A DNA stretch of 64,000 nucleotides, from positions 113,274,001-113,338,000 of the forward strand of contig JBITNC010000001.1 in the NCBI GenBank assembly GCA_050084985.1. The letters run 5' to 3'. This stretch comes from Nageia nagi. Lineage: Eukaryota > Plantae > Pinophyta. Under the pieces are notes generated by a model. It had not been told where the DNA came from. It saw nothing but the letters and a program-made list of their open reading frames with translations, and did no database searches. Numbering within the stretch: the stretch's first letter is position 1; each line of letters starts with the position of its first letter. The translations under genes and the position numbers were made by a program. Of the stretch, positions 1-64,000 are shown in pieces.

Positions 1-438
1 AATTGTTAATGATAATTTAAAAGTAATTTTATGAATTATTTTTTTCTAATAATAACTTTGTAGTGTAGATGGCTAGTGAATTTAGAGCTAAATACCCTTT
101 CCATTATTTCGTATTCAATTACATAACAATAATTTGAATATTTGTGCCCCATTTTAGAGCTACAAAAGTTGCAAATACAACCATAATACTTGCAACAAAG
201 AAGAGTTACACATACCATGAGATGTTTAATAGCTAGTTTGACCTCTTTGTCACTCATATTTGTTTAATAGTATCTAAGATTCTTTAAGTCTAATACTAGA
301 TGATATTAAATAGAGAAGAGTGTTAGATAGAGAGCTTAAAATAACTATTGTATCCTACTCCCTATAGTCCAATTTTAGGCCTTTCTAAAATAATGAGGGA
401 TGTGCTATGTGATGCATGCCCTCTACAAATGGCCCCTC

Positions 439-749
439 AAGGGAATGGTGGGAATTAGGTTTGTGAAAAAAAAATGCTTTTAGAATTTTAAAATATAGTG
501 GAGGATAAGGCTATCAAGAACTGCATTAAAAAAAGTATTAAGATAAATGGTTAATATCATAAAAAGATGGGGAGCCTTTGGGAATGTAGCTTGAAGGGAA
601 TGGTGGGCATTAGATGTGTGTATGAAAAATGATTTTAGTATTTCAAAATATATTAGAGGAGAATGATATCAAGAACATGAATTCAAAAAAGGTATTAAGA
701 TAAATTTTTAGTATCATAAAAAGATGAGGAGTCTTGTGGATGCTTCTTC
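439..749. repeat. Tandem duplication, 2 x ~155 bp
   Basis: Units start aagggaatggtggg at 439 and 594 and share ...gtattaagataaat...tatcataaaaagatg. Confidence 0.85.
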
Positions 750-1679
750 AAGACTTTGTGAACACTATGCTTACACATATGTGTATTATATGAGGAAGTT
801 GAGGTATATGATTAGGCAACTAATTGTTTGGAAAATAGAAAACCTTAAGGTCATTATTGAAACTAGGTTAAATAATAAATTGTATTTGATCATTTTTAAA
901 TTAAAATGAAGTGAAGCACTTGCATTGTAATACACAATAACTTGTGTTACAAATTTTAAAATGAAAATTGAATTGTTATCTTATTTTTCATTCCTTCATT
1001 TTAATCTTGTAATTAGGCATGATTGCATTAGAGAATGCTTAGGTCCTCATTGGTGTTCAATGATTCTCCAAAGGTAAAGGATGATTGTCTAGGCAATCTA
1101 TGATGTCGAGCTTCTATGAGCTCATATACATATTATTCCTTTAATGCAATTAACAATATAATATGCATACCATTCCTTTAATGGATATCAAATGTTCCAA
1201 TCTTTGCAATAATTTTTAAAGAGGTGTGCGTATCCTCTTGCAAAATAGATGCGAGTATCTAGAAACAAGAATTCCTTATTTACACCTTCACTTCTTGATT
1301 AAGAGAAACCCATCACTTAAGAAAGATATTATGGCATCTTATAGGTACAATGGAAAACCAAGTTAGGAGTAAATTGAGTATGTTTAGGTTATATTTCTTA
1401 GTACACAATTCCTTTATTCCATCATCACATTTTAAATATATACATGTATTATGCTCATCCATTATGTTATCTATCTACGATATCCATAGTGATGTAAATT
1501 TGGCCAAATTTATTTAAGTATATACATAGTTTGTCCACATAGTATCCAAGTATTTCCCAAGAGTTATTAACAAATATCACATATCATCAAAAGTCACTCA
1601 AAGTTATCACAAGTCATACAAAGTAGTCCTAAGTTATCATAATACTATCTCATTAAGTCCAATTGATCAGATATGGCAA

Positions 1680-3427
1680 CCAAAGGATACAACAATATCA
1701 ACAAAAATAAATGTTACTTAGCACTGACACTAGGGGGAAAAATAGGTAAAAATGATATTTCCATAAGAAAATACCTAGGGGCATTTCCTTAGGCCTTTAT
1801 AAAGGGAGTTTTCTTATTTTGCATATTTATTTTACAAGTACACTACTAGGATTCTAAATTTTTTAATGTTTCTTTAATTTATGATCCTTTATCATTGATA
1901 TATCCATGGATGATAAAAGCTTGCAAATTTCTATGATAGAGTTTCTTTAATTTATGATGCTTATGGTAAAGATAAATCTATAGAAAATGAAAGCTCTTCT
2001 TTTATGATTTTGGATATTCTATTCTCAAATCCTTTGTTGGTTGGGATATAATTAACTATCACTAATGTGCACACATCTTCCTAGATGTACCTAGACTAAA
2101 GGGTACCCAAAATGACATGGTTCATAGTGATGAAATTATAACTCCTGATAGTATCTAATGTAAAGGGTACCCCTAATGACATAGTTCATTGTGATGATCA
2201 CCTTTGTTGGTTAGGTTATTAACAATTAATATGATTTATTTTATGATAATCTTTTTTGGTTGGATTATTAACCATCACTATTGCTATTATAATAAAATAT
2301 ATTGAAGTTTATTTCATTAATGAATCTTATATAAATTCTATATCTATGGATAGTGAAAGCCCAAGAGATATTATATTAATTTCATATTTGCTTTACATGC
2401 TTATTTCCTAAGATGAAACACACAATGATTCAATGATATTTGGAAGGCATTCATATTTGCTTATAGGTTCTTTGTAATTTATTCTTGTTGAACACTCCAA
2501 CAATAATTAATGCAAAGGGGGGAATAATACATGTATCACCAATAAATTGCTAATTTTTTAAAGACCCAAGAAAAATCAAGGGAATTTCTTTTTCTTCTCT
2601 TTACTTTGTAAACATAATTTCAATTTATTTCATTAAAACTTGCAAAGGGGGGCATATGTTGATACCTAATTTGGCACCCTTTTTGGGCCAAACTAGTTGT
2701 CACAAAACCCTTTTTATGTTATGATCAATATAACATTATGTTATATCTCAATTATCAATTAGGATCTATCAAAGATACTTCTCATGTATGATTATCTTAT
2801 TTTGTATGATGGACCATCAATGTTGAAACTATCATTTAAAGATGCACTTAGGTATAGTCCTAATCCTATAAATAGAGAATTATATGCATGGGAATATGAT
2901 CGAGATTTTATCTCGATAAGACTATGCATATCTCTCACAAAACTTGTCGGTGTTTATCAAAACCACCTATTAAGATTAGAATATTTTATACACAAGAGTC
3001 ATTCATCACTACTTCATGATATACATCAAGGTTTAGTTCATTGGATTCAATATTAGCACATTTCAAGAGAAGGACATCACCAACATAAATGCTAGGTTGT
3101 AGAGCATCATAGTGCTAATGCTGAACAACACAGAACACATATGATATTTGTACCTACATCCAAACTATTTCTAACCATTAAATCAAATTTGTATTATTAT
3201 TCCATAATTATCTAGGTAAGTGCACATGTATTTGTAATTCCTTATCTCATAGGTTTTTAAGTTATTCAATTCAATTTTGTTATTGCTATCTTATTCATCA
3301 TTATTACTTTACTACTTTATTTCCATTAGTTATTAAGTGATAACAGGTAATTAAGTTCCTTTGCTTGTTAATTAAAGTAAATGTAATTGTATCATCCTTT
3401 ATTATAATTTAGGGTTGTATTTTAACA
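1680..3427 (+). mobile_element. 3' end (3' UTR, PPT, 3' LTR 2657-3427) of a Tat/Ogre-type LTR retroelement, related to the element ending at 53342
   Basis: PPT aaaggggggcata just before TGTTGA at 2657; LTR ends TTAACA at 3427. Repeated ctttgttggttggg...aaccatcac motifs (~2031, 2201, 2252) also occur at ~51777 in the 3' UTR of the 27-53 kb element. Left boundary approximate. Confidence 0.65.
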
Positions 3428-5764
3428 TATATAGACTATATTTATTATAAATTTTTTAGATACAATATTTTGTATATTAGTAATAAAAATCAATTTCTAT
3501 TTTACAAATCTCGAAGGGTACTTATACAATTGAATTTGTTGCTGATTATTGGTCTATCATGAACAATATGATAACTTTAATTGAAAGAAAAATATTTACA
3601 TAATGGTTAAGGTAACAAGATATTTCATAATGAATCTACATAAATTATGATTATTATCATTAATTATAGATTTTAGAATTGTGTGAAGTATGTAATATTA
3701 ATACAAATATGATTGACTACCAAAATACAACAATACAATAAGCAAAATATTCACAAAAATGAGATACTGATATTTATAATGAAAAAAATCAGTATGGAAA
3801 AAAGCATTATAAAATAGCTCACTAGCTTTATTAATGACTCAAAATGGATTTATAGCCTTAAAAGGGTTACAACATATTGCTACTTCAATAAACAACCATA
3901 AATTAGAAGAATTACCCAATAGTCAGTAATGAACATCTAGAATCATCATTGTACAAAATTATATTTAAATTTTATTCACTATCTCTTCATTCCCATCAAA
4001 ATAAGATGCAAATTCATATTTATATACCTTCAAATGAATCTTGACCTTCCACCTCCAAAACTCTTGGCCTTACACCTTCATCATCTCATAACCTTCCACC
4101 TTCATAAACTCTTGGCCTTCCACCTTCTTGTGGTTTTTGAGCTTCCTATGATCTTTTGGCTACCTGATAGTATTTCTTTAGATGCATCCCATTAAGGTTA
4201 ACCAAAAGTAGTAATACTATATATCATCGACTAAATATTTTTGAGATCTTTCTAATGGTATATCATATGCCTTAATTAGATCTCTAGAATAACTTTACAT
4301 AAGAGAAAGTAATCTATTTGCAAATAGATAAATTTTATTAATTTCATAATCCTATTATAATCCTTACAACCTAAAATTTCATTTGCATATACTTTGAGTT
4401 ACAGTTTCTTAGAGGTATTATGCACACAAATAAAATATGATCTCTTCAATAATGTTGTTTTAGTGGTATTCACTAATGGTGTCAATGCCTTGCAAAATCT
4501 TCCTATGCATGCCTACAAAATGATATTAGTGCACACTTATGATATAGGATCATATATAAACCTACATTAATAATAAAAATAACAAGCAATAATAAGTAAA
4601 TAGTAAAATTGTATATTCTATGATGAATGCATTATGAAATATAATATGCATGAAATATATATGGTGAAAACATACCTAAAATTAATATGCAATCGATAAA
4701 TAATACTATGTAACCATTATATGCCTATAGTAAATAAATTTATGGTGAAGTGAATCAATAACAGTAATGGACAACTATAATAGAATAAGACTCAATACTT
4801 CATAGAGCATGGAACTTCATTTTAACAATATAACACTATTGATCTTCGTATCTCTCAAACAAAAGGGGTATACAATTGCTTATAGGAGAAAGGGATCTAA
4901 TCAAGGTTAATTAGATCCACCAATTATGGCTCACATGAACTTGAAAGAGAGGGGATGGATCAAGATGATATTTTTAGTAAACAAGATGTGGGAGGCACAA
5001 CTTAAAATTTAACATATCAATTATGCCAATCTTAGATTTAAGCTGACTAGTTAGCTTGAGAAAAAGTTGATTTTTTGACCTCCTTAAAACTTGGAAATAG
5101 AATCATGAGCAATTTTGATGATATATATAAAATCATGGGTGATTGGAAAAAATCATGCATGATCATTTCACAGACTAGTGTCTACAAAAATTATTATTAA
5201 CTAATCAACATTTGTAAAAAAGGGGTCACATGATCGCTTGTTGAAAATATCTTTTACAAAATTTCTAAAAATACATCATTTTACTTCATTGAAGATTTGT
5301 AGAAAAAGTTACAACATTTGAAAGATGACACCCTAATAAAAGATGCCAATTATCATAGAGATACATGGACTATGGAGATGGTGATGGGAGGTAGTTAAAA
5401 ACCAATAATTACTAATAATAATTATAATGAACTAATATTGGAGATGGGTTTATTATTAAATTTTATTATGATATAGGATGGATGTATGAAGATGGAATGG
5501 GTGATAATTATCACTGAGATACATGGACTATGGAGACTCATATATTTTATTTATTTTTATATATTTTACTAATATTTTTGTTTGTTTGTTTGTTTATTTT
5601 ATTTTTGATATTTTTTTACTAATATTTTTTATTTGTTTGTTTGTTTATGTTGAAGATCATCATCTTCTTTCATGTCATCATTATTTACTACTATTCTGTG
5701 GTTAATTGCTTAAATTGAGTATGATATAAATAACTCTAATTATTACTATTTCGATTATAAAAAT

Positions 5765-5777
5765 TGGTAAACCTGAC
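5765..5777 (+). promoter_or_regulatory. Primer binding site, tRNA-Trp-like
   Basis: tggtaaacctgac vs the complement of the plant tRNA-Trp 3' end (TGGTGAACCCGAC, from memory); two transitions; lies just after the LTR end. Confidence 0.6.
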
Positions 5778-5939
5778 TTCTTTTCAACACATCTCTATGT
5801 CCTTAACTAGTTGCACCAAAAACCATAGAGTTCTTGGATAGGACTAATATCACATTTCAAGTGTTTCAGAAAAGGATACACTTGTTGTCTCAGATTAAGA
5901 AATCCTAGAATATCTTGTTATATAGCCTAAAAATACTAG

Positions 5940-8100
5940 GGCATGAAAAAATTATGCCAATACACCAAAAAGATAAAGTTAGAGGGTACAAAGACTACAC
6001 ATCCATGAGGAATATGATAGCCCTTTAGAAAATTATAGCCACTCAACTAAAAAAGACAAAGAGAATGATCAATCAAGGGATGAAGAACCTCCATTTAATG
6101 CACTAGAGGTACTCAGCAAAATCTTGTATAATTCCTAAGTTAGGAAATTATTAACTACAAAAGAGTGTCTCCCTTTCTATGTCCAAAATTTACAAGAAGT
6201 AGATACCAAATTCAAACACCTTTTATGGTATACCTTAGACACTAACTTTGAATATATCAAAAAAAATAATATATGAAACAAACTCAATAGGACATGATCC
6301 TAACTCCTTATAAGCAAGCATACAAATATTTGGAGTCCTCACCATGAGTTGCTTCATTACAATTCCACTTATCCTTGCCTAATGATGTTCCCACACCTCC
6401 AATACAAAACCAGTCACCTGATAGCCAAGTAGAACCCAACAATGCCATTGAGCCCAATGCTGTCACTCCATTTTCCAATTTTGATTTAGTCCAAAATACA
6501 CCAAAACCTAGGGATTTCATAGAATGTCCCATAATTCAACATGAATTTCCATATTATGATGAAGAATAGGAATATGAAATTGATGAAGAAGACTTGATCG
6601 ATATTACAGTGCATGATGTACTTAATAGAATAATCATTCTCAATGTTTGTATGGATGAGCCAGATCCAACTATAGCATTTGGTATGAGATGAAGACTCAG
6701 ATTATTAGATGAATAATTTACCATCTTAAGGAAAGAATTGAGTTTACTAAAAATCAATATGGATTTCATATTTCCTTCACCAAAATTAAAAATGGAGATG
6801 GTTAACAACTTGGTATGAAATCTAGAATAAGAAAAGTTTGATATTTTGGATTATTTGTAGTATTAGCTAATAATAAAAGTTAATATACTTATAGATAATC
6901 ATTAAAATTATGTCTAAATGATGCACTCCAAAAGATTATGCAGTTAAAGCAACAAAAAGACTCTATCATGGCTTGCATCAACAAATTTTCACCTACGATT
7001 TTAAGAGGTAGTGAGAATCCCTTTTGCTATTGTATCCACTAGAAAAGGTATGATAAATAGGTAAAATTCATAATATTTGATGTTCATTTTGATCCTAGAG
7101 TACATTTAAAAAGGTATCACTTAGAAGCTATTTCATTTGAGAATGATGATGATTTGTTAACTAAATTATTTCCTCTTAATTTGAAATTAGAAGTGTTCTT
7201 GTGGTTTACTAATCTGTGTAATGAAAATATTACATGCTTTGATGATATAGTTAAGGCATTTTTGAATTGATATCACTTATATGTAACCCAAGAACCATTT
7301 CCCTTAGACATGTATACCTTGAAGAAAAATCAAAGTCAACTTGTTAGTGATTTTATTGTTGAGTGGTCAAAAATAGCTAAGTCCAAATCCCTACTAAAGA
7401 AAATAAGCATGTCCTTTTTTGAGCATTGTTACCATAATGTAGAAATGACTTCTCCAATTTTTAAGACTAAAATTACGATAAGCTAATAGATGATATGATT
7501 AGTAAGGAAGCCCACCATAAGATATTCAATGAGCCATTAGCCCACATGAAGCAAATAATAGTCCCCAAACCCATTTTTCCTAACAAACCTAGGAAGGTCC
7601 AACCCCAACCTGAACTTGAAACTAAAAGGATAGCTAGAGCTAACCACAATGATATAGAAGTTTGGGAACCTAGGAGGTCATGTAGGCAATATATCAAATT
7701 CCATGAGGATATCAATGGAGTATTATATGCCTTAGTGAACATGAACCTAGTCCATTATCCACCAATAAAAGAGCCCACTCAAATTACACCTATGGGCTAT
7801 CAAACACACTTATTTTGTAATTTACATAGGAGAGATGGTCATGCCACAAAAGAATGTTTTCATTTGAAAAATATAATACAAGACTTACATGATGAACATA
7901 AATTTAAATTTTATCATGAAAATTTAGATGAGATTTTATAGCAACACAGGGTAAGAGTAGTACAGAATGGACCTGTACATCCCCAAAATCAAAGGTTAAT
8001 GATATTTAATAATTAATTTTCACAATTCAAAAAGGTAGAACTTGATGATGAAGAAAAGCAATTGCAGGTAATAATTTGAGTATTCTTCAACCACAACCAC
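5940..8100 (+). pseudogene. gag: Degenerate retrotransposon gag
   Basis: Retrotrans_gag-like stretch ~7050-7400 (FD...DPRVHL...LLTKLFP...WF). ORF 7495-7941 has the zinc-knuckle variant CNLHRRDGHATKEC. Many stops. Confidence 0.7.
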
Positions 8101-8899
8101 AACATTAAGTACAACAACTATCGGTTCCAAGTATGATCCTTGATGTTGATGGTATTTTGGCCATTCTTTAAGCACTTTTCTTTTATTTCTCGTTAGCATG
8201 CTTATTTTTTTTACTAATTGAAAATATAAAGTGAATCATTAAAACTTGAGTGTCTTTCCCCTTGTACCCTTGTGATAATGCTAGATTCTAGCATTGTTGT
8301 TGAAGTTCTTAACTTGTTAAAATGAAAATTTTATCATTAAAATTTGAGATGTTTTTCTTCAATCATAAAAATATTATTCATATCTAATAAAAATATGAAA
8401 AAACATAAAGAATGCTTTACAAATTTAACACATGAAACTTATGTACATTGGTCTCTTCGCCTTAGTTTTTATCACAATTTCAAGCCTCTTTTTCTCAAAA
8501 TTAGGCCAATCCATGGGAATCCTTTCTTTTTTCACATACTTTTATCTTTTTGCCTATGTTGTTGTTGCTTGATTCTAGCATTGTCACTCTATTCAAGCTA
8601 TATCAAACATTACTATTTCTATATTTTTCACAATGAAATTTTTTGTTTTAGTAAAAAATGGTTGGGCTTTCTTTAAATAACTATAATTTGTGTGTTTGCT
8701 TTTAAAAATGTGTTTGTTATATTGCCAAAATTAGACATAATTATTTAATTTTAGTTTAAATAGCAAAAATGAACAAATCCATAACATAGAAAAGTAGGGA
8801 AAAAATAAATAAATAAATAAAGTCAAAACACACATGGCATGTCTAGCATACAACTAGTTCCCCCCATGGGAACTCTATCCAATTGATGCATCATGAGTA

Positions 8900-10800
8900 C
8901 AGTCTTAGTCCTAAATCTTAACCTACTCTTAGAAGCTAAAAATGTTGTTAAAGTATACTCAAAATATAATATCTAATTAGCCTTTGCTATAATCAAGTCC
9001 TAAAGTCTCTTTAGCTCTTGTTTATGTACCACATGTGGTAGAGACTGTAGTATCTCTATCTGACCCTATAGCGTACCTATGTGCTTATCCTAAGCTGCTA
9101 GCTATTCCTGTAGGATAGAAACTTATTCCTGTAGAGTCTCCACCTGATCCTATAACCCTACATCAACACATGATAAAAGGGTTAGTTTACCTTTAAAATA
9201 CAAAAATTGGTCAACTTAAGCTTTCTATGTTTCATAGGAACACCTACAATATAAGCTGAGGGTATGACAATTCTTGATGTGGATGGTATAAAGGAATCTA
9301 CTTCTTGAGTAGAAGTAGATATGGTGGACCACTAATGTACATGGGCTCCCCCCTCCTCCTCCTCATCCTCCTCTCCCTCTACCTTCTTTTTCTCCTCCTC
9401 ATCCTTGAGGCCTAATGATACATTCCTCACTATATCCAACCAACGCTTGTAATCCTTAGTATGCTAGTGGTGTGGGGTTGGTACTCTAGGGGCATGATCC
9501 CTAGGCACCTCCCACTATGTGCTCCATACTAGTACTGATAGAAATTTGGGAGGAATAATAAAATATCTATAGTATCTAGTCACAATGGACCAAACCCTAA
9601 GAATAGGCATGTCTTATGTTAGATTAAACTGAAAAAGCACTCTATTAGGCTGACAGAAATTTGTAATCCTCCCATGTTCTTGGATATGATGTAGAGTCAT
9701 GCTCCATAATAGCTCTTAATTAGAATCCTCCCAAAATGGTAGGTCAAAGTAAGGATGCCATATCACATACTTCTTATCTAATAAATTCATCATTCTTCAA
9801 CACTATTCCATCCTTCATGTTGTCCCCATCCTCTAAGCTATCTTCTATCAAAACTAATGGGGCATATTTTCTTGAGTCACTATTAGAAAATAGGTACAAG
9901 CTATGCCTATGTGCTCATATAACCATGCCTATAGGATAAACACATGTGCCATAATCCTATCTCTTTTCTTCATAGATAAAAAGTTATGAAGATCCTTGTA
10001 AAGCATCGCCAAAATGAATGTCACCCATGTAGATAATACTATTCATGTGATGAAGTCTTGGTGAGTCTAATCATGTCCTCTCCTTAGTTTTAAGCACAAA
10101 ATCATTGGCCAAATCAATAGCTAGACTCCATGGCTCACATCTCATGAGGTATGCCTGAACCTACACCCATGCCAAATAAAAAACTTATTAGTAATTGAGT
10201 AAACATAATAAATATAAATTTGAAAATCAAATGGACCAAAAATCTAACATTTATTGCTAAAAATGAACTAATTAAAGATAAATTTCTAAAATTTTTAGTA
10301 TAAAAATATGTCAAAATGCAGTACAGTGTCTAGTCAATGCATTTTTTTAAAAATTGATCCTAGTGGCGATGCTAGGAACCCAATAGTGCCACTCGATTTA
10401 AGCATTGATTTTCCAAATTTTTTAAGATTCCATTTGCTTTTTTTGATATTTTATGATAAAAAAGTATCTAGTTTCTATCCATGCATGCTAAAAATGGGCC
10501 CTATATTCTAATCTTAATTATTTCAATAATTTATCAAAATCAAGCAAAACTTGACCAAAATAAAAAATTGATCCATCAAAAATATCCTAATTCATGCAAA
10601 AAGAAATATGAAGAAGTTTTTAGTACTTGATATCCGTCGAGTTAAGAATGAACAAATAGAGCCTTATGACCCTATCGAGAGGTAATCCACTAATCCATAC
10701 TCATAATAATCACACCCTACAAGTTGATAGCTCCTTCGCAATCCTTCACCACCTCAAAATGATACCAAGAAACTTGAGGACTAGAGCTCAACATGGTCAA
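8900..10800 (-). pseudogene. Degenerate plant mobile domain (PMD, aminotransferase-like, MAIN/MAIL1 family) gene, antisense within the LTR element
   Basis: Minus-strand STWVTFILAMLYKDLHNF (~9975-10035) and FCQPNRVLFQFNL..DMP (~9605-9660) resemble PMD motifs. They are followed by an acidic tract (~9350-9400). Candidate acceptors near 10160 and 9158. The ERW..TFHLP block appears deleted. Confidence 0.65.
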
Positions 10801-11729
10801 ATGCAAATGTGAAAATAAAATGTAATTTTGCCTATTTCCAAACTAAATCAAATCCCTTTTCTTAAAAACCACCCTAACTTTGTTGCTTATTCCTTATTGA
10901 GCCTCTCTTCATTGTTAATTAGGTATGCATTAGTCTTCAATTCACTTTTCATCTCCTTCTAGTCCCCTTAATGGAGCGAGGCCACTAGGATCTCAATGAT
11001 GTCATTGGCTTAAAAATCCCCTATTTGAAAATTATCTATCCCTAAAATTAAAACTCTCTATATGGAATAAAAATGTAAATATCAGTTCATTATTAGTCAA
11101 AATTTATCAAAAATCCCTCTTGGGGTAAGTTGGTAAAATTAAACTGAAAATGATTATCAAATTTTATGATACCTAATTATTTTCTATGAAACATATAATA
11201 TTTTCACTTCATGAGTGCAATACAAAAATTCAGATGTTGTGATCTTTAGAAACTCAATGTGGAGTCCAGCACTACTGCTACCTTCCTAGTGACACTATTA
11301 GGTTACCAAGGTAAAAAAATGTTTGTTTTAACAATTATAATTCTTATTTATGTTAAGATCAAGAAAAATATATCTTATTTCTTAAAATCTATTACTTTTT
11401 TTCATTATATGATTATTATTGTTTATCCACAAAAATGGGAAGTCTTCATACTAGTTCATATCATGCTTTTCTCATGATGATTGTTGCGAATGAATTTATT
11501 TCTATTTTGTAAGTGCTTGTACAAATGCATTCAAATATGCTTTCATATCAAACTTGTCATACTTTGTAATGTATTGTGTATCAAATATTACTTACCTTAC
11601 ATGTTTGTAATATTTTTATCTAATGTTTATCATAAATGATGCTTATCAAATAAATTCATAAAATTGATTATCATAAATGATGTTTATCATATCAAGTCTT
11701 ATCATATGTTAAAAATGCTTTTCATATTA

Positions 11730-11980
11730 TCACTCTTATCATTGGCTTCATCTGTAAGGAAGGGGTATTCTTATCATTTGATGCCTTTATAAAGAAGGAT
11801 CATTCTTATTAAAAATCCATGAAAATATGGTGGCTTGAGAAACCAAGTTGATCACTCTTATCATTTGATGCCTTTGTAAGGAAGGGTCATTCTTATCATT
11901 TGGAACCTTTGTAAGGAAGGACCATTCTTATCACAAATCCATGGAAACATGGTAGTTTGAGAACCCAACATGATCACTTA
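11730..11980 (+). repeat. Short tandem repeats in the retroelement 3' UTR
   Basis: Several copies of ctcttatcatttgatgcctttgtaaggaagg, with a higher-order ~120 bp duplication. Confidence 0.8.
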
Positions 11981-12160
11981 GATTGATAATCTATCTTCAT
12001 ACTCTTGATGGGTACGTCACCAAGGAAAGGTTTGATGTCTTATCATTTACATACCTTTCATATCATGATGTTTAATGTATATATTTGAGATATATTTCCA
12101 TGGATTTATCCTATGATGAGAGGTCCATCATATTGCAACCAAGCCAAAAAGGGGGCATAA

Positions 12161-13005
12161 TATAGGTGAAAAGATGGGGCATCCAAAGTTGTAGCAATGA
12201 GATAACTTTTTAGGGAGCACTTTTTTACTTATCTTATTATACTTTGAATTTATGCTTTGATTACCTTTTTTTTTTCAAAAGCATAAAATTATATTAAAAA
12301 GGAATTTTAATTTAATTAAACTACTCTTTTAGGTATTTGAAATGATTTATTTATTAATTCAAATAAATACTTTTATCCTGTGCACTCTCATCTACCTTTA
12401 TGTATGATGATAATAGGTTAGCTTGACATCATAATAAACAATAAGCCTAAGGAGGAGCCTAAACACTTGGCCTGTTATCTATAAAAGTAGAGGGATCACA
12501 CATAAGCAATTATGACATGATCCTGAATCCTTTATAGGTGGTAATTACTTATGTTATTCTTTATCGATATTTCTTAATGCCACCTATCATATATGGATTT
12601 TGTTATACATTGAGATCTGTATTCCTAAGATTTTTTCTACTCATTTGTGCATGATATTTTGAGCTTCAAAGAAATGAAAATGACATCAAACAAAAGGGCA
12701 AGGCATTCTAGAAAGGTAACTAGGCAATGCCATTGGGATCTTGGTGCTACTACTAGGTTGAGGATAGTTTAGTGGATCTATTCTTCAAGGAAGCTCATAG
12801 TTCATCTCCTTTTGATCAAATATTATCTTCATTTGTCATGATACATAAAGTACAGGTTTGTATCTTTCATAAATCTAGTTTGATAGTTCAAGGTTAATTA
12901 GATCATTATTATCTTTCATATCATCATTATTTACTACTATTTCATGGTTAATTAGTTAAATGGAATATACTATAAATAACCCTAATTATTATTATTTCAA
13001 TTATA
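12161..13005 (+). mobile_element. 3' LTR of the 5655-13005 element
   Basis: Follows the PPT; termini TATAG...TTATA read as deaminated TGTAG...CTACA; internal ctataaaa at ~12479. Confidence 0.65.
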
Positions 13006-13204
13006 ATAAATTACTAAAATTTAATTTAAAATATTACAAATAAAATTTAATATATTATTGGCAATTATGAAATTGGAAAAAAGTTATGTATATATTTTTC
13101 AAAATTCTACTTTTTAACATTATTAGCAATGCCATACCCAATGCCAATGTACCATGCAATCAGTTAAAATATTAAAAAATGTGTTGCTAATTATATTTTC
13201 ACTT

Positions 13205-13530
13205 GATGCTAACTTAGATGCCCATGATAGCAATTTGTGATGCTAAAAATGACACTAAGTTCATCACTATTATTGAGTCTATTATAGATGCTAATTTTAC
13301 CGCCATATGACTCCAACTTAGATGCCCTTGGTGACTATATGTGATGCTAAAATTGATGCTAAGTTTTTCATCATTATTGAATCTATTATAGATTCTTATT
13401 AATTCACCATATGATGCCATTTGAGTGATGAAATCATGAATAATTAATTGCTAATTATTTCTCCACATGAATCAAACTTAAGTGCCCTTCATGATGTTCT
13501 ATGACACCAAAATTGATATTAAGTTTATCT
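13205..13530. repeat. Degenerate ~105 bp tandem repeat (about 3 units)
   Basis: aacttagatgccc...tgatgctaaaattgatgctaagtt recurs at ~13210, 13315 and 13476. Confidence 0.75.
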
Positions 13531-13539
13531 CTAGGTGAA

Positions 13540-16500
13540 TGTAATGATGAAACCATTTGTACATGTGAATTTTCTAATGATTCCTTTATATTAATATAAG
13601 CATGAAATTTTTTTTTCTAGTCTTTGATACTAGAAACCTCATCCTTATCATCCCAAAATAGTGGCATAGTTTTCTCTTTCAAATATTCCAATTATGAAAG
13701 ATATTTCCATATGAAGTTTGATCATTATATCCTCCATGATATTATTCAAAGTTGATATCTACTTTATATAACTCACCCTCTTGAACAAGTCTTATCTATT
13801 TTGAGGGGTGATAGAGGTGATTTTATCTTATTTAGCTATACAACCAATTTGCCACCCTCTTTGCTTTATTAAGGGGAAATATAAGAGCATCCTAATAAGT
13901 TTGCAGAAAGGTTTTATCATCATCAATTCCTAATTCTACATTTTCTTGTAATATTTTAACTTTTATCAGGTTGGATGCCTTTACCACTATTTTATTTATT
14001 AATATTTTTTTTCATTTGTTGCAATGGTAATTAAATTCATGCTATTTTGGATCAATATCTGGTTTTCTTTCCTTGGGTTGCAAGATCCTACTTCAATTTC
14101 TTAGCTTATTAGCATTTGGCTTATTTTAACATTATTTTTAGTTGATCCACATCCATTTTTTTCCCTTACAACTCCTTCTTTAGTGCCTATTCCTTTTTCT
14201 TATAAGTCATTACTATAGCTTCCATTTTGGCTCTCAACTCTCCTCATTGCTACTTTCAAGCCCCTTGATTATTTTTTATTTTTCTTAATAGTTTCCTCAA
14301 GACCAAACTTTTTATTTTCTAGGTTCTCTACCCTTTGTTCATATTTTTCAAATCCTTTCCTAATGGCTTCTATAGTGCTGATCCTAAATAATTTTTGATT
14401 ATAGGATAACTTCCTCTTTCATCTTTCTAGACTTTGGCTCAACCACACTCATTACAATGACTTCATGCTTTGGGAGCCTTCGAGGTTATCCTAGGAGTTC
14501 TACCAATTTGTTTGTTAGGGAATTTATACATTAAACATATCTTATACTTATAATAGGGTAAATGATGATGAGGTTATTCTGGAGGACCCTGTTGAGGCTT
14601 TCTCTGAGATATCTTAAGGTGCCTTGTCCATTTAGGATTCTTTTGTTGTTGTGGAATCTCTATATCATATGGGTTTTTTTCACCTGGTACCTTTATTTCT
14701 CATATTTCATCTTATCTATATGTATTTATTACCACTCTTGGGGCACTTCTACATGTGGTTGTTTCATTGTATGTAACTCTATTTCATCTTGCAATTCCCT
14801 AGGCTATTGATATTGAACTGGGGTATGAATTGATGGTTTTCCAAGAGGTTGTCTTGGCATTATTTATGCACTGGGTGGTGGTTTCCCTTTTTATGTGACC
14901 TTTGGTCTCTCCTTTTATAAAATATTTTCTAAAATCTATAAAAATTTATTATAATCCAATTTGATGAGGTTGAAGAGGAGGTTTTTGAGGTACCTAAATC
15001 AATTCTAGAGACACAACTACAACCACTATAGGAGGAGATAAAATTATCTCACCATGGGGCTCTAAGCCTTCTAGGCTCATAGATTCCTCCTCATATAGGT
15101 TAATATGCACTTTGTAAGTGCTATCTCATGATCAGGTGGAGAAAAATTACCTTTCTTTCTCTTTCTTTCCTAGAGTATTTATTATTTTCTTAGGGTGCTC
15201 CTGAATTAACTTCCAATATGATACCTACTTATTTTGTAGCTTGCTCAATTCCAATTTTTGTTTTAATTTTTATCATCTTAGAGGTCATATTTTGAGAAGG
15301 AGTTTCTACCCTTTTCTTGTCTCTTTTTCTAGAGAGAGGGATTTTCTTCTACAACTTGAACAGGGGAATAAGAAGTAGTTGATATAAAATTTGTGGTGTT
15401 TGGACTTTGTAATGCATTTAATAGTTATGACATAGAATTTGCTTCACATGTTGTATCCTATCCATTATCATCTTGAATATATCAAACTTTAAGCCCTCTT
15501 AGCTAGTGTATTTTTTCCCATTTTAAACCTAAATCTTATAAAATATATTATCTTTATCTCATTAAAATGATATTTCTCTCTCAAATCATGCAATAAATTG
15601 TTGGTGAGATTAAAATTCTTCTTCTTATCCTATTTACATTTCCTTGGATAGGATTACATGTTCATCCACACTTTCTGTACTAGAGAGAAATCATAATCTG
15701 GCCCTCTTCTTCTTGTTTCTCATTCATATTTATGAATACCTCCATATATAAGGCCTAGAATCATGCTTAAATGAGGGTCCCTTGGATTGGGCCTTTAATG
15801 TTATTATTGTTATTCCAAGTGGGTCATAGGGCCATGTTGTATCTATTTATTTTAATTGAATTTACTTCTTTATGAAGTTGTGCATATCATAATGTTGGTT
15901 AAATGTGTCTAAGGTAAAATAAAAATACAACTAATGGATACTTTATCAAACTTTTGTGTCTACCCCCAAGCCCAAACTTTATTTATATTATATTAGTTTG
16001 TATAGCAAATTACAATACAAATAGATGCTTGGAAATATATTTGTATTTAACCAAACCTAATAGTCATGTTCCTTGTCTTCATGAAATACCAATCTCTCAT
16101 CTCATTCCCTTTAGCTTGTAATATGATTTTACATTTATATATCAACCTTGGTAAATCTTCCACAATAATTATCCTCATGGAAAGCTCTACCAAGTATTGT
16201 ATAAAATCATAATAGGAACAACTATGGTGGCACATCATATGATTCCTCATCTATTCCAAGGGGAAACCCTTCTACTTAAAGTAGGTAATTTAAGGGGATA
16301 TTTGAGAACTACTCTTGATTTTGGTCTATAACTAACAAGAAAAGGAAATATGAATACCTAAAGTTATCACCTTTATCTAATTTGTCCAAGTGCCAAGAAA
16401 TATGGTATAAGATATATTGCAACCAATGATATTTCATTTGATGCTAGATTATTACTACTATCAATGAAATAATTACAGGCTCCTCCCTAAGTATTATGCT

Positions 16501-19490
16501 AGGGGTTGAAATTACCTCCCTAATTCATAGATTATTGAATCTTGCCATCTCTAGTTCTTGTGGAAACTTTTATTTAAGAAATGAATACTCATGGTTGATA
16601 AATTATAATATTTTCTTGAGAGATTATTCATATCTATATTTCTAATCCTTGGGATCTACAAGTTTCAGTCTCTTCTAATACCAATGTGGAGGAACTATGA
16701 ATCCTTTATCTATAGATGTAACAAAATACTTTATGAATTTAATCTCCTCATTATCTTTAAATGCCATGATAGTAGGTTACTTACTACTCTTCCTTCTTTC
16801 CATACATATGATTAGGTCAAGTGAATGGAATTTCATGAATGGAATATAACATTTGAAAATTGACTCTATGATGTAAACTAGTTTATGCCTTTTAGTCTTT
16901 AGATTTTAAATTCTACCTTATGTAGTAAGAAAGGGCCTCTATGGATCACTTCTCTAAGTATCAAATCTTCCTATTTTTTTATCTCTCCATGAAGACTTAT
17001 TTTTATATTGTTCTTTCTTATAGTCATTATGCTCCTTCATCAACTCCATCATCATCTTAGTAAAATATACATCTCTTGCAACTTACTCTTGTTGTTGCAA
17101 TTTTATCTCTTATTGTTACATGAATATCTCTTGAAAATATTTCTTTGCAATGATTCTTATCTCATATTCATCTATCATAAGTCCCTTTAGTGTTTCATTA
17201 GGTATATATTTCTAATCCATGATATTTTTTGATAATTTTCTTTAAAATCGCTGATCACTTTGCACCCTTACAGTCTTACTATGATACTCTGTAACTATGC
17301 TAAAAATACTTAGGCAAATTTAGAAATAATGAGTAATAAGAACAAGAAAACCCACTTAAGTATTATCTCTTGCATGGTAAAAATTAGTTGAGATGAGTTA
17401 ATCTATCTCCATTTTTCAGGAAGAGTGGACAAGATCATTAGCTTATCGAATGATGAAGCTACCATATTTAATTTGCAAGGCTTTGGAAGCACAACTCATT
17501 TCTCAAGGTAAAATTTAATTAATTTGAATTTTAAAAGAGCTTATAACTAGTTACACTACACTACTTTTTATATTAAATTCATGAAAAAATATACACATGC
17601 TATTTACATTTATTTACAACTACTTACTACTTGAATTTTCAAATTGCCCAATAATGATTTAAATTAGTCCCATTGAAATGGATCATCAGATCTTGATACT
17701 CAAACAAATATTTAAGCTATTATTCATTAATTTATATATCTCCATGATCATGTATGGCCCGATCCAATAGGAATAAACCTTTTTATGTTTCCTAGGCTTT
17801 GCACGATCCTCATCCCACTTAAGCACAAAATCTACCTTTGGGAAAGAGACTTGGGAGGACTTCTTCCTATCAAAACACTTATTTACTATTTATTATATAT
17901 GTTGGAAGGCATGAAAAGCCTTTTCACAATCTTCTTACAATTTGAGAAATTGATTCATCCTTACTTGCAACGTATCTAGGGTTGGGTCCTCCATTTCTTG
18001 CAGTATCTTTATAACAAGCAATTCCAAGTGAATAGGTAGCACTGGTATTTTCTCATATACTAAAATATATAAAGAGGTTGTAATTGCATTATTTATACTT
18101 TATCCTATCCTCCCATAGTGCATGATCCTATTTTGTATTCCATTTCCTTTAATTCCATTCTATGGGCCTTTTAGTTATCTTGGTCATATTTTTGTTGGTG
18201 GAATTGATCAATCCATTACCTTGCTGGTAAAAATTAGATGATATTCTCCAAAAAATTTCATAATCTGCAATGAATTGGGATATATTTTCATCCAAGAATA
18301 TTAGCTTATTATTTGAAATGATGGTTTGTGAAATTCTAAATCTAGTGATCAATTTCTAGAAAAGATCAATCATTCCATCTTGATCTTCATTTCTACATGG
18401 CATTGACTCATCCCATCAAGAAAAATAATATGTTGTTATAATGATGAATTTATAATTGAGTAATGAGTTTGGGTTTAACACCCTAATAAAATCTAGATCC
18501 CACTACTAGAGTGGTTCTTCAATGATAACTAATTTGAGTGATATAGAAACTTTCCTTATTTTTCTAATGAATCTATTGCATTTATCACATTCCCAGGCTA
18601 TTTTGAATGAGTATTGGAATACAATTGGCCAATAATAACATGCTTATAATATTTTAGCCATCGTAATATGCTTGGAGAATATCCTTCAAAAAATCCATGA
18701 TGGAATTAATATAATATTCTCTTGAATTCATTATGGGATACACACTTGAGTAGAGTTACATCAAAGTTTTTCCTATATAATTGGTACTCAATCAATGTAT
18801 AGTTAAAAGCATTTAATTTGATTCTTATTCTTTGAGACTCATCAAATTATTTTGGAACTTTTACAATCTCGAAGTAAATACTAAACTATTTGATCTAGTC
18901 AGTCTTTTGATTGTGTTGCATATCATAAATAATAGTAAAAATTTGGACCATCATTGTAAATCATAAAGAGATCTTCTATAGACAAGCTTATTTGGCTTAA
19001 TTTAAATATCAAAATTATAGAATCTTGGTAGCCCAACTAGCTTTACCTTCACCTGAGTCACCTTGTATGATATAATCTCTAACATCTAGGTGAATGGTTT
19101 AAATCAATTTTTTTTCTTTGAGAAACATAATATTTGAATTTCTTGAGTCCATTTATAATAGCAAACACTTATTTTTCAACAAAGGATTATCTCTCTTTAT
19201 GGTCATGAAGCTTATAGCTATGAAAAGAAATGGGACGTTCTTCCTATATCATTATTCTATGTAAGGATGGTTGCTATGCTTTTATCTTCTTCATGTTCAT
19301 ACATAATAAAATCCTTAGAAAAATCAATATTTTTGAGTATTGGGGATTTTACTACAACCCTTTTGATATTATGGAAGACTTCTTTTTCTTTTAGGGATCA
19401 TTTGAATTATACATCTTTATTCAATATTATTGTGATAGGTATCATTATCTTGGAAAAGACATTGATGAAATTATGTTCAAAATTAATTTT
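13540..19490 (-). mobile_element. 3' half of a Tat-like Ty3/gypsy element: RT end, RNase H, integrase, extra 3' coding region, PPT/LTR remnant
   Basis: Minus strand: KINF RT/connection (~19480), RH ~18990-19300, integrase 18149-18352 (ITRF..QTIIS.N...SSNFYQQGNGL..STNKN) and GPY-like motif ~17750. PPT-like aaagagggtggcaaat at ~13847-13862. Left boundary uncertain. Confidence 0.75.
17650..19490 (-). pseudogene. pol: Degenerate pol (RH-INT, no archaeal RNase H between them)
   Basis: Integrase core and zinc-binding region (YYWP..F...C..C) readable across stops and frameshifts. Confidence 0.8.
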
Positions 19491-19954
19491 ACAAGGGAGA
19501 CTAAGAGTTATCTTATGAATTGTATTTTCTAAGTGTATTCTCTTATTTTAGGAGTGTTACAGGTGTATGTAGGAGGATATATCACTTTCATATTGATGGT
19601 ACTTATCTGTACTTGTGTAACACAACCCATACTTTCACCATCTAAACCCTTAAATTTAGGACCAATTTTTTTTGAAAATTTTTATCGATCTAAGGTTCAT
19701 TATTAATATACTTATATCCCACATGTATTATATATTGATACCTTATCAACTTTATTTAGTCCTCTTCCTTTCTTTGTATGTACAAGGGTGCATTCACTAG
19801 GTAGTCCTACCCTTGCTTGCGAGAGGATACTCTTGATGATCATACCTTTGTTTTATTTAAACTTCATTACCATATCCTTGAGCTTGAGAGGGTATACATG
19901 TCACATCATAAAGATTTAATATCACTAGTTTAAGTGCAAACCTTATATTAACTT

Positions 19955-22023
19955 TGTTCAAGAAATCCTACTATTTGGATCCCATTTAATTTGCTCTTTT
20001 CTCCAACTATTCAAAACTATTTTCCATAGTATCCCCAAATGATGTGAATTCAGCTGTAAAAGGAAAATAGAAATTGAAATCCAATCACAAAATGTACAGA
20101 AGAAATCCGGACCAAATACTCTTCTTATTCCTGAATCCACCTCCTTCTCCCAGAGAATACAATCCTTTTAAATAGCAACAAAAAAGCTAAAAAACCAAAA
20201 TGAGTCAGATTGCACCCAAAATTTGCATGCGCATCGCTCTTACACTAATTAAGCATTATCTAAAATACTAGCACTTAACTAAAAGAAAAACAAGAGTTAT
20301 TAAAGCTGCAACATGCAAAAAAGCCTAAAAATCGGAAGTGCTCTTAAAAAAGCCTATTTTTAGGACCTTAGATGGATGAATCAGGTCTTAAAAATATCAT
20401 TTTTTGGGTATGGTAGTTCTAGTGAATTGCCATATTTAGAAAATCTTCATGAGGCCACAGTCCAAAATTTGGAGCAAAACGACATCCGAATCAAAAGTTA
20501 CGGCCCCGGCAACACATGCATCATTCTCCTCTGGTGAAAAAGAACTCAGCTCCTGCGAGTTCAACTGATTGAAATTCTTGAAGCTTTTGGTTATCAATAT
20601 TCTATAACTCTAACTCTAAAACCCAAGTATTAGATGATTATGGGAGTCCCTCCCATTGAACCAAATATCTGTTGTAGTTCCCATGCCGTGTAGTGGTAAC
20701 CCTCTTATCAAGTATACGGGCTACATAATCTTTTTTCTTCTTGGGAATTTGTTGAACCCAATCCACTGTATCTTGTAAGCCATCATCCTCCAGATTACCA
20801 AAATACTAAAATAAATCAGAAACATTAAAAACTAGGGAGATATCAAAATCATCAAGCAATTCAACTCTATAAGCATTATCATTGATTTTCTTCAGAATCT
20901 TGCAGGGCCCAATCTTCTTAAGCTTCAGTTTATTATATGTCCCTTTAGGAAATATTTCCTTTCGAAGATGTAACATGACCAAATCACCTTCTGTAAACAC
21001 TTTCACCCTCCTATGTGCATCAACGGTTGTCTTATACTGAGCATTACTATTTTGTAATTTGGCTTTCACTGATTCTTGCACTTCGTATATATGCTCAGCA
21101 AAGGCTTCTACCTCATCACTAACCTGTTCTCCCATTGGTAGCTCAACCAGATCCAAAACACCTCTAGGATTTTGACCATAAACTATTTGAAAAGGGGATT
21201 TACCTATTGACCGATTCACAGAGCTATTATATGCAAATTCATCTTACGATAAGGCTAGATCCCATTGCTTTGGCTTATCCCCAACTATGCATCGTAAAAG
21301 ATTTCCCAAGCTTCTGTTTACCACCTCAGTTTGGCCATCGGTCTGTGGATGATAGGCACTACTGAACTGTAGCCTGGTATTCAACTTCCTCCATAATGTC
21401 CTCTAAAAATGGCCCAAGAACTTAGAATCTCGATCAGAAGTAATAGTCTTAGGAACACCATGCAACCGCACAACCTCATCAAAAAATAAGACTGTAATCT
21501 TCGTGACATCATTAGTTTTCTGACAAGGAAGGAAATGTGCCATTTTGGAAAACCTATCCACCACAACAAAAATGGAATCCTTACCTCGTTGGGTCTTGGG
21601 TAGCCCTAGCACAAAATCCATGCTCAAATCGATCCAAGGGCCTGTAGGAGTTGGGAGTGGCATGTACAGCCCTGTATTCTGTGCATGGCCCTTAGCTGTC
21701 TGGCACACCCTGCATCTAGAGACAAATCAAACCACATCTCTCTTCATCTTTGGCCAATAATACTTCTCTGCTATACGAGTCATAGTTTTGGCTACTCCAA
21801 AATGACCAGCCAGACCTCCACTATGCAATTCCCTCAAGATGTTCTCCCGCATAGAGCCATTGGGAATGCACAATCGATTACCTTTAAATAGGTAACCATT
21901 CTAAAGAAAATATTCATCAAAATTTGCGTGAGAATCACCCTCTACTGGGTTCTTACATTGCTGCACAATATTCTCAAAATCTGTAACGCATCAAAAGTTA
22001 CAGCCCCAGCAACGCATGCATCA
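19955..22023 (-). mobile_element. Younger CRM-like chromovirus deletion derivative: 5' LTR stub, integrase-chromodomain, PPT, truncated 3' LTR
   Basis: atcaaaagttac(a/g)gcccc(a/g)gcaac(g/a)catgcatca at 21990-22023 and 20490-20523 is the LTR start on the minus strand. PPT agaggagaa at 20524-20532. CpGs retained. Confidence 0.85.
20530..21980 (-). pseudogene. pol: Integrase with C-terminal chromodomain, few stops
   Basis: ELHSGGLAGHFG..KT...[65 protein letters not shown], and chromodomain-like YLVQWEGLP. Confidence 0.92.
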
Positions 22024-22996
22024 CCAAACTATCCTATTTCTTCCTATTTTTTTCTTATTTAATGCTGAAGGATCCCTAACATCTCCCAATTGATTCACAT
22101 ATATAATTGAGGACTATAGCCTTTAGTATTAGTGGTTATCTTCGACATTAGGTTGGATTCTTATTCTAAAATTTTACCTCTCTTAATTATTTAGTATCCC
22201 AAGTTTCATTAAATAGTGTTAGGGACACTTTCCCTATTAAAATTTTAGGTCTAAACTTGGAATACTTCTGAAAAATCATACAAACCATAGTTTAGGGTTA
22301 ACACATAGTATTTAGACTCATTCATAAATCTATCAATAAACATAGTAAGAAATATTTTCTAAATTATTAATGCATTCAAAAAAAATATAGTGAAATTAAA
22401 CTTTTGCATTCATGAAACTTTTAGCATATAAAGATCCATAAAATCATCAATGTATGCCAACATATAGTAAGGAGAATTAGAGTTTGTTTAAACTTAAGTT
22501 GTTATACTATGCATCATTGATCATTTAATGAGTAAAATCCTAATCATGGATGAACCTAATACTTTTCAAAGATCATAACCCTTGAAACATTGACTAGCTT
22601 TTCTTCTTGCTAACCTCCTTAGTACATCCAATATCAAGTAACAAAATATACATCATTTGAAAACTTCTTAGATCATGATTTCTATAGTCAAAATAGGTCT
22701 TCATAATTACTCTTGCAATCTTTTTTTCACTTACCCTCCAAAGTTTCCATGAGTGAGTGGTCATAAGTACTAAGAAATATTTGTGAGCATGGGAGGATCA
22801 GGACAACTCATCTCTTTGGACCTTAATTCATGAGATTTATATCTAAATTTTGATACATCACATACTCAATTTAGGGCCTCAAGAGGTTTTACACCTTTGA
22901 TGAGGCTACCTCTCTTCCTCGACCATATAGTATTAAAAGAAACATTCAAACAAGATTCAAATGAAGATCTATTATTCTTGAAGAACCTTATCAATA

Positions 22997-22998
<2 letters not shown>

Positions 22999-23031
<33 letters not shown>
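22999..23031. repeat. (AT)n microsatellite
   Basis: About 16 perfect AT units. Confidence 0.95.
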
Positions 23032-23033
<2 letters not shown>

Positions 23034-23619
23034 AACCAAGTAGTGTTAATTTTGACTATATTCATTAATGGTATTTCCAATAAATACTATGCTTCTTGCA
23101 TTCAATCTCATTAACTCAATAAATTTTCTTAATTCAAAGATTACAATGATTTGTACCTTCTCTAACTTATTATTAAATACAACTTAACTTAATAAAGATG
23201 CATAATTTTTATTTTAAAACTTAATTATAAAGGTATTTCAAAAATTACTACAATTGATCTATTTTCATTAATAGTTTTTCAAACTACTATAAAAAGAATC
23301 GAAACCCTTATAATTATGATGAGCAATTATTACGAAACTTAGATTAACTCTCAAAATAAATACTTGTAATCTAATTCTTATTATGGTGGACAATTAGTAA
23401 CTCTCAAAATAAATACTCTACCATTAGACAAACCAAAAATAATCTAAATTTTACCAACCATTTATTTATTATTATTATTATTAATTTTAAGATCAATTAA
23501 CTATATAAAATTTATATCTTTGACCCCATTCGTAAAGCCCTTATCACTCTACATTATAATAACTAAATATTATATTAAAATCCAATTAAATGCTTTATAG
23601 GATAATTGTAAATCAAATA

Positions 23620-25150
23620 GACAAGGAGGAACCTGTGAACTGTTTGACAGAGAGCTCCGCTCCACCAAAAGGTCTGAAAAATACTTGCTCGTAGATAATC
23701 CAGTAGAATTGACGATATTGAGGGTTTAGACACACAACATTTAGTGATGTGATGACAATGGCTTTAGACATAGACTATGAGAAAGGTCTGCAAGAAGTTT
23801 GGCAATGCGTAGACTATATTTAGGTCTTGTAGACGTAACTAAAATCTTTTATTTCATTTCATTAAAATGACCTCGCTATGCCAAAAAAACTGGATACGTT
23901 GGAAGGATCGTATTAGAATGTCTTATTCAATACCATCTCATGGAGTGCAATGATGATGGAGCATACACATAATGTTTTTCCTGAAAAAATATAGCGAAAT
24001 CAGATCCGATGCAATTGTCAAATGTATTTCCAAACTTAGCAACCTCTCTGGGAATTTTACTCAAGATCCTATTCCATTAGGATACACAAAAAATGGTTTT
24101 CTAAAAAGATTATTTAGGCGTTTATATGGATGTAAGTATAAAACTAAACTTTGCGAGCTTACAAGTACTCCTTTGACATGTACTATAGTAGAATTATAGA
24201 ATAGAAGAGGGCATAGACAGCTCTGAAGTAGACACAGGGGTAGAGTCAAAATAGACTAATTCGAGGGTAAATCACTTGTAAATATTTTGGGAGATCAAGG
24301 TTCTGAAAATAAATTTGAAACGCATGGAAGTGATTTCACTAGTAGACATGTATGCAAAATGTAGACGCATAGAGATAGTATGTGAATGTTTAGTAAGATA
24401 CCTGATGCAAATATAGTCTCATGAAATGCCTTGGTTGCAAGATACACACAAAATGGTTCAACATTCTTCTGGCATGTTTTACCATGGGAAATCCAGGAGG
24501 AGGTTTGGGAAAACATCAAAACATGGTTGATACTGGTTTTCCATCGAATATATTTTCATGGATTGCAATGAGGGTAATATACGCACAATATGGGTTTCCT
24601 AAAAAGGCGCAGAAGACTTTCGAAATAGTAAAACCAAAATCTAAAATATTTTTTAGCATTTTACCAACGCTTTTCGTCATATAAGCTCTTAAAGAAAGTG
24701 TGGGTGCGCCGGTATACATGTATCCAAAATATGAACGCGTAGAGAAGGCACGAAGATCCATTAAAAAGTAGTTGAAAATATTTCTTATAAGAATTTATGT
24801 ATGCAAACGTGAGGAATACATAAGAACTAGGAATAGTTTATCAAGATACATGATGGAGATGGTGTTTCATGGCCTGCAATGATCATAAAATATGTACATT
24901 TGTTTTTTTTTAACATAAAGTGGGCGTAAATGTCCTGAGAGACATGTATGTAATATGTGGATAACTACACAAGACCCTCTTGTAAATCCAGATTACAAAA
25001 TATGCATAGGATGGGTTTTTCTGAGAAGGCGAGGGCGACTCAAATTGAATAGTTAGGTGTAGGTCAGACTTTGAAATCTTTATCAGTATTCTTCTGGCAT
25101 TGTACCACCATAGAAGGTTTAGAAGAAGGTATTGAGATCCATAAAAAAGG
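23620..25150 (+). pseudogene. Highly diverged PLS-class PPR-derived sequence
   Basis: Motif remnants ELFDR (~23636), ISWSAMM...THN.F (~23935), GYTKNGF (~24079), LVDMYAKCRRIE (~24340), PDANIVS*NALVARYTQNG (~24401), ORF 24421-24684 (FSWIAM...YAQYGFPKKA..TF..VKP....F.SILP) and LEEGIEIH (~25118). Confidence 0.85.
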
Positions 25151-25151
25151 A

Positions 25152-26280
25152 GTTGCCAACTATTCGTGTCCTCTCAAGAAATTAAAGGTTTTGTCTCTCT
25201 ACCTTTATAATTAAGTAAAGAGTACAACACTTCACATGTCATATACCAATCAAGAAGGTCTCTTCAAGTACCTTAATAGTATTAATATGATAAAAATGAA
25301 CCCATCTTCTTTCAACAAATTATAATAAATGCAAATAAGATTTACAATGTAACTAAATAATTGTACAAAACTTTACATGTAGAAATATCAAATAGTTCTA
25401 AAGAAGTCTTTTACAAAGTACTTTACTAATAAAATAATGAAATGAACCTATCTTTCTTCAAATAATAAGAAATACAATATACTCACAATGCAACCAAGCA
25501 TTTTTGAGACCAAATAACTAAAAAGAAAAAGAGAGAGTACCTCGAGCTTAAGAGGAGGGGATTCTTTTTTCCATAGGACTCTAAACCAGAGTTCTTGGAA
25601 AGAATGATAGAGAATGCTTATTCCTCTAAAATTCCTCCATATTTATAGGTAAAATGGGGCTAATCCTTTCAAGAAAAGAACTATTGTTCCATCCCATCAC
25701 ATTCATACATAGGGTAAAGATGTTTTTATTTTTTTGTAAAGGTTTTGGGACATATACAAAACTTTATTTCAAATCATTTGTTCCTACCATAAAATATTAA
25801 TTTGTGTAGGGTTGAGAGCTCAATTGTTTGAAGATGCCAAGTAACCTAACTATTTAGAAAAGATAAGTGATCCCTCTTACCCCTAAGTTTAGTTTTTATT
25901 GATTTTCATTAATATCCTTGGTGAAAACATGAATTTCAATCAATAAAATATTCTTTATAATTAGTCAATAAACTTTTAAAAATGCACATCAACCTTTTAA
26001 CACACATCTATTACCTATAATAATCCCTTCAACTTGCAAGATAAATTTATTAGTTCACATTCACACCCATATACAAAGGCATTATCAAAAACATAGTTTT
26101 AAAGTACATGTATATAACTTATGAGGGGTCCTTATGAGTTTATCAATTCAATTCCAATCATTTCCTTGCTCCTACCAATCCATTCCATTAACCACTCATC
26201 CTGATCCCAAGGGATCTCCATCTTAGTTCTTTTGCTAGATCGACGTGTCACCTGTGTCACACAAAATCTTGAAGCCAACA
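25152..26280 (-). mobile_element. Probable solo LTR
   Basis: Minus strand begins TGTTGGC at 26280, has cctataaat at ~25641-25649 and ends near ...GGCAAC at ~25152. No matching TSD. Confidence 0.45.
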
Positions 26281-26684
26281 TCAAATTGATACAAATAATA
26301 CATATTTCCATTTAAAATTCATCATCACATAGTAATATTTCAAATATGGTTTCATTTACATCCTCGATAGTACTCGAGGTCAAATAGGGCCATTAAGCAA
26401 GTCATTATAACTTGTACAAATTATAATGTTTCATAAATAATAGGAAGAAGTACACCCATTCCATGCTTCATTAGTCCACATTGGATGAAATGGGGTAAAT
26501 CACTATATTAATTTTTTATGTATGATTAAATTCAAATTATATGTTATTGTTGTTTAGTATTTAATCAAATTTTATCAACTTTCATATGCATTTTGATGGG
26601 TAACATGGTGTATGCAATTTCATTTTTCAAATCTATAAGTGAGGATCTGAGTATGCTATAAGCATCTGGTGATTACATATCATG

Positions 26685-26696
26685 TAGTATCAGAGC
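26685..26696 (+). promoter_or_regulatory. Primer binding site, initiator tRNA-Met
   Basis: tagtatcagagc vs canonical TGGTATCAGAGC, 2 nt after the LTR end. Confidence 0.85.
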
Positions 26697-27826
26697 ATAA
26701 GTTATCAAAATTTTAGAGATAAATTCTATGGATTTTCGAGTGCCAAAACCATGCAAGTCTATTTATAGAGCGCCCATGCCTTGATTGTCGATGTTTAGGA
26801 AGAGATCTCAAAGAGCATAATTAATTCTTGAGGATCTTGATATTGGTAGATAGAGAAGAGTGACTATTATGGAACCTATTGATGAAGAACAACTTGAGAA
26901 AATTTGTATCATATCGAATGCCAATTTTAAGAGGATATTTATTGTAATGGAGAATCATTTGGCTATATTGATTGAGCTCTTAGATGGAATTCATTCAAAT
27001 AATAGTCATCAGAGATAACATCATAATGGAAATGAAAGAGGAACTAATGGTACCCTTAATATGGTCCTACTTAGGTGCAACCTTACACACATAATTAGTC
27101 ATATTTTACCTTATTATCACATATTTCTTAGGTTGTGTTCTTATATTTTATGTTAGGTACATTGAGATGACTTCAACGAATATACAAGGGGTAAAATGGT
27201 GAATCATACTTGATATAAATGTAAGCCTCTTTAATCTAGGGAAGGCATGTCAAGATTACATCTCGATAGCTAGTGGCTTACTCTTGGGTGTTTTTAAACA
27301 TCACCTATTGAGATTGTAATCTTATTATCACTCTAGTGAATATCTGTTATCTATTTCTACAATCATATGCTTGATTTAACTTATCATTATCTTTACTATC
27401 ATTGATCCTTATTGGTGAATCTTATTCCTTAGGAACATTTGCATATGTGTTGATGTTCATGCCTATGTTGAGCTCTTAGAGATCCATGCCCATGTTGGTG
27501 TTTCTTTTATAGTTGGCCTTGGGGTTTGCACAACAATATCACCACTCTTTAATAAGTTCATCTATCATACCCTCAACATCGATATAGGTAAGGACACATA
27601 GGTATTTATCTTTAACTCGATTCCTTTCTCTTTAATACATGTAGTTGCATTTTATATCTTGAAATTAATATAATTTCATTATACTATTATTGTAATGTTG
27701 AATTCTCTTATTCATGTATGTTTATTTGAGTTAATTAGCTTAGGTAAATCATACAATAAATGTTTATGTGCTTTTAGTTCATTTAGAGTAAAATCTTAGA
27801 TGATACCAAAACACATATCAACATAC

Positions 27827-27837
27827 TGGCACCCATC
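27827..27837 (+). promoter_or_regulatory. Primer binding site, tRNA-Lys-like
   Basis: tggcacccatc, with a second copy tggtgctcacc at ~27934; their consensus TGGCGCCCACC matches the tRNA-Lys(CUU) complement (from memory). Confidence 0.65.
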
Positions 27838-28049
27838 TTCCTTTGCATGTTTTTTATTCTAAACTAGGGTCAAAATATAAAGTGCTCCCAATCTCACTCA
27901 TCTCTTTTCCTAGTTGGCACAAAATCAACATATTGGTGCTCACCTTTCATAGCATGTTCTCTCTCATAATTAGGGTTAGAATATGATGTGCTCTTGAACC
28001 TATAACTCTACTGTAATGTCGAACCTATTAAAGGTTTTGTTTACATATT

Positions 28050-29799
28050 ATATTCTTAAGATATTTTTTATTACTAGCAATGAAAATTTATATCTTAATA
28101 CTAACCCTATAACTAAAAAACTTAAAAAAGAAGAAGAATTGGTATACCTTAAGTGGTTCAAAGGGAAAGTGAAAGAATTTGTATCAAACACCATCTACCA
28201 ATGTATAAGGTAAGATAACTAAAGAAGCTACTCATAGTGCTCTAGATCAGGAAAGCTTTGCAGATAGCTTTGATAGTTTAGCCAAGATAGTAAATTAGAG
28301 GGTCAATTCAAATAATACAAGATATCAAACTCCTCCAAATCAACAACCTCCTATCAAAACCAAAGAGGAGATCATTTCCTAATTGAGTGATGATGAAATA
28401 TTCAAGAGGGTTATGAATTCCAAGGAGAATATTTTTGATGATGATACAAAGATTTTTGTTGAGGATGAATGTGAGCAAGATGATCCTATAAAATATGAAT
28501 AAATGAATAAGCTTCTAGTAGAGGTTGATACACCATGTCTAGATTGATCAGAGGAAGATAACAAGATCAAAATAAAATTTCTTTATTTAGTTGATGATCA
28601 AGATTTAGCAAACAAGAGTATCCTTGAAAAAGTAAAATACTACAAATGGTTTCTCTACAAAGTACAAAATGATTATACAAATAAAATAGGATTATTTTAG
28701 GTCAATAATAATTACTCAGTTCAATGTACTTGCACAGATGAATGAAAAATATTAGGAAGAAGAAACAAATAGAATTCTTCACTAGGATATGCAACCAATT
28801 CTTGGATGGACTTAAGAAGAAAATGACATCAAGTGTATGAAAATATTAAAATGTAATAGTGATAATATGATATTGATGTCTCATGCTAATAGATAATGGT
28901 TCATATAATCCACATTATATAACATCATATATGAAAGGGATGATAAAATAAGAGCTTTTAAAGTCTTCAGACCTAGACAACATCTAACAACCTTTGAAGA
29001 AGATCAACAATATAAACAAATAATGAAACATGAAAGAGAAGAAATTCTATTTGTCATACCACCTCCACCCATGGAGAATGTAGTGCTAATGATAAAATAG
29101 GATAGATTTGATGGAATACAACAACAAATCAAGATAATAATTAAGTGTAAAGGATTAGCTATCGAACGAAATGAGGATAACAATCTTTTATGCATGTGAA
29201 TCAAAAATACAACATTGTTCTCTTTCAAAGAACTTAAATTTATAAAGTTTGATGGTACTACTAATCCTTGTCTTCATGTATGCATTTTTTTGATGAAGTA
29301 TCTTTAACCACTTTGGATGAGGACTTACATGCCAAGTTATTTTCTTTGTCTCTAAAATGAGAAGCCTCATAATGTTCAACAAATTGCCACATGCTAACAT
29401 TACCAATTTTGCATAATTAAAGATTGTATTTTATGATCATTATCAACTTCATATTGCAAAGAAATTTACATTTAGTGATTTTCTGAAGCTAAAGCAAAGA
29501 GAATGATAGTCTATTGAAAAGTTTATTAGTCTATTGAAAAGTTTATCATATTCTAGACTAAAAAGGCTTATCAAGTTCACATAAATATTGAAATGAAGAT
29601 TATCACTTTCTTATAGGTACTTCAACCAAATTATGTACTAGAATATTTTGATTATCACAATTTACCTCTTGATGCATTCCTATAGGCATTGTTGGAAAAG
29701 GGATAATTCAATATCATATATGGTTATTGGAAACCTGATCAAAGTAAAAAAGGGATAAATCACCCTCACAGCCTCGACATCAGAACAAAAAGGAATAAT
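28050..29799 (+). pseudogene. gag: Degenerate gag, 5' part (continues ~46962-47450)
   Basis: KFIKFDGTTNP..H...F (~29236-29290), LP...ITNFA.L...F, then LKQRE...IEKF, typical of Retrotrans_gag. Confidence 0.7.
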
Positions 29800-30294
29800 C
29801 ATTAGACTAAAAATGGGCTTTGGGGTAAGCAATTTGAGGTGGTTTTCTTATGGCGGTTTTAAATCACCCTAATATTTTATTTTAATGGTGGTTTTTATTC
29901 ACCCTGAAAGAACTAGATGAGGAAGCTAAAAACTACCTCTTCATGAAACCAAAACATAAAAATAAAAATGGACACACGAGGGAATATTTTTGACATTCAA
30001 CATATTTTGAGCTAAGGGGTTAGGAGAGGGGCATTTGGTGTATTTGGCTAAACAAGAGAGGAGAGGGGAGACTAGATGAGAGGAGACATGGTGAGACCAA
30101 ATGATAGGAGACCTGGTGAGACTAGATGATGGGAAATATGTTTTCCTAGGAGGTGTAAGCAAGTATTTCAATCAATGACCTTACAAACTTATAGTATTCT
30201 TTTACATTTTGTATATATGTCCATGCTTTGTATTTTTTTGTATTCTTTCAGAAAATTAGTGAATTATACAAATATTGCAAAACATGAACATCAA

Positions 30295-30560
30295 ACTTGT
30301 CCTAGATGTTGTGTATTCTATCACATGTTTCATGTGTCTATGATTTGTTTTTAGAAAATGCATTTTGTGTATCACACAATCATTAGATATAGTGAAACTA
30401 TGTTTTGTTTATGCATGGTGTCAAATAAATCCTAGGTCTTGTTTTATTCTTCCACATGTTTCATGTGTCTATGGGCCTTTTTTATAAAATCCATTTTGTG
30501 TATCATACAATCATTATAGATTATGAAACTTTGTTTGTGTTATGCATCTTATCAAACAAA
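30295..30560 (-). pseudogene. Two tandem ~134 bp rearranged PPR fragments
   Basis: Minus-strand remnants of LFD.MH..N.VS...MI..YTQNGF..KA joined to .IDT...CGRI.K; the unit is repeated. Confidence 0.65.
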
Positions 30561-30567
30561 ACCAAAA

Positions 30568-31030
30568 CATTCAATTTACAAGAACCAAGTTGATGCATCC
30601 ACACACCCAATTAAAGGTTTATGGGTATTTTGATAATGAAGTTCAAATCTCCCATAGCCTGCATAAACTACAATATTCAATCTATGAGCACCAAGTAGAC
30701 ATATATGCACATCCAATTCATGGTTTATGGGTATTTTGGAAATGAAGTTAAAATCTTCCTCAAGATAGCCTTCTCAAATCATAACATTTCATTTTCAAGC
30801 ACCAAGTAGACACATGCACACACCCAATTTAGGGTTTATGGGTATTTTGGAAATGAAGTTCAAATCTCCCTTAAGATAGTCTGCATGGATCATAACACTC
30901 AATTTACAAGTACCAATTAGACACATGCACACATCCAATTCAAGGTTTATGGGTATTCTAGTAATGAAGTTCAAAGCTCCCTCAAGATAGCTTGCATGAC
31001 CAAGAAGGTCAACATCACATATATAATGAT
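30568..31030 (-). repeat. Four tandem 106-112 bp copies of a PPR S2/E1-junction segment
   Basis: ORF 30795-31130: HYICDVDLLGHASYLEGALNFITRIPINLELDVCMCLIGTCK...YLKGDLNFISKIPINPKLGVCMCLLGA. Units start at ~30570, 30676, 30788 and 30898. Confidence 0.88.
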
Positions 31031-31284
31031 TAATACTATGATTATAGGATATGCATAAAAAAAAAAGACTTGTAGATACTTTTAAGCAGATACAATTGTC
31101 AAGTGTAAAACTAGCTACATGATGAAACACTATACTTTAATAAAGTGTTAAAAAGTAGTCCAAAAGTGGTAATTTGGCAAAAATAAGCTTATAATACTTA
31201 ACAACTATTCAACCCAAAAATTTAAATGCTATGTTGTCTACCTCCACAATAAGTATAATAAGATATAAAGGTTGGATGTCTCTC

Positions 31285-31520
31285 CCCCATGAAACTGTGT
31301 ATGCTTCATGCATCTTGTTAAATAATTATTAGGCCTTATGTATTCTTCCACATTTTGATATATACCTATCAGTGCATTCAGAACCACAACATTTGATGGA
31401 AACCCATTTTCAACTATTCTTTGACAAATGTCCATACCTTCTTCTAGAGCTCCCATAGTGGCATATGTTGGAAGAATGATACATCCCAAGAATAATTCAA
31501 TAAGATTCACTCATGCTATT
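31285..31520 (-). pseudogene. PLS-class PPR fragment (L-S motifs)
   Basis: ILPTYATMGALEEGMDICQRIVENGFPSNVVVLNALIGIY, then after a frameshift KCGRIHKA..LFNKMHEA.TVSW. Confidence 0.9.
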
Positions 31521-32339
31521 AAAGTATTTTTAGCCCTCATCCACTATACTTAGATGGTTGTATGCAAGTATAACACATACACATATTTATATATGTAAAC
31601 AAAACATATATAAAGATTTATCATGGTAGTTTTGTTCTTTACTAAGAGCCTTTTTTATTTTTCACAAAAATGTTCTTAGTAAAGTAAAAAATATAGCCTA
31701 TAAGACCTTATTGAAATATATTACCACTGTACTTGCATCATGCATCTTGTTAAACAATTCTTGGACATTGTGTTTTTTTTCCAACTTATCACTTTGGATT
31801 GGTTTTTAACACTTGGAAAATTTCTTGGTTGAACAATTACTTTCCTTCTCCAAGTCAATTTTTGGATCCTATGGTACTATATTTAAATAATTTCATATCA
31901 CATCATGAATCTTGTCTATCCATGTATTCAAAACCATAAGATTCAATTTACAAAGCACCATGTAGACACATCACATACCCAATTTAGGGTTTATGGGTAT
32001 TTTGACACCTAATATTAATCATAGTAAGTTCAATTATGATGTTGATGATGGATTCCTGAACAATGAACCAATGGAACACATACACATGTCTATATATACA
32101 AGTAGAATAGATACAAAGGTTTCTCATGCTATTAATTTTTTGTTCTTTATAGGATATATTCTAGGATTTGCTAAAAACCCTTTTCTATTTCTCATTCCAA
32201 GAATTAGAAATAGAGAAGGGATTTTATAAAGCACATAATATATGTTGGCCATGGGCTCCTAAAATATGGTCCACTGGAGCTGACCAATCATCGTTATATA
32301 TATTATATAATATATGCAAATGATGAAAGATAAAGGCAT

Positions 32340-32520
32340 GTTCATGATCAAATGCACCATATGATATAAAATGATCCAAATGCACTATATGTTCATGATC
32401 AAGTGCACCAAATGATCCAAATGCACCAACATATGATATGAAATGATCATATTACACCATTTGGTATGAAATGATGCTACTATACCATATGATATGAAAT
32501 GATGCTACTGTACCATATTA
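32340..32520. repeat. ~27 bp degenerate tandem repeat inside the CACTA element
   Basis: Unit about atatgatatgaaatgatccaaatgcacc, roughly 6-7 copies; more copies in both orientations elsewhere in the element. Confidence 0.8.
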
Positions 32521-33569
32521 TTCAAATATGCTCTACTATTCCAATTATTTCTTAAATGAGTTAAATATGATCTACAATACTGCTATCACAACATTCAATT
32601 TAGAAGTATCAAGTAGATACATACATACACCTAAGAAGCACTTATTGAAAAATTGAATTGTAACATATAGATTGATAGGCATGTATGCAAAATATGGAAG
32701 ATATGATGTAGACATAGTTTGATGGACTGTAATGTGGAATATGTATTATGTAGATACAATTTCATATTTTATATCAAAAATTAATTGTATAAAGGTTCTA
32801 ATACAAGCTAGGAAATGAAGTAACCCAAAACATGTTCCATTATTTTCATCTCATCATTCTGTATATACAACACCAAATCCACTTGGGAACCACATATTTT
32901 TGCCAACTTGCCATTTTTGGATTATTTATATCATTTGTAGTTGGCTAAGTATTATAGTTCAGGAAATGAAGGAGCCCATAATATGTTTCATTAGTTTTGG
33001 GTGCTTGAAATATTTTTCATGATTTCAAGTTTTTCAAGTTGAGGGGTTAGAGAAGAGAGTTGCATTTAGATTATTTTATACCATACATATAGTGCACTTA
33101 ATATAATTTCATATCTTATGGTGTACTTAGATCATTTCATATCATATATATGGTGCACTTGACACATTTTCATATCTTTTTTGTCCATATATTGTGATCA
33201 TTATTGGAGGAGAAAGGGGCATTTGTTGTATTAGCAAGACTAGAGAGATGAGGTAAGACCATACATGAGGAGATGTGTTGAGACCAAAGGAGACACAAAA
33301 TAAAGTATTTTGCTTCATCTATGCATTTTTCTATAGAAAAAAATCATTTCATGTCATTATCATATAGTTGCAATTGCCTTTTCATATTGCAATCTCTACA
33401 ATTTTAAGCATTTAGCTTGGTTATGTTGTAACATTATGAACAATGCCAAGGCATAACAGTGATATATCATTTGAGAGATTGCAAATGTAGCTATCCCTAA
33501 TTTTTTTAATTCATGATATTTTGTATAGGTTATGCAAGAGGAAAGACATACAACCTTTATATCTTTTTG

Positions 33570-35647
33570 TGTTATGACCCCATAACATGTATTAGGAATA
33601 GTACTTGTGTTTAGTCCCATATACACTATGCATTGGGTTACTTATGTTGTAAAAGCTATTTATAGGGGGCTTACCTATTATTAAAAGGAAGAATAATTAG
33701 TTGAGTTTTATTTGAGAAGTGATTCTTAAGGAGGTGCCCCCATTGAAGCGGTGTAAGCAATCCATTAGTGTATAATTTGTGTATTTTCATAAGATTAAGT
33801 CATAATTTGATTATAATCCATTAGGATCTTAACATCAGGTTTCAGAGCCACATTTTTGTCTCTTGTGGGTAGTTTATGTGCTTAGTGGTTTTGGATTTTT
33901 GAGTGGTGGGGGATTAACAATTATTAAAAGGAAGAAGAATTAGTTGAGTTTTTTGAGAAGTGATTCTTAAGGAGGTGCCCCCCTTGAAGCAATGTAGCAA
34001 TCCATTAGTGTATAATTTGTGTATTTTCATAAGATTAAGTCATAATTCGATTATAATCCATTAGGATCTTAACATCAGGTTTCAAAGCCCCATTTTTTTC
34101 TCTTGTGGGTAGTTTTATGTGCTTAGTGGTTTTGGATTTTTGAGTGGTTTTGGTTGTATGGGTAGATTTGTGTAGTGTAGGCCCATCTTATCTTTTTGGT
34201 TGATTTATGGGAGATCTAGAGTAGAAGACTGTGAGTGAAAATAGATTCTAGAAGAGAATGAATGTGTAGTAGTTTTGTTGGTAGGAGATGTCTTGAGAGG
34301 ATTCAAGGCTATGCATGGGAATTTGGAAGCATATCTCATAAAGTAAGTGGTAAGGGAGGCTAGATCTAGTTTATGCGATGAAGGAGTAAGGTCATTGAAG
34401 AAAAGTGGTGGTGGTGTAGGAGCGATAGGGAGGAAAAAAACCCAACAACTACATGTTTGGTTGTCAAGATAGAAAGGGGAAAGATCTAATTTTTGCAAGC
34501 TTAAACAAGGGCTTATGAGTATTTGGGGTTTTCTACTATTAGGGATAAATTACATGTTAGAGGGTTTAATTAGAGATTGGAAGGCTTAGAGCTTCAATAT
34601 CATTTTTTCAGTTTATGGAGTCTCATATTTAATTTTTACAAGGATATGTGTTTCATATTTATGCTTTTGGGGATTCCTTATTAGTCTAAAGGGTTTCATA
34701 TGACCAATATTTTTGCATTTTCTCATAAATATCTTTCCAATGGTGTATCACTAGCATTAATCAGAGAACTATAAAAAAAGTTATAGCATTTGGAATGTTT
34801 CTTGATATTGCACCATTTTTGCAATTTGTTTCAATTTCTTTTAAAGTGGTCCTTTTATAGGTTATGAACAAGACCTATTGGACACTCTAAATTAGGATAT
34901 TTATATTAGTTAAAAAAATTTATAATGATGAATACTATTACTACAACATTTCATACTAATTTTGTGCATCATTATATTGATGATTTTGAGGATTTTTGTA
35001 ATGACTATGTGATGGATGAGAAATTAGCCCTTCATTTATTCACTAATGGCTTAAGAGAAGAAGTAAAAAAGAATGTAGTCATTTTTAATCCACCAACTCT
35101 AAGAGATGAATATTAATTGGCTAAGTTAGCAAAGTATATACTTGCATATCCATAGCCTATTATAATTCATGAAAATATCCATGTGGAGCCAGTGGACCCT
35201 ATTATAGAGTGTGAGGACCTTCCTTTCACTTGTATCAATGTGGATGATGTGGCACCAATGGAACCTATTGTAGAGTGTGAGGACATTCCTCTCACTTATC
35301 TTAATACAGATGGTGTAGAGCTAGTGGACCCTATTAAGGAGTATGAGGTCCTTCCTCCACCTTGTATCGATACTAATGATGTGGCTTCTAAGAGTTTGAC
35401 ATGTATTAGGAATAGTACTCATGTTTAGTCCCATATACACTATACATTATGTTACTTATGTTCTAAAAACTATTTATAGGGGATTCCCTATTATTAAAAG
35501 GAAGAAGAATGAGTTGAGTTTTATGTGAGAAGTGATTCTCAAGGAGGTTCCCTCTTCCAAGTAGCATAAGTGATCCATTAGTGTAGAATTAGTGTATTTT
35601 CATAGGATTAAGTAATAATTTGATTATGATCAATTAGGATCTTAACA
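33570..35647 (+). mobile_element. Small internally deleted Met-primed LTR element
   Basis: 5' LTR 33570-33834 (TGTTA...TAACA); 3' LTR ~35399-35647 lacking its start; perfect TSD TTTTG; PBS aggtttcagagcc ~33837; gag-like remnant 34925-35116 (FTNGLREEVK...NPPTL). Confidence 0.88.
35180..35385 (+). repeat. Three ~66 bp in-frame repeats
   Basis: VEPVDPIIECEDLPFTCINVDD-like unit repeated in ORF 35183-35428. Confidence 0.8.
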
Positions 35648-35889
35648 TTTTGTGCTTATTATAGAGGTAAGCAAAGTAGCATATCATATATGATAATGTA
35701 GATAGAATTGTTAATAAAAAACATCTATTAATAATTTTATCTGTATCAGTATCATTCTTATCATAGTAGTTTTTCATAAGTCAATGCTTATAATTATGTC
35801 ATTATTATTTATAAATTGCAAGTGCAAAGAGAGCACCAAGTATGTCATTTCTCATGACTCAAAATGCTTAGTAACTTGTCAAGTACTCG

Positions 35890-36750
35890 ATGAATCATTA
35901 TACATGCAGTGTTGATCTTTGTGGCCATATAGGCTATCTTGAAGAAGTTTTGAACATTATAGATAGTGCGTTTGGTTCATTTTATGTCATATGTTGTACT
36001 TAGATAAGAAACATAGCATTTAGATTTCTTGTTATAATTATTGTGGAGGTAAGCAACATTGCATTTAAATTTCTAGGTTGAATAATTGCTAAGTATTACA
36101 AGCATGTTTTTGCCAACTTACCATTTTTGGATTGGTTTTGATACTTTCTTAAAATATAGTGTTTCATTATGGGTTTAAAATGATAATAATCAATCATCAT
36201 ATTAAATATTTTAATTAGGGAATCTTTATTTTAGCTATGAATTGCATATCTTGCAATCATTGTTTCCATTAAATTATATGGGAACTTAGGTAGTATGTTG
36301 CTTTCCTTCTCCAAGCTAGTTTTATACCTAATAATTGCATCTGATTAAAATTCTCTACAACCTTTCATTTTGGGCATATCCTAAAATTGTAAAGTTAATC
36401 ATTATACATGCATTATTGAACTTCTTTTGCGTATAGACTATCATAAGGAATCTTTGAACTTCACCTTCTACAATGATTTTATGATGCACACAAAATGGGT
36501 GTTCTAAGAATTAAAGGCCCATATACATATGAAATAATTCTCAAGAATTGTGTTTTGTTTGATATTTTGCATACATGTCTATCAGGTCAGTCACAAGCAC
36601 AAGATGCATGATGAAAATATAGTTTCATGGTCTACAATCATTGTAAGATTCCTAGGCTTTCTAAAAGAATGTAGAAAAATTCAAAGCACCAATTGCCCCT
36701 AAGTACCAGAATGCCCATAAACCTTAAATTGGGTGTGTGGATGCATCAAA
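35890..36750 (+). pseudogene. Scattered plus-strand PPR fragments within the CACTA cargo
   Basis: NHYTCSVDLCGHIGYLEEVLN (~35894), NHYTCIIELL...YHKESLNF (~36398), KMHDENIVSWSTII (~36601), MPINLKLGVWM (~36712). Confidence 0.8.
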
Positions 36751-37799
36751 ACCTTTTTATAAATAAATTTTGACATGTAATATGGAATGATTTAAATACA
36801 CTATATAATGTAATATGAAATGATTTAAATACACCAAATGCTCCTTTCCTCTTCAACCCCTCAACTTGAAAAACTCAAAATGACAAAAATAATTCTCAAG
36901 CCTTGTTTATTGTTTCACATTTTGTATACATGAAACAATTCTCAAGCCTTCTTTATTGTTTCACATTTTGTATACATGTGATATGAAATGATTTAAGTAC
37001 ACCATATGATCCAAAAATTAGCTCAAAGAAGGAAATAAATTATTCTGTAGATTCTTAAAAATGAATTATTATTCATTAAATAATTCATTTTAAACCATCA
37101 AAGAATATTTATTGTAAATAGGGTTAAAGTATACCCCAAGGCAATATAATCAATGTAATGGACCATAGTATAATGTAAAGGGTGTCAAATATCAAGAAAG
37201 ATACCACAAATAATGTAATATGCAATGATCCCAAGAATCAAAGAGGATTAAGATGTTGCTATAAAAGAATATCAAAGGCAACAAAATCTATCATTTGAGG
37301 AGGATCGATAGATATCAAAGAGAGAAACCAATAACATGCAATATAATTCCATCTGACCAACAATAGTATTTTGTAACACCACCTTTGCATAGATCTAGTA
37401 AACCCTCCATTTCACTTGTTCACATCTTTGCTTCTATTTGTAGATCTATGTCTTCCATGTAGCTAACGATTTGCTTCTTGGCCATTGGTGGCATGTGTTT
37501 CCTATGGTGTATTATGGTGATGGATGTGTGATCTTTATTACTTTATGTTGATATGAATACAATGAAGGTACATTGATTATCATATTCATTTGATGCCATA
37601 TTTCTGATATATGCTTAAATATTACATTGTATATGAATAGTGCTTTGTTTATCACTTGTGCATTATTTTTGGTCTACATTTTGGTGAACTTGATTATTTC
37701 AATTAATCTTTCTCTACTGATAAGATCTCATAAGATTTTTGTAAAGGATATACACCATTAGTGGCATGCATTGACTCTTTCTACTTTGTAAGTAGTGTA

Positions 37800-40700
37800 A
37801 ACATGGAAGAAACTTTGGCAAAGATGGCATGGTTGGAAAAATAATTGGAAGCTCTATGTAATACAATGGCCTTAATACAAAACTCTAGCAATAGTTTGCA
37901 ATCAGTTTTAGGTCTAGCACTAGCTGCAAGGTTAACCAATATTGAGAATAACAATAGATTTTATAAAAAATAAGACTATGATGGGGTATTCACCTCACCT
38001 TTATCAGATGATATCCACAATTATCCCCTACCACTCGAGCATAAGGATCCCAAGTTTGAGATGTTTAGTGGCAAACAAGACCCAAAGCAACATCTTATCA
38101 ACTTTTAGGAGGAGTGTTTGTTGATATTGGGATTGGAGGAGGGATTGATGGCCAAATTTTTTTCAAGAAGTTTAAAAGGTAATGCTAGTCAATGGCTCTA
38201 TAATTTGCTAAGGGAATCAATAGGTAAAAGTGTTCATGGATCAAAACAAGCATAATGTTAAAGAGAAAGGAACTATTACAAAGTTTTGTGCAATGCACTA
38301 AGAAAACAATAAAACCCTAGAGAAATATATTTCAAGGTTTAAAAAGGTATGGTAATCTATTCATAGTAAATTGGATGAAATTGAAATTTATGGTATAGTT
38401 AGAGATTCTATTTTTCCAATCATTAACTTGCATGCTTCAAGTAATATAAATATTGAATTTGGGGTATTAGTACATGAATTGTTGCAAAAAGAGAAAGTTT
38501 TTCTTGATTTAGGAGATCTCAAGTATACATATACTCTTTACACTAAGGATAATCATAGGAAATATATAACGAAAGAGGAAAAGACAATGAATATGGATGA
38601 TACACCTAACTCTCCACCTTAATTGATAAGATCAACTACAACAAGAGAAAGAAGGTATACATTTCCAATCCAACCAAGGTTTATGATGAGAGATCTAATA
38701 TAAAGAGGTTTATTATATCCATTAGAGAAAATAAAACAACATGATAATATTCCTACTGAAAAATTTGATGCTTATTGTACTTATCGTCAAAGAAAAGTTC
38801 ATGCTACAAATTTTTGTAAAGCATTGGAGGAAGCAATTTTGGATCTTATTACTTAAGGGAGATATGAGATTGATCAAAAAGATTTATATCAATAGGTAAT
38901 AGTGAACATAGTCTCAATTGATAAAGAAGTTTTTGCTAGATTATAAAAGAGGCATCCAATACATATTCCAAGTTCGGTTACTATTGAACAAGTGTGTGTC
39001 CCACCTGATCCAAAAAATTATAGCATGATTGAGCAATTGAAGACTACTCTTGATAAAATTAGTTAGTATAATCTCATATTTACATTTGAAACACATAGGA
39101 AAATACTATATGATTTGTTCAAAAAAGAAACAATCCCTATAAATATGTTTGTGACCATGTTTTCAAAAAAACTTAGATCTATTAAGGATTATGATGCAAT
39201 CTCTTTTTATAGATATTAAAAACTTAGTAAAGAACTCCTTGCTAAATGTATAACTTTATATATCACACCTATGATAGATGGATGGGATATAAAAAAACCA
39301 TTGGTGATAATGACTCAAATGTTAATGTTTGTTCTCATAAATTTTTGATACAACTTCAAGAACAAGGTATAGAAATACCTACCTTAGAAGAAGCTACTTT
39401 TAGAATTAGGGAATATAATAGTTCATCTAAAAAGCTAGTTGGGATAGCTACAATTTTGATTACAATAGGAGCTAGAATAGTTATAACTTAGTTTTAGGTT
39501 ATGGATTCAAAATGATCATATAACCTATTGTTAAGAAGACCTTGGATTCATGACATGGATGTAGTCCCATATACAATACATAGTAGATTAAAATTTGAAT
39601 ATCAAGGTGAGGTACATACAATAATTGGTGATCTAGAACCATATGCCTTATGTAATTCAACTGAATTTAAAGAATTCATAATGATCTTTCCTAGATATAT
39701 ATAGGATTATACCTTTGGAAATAGGTGCATTAATGGTCAATGCAAAATAATAGCCTCATATTGTAGAAATAGGTGTGGGAACATACAAAATTAAAAATCT
39801 TGATCTATTCACATCCTTTAAATATTTGGTACAACCAAAAATTCTAAGTCTTGAAGGTTTTTAGTGGTGTGCCATACTTCTTTAAGGCTACCAATGACAT
39901 GGAAATAGTGAAGACGATGGGGGATCTTCCTCTATAGCAACACTATCACTTAATCCAAAGACATCCACAAAGGATCACATGATAAATGTAATGGGTAAAA
40001 CCTTTCCATCTCCTTGTGTTCACAAGTACATGATAGAAAATTACAAATATAAAGAAGGTGTATTGGGTAAATTAGAATAAGGAATGTCTTCTTTTCCTAC
40101 TACTTTAGAAGCTCAAAAAAATAAGAATCGATTGGGTAGTGATTATAATATAAAACAAATAATGAGACCTATAAAGTTTATAAAAGAATGTAATTTGATT
40201 GAACTTTCTGAAGATATTGATGAAGATTTATAGCTTGATTATATTAGTATACCACTTAAGTTTTATTGCTTCAATACTAATGATATTTTAAAATAGTTGG
40301 GGGCACATTTAGAATTGCCTAAGTCCAATCAAATATGAAAAAAAAGCTATATTCTTAATGAGTATGCATATTTTGTACAAGAAGTGAATTTAAATGAAGT
40401 GTTTCAAGTCCAACAGGGAGATGATGATACAAGTGATATAGAAGGATTAGAAGAGCTACCTTCATTATTGCAAAAAAAGGATGAATTAACATTCTCAAAA
40501 GAAAAGATAATAGATGTCAATATTGGGACAAGTGATGAGCAAAGGTTGGTCAAATTTGGAGCAACCCTTCCTACACCTCAATAAGAAAGGTACTAAAATA
40601 AATTTATTGAAAATAAAAATAATTTTGCTTGGTCTTATGCTGATATGCTTGGTTTAGATCTTTCTTTTGTTATGCATAATTTAACACTTAAAAATGGAGC

Positions 40701-43700
40701 TAATCCAATTAATCAAAAACCTAAAAAGATGCATCCTTCCAATGCATTGTTAGTTAAAAAATAAATAGAGAAGTATTTGAATGTTGGATTCATTAAACCA
40801 ATTGATTATTTAGAATGAATGGTTAACATTATTCTTGTTACAAAACCTACTGGAGAAATAAAGGTTTGTACTGATTTTTGTTATATCAATAATGCTTATC
40901 CAAAACATGATTTTCCATTACCTAATATTGATATGATTATGGATAATATTTCTAGTCATGATACTTTATATTTTATGAATGGATTTTTGGGATATAACCA
41001 AATACTAATCAATCAATTTGATCAATATAAGACTAGTTTTACTACTTTATAGGGAAATTTTTATTAGAAGGTTATGCCTTTTGGATTGAAAAATGCAATT
41101 GCTACTTACTAAAGGGCCATAGTGTCAATATTCCTTGAGCACATTCATAAATTAGTAGAGGTATATGTTGATGACATATTGGTAAAATCAAAGCAAGGAC
41201 AAGACCATTTAGAGCTCCTTGAAGAGGTATTTCAAATCCTAAAGAGGTATAAGCTTAGAATCAAACATCAAAAGTGTAATTTTGTTGTTACTTCAGGAAA
41301 ATTGCCTGGATCCATGGTATCAAAAAAGGGTATTAAGGTAGATCCTAAGAAGGTTAAAGCCATAGTAAGCATCTCCACTCCAAGGAACCTTAAGCAGCTA
41401 AGGAGTCTTCAAAGAAAGATAAATTTGGTAAGAAGACTCATTTCTCAACTTAGAGATAAATGTAGGCCATTAACTCATTTTTTGAAAAAATATGTCAAGT
41501 TTGTGTGGGATGAAAAATTTCAAAAAACATTTGAGGATATAAAGAAATACTTGTTAAATCCTCCAATATCAATACCCATGTATTTTATAAAATGTACAAA
41601 ACCAACATATCTTTACATATCAGCCACTTTGTATGCCTTGTGGGCAATGTTGTGTCAGAAAGATAATGATAATAAAGAAAGAGAAATATACTACCTTAGC
41701 AAAACTCTTATTGATTATGAAACTAGATACACACCTATGGAAAAGCTTTGATTTGGTATTATTTTTGCTACAAAAAAATTAAGACATTATCTTTTTTATT
41801 GCACTACATATGTTGTTAGCCCAATTAACCCACTGAAATATCTAATAGCAAAACAACATTTATTAAGAAGAGTAGCTAAATGGTGGATGTTATTGCAAGA
41901 ATTTGATATCAATGTGGTAAAGAAAAAATCCATGAAAGGATAGGAAATCATAGAATTGATAGCAAAATTCCCTTAGAATGATGGTACAATGGTACATGAA
42001 GAATTCCTAGATTATTATAATGAGGATTCATGCAACCAACGGTGTGAAGTACTAATAAAAGGTTGCTAACAGCTTGACATTGATGAAATGAAAATCTCAT
42101 ATGAGTTTGTGTGCTACATAGAAGATGAACCTATAGCTTGGACCCTATATTTTGATGGATCCAAATGTTATTACAGAGCAGGGGAAGGTATTGTTTTAGT
42201 ATCTCCTACAAATGAGGTAATTCCTTTGGCTTATAAACTTAGATTTGAGTGCACCAATAACATGATAGAATATGAAACTTTGATTTTGGGATTAAAAGCA
42301 TATATAGCTTTGAAAATAAAATATTTAGAGATTTATGTTGATTCATAGCTTGTGGTAAATCAAGTTAATGATACATACAATACAAAGCATGAAAAGCTAA
42401 AGCCATATAAGATAGTGGTTACTAAGTTGCTTGATGAGTTTCATAGGTACAATATTTGAAATATTTCAAGGAATAATAACAGGTATGTAGATGCAATGGC
42501 AAGTGCAACTTTATTGGCACTAATTGAGATAGAAGATGAAGAAACTATCCTTAAGATTTGAAAGCTTGGTACAACTTCTTACCTTGATCACATAGATGAA
42601 GTACATACAAGCCACTTAGAAATAGATAGTGATCCTTAATAATGGTATGATGATATTTACAATTATTTAAAATATCAAATAATTCCATCAAGTTTTGATA
42701 GAAATGAAAAAGTTAGATTAAAGAGGACAACTATTAAGTATGTGATTATTGGTGAAGTATTATATAGAAGGTCATTTGATGGTGCTTTATTGAGATATCT
42801 AACACAACATGAAGAAACAAAAGAATTAGAAAAGCACATGATGGGTTTTATGGAGGAAACTTCTATGCAAAAGCATTGTATACTAAGCTTTTACAAATTG
42901 GGTACTATTGGCCTACAATGGAGGAAGATTATAAGAATTATGTTAAAACCTATTTACATTGTCAAAGCCATGCAAATTTGGAGAAACAACCAACTCAAGA
43001 GCTGAATTCCATAGTTTCACCTTGGACATTTGCAACATGGGCCATAGATTTGATTGGGCTTATCAATCCACATTCAAGGGAAGGTCACAAATTCATTATT
43101 ACAACCACAAAATTTACCACAAAATGGGTTGAAGATATTCCAATGAAGCTAGTCACACAAGATAAGATCATTGCATTCTTGATAGAGAATATCATAACCA
43201 GATTTGGAGTACCACAAAGTTTGATCATAGATAATGGGCCAAAGTTTAGAGGTAAAAACATGAAATCCTTTTGTAAAAAATTTCACATTTCTCAAATATT
43301 TTCTTCATTTTATTACCCTTAAGGCAATGTTCAAGTAGAAGCATCAAATAAAACTATTAAGAGCATTTTGTCAAAAATATGGTATAGATACAAGGTAAAT
43401 TGGCATGAGGAGTTACCTTATGTAGTTTGGGCATGCAAAACTAGTATTAGAACAACCATTGGGGCAACACCATTTTCATTAGTCTATAGAGATGAAGCTA
43501 TAGTACCATTAGAGTTGGAGTTGTCATCCTTACAAATTTTATTACAAGGAGAAATATCAGATGAAGAAGCAAGGAAAGTTAGATTGCAATAGTTGGAAAC
43601 ACTTGATGAGAAGAGAATCAAGGCAATTGAACATCAAAAAACTTATCATGCAAAACTAAAAAGGGCATTTGGAAAGAAGATAAAATCAAAGGAATTCAAG

Positions 43701-43900
43701 GTGGGAGAATTGGTACTAAAAGAAAATATTAACAAGACAACTGCACATGATGAAGTCAAAGGAAAATTTGTATCAAATTAGCTAGGTCCATTTGTTGTAA
43801 TTAAAATAATAGGATCAAAAGCTTACAAATTATCATACATGGATGGAAAAGAATAATAAAAACTCTTTAATGAAATGCATCTTAAATGCTTCTTTGCATA
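37800..43900 (+). pseudogene. pol: Degenerate gag-pol polyprotein
   Basis: RT KHDFPLPNID...VEVYVDDILVKS (40819-41751); aRH WTLYFDGSK...CTNNMIEYETLILGL (42088-42348); integrase YYWPTM...PWTFATWAIDLIG...ITRFGVP...DNG (42876-43322). Many stops. Confidence 0.95.
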
Positions 43901-44109
43901 AGATAATGGATTTGAACCTTGCAAATTAACAAATATTTTATGTAAGGTACATGTATTTTATTTTTCATTTTCATTTATGTAGTTTCTTTCATTGCTTCAC
44001 ACAACTGACAACATGCATTACTATTTGTACATTGCCAACTACATAAGAAAAAGACATAATAAAGAGGAAAGAAAAAGAAAATGACAGTATAATATCTATG
44101 AACCAAGGA

Positions 44110-44430
44110 CATGGTCACCGATGGTCATTGATATGGCTAGTGAGAGTTCACTCACTTAAAATATAAACCAATGATGTAGCCATGAAAAAGATGGCGATAT
44201 TGATTCATCCTCAATGGATGATACAACTTGCTATGTATCCATGCAATTTTTTATTTGAACCATATAAAGTATAATATCTTAAGATCATATACATAAAATA
44301 TATGATCATCGATAGCCATCGATACGGCTAGTGAGAGTTCACTCACTTAAAAGATAAACTAGCAATGCATTTGTAAGTAGATTGTTGATAGTGACTTATT
44401 ATCAATGGATGATGTAACTCACTATGTATC
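44110..44430 (+). repeat. ~192 bp duplication in the 3' UTR
   Basis: ggctagtgagagttcactcacttaaaa at ~44134 and ~44326 with matching downstream sequence. Confidence 0.8.
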
Positions 44431-47400
44431 TACAATGTTTTAATATAGAGTATATATAACACTTTTTTTCAGGTATCTACATTAAAATAAGGAAATAAAC
44501 TCATGCATAAACCATGTTGTTAACAATGTATAAACACTATTTTCATGCAGCCAAAAATATGAATGATAATGAATCAAAGGTGCAAATAAAAGCAATTTTT
44601 TTTTTGTATCAAGGAATGGATGTAAGAGAATCAGATTCTTAAGTATCAAAAATGATGAAACAACTAGATCCATGATTGAATATTGTAAGGGGAAAATATT
44701 CTCTTCTATTTCAAAGATTGGATGTGGGACCATAAGACTCCCTAGTAGTAGAGACAAAGGAATAAAGTTCCTTCCATGGAAAAAAGATATAGTTCTTTAA
44801 GTTTTATCTTGGACACACCACTTAAGGATCTTTCCTAGGGAAACCAAGTCAAAAGGGGGTAGCAAAGGACCCTCATCATGAAATGGAAGTGTTGGATAAC
44901 GAGTTCAAAGTTCTTAAAAATTTCTTCTATACTTTTTAATTGGATATGTAATTTCATTGCTTTAATCACACCTCCAAAGAGAGGAAACATTTAGATGCCT
45001 AAATATGAATTATTATTTATTAAATAATTTATTTAAAAATATCAAGAAATATTTATTGTAAAGAGGGTTAAAATATACCTCAAGGTAATGTAATCAATGT
45101 AATGGACAATGGTATAATGTAAAGGGTGTCAAATATCAATAAACAGACACACAAACAATTTAATGTGCAATAATCCCAAGAATCAAAGAGGATCAAGACG
45201 TTGCTATAAAAGAATATCAAAGAAAACAAAATCTATCATGTGAAAAATATTAGTAGATATGAGAGAGAGAAACCAATAACATGCAATATCATTCTATTTG
45301 ACCAAAAATAATATTTTGTAACACCACCTCTCCATAGATTTGTTAAACCCTTCATTTTGCTTGTTCATATCTTTGCTTCTATTTGTAGATCTACTTCTTC
45401 CACATAGCTAATGACATGCTTCTAGGTAGTTGGTACTATGCATTTCCTATGGTGTATTATGGTGATGAATTTATGATCTTTATTACTTCATGTTGATGCA
45501 AATGCGATGAAGGTACATTGATTATCATATTCATTTGATGCCATATTTCTGATATATGCTTCAATATTATATTATATATGATTAGTGCTTTGTTTATCAC
45601 TTGTGCATTATTTTTGGTCTACATGTTCAACATGTGATATGAAATAATTTAAATACACTATATGATCCAAAAACTCAAAATGACTAAAACATTCCATGTG
45701 CTTGCCTAAGTTGGCAAAAAACATGGTAGTAATAGATAGCCAAACAAAAAAAAAAAAAGTGTTTCCTAAGTGGTTCATCAGATCAAAGTTTAAGGGCATC
45801 CATATTGTAGCCATGAATTGCATTTTCTCTACCCATTGAAATCCATGAGACTATGTATGCATCATGCATCATCCACATTTTATATTCATGTATATAAGGT
45901 TTTATGTTTCATTTCATTTATTTTAAAAAATGATACTTAGGTGTGTGGATGTGTCTACTTGGTATTTGTAAATCAAAATGTTGTGGTAGTAGTATTGTAG
46001 AGCATATTTGAATAATTTGAGAAATAATACTTGATCATTATTGTGGCATTATTGATCATTTGAGCATAATTGTAGAGCATATTGGATCTTATTAACCTTC
46101 TTCAAAACATTATGTTTGCATCATGCAACTTATCAAATAATTACCAAACCTTGCATTATATATTTATATCTCACAATCATTGTATACAATGAAATTGTGT
46201 TTGCATCATTTATCTTGTCAAACTATTCTTAGGTCTTGCATCATGCATTTGCTTAAAATTCCATAATTTTCTATCATATGGTAGACTTGGATAATTTCAT
46301 ATCATATGTTTGAAGCATCCATGTTAATTGTGTGGTAACATAATGATTATATATGTATTGAGAGCTTCTAATGCATGATGTTTTGAATAGGTTATCTTGG
46401 AAGAAATATATCTTATTGTATAGGTAAGAAAACATAACTTTTAAATTTCTAGGTTGAATAGTTACAAAGTACTACACATAAATAATAATACATACATACA
46501 TACATATATATATATTATATATGATTGGTCAATTCTATAGGGCCATCCTTCAAGATTCCAAGGCCAACATCATAAATGGGCTAACTATGATCGAGCTTGG
46601 GTGCATCGGGTAAATCGAGGATGACATTTAAGAATGATTTTAGGCTACAGATAACTATGCAATGATTTTTAACCATAGTCTATACCTATAAAGTGGTTGC
46701 TTAAACCAACACCTTAAAAACTGAGGTAGGTTCAGGGGTAGTTATAGCTGCCTACATTGGTTAATATAGAGATGGTTTATACTCATTGCTATATGATAGT
46801 AGAAGGAATTTTTGGGTAATATATATTGGTGGTTTTTAGTTTCCATCATAGAGAAGGGACTTTTGGAGGTGGGGTCATAGGCAATGGGAAGATAACCACC
46901 AATAAATATGATATGTGATGATATATAACCACCTCTAAAAGCCCTTTCTAATCTAGTGAATCTTATGAAGCACAAATAGTAGCCAAAGTGAAATAGGTAC
47001 AATACCCTACAACAACATCAAATGATATTTGAAAGTTAAAAAATATGAGAAATAAATCTATATAGAGTGTCAAAAATTTCCTAGATGGAAATCCACACCC
47101 ATCTATGATGATATTGATAAAGTAACAAGAAATTTAATCAAATAAAAGTTATTGGTTTCACCATAAAAGGATACAAATCAATTTTTTTTTTAGCAAGAGT
47201 ACCAAAGGAGTACAAATTGAATGAGTTATATGAGTATCATCAACAATGAGGGTATTTAATAGTGTATTTTGTGGCATTACTCAATAAGATTTAGGACCTA
47301 ATTGATCAAAAGAAGTTAGCTTTCCCAGAACTAAAATTTGATGATCAATCAAAGTAATTGAGAGGTTATCAACATGAGAAGAACAAGACTATGGGCATCT

Positions 47401-48499
47401 TCAACAATCCATTTTCAAATTTCATCAAAGCCAAGTCATCAAATACAAATATTAAATTTATGAGTAATCTTCCTCTACCATGACATAAAGGTACACATTG
47501 TTGTTCTTGCTCTTGTCATTCATAGTTTTTTGACATGTACATAGTAGTATAGATGTTTTTGTTTTAGTTTTGTGGTAAAATTCTCCTTAGATCCCTGCAT
47601 TCCCACTAGGATGCAATCCACCTATCCTTCATCTCCAATACAATGAGGGCATCTGTTAAACATTAGAAGTCACATCCCCATATCCCTTTGTATCTTTGCA
47701 TGATGTTGGTCTTCTTACCAAATCTTAGGAAGCCAATATTACATTGTTTTAATGCATATCCTTGTAGAGGTCATAACCTATGCCTTATTAGGATTTATCA
47801 TTATTTTCTAAGAAAAACTTGTCCATTTGTCACCATTTTTTAAGAAAAACTTATGCCAAAACTTTCCTGGAGGATCAATCTAGTGCTGAAGAGGATACTC
47901 CTACCTCTGGTTCTTATTTGTTATACTAGAATCTATGTTGGGTTTCTTACCATATTTTTCATATAGTCCAAATTTTCTTATCTATTACAATCATTCTTAC
48001 CAGCTTGAATATGGTTTCACTTTAAGATTCACCTTTAAATTTATTTTGGAACCTTAGGTTCATTTTAGATTTCATATTCCCTTAATCATAATTATGATTA
48101 CATATCACTTTTTTAGTACCTAAATAATAAATTTCCATGCCATCATGTTACCTTGATCTGATAAGTCACAACTAGATCTCTTAATCCCTTACCAATGCTA
48201 GTGCCCATGTTGGTTTCAATTCACTTTTCTCATATATATGTAGTACCTTCAAAGCAATGTACAAGCCACCATGTTCATTATTTAACCATTACATAACTTA
48301 ATTACAAGTTAAACATTCATGTGTCTCACACTTAGCCAATTCAAAGCAAATATAAAGTCTTAAATAATCATAACATAAACATTCCATAGTACTATCATAT
48401 ATATATATATATATTTCAATTATATTAATAAAAAATAGGGTAATACATTATCTTTGCTAAAATATACATCCAAGCAGCCACACCTAAGTCAATTCCCTA

Positions 48500-51110
48500 T
48501 TCTAACATAGCTACCAGTACCATGGTGACTACTACCACTCCAAAAGCTTTTGGACTTTGAGGTCCTCCTACTCAAACTTGGCCTCTTTGGCCTAGTTGGT
48601 TCCTCCAAATCTATAAGTTAAGCTTGTAGGTGTCCATTATTGCCCAATACATCTTTTATATTCTTGTTTTATTGAAGCAAACAATCCATTATTCATAGGA
48701 AGTTGTGATCCCATAAATTTTGGTGCAACTTATATAGGGTCTTCATGCTCTACTCAAGAGCCTCTAGTCTCACCTTAAACACCTCTATCTCTTGATATTT
48801 TGTAGTAGTCTCATCCTTCAATATTATTAGGGATTCCTTAACTTATTTCCTTACTAATTTCTTTGAGTCTATGTCCAAGTTTGTTTGATCTACAAAAAAA
48901 TAAAACAAAGCATGCATATTAGTCATATTATTATTTCATAAAAACTAACTTGTAGGTATATAAAGAAATATACTTACTAAGCTCATTCTACGATGGGAAT
49001 CTCAATGGAAATATCCCATCCTCCATGTTCACCATATTATGATGGCTCCTTCACCCATACATCCTTCTCTTCTTCATCATCCCCATCATTTTCCTCTTCC
49101 TCTTATTCCTTTTCCTCTCCCTTAGGAACCTCTGGTAACCACTCTAATCCATACAATCTAAGTGGATCAAGTCTCACTCCATCCCACCATGTAAAATAGG
49201 CTTGATCAAAATATGGCCTATCAAGATATTCATCTCCCTTACTATTTGAATCACTACCCAACCCATGGTCTTGGGGAGGTTACCATTCCTCCACCCATTT
49301 AAGAGTAGTCTCATATAAATTAGGGTCATGTACCCTATACCTACCTATCCTAACTAGAAACTTGCATTCTTGTGGAATGACCTATCTTTGACCAAATTAC
49401 CTCATGATAATCTCAATTTTATATGGATCCACAAATGAATTATGCATCTACAAGTATCTTGGTGTGCACTACGAGTCTAGCTCACCACCTATCTTATTTT
49501 TCCAATAAGGTATAGCTAGATAGCGTCTATAGTTCACATCTCCTAGAAAATAAAAGTCATGAGTTAGTCTTTTCCATTAACTAATAATCATGAGTTAGTC
49601 TTTTCCATTAACTAATAAGCCAACAAACTAAACCATATATGGTAAATTACTTACCATCCATCAAACCATCCATGAATTTCTTATACGTATCCACAGTCTT
49701 GTGTACCCATGTAATCTTTCCATGCTTCATCCATTGATACCACATCGGATGATCAAGAGCTATGCCATGTATAAGAAGCTCTCTAGGATGAACCATGTAA
49801 ATATACTTATACATCCAAAATTGAAGAATAAATAAATGTGCCACTCTCTTCCCACTCTTCTATACCATGAAAAAGTTATGTAAATCATGGTAAATCTAGG
49901 GAATGATATAAGGTGCCCATGTATATCGATGACCCTATGTCATCTCATAGACAACTTGTATCAGTCCAAGTGAAAATACCTCATGATTCTTATCTAGGTA
50001 TGCAATGATATCAATACATGTTTCCATAACAAATCAAACACATGTGAACCTCTTCATCTTGCTCCTAAAAAAATGAAGGAAGGCACCCTTTGTCACCTCA
50101 TGATACTCTAAAAAACCTTTAATCCAATTGGCTAATCATTTGCATTGTTCTTAATCATTTCCTCCTCAAAGAATATATATTTTCCCTTCATAGGAACCCA
50201 TATAATCTTATGAATATCCTCATACACTATAGTAATCTCCCCAGTAGGAAGATGAAATGTGTTGGTCCTCTCAGACCGTCTCTCCATCAAGGTTGTCAGT
50301 AGCTCCTTGTCCAATTGAACATATGGAGCATGGAGGAGCCATCCCTTACCAACAAATTGTAACACACCTATATACTCCTCTATGAGATTATCCTTCATCA
50401 CCAAGTACTTCTTCCAACTCTAATACAGACTCAAGATCCATGAGGAATTGATAATACTGCAAGCACAAATCAATAAGGTACACATTAGTTTTTGATATAA
50501 TTTCAATATACTCATAGTACAAAAATTTTGTTTAATTATTTCTAGCACATATAACTAAATACCACACCTAGATAAACATTTTTCCATCCTAAAATTAACT
50601 CTACTGCATCAACACCCATGCTAATGTTAGCACCCATGTTAATGTTAGTGCTCGCATTGGGCTTTCCACGATCACTTTTCTCAAAAATTAGAGGCAAACT
50701 CCCTTTATTCTCAAGATTCAACAAAATATTGATTTAACATCCAAATAACACTTCTAAATATAAAAATGAATAGGCCCTATGTCACTAAAACCATGCCTTC
50801 AAAACCCATGATTTTACATTTGTCACTTATTCATAGGAAAAATTCACAAAATTAAAACACTAGGTTGATTTTAGACACTTACCACATGAGTCAAAACATT
50901 GTTGTATCACAAGAGGTAGGCCCTATGGTTCTCTTGCTTTGTAATCTTCATCTTGGAGTGCAAAATTGAGTCAAAGATTTAGAAAACACCATGAAAATAG
51001 ACCAAATTATTTTAATTCACAAACCAAATCGCTTACCTAGTAATGATGATCACCCATAATGCTCCAAATCATCTCAACAACCTTACCCAACTCTTCTTTG
51101 ACTAGAGCTC
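48500..51110 (-). pseudogene. Multi-exon plant mobile domain (PMD) pseudogene, antisense within the LTR element
   Basis: ORF 50132-50404 LLTTLMERRSERTNTFHLPTGEITIVYEDI (PMD signature); RYTWAPYI...IYHDLHNF; LQFWMYKYI; IMR.FGQ..VIP. GT-AG introns at 48890-48977, 49543-49654 and 50457-50882, a further donor at 51036 and a candidate ATG at 50951. Confidence 0.85.
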
Positions 51111-51170
51111 AATCTCCAAATAGTGAAAGTAACAACTAAGTTCCTATCTAGCCTATTTAAAACCAAATTA
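51100..51170 (-). promoter_or_regulatory. Candidate antisense core promoter of the PMD gene
   Basis: Minus-strand tttaaatagg TATA-like box; 13-mer GACTAGAGCTCAA at the same 51 bp offset as in the 10779-10850 copy. Confidence 0.5.
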
Positions 51171-53342
51171 TGATACATTTATTGAGATAGATGTTAATTG
51201 ATAGTTGTATTCTATCTCTTGTATCTTCATAATATGATTTTCTTACTCCTTATACCATTCGAGTCAAGTTTCATTTGTATGTGTGCTCACATTAATGACA
51301 ACGTTATCATTCCTTGGAATTCATAACCTCAGTCCACACATCACAAGTCCTACAGCTACATGTGGTATAAAAGTTAATATAGGACTAACATATCTTGGAT
51401 AATCAAGTTTTTATAGACACAAAAAAATATCTAATCGAAGAATGATGTCTTCGAATTACATTTGTTATTGGGAAAAACCTATTTGTCACAAACTCAAGCA
51501 CTCTAATTGAAATTATTAGGTATGAAATTATGTTTTTTAGAAACATATATCATGCTACTTATTATAGCTCCAACAGTAGAAATATCTAGTGGAAAATCAC
51601 TAGTACACACACTGAAGCTAGTATAGATGTTGGGTAACAAAGGTATGAATCATGCCGAATCACATCATATTAGCATAATGGGTAAGTAATAGGGAGTATT
51701 TCTATCCTTATCTAAATTTTTCATTTAATCATTCACATGATTGGGAAATATTAAAATCAATTATCATTGAGTCATCTTTGTTGGTTGGGTCTTAACTAAC
51801 CATCACCCTTAAATCACATCTAAGAATGGGGCATGTACCTCATGATAATGATTGCAATTCATGTCCATATCTAAGCATGGGGCATGCACCTCATGATGAT
51901 GAATGATATACCACAAAATATGGTTGGGAAATATTCAAACCATCCATATCATTGAATCACCTTTATCGATTGGGTCTCAACTAACCATCACCATATTGCT
52001 CTTCTTGGTTCATATATTGCATCTAGGAATAGGGAATGTACTTCATGATGATGCTAAAATATATCATTCTGATTGCATGTCTTCTATATAAGAATATGGC
52101 ATTCACCCCATGATTATGTGGACACACCTTTTTGATGTATGCATATAATAATGAAGCAATGATTATTTTTATGTTTAGTTTTCTCAACATGATGTACACA
52201 TATTATATTAATTTCATCTTTTCTTTATTATTGCTATATAATTTGATAAAATAATATGATATTCTCTCTTAATATCATTTCTATATCTTTTATGAGTTAA
52301 CAATCATAAATATGCTTGAAAGTGTTTGCCTCTCATTTTTAGGTTTCATTCTTTGCTCTTGGTTGATTCTACTACATGCAAGCTATTATATCTCACAACC
52401 AAGGAAAAGAGGGGGTAATATACATCATTAAATCCTTGATGATTTAGACAACTAAATTGGGGAAGTGTCAAATTTTTCTTCTCTTTGCCTTTACTTCCTT
52501 TGCAATTATAATGCCATTTCAAGATTCAATTTCATTATGCTTATAAAGGGGGGCATCTGTTAACACCTAAAAGTTGTCCCTTTAATACAATACCACTTAC
52601 GTGCAATTTTACACATACAATTAATCATATTTTAGTTATATTTTACTTTATTATCACATATTTCTTAGGTTGTTTTCTTATGTTTTATATTGGGTACAAT
52701 AGGAAGGCTTAAACCAATATTTAGGGGGCCAAATGGTGAATCACATTTGATATAAATGTAAGTATATCTAACTTATGGAAGACATGTCAATATTACATCT
52801 TAATAATTGGTACCCTACTTTTGAGCATTTCTAAACACCAACTATTGAGATTGAAATCTTGTTATCACTCAAGTGAATATCTATTATCCACTTTCATGAT
52901 CATATGCTCAATTTGACTTGTCATCATATCTGTTATTATCTATCCTTGTTGGTGAACCTCATTCCTTAGGAATATTCACAATCACACTGATCTCTCAGAT
53001 ATTTGTTCCTATGCTATTGTTCCTTCTATAGTTGGCCTTGGGGTTCGCACAACAAGGTTATCACTCTTTGTTAAGTTCATCCATCATACCCTCAACATCG
53101 ATACAAGTAAGGACACACATGTATTTATATTTCACTTGATTCTTTTTTCTTTAGTGTGTGTAGTTGCATTTTACATCTTGACATCAATGTAATTTTATTA
53201 TAATATTGTTGCACTATTGAATTTCCTTATTCATGTATGTTTATTTGAGTTAATTAGCTTTGGTAAATCATACAATAAATGTTTATGTAGTTTTAGTTTA
53301 TTTAGAGTAAAACCCTAGGTGATACCAAAACACATATCAACA

Positions 53343-56300
53343 AATTAGATGAAACAATTAGAGGTTTACTTTCAAATCCAAGGTGTTATTGATGATATTA
53401 ATAAAATCTCTTTGACAAGATTAAGTATGGGTGGACATGCATTGATTTGATAGGAGACTCATGTGGAAACTCTTAAGCATGAAAATAAGCCAAAAGTCTC
53501 TTCTTGGGAAAAATTCAAGAGGTTGATGAAAAAATAGTTCTATCCTTTAGGACATCACAATAATAAATCTATGAAATGGTAATTCTTTATACAACAAAGA
53601 AGGAAATTAGTTCAAGAGTACACCATCGAATTTAGGAAGCAAGCTACTCTTCTTGGGGTTTCACTCAAAGATCCTTAAAAGTTGATGAAGTACATTGGAG
53701 GGCTACATAGTCATTTGCAGAAGGCTATCATGTTGTTCAATCCTTAAAATATTGATGAAGTTTGTATTCAAGCATAATATTTGGAAGAAGATGGTAAGGC
53801 AAGAAGGTAATATGAGGAATTCAAGAAGGCTTCAAAGGGTAAAAAAGATAAAGGGATATATCAAGATAAAGACAATGAAGGTAAGCAAGAAACTAAGACC
53901 ACTAATAATTCAAAGAAAGAAGTTGATAAGCATTGTAATCATTATGATAAGGATGGTCATTTTGAAGAGAAATATTGGAAACATCATTTGAAATTACATC
54001 CATACAAGAAGAAGAGTAAGGAGAAGAAGAATGTTCTGATCAATAGGTGTGATTATGTTGAGGGAAGTTCAAATATTGTTGAGAAGATTAATTATTCACC
54101 CATTTAGAAGGTTGGAGAAGACAAAGACATTGAACAATAAAGGATTTATTTATTCCACCTCAAGATTAAAAGTAATAAGATAAGATTTGATTGCATCATT
54201 GATTCGATTTCTCAAGCAAATCTAATTTCTGAGACTATGGTGAATGATTTGGGATTGAATACTTACAACCATCCTCATCCATATCCTTTGGTTTGGGTGC
54301 AAAAAGATGCTAGTATTAAATCCTATAAGAAATGTAAGTTGAAATTTGCTATTTGTACAAAATTCATTAATGAAGTTGTGGTTGATTTTGTTCCATTAGA
54401 TATTTATGGTGTTATTCTTGGTAATTGCTATTTATGGGATAGATATGCTCTTTATTTTAGAATATTAAATAAGTATAAGTTGATTAAAGAAGCAAAGATT
54501 TTTCACGTTAGTGCTCATAACAATAATAATAAGCTACCTTTGGTCATTTTCAGTTAGATCAAATGAATGATAAATACTAGTAAGAGATTTATTTTACTCA
54601 TGATTAGGGCATAAGATTCTAGGTCTATTAAAATCATGGCATCCACACTGTGTTGTTATGACTTCAAGGTGTCCATATCATTCAATAGAAATAAAGAGAT
54701 GCAAAAATTAGTTTAGGAGTTTGCTAAGGTATTTAAAAATCCTAAGGAATTACCTCCTATGTAGGAAATACAACATGAGATTCAACTGTTACCTGATGCT
54801 TCTTTTCCTAATATAACATTATATAGGAAATCAATTTTGGAGCAAAAGGAGATTAAAAGGAAAATTCAAGAGTTGGTTGATCAAGGTGTTATTATACTTA
54901 GTACATCTCCATATGGTTCACCTATAGTTTTGGTTCTCAATAAGGATCAAACTTGGAGGATGTGAATTGATTATTGAGCACTTAACAAAATCACCATCAA
55001 GAATCACTATCCATTTCCTTGGATAGATGATATTTTGGATTAATTTCGAGGGGCAAGTTTCTTCACTAAGTTGGACCTAATAAGTGGATATCATCAAGTT
55101 TGACTCAAGGAGGAGGAAATTTGGAAGATCACCTTCAAAATAAGACAAGGCCTATTTGAGTAGTTTTTTTTCATTTAGTTTGTGTAATGCACCAGCCATG
55201 TTCATGAGGGTAATGAATGAAGTTATTCATCTATTTATTGATTCATTTATTATTGTTTACTTGGATGATATTCTTATGTTTAGTTCTACTTGGGAGGAAC
55301 ATTTGGTACATCTTAAACAAGTACTCCAAACTTTGCAAGAGGAGAATTTGCTTTTGAATTTGAAGAAGTGTGAGTTTGGTAAGCAATATTTGGTGTTTTT
55401 AGGTCATGTTATTGGTTGTAAAAAACTTAAGATTGATCTTGAAAAGGTTAATCCTATATTATATTATCCTAATCCATCTAATATCACTAAAGTAAGGAGT
55501 TTTTTAGGTGTTGTTTAGTATTTAAGAAAATTCATTGTTGATTTCTGTCATATTGCTTCACCTTTACATGATGTTATCTAAAAGAGGTAAGTTTTTCAAT
55601 GGGGAAAGAAACTAAAATTATCTTTTGAGATCTTCAAGAATAAGATTGTTAATGCACTTATTTTGGCACTTCTTGATTTGCAAAAGCTATTTGAAATTGA
55701 GACTAATGCAAGTGATTCTACGATGAGGGTTGTTTTTTTACAAGGAGGTAAACCAATTTGCTACCATTCCAAAAATTTTAGTGGGGCTATTTTGAACTAT
55801 CCTACATATGATAAGGAGTTTTGTGCATAGTTCATGTCATAAAGAAGTGAAGGCATTACTTAATGGGTAAGGAGATAATCATATATCCTAATCATCAACC
55901 ATTGAAGTATTTGCAAACTCAATCAAGGTTACTACAAACTAGACACTATAGATGAATGCATTTTCTACATCAATTTCTTCTAGTGATCAAGTATAAGAAA
56001 GGAAGCAAAATAAGATTATGGATATGATTTCCAAACTATCTATTTCTACAACCATCATGATATCCAAACCTTATAGCTCGATCTCTTGGGTGTTCATGTT
56101 GTGCATAGAGGTAACAGTGAATTCACTAATAGTCAAGAAGTTTCTTCCTTTTATTTTTGAGTATTTTTAGAGGCATATGTGCATGATCATGATTTAAAAG
56201 AGGTTTATCAAAGGTTAACTTCATATAGACTAGATTATGAAGGTGTAGATGATTTTCATTTTCAAAATAGACTTCTTTATAGTTTAAATGCATTATGTAT

Positions 56301-57600
56301 TCCTGAAGGGGAGAGAGTTGGACTGATCAGATAAGCTCATAATTCCAAGATAGCTAGACATTTTGGGGTTGGAAAAATATTATATAATTTATAAAGGTAT
56401 GTGTATTAGTCCAATATGCAAGAGGAAGCTACCAAATACATTAGGGTTATTATTTATGTTGCACTAGTAAGCCTAGTAAGAGAAAGTTGGATTTGTATTG
56501 GCCACTTTTAGTACTTAAGCATTCTTGGGAGTGTATTTCCATGGATTTTGTAAGAGGTTTAACTATGTCCAATAGAGAGCATTAATATTTTTTTATTTTG
56601 GTGGATAGATTTAGCAAGATTTATGTTTTAATTCCATGTAAGAAGACTATTACAAGATAATAGGTTGCAAGTTTATTCTTTTCTCATGTTGGGGTTCATT
56701 TTGGTTTGCCTACTTCTATTGTTTCAGATAGGGATAGTGGATTTTTAGGAAAGTTTTGTACTAGTTTTTGAGAGAATATGGATATATGGTTGAAGAGGAA
56801 TACTACCTTTCATCTTCAAATGGATGGACATACTAAATTCATGAATTATCAAATAGTACAACTCTTGAGAGGTTATTGTAGCAAGCATACTAAGTCTTGG
56901 GATGAGCATATTGAGTATATATAATACTCATATAACAGGTTAATTCATTCTTCCATTGATAAGATTCCATTTGAGACTTGGTTTGGTTATTTTCCACCTT
57001 CACCTTTTGATTATGTGTATGATCAATGAAAGGATGAAGGATATTCACTTGCAAAGGAGGAAAGGAAAGTTGAAGCATTTGTGGAAAATAATTAGGCAAA
57101 TTCATTTGAAAGTCCAAAAGCAACTCAAAGTAAGACAAGCTAAGTATAAATTGAGACATGAAGAGCATAGGGTTGACCATAAGTTTTCTGTGAGGATCTT
57201 GTTTGATTGTATCTTAGTAAGGAGGGGTTGCAAGGACTAGCTAAGAATTTGAAGTCTATAAAGTATGGACCATTTGAAATTGTTAAGAATGAATTTAGGT
57301 TGAATCTACCTAGATATATTAATATCTACTTGGTTGTGAATGTGAAGAACTTAAAATTGTATGAGCCATCCATGTTGATTGAAGATGGAGCAAGTATAGA
57401 TCAGATTTCTCGATATCTTGATGACTTAGTCCCTCATACTATAGATTAACTTAAGGAGGATTTTATATTGAAAAATAAGGTTCATGCTACATTAAGGGGT
57501 GAAATTGATCTATGGTTGGTTGGACTAAATAGATGCATAACAAAACCAATTGGATGGAGAAATACAAGGTGGAGGAGTTGTATCCTCATATTTATTACAT
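53343..57600 (+). pseudogene. pol: Degenerate chromovirus gag-pol (gag-PR-RT-RH-INT-chromodomain remnant)
   Basis: QLEVYF...GGHALI.. gag; CNHY.KDGH knuckle; HPHPYPLVW protease; LCNAPAMFMR...IIVYLDDILMFS RT; YDKE RH; ISMDFV..DRFSK..SDRD integrase; KYGPFEI. Confidence 0.92.
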
Positions 57601-58327
57601 AAGCATTTGTGAAACCAAATGCTTCTCTATTGGGGAGGTATGATCCAAAATGGATTGAATTAAGGTTGATCTCTTCAAGAGTAGTCCTAGAGGTTTCTAT
57701 GCTTATAGGTTAGCTAAAATATGAAAATTTAAGGTTAGATTCTATAGGAATAAGGGCATCCACATCATGATGATAGAAATTTTAGGGCATTGGTATCATA
57801 GGTTCAAATGAGTTATTGACAGAAGTTGAAGGGATAGAGTTATTTCGATAGTTGGAATGGTATGGATAGTTCAACCATCAATTATGATTCACATCTACAT
57901 CGATTTGATGCTATCTTCTTCATTATTATGGGGTTGGAAGATTATGGGAAAAGATTTTATAAGGGATACCAAGAGTTAACTTGTAAATTTTATTCTCTAC
58001 GTGTGTTCTCTTGTTGTAGGAGTATTGCAGGGGTATATGAGAGGATGTATTATTGCCATATTGATGGTATTTCCTTGAACTATAAATAATAAGAAGTGCT
58101 CCCATTCCATGCTAGATTAGCCCACATTAGGTGAACCAGGCTAAATCATTATGTTAATTTATTGCAAGTGATTGAATTCAAATTATATACTATTGTTGTT
58201 CAATATTTAATCAAATTTATCAACTTTCATATGCATTTTTATGGGTAAAATGGTGAATGTAATTTCATTTTTCTAATCTATAAGTGAGGATCCAAGTATG
58301 CTATAATAATTCAATGATTATGGATTA

Positions 58328-61300
58328 GATAATGCCTCAATAGTTTTTACCCTATTTGGATCTATCATTGATCCTTCCTTTGATACAATATAACTAAGAG
58401 ATTTCCCTTGGTTAACCATAAATATAGATTTATTTAGATTAATATAAATTCCAAAGTGTTTGCGTTATTCAAAAACTAATGTAATATGATAAACATGATA
58501 TTTTATATCCTTAGATAAACTAATCTAATATTATTAATCAACTCACCAAAAGCATGGTCCATTTCCTGCTAAAAGGTAGCCCCAACAATAGATAGGCCAA
58601 AAGGCATTCTCTAGAAAGTGAAAGTTCCCATTTTGTAGCAAAAGTTGTCTTGTGTTGATCCTCATATTTTACCCATATTTGATTGAAATTTAAAAATACA
58701 TCTATCATTAAAAAGTAGCAAAATTTAAAAATACTTTGTAGAGTTTATTCCATTGGAGAAAGAGGATAATTATCCTTGAGAGGCAATTGATTCAAATTTT
58801 TGAAATCAACATAAAGTCTAATTTCTTCATTTTTCTTTCTTACAGGAACCAAATTTGCAACCCATGTAGAGTGTTAGATAGGATAAATGATTCTAGAATC
58901 TAGCAATTTTTGGAGTTCTACTTTCATTGATTTCTTCTTGAATATTAGGGTTGATTAGCCTTTTCTTTTTCTAGTAAGGTTGAGCACTTGAGAAAAGATC
59001 AATGGTATGTTTAATGATGCTCCTATAATAAGTTAAGTCCTTGTTATTATTTTAACATATTCATTACATATCTCTATCACTAAATTAATATCATCTAGGC
59101 TATACTTAGTTCCAATATTAATCTTCTTTTTTGGGACAAATTCCACTTCTTTATAATTTTTCTTTTGTAATGATAGACTCATTGCTTTACATTTACCTTA
59201 TGACTCAAATAGGTGCTCAAAAGCAATCAATCCTTTTGGGATCATATATATATTTTTTATTATGTTAGCCTCCTCAAAGTAATCAGGTAACTCCAATCCA
59301 TACATATGAAATACCAATTCATCTACTAAAAATTTCATTACATGCTCATCAAAATTGAATACTTACTAATAGTATGACATATCATGAATAGAAGGTTTGT
59401 ACATCAATTTAACCCCACTTGTATCCCTTATGTAATGAGTTGGGTTAAATTGGACACATTTGGTAGTAAGGGTATCAAAATTTTGATTGTAATTTCAAGA
59501 GATAACCTTAAATTTAATAGCTAAAAATAATTCCATTAGGTCCCATACTTTGTTTTCATATGACTTCAAGTAATGATATATATAATTGCATTTGTTAGTC
59601 ACATATTTGATAAGGAGCTCTAAGTATCCAAACACTTTTATGAATATAATTTACATATTAATATATTTATTTAATCTAATGAATAAGGCTTCATATTCAT
59701 CAACATTATTAGTACAAGCCCATGTGAAATGGTATGAAAATATCCTAGCATATCCTTTAGGTGGTTTCAAGACAACACACTCTCCAACTGCATATCTTCA
59801 TTTGGCTCCATCATACTATAGAATCCATAATCCATCTTCCTTCTAAGTTGTGATTGAAATATGCTTTGCATTTTTAAACAAAAACTATTTTTCTATGGTG
59901 ATATCAAATACATTGTAGTTCAAATATTTGGCTAACAAGATCTATTAGTAATCAATGCCTTCCTAGCAAAATCCACTTCTATGATTTTAGGCTCTTCTAT
60001 ATTTACTATATTCTCAACTAGTATTATCTTAAGGTGAAATAAAATTATTCCTTCATTTGTAATCTTAACTCTTTTGTTTTTAAAAGGTATCTCTATATGA
60101 GTATAATCAATAGCTATGAATCCTCCTAGTTTACTAGTGAGTTCCCTAGATAGGTAAATACCAAACAAAGGAGGGAGATCAACCACCACTATGTCTTGAA
60201 GAATAAAGATTTTGGGAAATTAATTTAAGGTTATTGATACATTATTGAAAACTCCCACAACATCCATTAGGGTTGAATTTAAATTAGGAAATCCTTATAC
60301 ACACCTAGTATAATAGAATTTCATCTATTTGGTTATATAGATTTAATTAGGCATGATAGTGGTAGCAACTCCAATATCATTTAAAAAATTATGTATACTT
60401 CATATTTTCATTCTAATAAATATATAGAAAGGTGAATTCCTAACAATACCTCTTAGAGTTGTGGATGAAGATCTATATTAATCATTATTGTGTTATCACT
60501 TGTCAGTGATGAGGAATAATAATCATAATAATATGAATAATAATAAGATACCTTTTTAAAGTATCTAAGCTTATTTGGGATTAATAAATGCTTTAAAAAC
60601 ATTTATATCATTTGTAATAAATGCAATACCATTTGCTTTCTAATAATTCTACCAATACATTAGTATTTTTATTTGTATATGCCTATTTAAAGGCTTATTC
60701 TATTAATGCAAATCATCCAATATTTGATTCTATATTATGAAATGGGCTTCTTATCTGTAGCAGTTTCACTTAGTGATTCACTATCACAAAGGTAATAATA
60801 ATTTTGTTGTATATTGGTTGAGCAGACCTCTTTCTGTTCATGCTTTGGTTGTTGTCACATTCTCTCATGTTGGTTTTGAGACTTCGGATTCACAGTATGC
60901 TATAGATCCTAATTTTGGTAAATGTTTTGCCAATATTTCACATCCTTCACAATCTAACATAGAGCCATATTTGGATTTCCATCTTTAAGGTAGGTTTCTC
61001 TATCATTTGGATAACTTGTGTGTCCATAAGGAACATCGACCCATGCTTCTCAAAGAATCACATTCTACACTCTATAGTGGACGCTTTGGTAAGCAAAAGA
61101 CCTTGTATCACCTTCAACATTTCTTATATTGACCACACATGAATCAAGATGTTCTTCAGTTTGTTAGATAACATGTTTTTTCTAGCTACTTTAAGCCAAC
61201 CAACCAAAAATTATATCTTAGATCTCCTTTTCCTATTCCTAATCATCCTTAGCTAAGCATTTCTATGGATCTAGTGAGTATTATTCCTCTCATAGTGAAT

Positions 61301-64000
61301 CATCATGATTGTCTCTTTATGGTAGTGAAATGTTTCAACAAGATGCCCAAATTCATTCCCTACCACAAGACTTCTACTACACATGAATTAACACACATTT
61401 TCCTTGATTTGATTTGGTGATCATTTGGAGTTCCTTAAAGCATCATCTTAGATCAAGATCCTTGATTTGTGGGATATCTTTAATGATCACTTTGAAATTT
61501 TTTGGGAATTTTTCTCAATTTTTCTACTACTTTTCATCCATAAGTAGATGGCTAAACTGAAGTTGTGAATCACACATTGATTCAAAGTTTGAGGATCTAT
61601 CATCATAATTCTCTTGCAAATTGGGATTTAAGTCTCACACATATTGAGAATGCATACAATCAGACTCTTCATTCCTCCATTGGATATTTTTATTTTGAGC
61701 TTTATTTAGGATTTCAGCCTTTAGCTCCATATGATATACCTTTTTCCTTACCTTCTTCTACTACTTCTCATCTTCAAAAAGAGCAGGATAAGGTGGATGC
61801 ATTTATTAAATATATTTAGCATATTCAATCCATTATAGTTAGTATGTTTTAGTGTATACAAGAGAAGAAAAAAATTTAGATAGATAAATATAGAGTTCCT
61901 CACTCCTTTCAATTTGGTGATCATGTTTGGATTCATATTGATAAAAGAAGATTCAAGGATAAGGATTTTAGTAAGCTAAAACTCATTTTTTATGGTGCTT
62001 ATACCATCATTCAATAGGTGGTTGATAGTGATTTTTAGTTTTACCTTGCACAACTTGGCATTCATGATGTTGTTAATATTGTTCTTCTCAAACATTATCA
62101 TGACTCCATATTAAATACAAAGGTTCAACCTAGTAATCATGTTGATGCAATTCTTGATTCTTAGTTTCCACTTTCTAAAGACTATTTTTTATACAAAGAA
62201 ACACACCACATGTTACGGATCTACAACTTCATATCTTGTTTCTAAGTAATGTCAATTTCCTTATCAATCTTGTTAGATTCCATATCATCACATGGTTCAA
62301 GATTTTCCTTCTCTTGTGAATGCATTGGGGACCAATGCTTCCTTTGTTGGGAGGAATGATGAGGAATAATAATCATAATAATATAAATAATAATAAGATA
62401 CCTTTTTAAGATATCTAAGATTAGTGGGGATTAATAAATGCTTTAGACATATTTCTACTATTTGTAATAAATGCAATACCATTTGCTCTCCAATGGTTTT
62501 ACCAATACCATGTTCATTATACCATGGTATTTTGATTTGTATTTGCTATTTAAAGGCTTCCTCTATTAGTGCAAATAATCTAAACTTTGATTTTATATCA
62601 GTTAATGTGCATTTGAAATTCTTTAATCTTATACCTTCTTACAATGAATCCAACTCACCAAGTATTCTTAAGGTATCAAATAGAGATACTTGGGCAAGAG
62701 TTATCTTTAGTTTTTTAATAATATTGTAAAGAGAAAGATGAGATATCTCACCCTATTTATAAGAGGATATTATATAAATTATTGGGTAGCCTTATACCTT
62801 TATTTCTTTATTCTAAATGGATATGATCTGATCTCAACTTATTTATTCTTTTATAGTTTTTTTAGCTTCAAGGGAGGAGGAATTTTTGGATCAAGAGGAG
62901 CTTACTTACCTAGTTCTTGAGATGTTTTATTTGGAGTAGTTGGGTCTTTCCCAATAGGAGCTAGTTGCTAAAAAAAATATAATCCTATGATATGATATAG
63001 GGATATATCAAGTTGTTTATGAGATGATGATGCTACAACAAATTTTGGTGCTCTTTTCTATGCATAGGTTTTCATCTCCTCGACATAACCTAGGAAAAAC
63101 AAGTTTATCATTAGTATATTAGCCATAGGATCAATTATGTGTTTTGATATTTGATTAACATGTATACCCAAATATTGGTACTAATAAATTGAGCAAGTAT
63201 CCAACATATGAGAATCATTACATGCTACACATTAAACAAGGATACTTTATAGTTCAACTTCAATAGTTATGGAGGTGGTGACCCTTACTATTGATTGAGG
63301 AATACTAGATTTGGAAGGATTTAATGAAGAGTCTTGATCAACATGAAATAAAGATTAGGTTATCTTATTAGATATTGATACTTAGGTATTTTATGATAAC
63401 TTTGGATTTGTCTTTTAGATGGGGTGAGCTTGTTGGTCAAGTTCCTTATAGTCATTTCCAATTATTTATTCCTCTTAGTATCCTAAGGATTTGTGTTAAC
63501 ATTGGTAATAAGTGATGCAGGTAGCGTTAGAACTTGAGATTGAGTGGGAAATCTGGATGGAGGAGATCATAATGTAATTTGAATAGGCATAGGATTAGGA
63601 TTATATAGGTTACTAGGAGGTAAAAATTGGTAAAATAGCATTATAGTCCTAGGTTATAGCTTACCACTAGCTTTATGATTATCTTCTACCCTTATAGCCT
63701 CCACATATGATCTAAGGAAATCATTAGTTCTAGAGAAAATAATTTGCATATTAATATCTAGGTGAAAAGATTTTCTAAAATACATCAAAGCTTGTTTTGG
63801 GCTAGGCTTGACTTGGGTAAGAGTCCTTTTCTAGGTCTTCTCAAGCCTTATATTAAAATCATCTACTGATTCTTAGGGATGGCATTTTATAGTGATCAAT
63901 TGATTGCAAAGAGAGAACTCATCACCTTCTTAAGAAAAATTATATAGGAATGCCCAAGATAATTAAGCCCATGTAGTGATAAAAGAAAAAGGTAAATTTC
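58328..64000 (-). mobile_element. 5' part of the Tat-like element (gag-PR-aRH-RT), running off the window end
   Basis: Minus strand: gag ~62600-64000; protease ~60100-60420 (VVDLPPLFGIYLSR); aRH ~59450-59835 (YDGAK...CTNNVDEYEAL); RT ~58328-59100 ending IDPNRVKTIEALS. About ten codons are missing before the KINF at ~19490. Confidence 0.82.
60507..62600 (+). mobile_element. Chromovirus deletion derivative with short LTRs, retaining only RH end and integrase
   Basis: LTRs 60507-60737 and 62357-62600; TSD gtcag/gttaa (two transitions); PPT gggaggaa 62349-62356. Sequence after the 5' LTR jumps to KWASYL.QF.LVIHYHKG; integrase FHP.VDG.TEVVN at ~61530. Confidence 0.88.

Follow-up and report, generated by a model that had tools for sequence, protein, structure and literature searches.

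Within the window, by which we mean the whole 64,000-nucleotide stretch of Nageia nagi DNA that was analysed, a decayed LTR retrotransposon lies in the gag of a host Ty3/gypsy element (Table 1). Between its LTRs, gag is followed by about 1 kb of non-coding DNA and then by an antisense PMD gene. The paired LTRs with TG...CA ends, the PBS (primer-binding site) and PPT (polypurine tract) are those of an LTR retrotransposon, and the two LTRs are 81% identical (K2P 0.226 over 756 aligned sites). An earlier note, made from the letters of the window, had already described this enclosing frame, and it was recovered here with the PBS relocated to 27934, homologous to that of L001, another copy of the element: the site at 27827 sits inside a ~107-nt insert missing from L001. 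We take the decayed PBS to resemble a tRNA-Lys site. The start of the 5' LTR is deleted in the window copy and intact in L001 and in a third copy, L003. No target-site duplication is left at the window element, with no complete second copy for comparison. Duplication and LTR start are missing because the junction at 27044 also lost part of the host element's gag. The host element has LTRs at 26433-26675 and 58082-58320 (84% identical), and its gag, RT, RNase H and integrase matches begin at 53340. Inside the gag of the outer element sits a ~17-kb CACTA-like DNA element (terminal arms z 8.3; 3-nt AAT duplications), at whose insertion point L001 shows an empty site. It contains two further LTR elements, one of them a Tat-type element with its own LTRs (87% identical) and domains identified by Pfam. 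Minus the CACTA-like insertion, the outer element measures 9139 bp (about 9.1-9.6 kb).

Table 1. Features of the outer element and its surroundings, in window positions; minus-strand features run from the higher to the lower position.
Feature	Position	Strand	Remarks
Host Ty3/gypsy LTR element	26433-58320	+	its gag received the outer element; not part of it
5' LTR	27045-27823	+	first ~10 nt gone; no target-site duplication
~107-nt insert	27824-27930	+	PBS-like copy and second LTR-end-like motif; absent from L001
Primer-binding site	27934-27944	+	decayed; homologous to L001 PBS
gag, 5' part	28060-29800	+	long N-terminal extension and capsid domain; decayed; start approximate
CACTA-like DNA element, inserted in gag	29801-46959		terminal inverted repeats, AAT duplications
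Small nested LTR element	33588-35647	+	gag remnant; 5' LTR doubled in tandem
Nested complete Tat-type element	37046-45623	+	gag, RT, RNase H, aRH, integrase; separate from outer element
gag, 3' part	46960-47525	+	decayed zinc-knuckle-like motif; frame over by 47525; collinear with L001
Non-coding spacer at expected pol position	47526-48486		common to L001 throughout, to L003 down to 47933
Internal copy of PPT/LTR-start motif	47644-47680	+	kept in L001
PMD last exon	48889-48487	-	helical, coiled-coil-like by eye; dN/dS 0.31 and 0.38
Probable intron D, 88 nt (86 nt in L001, L003)	48977-48890	-	once it is removed, L001 and L003 each read in a single frame
PMD exon 3	49542-48978	-	PMD end and acidic tract; dN/dS 0.43 and 0.39
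Probable intron C, 112 nt (85 nt in L003)	49654-49543	-	both sites kept in L003
PMD exon 2, core PMD	50456-49655	-	two frameshifts, near 50425 and 50160; dN/dS 0.42 and 0.27
Probable intron B, 426 nt	50882-50457	-	L003: donor kept, acceptor not at aligned place
PMD exon 1, 69 nt	50951-50883	-	likely coding; 80% identity; dN/dS 0.24 on only 22 codons
Probable intron A, 85 nt	51036-50952	-	both splice sites kept in L003
Candidate upstream exon (exon 0)	51143-51037	-	weak, uncertain
Candidate fifth intron	51246-51144	-	weak
3' non-coding region, short repeats	51247-52544		putative antisense promoter site; conserved in L003
Polypurine tract	52545-52557	+	
3' LTR	52558-53342	+	TG...CA ends

The gag gene gave weak Pfam Retrotrans_gag (PF03732) matches (E 0.002 in the window, E 1.6e-4 in L001), and in the alignment its 5' part is ~500 nt short relative to L001. 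It resembles the gag of the nested Tat element (40% over 50 aa, E 3e-6; knuckle region, E 0.053), a pairwise likeness with no tree against other lineages. As the earlier note had claimed, the LTRs enclose only gag and PMD. All 18 frames searched with Pfam for pol domains across the spacer, the 3' region and the CACTA body up to 37045 were blank, and no protease match was obtained in the outer element; the same search recovers RT, RNase H, aRH and integrase from the nested element, which has decayed just as far. The spacer was considered as a relic of pol and rejected (none of six frames above shuffles; unlike the nested pol), as it was as a decayed LTR (shuffled alignment z 0-2; best profile E 0.54). 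About 120 nt past the gag stop, in the window copy and in L001, lie a PPT and ~25 nt of LTR-start-like sequence, with 2 window matches against 0.03 expected for a pattern chosen after seeing the motif; the accessible part of PMC1142308 has nothing on a second PPT. This motif could be the relic end of a gag-only, TR-GAG-like element that became fused with the 3' half of a Tat element carrying PMD. We consider such an origin unlikely, considering that the remaining spacer is unlike any LTR; it bears on origin alone and would go with either function of PMD weighed below. In the reading we prefer, pol would have been lost when, long ago, an internal deletion removed what lay between the gag end and the internal PPT-like site.

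This layout is present in an independent copy. L001, ~30% diverged, is collinear through PMD, spacer and gag, matching 49334-46967 and then 29797-27048, with a largest spacer gap of 31 nt. The distances from its 5' LTR to the two window LTRs are practically equal (K 0.254 and 0.255, with 0.226 between the window LTRs), and L001 is therefore a separate insertion. Loss of pol by a private deletion at the window locus would agree with the other private deletions of the window copy, and with a similar repeat ~700 nt upstream of both this copy and L001. Given that the repeat is only 59-64% identical, as against 79% for the LTRs, and that different DNA lies between repeat and LTR, the two loci are not orthologous. 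The same junction in L001 thus largely refutes a private deletion, and we regard this explanation, together with its variant in which a decayed ORF merely shows intron-like motifs by chance, as very improbable. L003 has PMD and some of the spacer in common with the window copy; beyond its position 5526 come the LTR of another family and then unrelated DNA with no pol match, and being cut off at 47933 it is uninformative on the link to gag. Pol is missing in both copies that span the whole gag-to-PMD interval (window and L001). The claim of a non-autonomous family that lacks pol and keeps gag and PMD gains support from this independent junction and from dN/dS well below 1 in both genes; that most copies lack pol is a further step, unsupported with only two full junctions. 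A distant second element at about 5650-13020 of the window has the same layout: gag is followed by ~800 nt that do not code and then by PMD in antisense (E 3e-7), and pol matches are absent.

All the copies seen have decayed into pseudogenes. Word-indexed protein searches among longer proteins revealed no autonomous partner (nothing at E <= 0.001, which is weak given the decay), and scans of viral contigs were blank. L002 was dropped as the same locus as L001 (99.4% identical) and L004 as a chance match with no likeness to the window; L005, from prokaryote genomes, was a weak match (E 5e-4, 45 residues) and was treated as chance. In run X1, many related contigs track gag as far as 47535, and at the depth drop one loose end is listed (47530, 4 contigs), T-rich and resembling the window spacer. 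In this DNA run (share 0.09), whose contig depths are not copy numbers, summed depth was 80-190 through the 3' part of gag up to 47535 and about 900-4100 across 51582-52505, a stretch of the 3' non-coding region that includes a repeat at 51737-52118. Contig joints across the spacer were not counted as bridges because their sides were only 21 and 29 letters long.

On the minus strand, PMD gave two Pfam PF10536 matches above the curated cut-off (E 5.3e-10 and 1e-9). The acidic tract, at about 49050-49123 within exon 3, and the distinct last exon described in the earlier note were both borne out. Frame, composition and comparison agree that the gene probably has four introns, not three: the motifs proposed for B, C and D are present, intron A had been missed, and a fifth is possible. 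No start codon was found in the candidate upstream region (51037-51246). Exon 3, with 14 relatives at E <= 0.001, is 20 nt shorter near its end than in other copies; the last exon has its stop at the same place in three copies and no indel in 369 nt against either copy. An intact spliced ORF was not found, the window gene being broken by three frameshifts and by 19 stops among the 575 codons aligned. Clean splice motifs, on which the earlier note had relied, do not by themselves serve as evidence, since GTAAGT-type donor motifs occur at chance frequency (5 seen; 145 of 500 shuffles reach 5), as chance introns in a decayed ORF would have it. Against chance stand the single frame obtained in two other copies by joining across intron D, and a distant homolog at 10030-9600 that reads through the point of intron C without an intron. 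Conservation of splice sites in L003 is modest, with donors kept at 4/4 (background 68/157) and acceptors at 2/4 (background 111/207). For intron D, the donor is kept in L003 and lost in L001, and the acceptor is kept in L001 and lost in L003. Intron B shows 63% identity and dN/dS of 0.7-1.2. The three short introns, at 73-81% identity, have not drifted further apart than exons 3-4 (65-69%), which counts against the intron model. A single-sequence fold of the PMD core was unusable (pLDDT 40), no solved relative was found by sequence, and the ESM Atlas gave no usable match for query protein P0002. A bacterial promoter scan, of no relevance to plant DNA, stayed at chance level.

Between copies, gag and all four PMD exons are under purifying selection. 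Over the PMD exons, the window copy and L003 give a dN/dS of 0.35 (bootstrap 0.28-0.43, from 536 scored codons out of 575), the window copy and the pol-less L001 give 0.39, and L001 compared with L003 gives 0.26; the other two frames of the PMD strand give 0.89 and 1.67 against L003. One frame of the opposite strand is also low (0.48) and counts against this result, although it is expected because third positions are shared. The segments of the 5' part of gag give 0.36, 0.69 and 0.41 and the 3' part 0.42. Three of these four lie at 0.36-0.42; the segment at 0.69 (interval 0.45-1.08) is not clearly below 1 and counts against our best reading. The spacer lies at about 1 (0.98 and 1.03).

That pol was discarded and PMD kept under selection as strong as that on gag suggests a role from which the family itself profits. 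What PMD does in retrotransposons has been an open question since the ORFs were described, and presence alone never showed need. Selection might also have been earned elsewhere, with PMD a passenger in 3' halves swapped with autonomous partners by template switching. Co-packaging with a helper permits exchange of this kind. Between copies, K reaches 0.42-0.48 in PMD exons 3-4 but 0.25-0.31 in the LTRs. Nonetheless, the spacer, which only pol-less copies could share end to end, is collinear and its K of 0.375 is near that of gag (0.34) and PMD, and gag, across the deletion, shows the same dN/dS. A passenger PMD therefore seems improbable to us.

Our preferred reading, to which we give a probability of about one half, is that the window holds a dead copy of a pol-less family with gag and antisense PMD, living on its own Gag, a partner's enzymes and a spliced PMD that keeps the family expressed. 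The element would package its own RNA in its own Gag and depend on an autonomous partner of Tat type for protease, reverse transcriptase and integrase. The PMD protein would be made from a separate spliced transcript and keep its own family expressed, with an antisense promoter perhaps in the 3' region or the 3' LTR; the antisense gene of Grande has its own promoter (PMC7264820). Since they lie on the strand opposite to the genomic RNA, the introns would outlast reverse transcription. Separate transcription and a silencing-modulating PMD, both suggested in the earlier note, are drawn from the literature. Most speculatively, PMD could work in the nucleus against silencing, directed by sequence and comparable to VANC or MAIN/MAIL1, an idea taken from host PMD-C proteins, not from retrotransposon PMD-A; acting on motifs of its own family, it might be worth its cost even to a pol-less element. 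Host proteins of the PMD-C type counteract Polycomb silencing and have a fold similar to that of VANC, according to the accessible part of 10.1101/2024.09.27.615353. Alternatively, and as a real if lesser possibility, the same family and spliced gene could employ PMD in RNA export, particle assembly with Gag or the guiding of integration. Selection tells that PMD is needed but not what for, contacts with other proteins would fit the acidic tract and the helical last exon, and these candidate roles are listed by analogy with retroviral accessory proteins (PMC7264820). On the other hand, the only PMD proteins of known activity act on chromatin and gene expression, as far as the accessible parts of PMC5418596 and 10.1101/2024.09.27.615353 go.

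Tat elements with antisense PMD ORFs are already known, as are LTR families that have gag but no pol; a multi-intron PMD gene under selection in a pol-less family was not found in a literature search of incomplete coverage. In the accessible parts of PMC4408406 and PMC6317226, Tat-clade Ty3/gypsy elements with an antisense 3' PMD eORF include gymnosperm TatIII and lineage V, the latter with PMD and a coiled coil. The window element shares with them the antisense PMD eORF in the 3' internal region and perhaps also a helical tail after PMD, judged by eye, and a Tat-like gag; they carry pol and are described with single ORFs, whereas it is pol-less with four or five likely introns. Earlier surveys, in the same part of PMC6317226, dealt in single ORFs of 250 codons, and ORF-finding surveys would under-describe PMD genes if these are multi-exon. 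The present layout suggests that an abundant class of elements escapes classifiers that rely on pol domains. TR-GAG elements are short; the window element is larger (about 9.1-9.6 kb) and not gag-only, having a second selected accessory gene and no detected protease. Like TR-GAG and gag/protease-only families, which are mobilised in trans, it has LTRs, PBS, PPT and a gag kept without enzymes (PMC13570524, accessible part). Non-autonomous ATHILA elements, derivatives of the OTA superclade, are abundant, about 9 kb long and marked by a ~3-kb pol deletion recurring in several families (10.64898/2026.03.20.713144, accessible part). They match the window element in pol deletion and length but keep gag and protease, and their extra ORF, found in about a quarter of elements, is not PMD and lies in sense orientation (PMC7264820); here the extra gene is an antisense PMD and no protease match was found. 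Retand/Grande elements with TRP28 carry an antisense accessory gene with its own promoter, and some families are non-autonomous; nine of ten defective Retand clusters (among 63 clusters) lack gag and one lacks RH and INT (PMC11963269; PMC7264820, accessible parts). The word 'intron' is absent from the main text of the Retand/Grande paper (PMC7264820). Their accessory domain differs from PMD. Introns are present in brtn of the Botrytis element Boty, like the window PMD an antisense accessory gene in a gypsy element, unlike it in being fungal, in encoding an unrelated protein and in having pol beside it. Boty is listed as having an antisense ORF (PMC7264820).

The PMD domain is shared with the host PMD-C proteins MAIN, MAIL1 and MAIL2 (PMC5418596, accessible part), and VANC, which a transposon encodes and which is expressed separately, is an anti-silencing factor whose predicted fold is similar (10.1101/2024.09.27.615353, accessible part); unlike the window PMD, the former are host genes and VANC belongs to a DNA transposon. 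It is conceivable, though rather doubtful, that large, slowly cleared plant genomes hold a recurrent 'gag plus PMD' class (at least two very distant families here) whose multi-exon, host-like PMD is a family-specific anti-silencing factor. If true, an intron-bearing retrotransposon PMD would bear on whether host MAIN/MAIL derive from, or founded, the retrotransposon domain, and the element would be a retrotransposon counterpart of VANC, perhaps in a symbiosis in which it gives counter-silencing and its helper gives enzymes.

The LTR element at 27045-53342 encloses gag and an antisense PMD gene without pol, and this layout both recurs and has been under selection. The greater part of its 26 kb span is foreign DNA: a CACTA-like element (table below) sits within it and in turn harbours two LTR elements, one of them small, the other a complete Tat-type element in which RT, RNase H, aRH and integrase are recognizable. 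Once the CACTA-like insert is removed, 9139 bp are left, in keeping with the ~9 kb expected by the earlier note, in the order LTR, PBS, gag, 1-kb spacer, minus-strand PMD gene, 3' region with repeats, PPT and LTR. Pfam matched PMD twice above the cut-off. Across the spacer, the CACTA body (as far as 37045) and the 3' region, all 18 frames came up empty, pol domains included, although the pol of the nested Tat-type element, similarly decayed, was readily detected in the same search. The enclosed content is therefore as had been proposed. The LTR pair is 81% identical over 756 sites. The 5' LTR lacks its first ~10 nt and some gag of the host gypsy element is also gone, so that no target-site duplication is left. 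The host element has a slightly smaller LTR distance (0.19, 239 sites) than the element inserted in it (0.23), which we put down to sampling. The GC content of the window is 30%, which, together with the age of the LTR pairs and the resemblance of the layout to TatIII, may point to a gymnosperm-like plant.

Features of the main element, its surroundings and a second, distant element
Feature	Position	Strand	Basis or remark
5' LTR	27045-27823		LTR pair by self-comparison of the window
3' LTR	52558-53342		LTR pair by self-comparison of the window
Gag of main element	~28060-29800 and 46960-47525		Pfam match weak
CACTA-like element	29801-46959		Terminal inverted repeats and AAT duplications; within main element
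Host gypsy element LTRs	26433-26675 and 58082-58320		Domain matches; main element inserted in host gag
Second element	~5654-13018		Distant; layout as in main element
Second element gag	~5900-8130	+	27-32% identity to gag of L001
Second element non-coding stretch			~800 nt between gag and PMD; T-rich from 8130 on, as after main-element gag
Second element antisense PMD	~8900-10100		E 3e-7; with acidic tract
Second element PPT	12150		Plus LTR remnants

Several other features were seen in the window. The nested Tat element (37046-45623) has the domain order RT-RH-aRH-INT, given in PMC6317226 for angiosperm Ogre and Retand; in a gymnosperm host, if that is what it is, this would be noteworthy. Decayed fragments resembling PPR genes were recognized by eye at 31290-31560 (-) and 23600-25200 (+); one of them falls within the CACTA-like element, with a weak PPR match in Pfam (E 0.005), which suggests gene-fragment capture. 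A chromovirus integrase with chromodomain lies at 20500-22000 (-), its frame far less decayed than those of its neighbours.

Is the loss of pol private to this copy, the alternative raised by the earlier note? Fourteen relatives were found with PMD exon 3 as query, and alignment of four of them gave four loci from metagenome contigs. L002 was set aside as 99.4% identical to L001, and L004 as without likeness to the window. From PMD exon 3 to the 5' LTR, by way of the spacer and of gag (where L001 has the empty CACTA site), L001 and the window are collinear (identity 70-76%), and the biggest gap between the two in the spacer is 31 nt. Its 5' LTR is equidistant from both window LTRs (K 0.254 to the 5', 0.255 to the 3'), and both values are larger than that between the two window LTRs (0.226); L001 is therefore a separate insertion. 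L003, a further copy, extends from the 3' LTR through PMD to the equivalent of 47933, where another family's LTR cuts it, and is thus uninformative on the link to gag. Both copies that span the entire gag-to-PMD interval, the window and L001, lack pol, which speaks against a private deletion as far as these two compared copies reach. In X1, a DNA sequencing run, summed contig depth is 80-190 up to 47535 and then 2-23 over the spacer; these depths, which are not copy numbers and are compatible with pol-bearing relatives, show an abundant family. A loose end at 47530 (four contigs), among the 6 of 100 loose ends listed, resembles the main element's spacer. Some caution on the separate insertion of L001 comes from a repeat ~700 nt upstream of the element in both the window (25258-26387) and L001 (8607-9831), but the two repeats are just 59-64% identical, and the DNA between repeat and LTR differs.

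We estimated dN/dS by plain Nei-Gojobori counting, and the copies compared are badly decayed; the estimates are conservative, because decay after insertion drives values towards 1. The PMD frame gave 0.35 (0.28-0.43; 536 of 575 codons) between window and L003, with each exon segment at 0.24-0.43, 0.39 between window and L001, and 0.26 between L001 and L003, bearing out the predicted value below 1. Against L003 the remaining two frames of the PMD strand gave 0.89 and 1.67, and intron B gave 0.7-1.2. One frame on the opposite strand gave 0.48, as expected from shared third positions, and Pfam settles the strand of PMD. The four segments of gag gave 0.36, 0.69, 0.41 and 0.42, of which 0.69 does not lie clearly under 1. 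For the spacer, with its frame picked by the same rule, the values were 0.98 and 1.03. Because pol is missing from L001 as well as from the window copy, selection probably continued to act once pol was gone, unless helpers exchanged 3' halves with pol-less copies.

Three further observations concern gag and its surroundings. At its N terminus gag carries some 500 extra residues without Pfam match (window 28060-29200, L001 5300-6900), which are, at least in part, under purifying selection. Exactly at the gag end lies a candidate T-rich GT...AG intron of ~119 nt on the sense strand (window 47491-47609, L001 ~4195-4075), which may recall the Ogre gag-pol intron; no clear coding signal was found in the frame downstream of it. 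An internal copy of the PPT and LTR-start motif at 47644-47680, also kept in L001, is either a second plus-strand priming site or a fusion relic.

The PMD gene had been described with three introns; all three are present (B, 50882-50457; C, 49654-49543; D, 48977-48890), but the count was probably too low, as another lies at 51036-50952 and a fifth is possible. In their favour, these introns have a high T content (0.37-0.49 versus 0.25-0.33). L003 retains all four donors (background 68/157) and only two of four acceptors (background 111/207); L001 has lost the donor of intron D, and joining across intron D gives a single continuous frame in both. The distant homolog in the second element is continuous across the site of intron C, where splicing extends the alignment from 41 to 132 residues and raises the score only from 113 to 119. 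The acceptor count and the lost donor speak against the introns or are neutral, and so are three further points: donor motifs are no more frequent than in shuffled sequence, the short introns are conserved to the same degree as exons, and indels of non-triplet length affect exons too. The window copy is not the intact frame that had been sought, having 19 stops and three frameshifts, and no start codon was found in it. We consider it quite likely that the gene is truly spliced.

The second element yielded no match when a pol domain was looked for; as a single decayed copy, its pol-less state may be private. Intron C is absent from its PMD, but a counterpart of intron D may persist near 9246-9157. 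A related subfamily is represented at 2299-3438 by its 3' region, PPT and LTR (profile E 8e-132), and this stretch weakly matches the main element's 3' region.

We put the probability of a non-autonomous family at about 0.9. Its full-length sense RNA would be packaged by its own Gag, and an autonomous helper of Tat type would supply the enzymes. PMD would be made from an antisense transcript of its own, and the introns of that transcript would never be spliced out of the genomic RNA. PMD might then have an anti-silencing role directed at the DNA of its own family, a role we prefer because those PMD proteins whose activity is known work on chromatin and are similar to VANC (PMC5418596 and 10.1101/2024.09.27.615353). 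The entire account, anti-silencing function included, we would rate at even odds.

Full-text literature searches, mostly at listing level, turned up neither a plant LTR element whose PMD gene has several introns nor a pol-less family retaining such a gene; PMC4408406 (figure S4) and PMC6317226 (additional file 4) may be relevant to this claim. A search for antisense, spliced transcripts has been called for (PMC7264820). Antisense 3' PMD eORFs are described from gymnosperm TatIII onward (PMC4408406), PMD is present in 57% of Ogre elements by an ORF method of 250 codons (PMC6317226), and antisense Copia transcripts are multi-exonic yet non-coding (10.1101/2024.04.02.587720); further literature for comparison is PMC11963269, PMC13570524, 10.64898/2026.03.20.713144 and PMC9289625. 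The observation is real and family-level, and it is one of known parts in a new combination.

What the first reader, a model, noticed from the sequence alone, without database searches (positions are those of the whole stretch)
29800..46958. Pack-CACTA whose cargo is a shuffled collection of PPR motif fragments
Seen: TIRs, AAT TSD and subterminal repeats define one CACTA element. After removing the two nested LTR elements about 6.5 kb remains, with no transposase and many 40-250 bp pieces of PLS-PPR coding sequence, non-collinear, duplicated and on both strands. Known: CACTA elements capture gene fragments, and PPR families are common small-RNA targets. Inference: repeated sampling of one gene family suggests a mobile PPR-fragment cassette that could supply trans-acting siRNAs or reshuffle motifs.
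Basis: partly seen in the sequence, partly recalled or inferred. Interest (0 to 1): 0.8.

Follow-up and report, generated by a model that had tools for sequence, protein, structure and literature searches.

The report
Conifer transposon scrambling one PPR gene
An old cut-and-paste transposon, likely from a cypress- or yew-type conifer, is packed with about twenty jumbled pieces of an RNA-binding (PPR) gene that likely come from one captured gene segment copied, flipped and shortened inside the transposon family, not from many separate genes.

Summary
The element is real. 29800-46958 is one insertion: other copies of the host repeat read straight across the site with one AAT (24 of 30 bases in register), and the left end meets unrelated flanks in 9, 10 and 7 contigs of three of four runs. 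Without the two nested LTR elements 6.5 kb remains, with no transposase match and 18 PPR pieces above the control maximum (14 minus, 4 plus). 'Repeated sampling of a gene family' is not supported. All pieces come from one roughly 200-codon stretch (P1 end to E1 codon 15). All 8 E1 copies share residues found in 0 of 73 intact clade proteins. Copies differ evenly across codon positions (27/32/21). One new E1-to-S1 junction recurs in 7 places here and in 27 of 42 short database ORFs. The element's own arm sequence is shuffled the same way. Best reading: an old, silenced Pack-CACTA whose single captured segment was scrambled internally, giving a PPR-derived 111-bp tandem repeat. Small-RNA output is untested. 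The scan noted Pack-CACTA-like elements before in moss and fungi, none with PPR cargo.

The parts
29797..29799 (.). Left target-site duplication AAT
   Evidence: empty-site contigs hold one AAT
29800..29822 (+). Left TIR, CATTAGA... (other copies CACTAGA...)
   Evidence: loose ends before 29799 and 29803
29823..30134 (+). Left arm: GGYGGTT subterminal motifs at 29838, 29852, 29887; 29985-30104 has copies inside the cargo
   Evidence: (7 contigs join 29822-29846 to 29899-29936)
30300..30563 (-). 131-bp tandem pair, each with an S1-end/P2-start PPR piece (29.8 and 30.3 bits)
30559..31034 (-). PPR-derived tandem array, 4 x 111 bp (S2 second half + E1 codons 1-15 + S1 codons 1-4), headed by a longer S2 piece
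   Evidence: contigs that go back from 30991 to 30559 suggest longer arrays elsewhere
31032..31113 (+). Inverted P-motif pieces abutting the minus-strand S2 piece; the junction is also in database ORF P0011 and duplicated at 36314-36463
31287..31583 (-). L2-S2 start joined out of order to L1-S1-P2 start (one frameshift at about 31357)
   Evidence: 62.9, 99.5, 45.9 bits
31725..33290 (.). Mosaic of weak PPR pieces (E1-S1 junction copies at about 31935 and 32587), 18-33-bp AT-rich tandem repeats, a 90-bp palindrome (32154-32243) and copies of left-arm sequence (33007-33076, 33212-33291)
33570..35647 (+). Nested deleted LTR element A (TG..CA, TSD TTTTG, 5' LTR region tandemly duplicated; LTR K2P 0.131)
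   Evidence: no Pfam match in 3 plus frames
35653..37045 (.). Middle cargo segment: S2 pieces (+, 35887, 36394), S2/E1 piece (+, 36699-36749), P1, S1 and P2 pieces on both strands, inverted left-arm copy (36827-36895)
37046..45623 (+). Nested decayed Ty3/gypsy element B (636-bp LTRs, K2P 0.144; RT, RNase H, a second RNase H-like domain, integrase)
45629..46570 (.). Right cargo segment: S1/P2 pieces (-, 45786, 46166), E1-S1 junction copy (+, 45935-45990), inverted copies of left-segment blocks
46571..46935 (-). Right arm with subterminal motifs at 46828, 46894, 46927; no internal repeat
46936..46958 (-). Right TIR, CACTAGATTAGAAAGGGCTTTTA on the minus strand
46959..46961 (.). Right target-site duplication AAT

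Best explanation
This is a transposase-less CACTA element, inserted as one unit into another repeat, whose PPR cargo likely descends from a single captured gene segment that was then likely duplicated, inverted and trimmed inside the element family. Shown: the termini belong to a repeated family, the 3-bp duplication and empty site, two later LTR insertions, pieces only from P1-end/L1/S1/P2/L2/S2/E1(1-15), 83 internal repeat pairs, and shared derived residues and junctions. Inferred: an ancestor took up about 600 bp of one cupressophyte PLS-E/DYW PPR gene; a first rearrangement joined E1 codon 15 to the start of S1, probably through a shared Ser codon; repeated template switching during gap repair or replication then made direct and inverted copies of 25-330 bp of both PPR and arm sequence, including 231-bp and 111-bp tandem units; a transposase supplied in trans moved the element here before the LTR insertions. 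The copy is now likely methylated and inert.
For: Empty site and family termini. One 198-codon span of the gene supplies all pieces, 176 codon positions represented; no E2/E+/DYW/N-terminal piece at 30 bits. L-G/D-V/M signature in 8 of 8 E1 copies and 0 of 73 intact clade proteins. Even codon-position differences 27/32/21, chi2 p=0.32; tandem copies differ by 37-43% in amino acids at only 14-19% in bases, while intact paralogues differ by a median 24% in amino acids. E1-to-S1 junction in 7 places here, 27 of 42 short database ORFs and 0 of 126 intact proteins; 15 ORFs have the 111-bp unit and 8 the 231-bp unit. Collinear relics of the same segment exist: P0169 and five similar ORFs outscore all 126 intact proteins for 9 of 21 pieces. 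40 direct and 43 inverted internal pairs cover 64% of the interior and include arm sequence. 9 of 10 internal blocks have K2P 0.18-0.31, older than the LTR pairs at 0.13-0.14. Contigs of 205-320 bases from other copies cross several mosaic junctions at about 80-85% identity (records 2, 4, 11, 12, 17, 18, 24, 26).
Against: No second complete element was seen: no genome is held, the metagenome scan for the termini gave 2 chance prokaryotic matches, and the right end was never tested against reads on its own. Summed contig depth is about 34,000 over 30453-31103 but about 330 at the left terminus in X1 (not copy numbers), so most PPR-like sequence may sit outside this terminus family. For 12 of 21 pieces an intact protein scored at least as well as the best collinear relic. 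The template-switching step has no direct evidence beyond one possible 3-4-base microhomology. The short ORFs were found with mosaic queries, and 4 of the 27 are near-duplicates of others.
Confidence: 0.7

Rival explanations
1. The mosaic was scrambled in another vehicle (a Helitron, another TIR family or a PPR-derived dispersed repeat) and this CACTA later picked up a ready-made stretch of it.
For: PPR-like contigs are about 100 times deeper than the left terminus; no contig joins a terminus directly to a PPR piece.
Against: Left-arm sequence tied to the terminus by 7 contig joints recurs, direct and inverted, among the PPR pieces (29985-30045 to 36827-36891; 30024-30104 to 33212-33291). Each element holds about 8-10 S2/E1 copies, and intact genes and collinear pseudogenes add to the depth (259-362 contigs in X1 and X2 continue with native gene sequence at 31478).
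Confidence: 0.17
2. The element captured pieces from many different PPR genes in successive rounds, for example by hopping inside PPR gene clusters.
For: The donor clade is large (73 of 126 intact proteins fetched) and Pack-CACTAs often hold several loci (PMC8903248 section 10). Best intact matches differ from piece to piece.
Against: Shared derived residues (8 of 8 vs 0 of 73), one shared breakpoint, no third-position excess, and nothing from outside one 198-codon span.
Confidence: 0.08
3. The locus or its family is a maintained small-RNA source (TAS-like or hairpin) that regulates the expanded PPR clade.
For: PPR genes give profuse phasiRNAs in spruce (PMC4651229 passages); captured fragments cause siRNA cross-talk in maize (10.1101/777037 abstract); 217 overlapping inverted 21-mer pairs with at most 2 mismatches occur in the interior.
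Against: Only 4 perfect inverted 21-mers, at two places, each with partners 4-6 kb apart across LTR-A; neutral divergence; CpG observed/expected 0.03-0.10; two old LTR insertions; 0 Rfam matches at E up to 1.
Confidence: 0.05

Closest known systems
Pack-CACTA elements of Arabidopsis, maize and rice (Catoni 2019, PMC6379663, abstract and section 17 read; Gisby and Catoni 2022, PMC8903248, abstract and sections 9-10 read)
   Same: Non-autonomous, CACTA termini, host coding DNA inside; in those papers fused family members give internal repeats of element sequence.
   Different: Their cargo is described as pieces of one or several distinct loci gained between neighbouring insertions. Here one segment is present as about 20 permuted and inverted pieces mixed with the element's own arm sequence, and half of the internal repeats are inverted, whereas 27 of 28 neighbouring Pack-CACTA1a pairs were direct.
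CACTA elements with internal tandem arrays (Jozin, Chenopodium; PMC8978399, passages read)
   Same: TIR plus subterminal repeats, captured gene fragments and captured or generated tandem arrays.
   Different: There the arrays and gene fragments are separate additions beside a transposase; here the tandem unit is itself made of captured coding sequence and there is no transposase.
TE gene-fragment capture in conifers (Platycladus genome paper, PMC13477047; abstract, section 12 and passages read; supplements not seen)
   Same: Capture is very common (about 400,000 fragments per gymnosperm genome), old, and donors are more methylated.
   Different: Most TEs there hold one fragment (13.68% hold two or more); 'PPR' and 'pentatricopeptide' occur 0 times in its main text; scrambling of one donor is not described in the parts read.
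Cupressophyte PLS-E/DYW PPR clade (Cryptomeria and Taxus proteins such as P0019, P0029, P0031; lineage-specific PLS duplications in PMC9545813, passages read)
   Same: S2/E1 pieces carry the GYLEE(A/T)LNFIIK...W(M)CLLGAC signature of Cryptomeria and Taxus proteins rather than the GHLDEAQDFINK form of the Ginkgo ones.
   Different: The pieces are non-coding, lack E2/E+/DYW and carry a signature not seen in any intact protein fetched.
PPR-targeting TAS and PHAS loci (spruce PHAS loci in PMC4651229, passages read; TAS1/TAS2 and TAS-like loci recalled, not read)
   Same: Non-coding sequence with PPR homology.
   Different: No transcript, trigger site or phasing shown here; this is a decayed transposon interior.

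Membership tests
CACTA (En/Spm) superfamily | Termini begin CACTA/CACTG and are inverted repeats | tested here: met
   Right end CACTA; left end CATTA with one transition, other copies CACTA. The pair alone is not above shuffles.
CACTA (En/Spm) superfamily | 3-bp target-site duplication | tested here: met
   AAT on both sides; empty-site contigs hold it once.
CACTA (En/Spm) superfamily | Short subterminal repeats in both orientations (definition in PMC8978399) | tested here: met
   6 of 12 window GGYGGTT/AACCRCC motifs within 135 bp of the ends; fewer and shorter than textbook arrays.
CACTA (En/Spm) superfamily | Autonomous partner with Transposase_21 and the same termini | not testable with these tools
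   No genome held; no transposase match in 18 frames of the interior.
Pack-CACTA | Non-autonomous and carries host coding DNA | tested here: met
   18 PPR pieces above control; longest stretch free of internal repeats is 388 bp.
Pack-CACTA | Several paired copies with conserved ends and related cargo | tested here: inconclusive
   Left terminus at many loci and mosaic junctions in other copies, but no second full element and no contig from terminus to cargo.
Pack-CACTA | Cargo from several distinct donor loci (common, not obligatory) | tested here: not met
   PPR pieces trace to one segment; the non-PPR interior is unassigned.
TAS-like / PHAS locus | Transcribed, miRNA-triggered, phased 21-nt siRNAs that act on PPR mRNAs | not testable with these tools
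   Only DNA contigs could be laid; 0 Rfam matches.
Functional PLS-class PPR gene | Open frame with ordered P-L-S triplets and P2-L2-S2-E1-E2 | tested here: not met
   Out of order, both strands, stops and frameshifts, no E2.

The most novel reading that the evidence does not exclude
Cupressophyte genomes hold a very large, undescribed CACTA family that turned one RNA-editing-factor gene segment into thousands of scrambled, partly inverted copies and a PPR-derived minisatellite, and small RNAs from this family silence or tune the lineage's expanded PLS-E/DYW PPR clade: a transposon-gene conflict at the scale of a whole gene family.
Probability: 0.15. Interest if true: 0.75.

Novelty: new variant of a known kind. 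Interest (0 to 1): 0.45.

Why it matters
It shows a second route to Pack-type cargo: not collecting many genes but scrambling one captured segment, with dated steps (collinear relic, first junction, 231-bp unit, 111-bp unit) that can be ordered across copies. That makes the poorly known rearrangement step inside Pack elements testable in a conifer assembly, and records the birth of a tandem repeat from coding sequence. In practice such pieces may inflate PPR gene and pseudogene counts in cupressophytes and could feed siRNA cross-talk onto RNA-editing genes. This copy itself looks dead, gene capture is common in conifers, and no function is shown, which caps the interest.

Tried and rejected
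Whole-genome search for paired termini: no genome held. Related-locus searches with P0002 (viral) and P0003 (prokaryote genomes) and a junction pattern found nothing; these collections are not plant collections. Sequencing runs: no RNA holder listed, which says nothing on expression; all 10 holders had small shares (0.05-0.13) and 4 of 13 runs were laid. Pfam missed every PPR piece, so its silence on transposase is weak by itself. TIR+TSD score against shuffles was not significant. A frame at 46530-46700 gave ORC4 at E=0.2, treated as chance; the opposite frame and other unassigned stretches gave nothing credible. Local donor: the collinear PPR pseudogene at 23929-25150 matches the cargo only at 69-76% over 50-88 bases and is far less CpG-depleted (0.59), so decay in place or capture from it is rejected. 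P0022 and P0030 are unrelated low-complexity hits and were left out. The Cryptomeria repeat library of PMC5846777 is a .fas supplement that cannot be read here; it and the supplements of PMC13477047 may already list this family. No tree was built: the pieces are 11-44 residues and decayed. Ten literature searches listed no paper on a PPR-fragment CACTA; subscription journals are mostly not covered.
Full report
Boundaries. The sequence shows AAT|CATTAGACTAAAAATGGGCTTT at 29800 and, on the other strand, CACTAGATTAGAAAGGGCTTTTA ending at 46958, followed by AAT. Taken alone this pair is weak: it tied for the best score (10) among 1008 candidate pairs in the window, and the best pair in 20 shuffled windows scored 8-13. 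The case rests on other evidence. Six of the 12 GGYGGTT/AACCRCC motifs of the 64-kb window lie within 135 bp of the two ends. Contigs from 4 of 13 listed public runs were laid on 29680-30020. In X1, X2 and X7, 9, 10 and 7 contigs stop matching just before 29799 with unrelated flanks, and those that stop before 29803 end in CAC, restoring CACTA. In X3 and X7, contigs of the flanking repeat leave the window at 29797-29800 and go on with the sequence right of 46961; the consensus tested matches 24 of 30 bases in the register with one AAT and 6-14 in the 8 other registers. One X3 contig covers 29746-29865 without a difference, so the left junction exists in another sample. The whole 17.2 kb is therefore one insertion with a 3-bp duplication. 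The target is itself a repeat, with a weak gag match just upstream (E=0.045).

Nested elements. LTR-A spans 33570-35647 (TG..CA, TTTTG on both sides) and LTR-B 37046-45623 (636-bp LTRs, TATTC/TGTTC, with RT, RNase H and integrase matches). Their LTR pairs differ by K2P 0.131 and 0.144, so both insertions, and hence this copy of the CACTA, are old. About 6.5 kb remains. Pfam found no transposase in its 18 frames; Pfam also missed the PPR pieces, so the better argument is that the longest stretch free of internal repeats is 388 bp.

The PPR pieces. A 79-residue frame at 30795-31034 matches a synthetic PPR-DYW protein (E=0.0067). Among 43 hits in the representative library, the five named intact proteins looked up are from Cryptomeria japonica and Taxus chinensis. 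The S2/E1 signature of the pieces is that of the Cryptomeria and Taxus proteins, not the Ginkgo ones, so the host is inferred to be a cupressophyte conifer. A codon-level profile from 74 such proteins finds 18 pieces at 30 bits or more inside the three cargo segments (reversed-window maximum 29.0), 14 on the minus and 4 on the plus strand, 33-132 bp long, 1324 of 6501 bp in all; 0 fall in the LTR elements and 8 in a separate pseudogene at 23929-24976. A DNA profile built from the pieces gives 20 hits and at most 39% coverage (partly circular). Order is not that of the gene: reading the minus strand from 31583, L2-S2 start is followed by L1-S1-P2 start, then inverted P pieces, then S2-E1 four times, then S1/P2 twice.

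One donor, not many. All pieces map to one 198-codon span from the end of P1 to E1 codon 15; nothing from the N-terminus, E2, E+ or DYW reached 30 bits. S2 and E1 occur once per gene, so their 8-10 copies mean either that many donors or duplication after capture. Three tests favour duplication. First, all 8 E1 copies have L-G/D-V/M before the conserved W position, and 0 of 73 intact clade proteins do. Second, differences from the column majority fall 27, 32 and 21 times on codon positions 1, 2 and 3 (211 cells each, p=0.32; one spurious 3-codon placement was left out). Paralogues under selection would differ mostly at position 3 (established knowledge); here three tandem copies differ by 37-43% in amino acids at 14-19% in bases, while intact paralogues differ by a median 24% in amino acids. 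Third, 7 copies break at E1 codon 15 and join the start of S1. The junction reads K-S-N or K-L-N, as expected from CpG decay of a TCG Ser codon common to both sides, a possible 3-4-base microhomology (inference). Against this reading: no donor DNA was available, and 12 of 21 pieces score at least as well against some intact protein as against the best of six collinear relics.

A family, not a one-off. The E1-to-S1 junction is in 27 of 42 short ORFs from Logan, JGI and ENA records (4 are near-duplicates; all were found with PPR or mosaic queries) and in 0 of 126 intact proteins; 15 show the 111-bp unit seen here and 8 a 231-bp unit. P0011 shares the inversion junction at 31034. P0169 and five similar ORFs are collinear versions of the same segment and outscore every intact protein for 9 of 21 pieces. 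Contigs of 205-320 bases from other copies cross several mosaic junctions. Summed contig depth is about 34,000 over the tandem array against about 330 at the left terminus in X1. These are not copy numbers, and intact genes and collinear pseudogenes add to the first figure, but the gap leaves open that much of the mosaic lies in other elements. No second complete element was seen.

Internal scrambling. Eighty-three repeat pairs above the control (40 direct, 43 inverted; median 49 bp, 81% identity) cover 64% of the interior. They include non-PPR sequence: left-arm DNA recurs at 33007-33076, 33212-33291 and, inverted, at 36827-36895. Nine of 10 blocks measured have K2P 0.18-0.31, older than the LTR insertions; one 46-bp tandem pair is younger (0.045). 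The neighbouring-insertion model (PMC6379663 section 17; PMC8903248 section 9) can explain the first capture and direct repeats of arm sequence but not so many short inversions. Template switching during repair of excision gaps is the most likely source; this rests on my own knowledge of Ac/Ds and Spm derivatives, since one search listed only one related paper, which I did not read.

Function. The copy looks inert: CpG observed/expected is 0.03-0.10 in the cargo against 0.59 in the nearby pseudogene, frames are broken, and Rfam gives 0 matches. Only 4 perfect inverted 21-mers exist, at two places, with partners 4-6 kb apart. PPR genes do yield phasiRNAs in spruce (PMC4651229, passages) and captured fragments cause siRNA cross-talk in maize (10.1101/777037, abstract), so family-level cross-talk is possible but untested.

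Comparison and verdict. It is a CACTA by termini, duplication and subterminal motifs, and works like a Pack-CACTA. It differs from the described ones in that one captured segment has been permuted into about 20 pieces and has produced a tandem repeat. Gene capture by conifer TEs is common (PMC13477047, abstract and section 12; no mention of PPR in its main text; supplements not seen). Ten searches listed no description of this family; PMC13317346 (passages) and PMC5846777 (passages; its repeat library unreadable) added none. New variant of a known kind; interest 0.45.

Noticed in passing
window 23929-25150 (+): A separate, collinear, decayed PLS-PPR pseudogene (8 pieces at 30 bits or more) with CpG observed/expected 0.59, far less depleted than the rest of the window (0.13); only 69-76% like the cargo, so not its donor.
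   Followed up: partly
window about 29370-29800 and 46962 onward: The CACTA sits in a repeated sequence with a weak Retrotrans_gag match (E=0.045), probably a decayed Ty3/gypsy element.
   Followed up: partly
window 33665-34148: The 5' LTR region of LTR-A is tandemly duplicated (240 bp, K2P 0.047), much younger than the LTR pair; the 3' LTR lacks its first 15 or so bases; a 3 x 66-bp in-frame repeat lies at 35181-35384.
   Followed up: partly
window 42070-42348: LTR-B has a second RNase H-like domain between RNase H and integrase, which from memory is typical of Tat/Ogre-type Ty3 elements.
   Followed up: no
window 32242-32316 and 46503-46660: An unassigned, CpG-bearing stretch present twice in inverted orientation (72%); may be a second captured fragment; no credible database match.
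   Followed up: partly
P0169, P0167, P0170, P0165, P0032, P0035: Unnamed database ORFs that look like collinear, decayed versions of the same PPR segment, some running past E1 codon 15: candidates for the pre-shuffling form.
   Followed up: partly
window 49660-50420 (-): Plant mobile domain (PF10536) remnants to the right of the element.
   Followed up: no
window 27050-27823 and 52576-53342; 26433-26661 and 58082-58306: Direct repeats of 785 bp (78%) and 229 bp (85%) that bracket the region, probably LTRs of older nested retroelements.
   Followed up: no
L001, L002: Chance matches of the terminal pattern in prokaryotic metagenome contigs; the two overlap the same coding sequence; unrelated to the finding.
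   Followed up: yes
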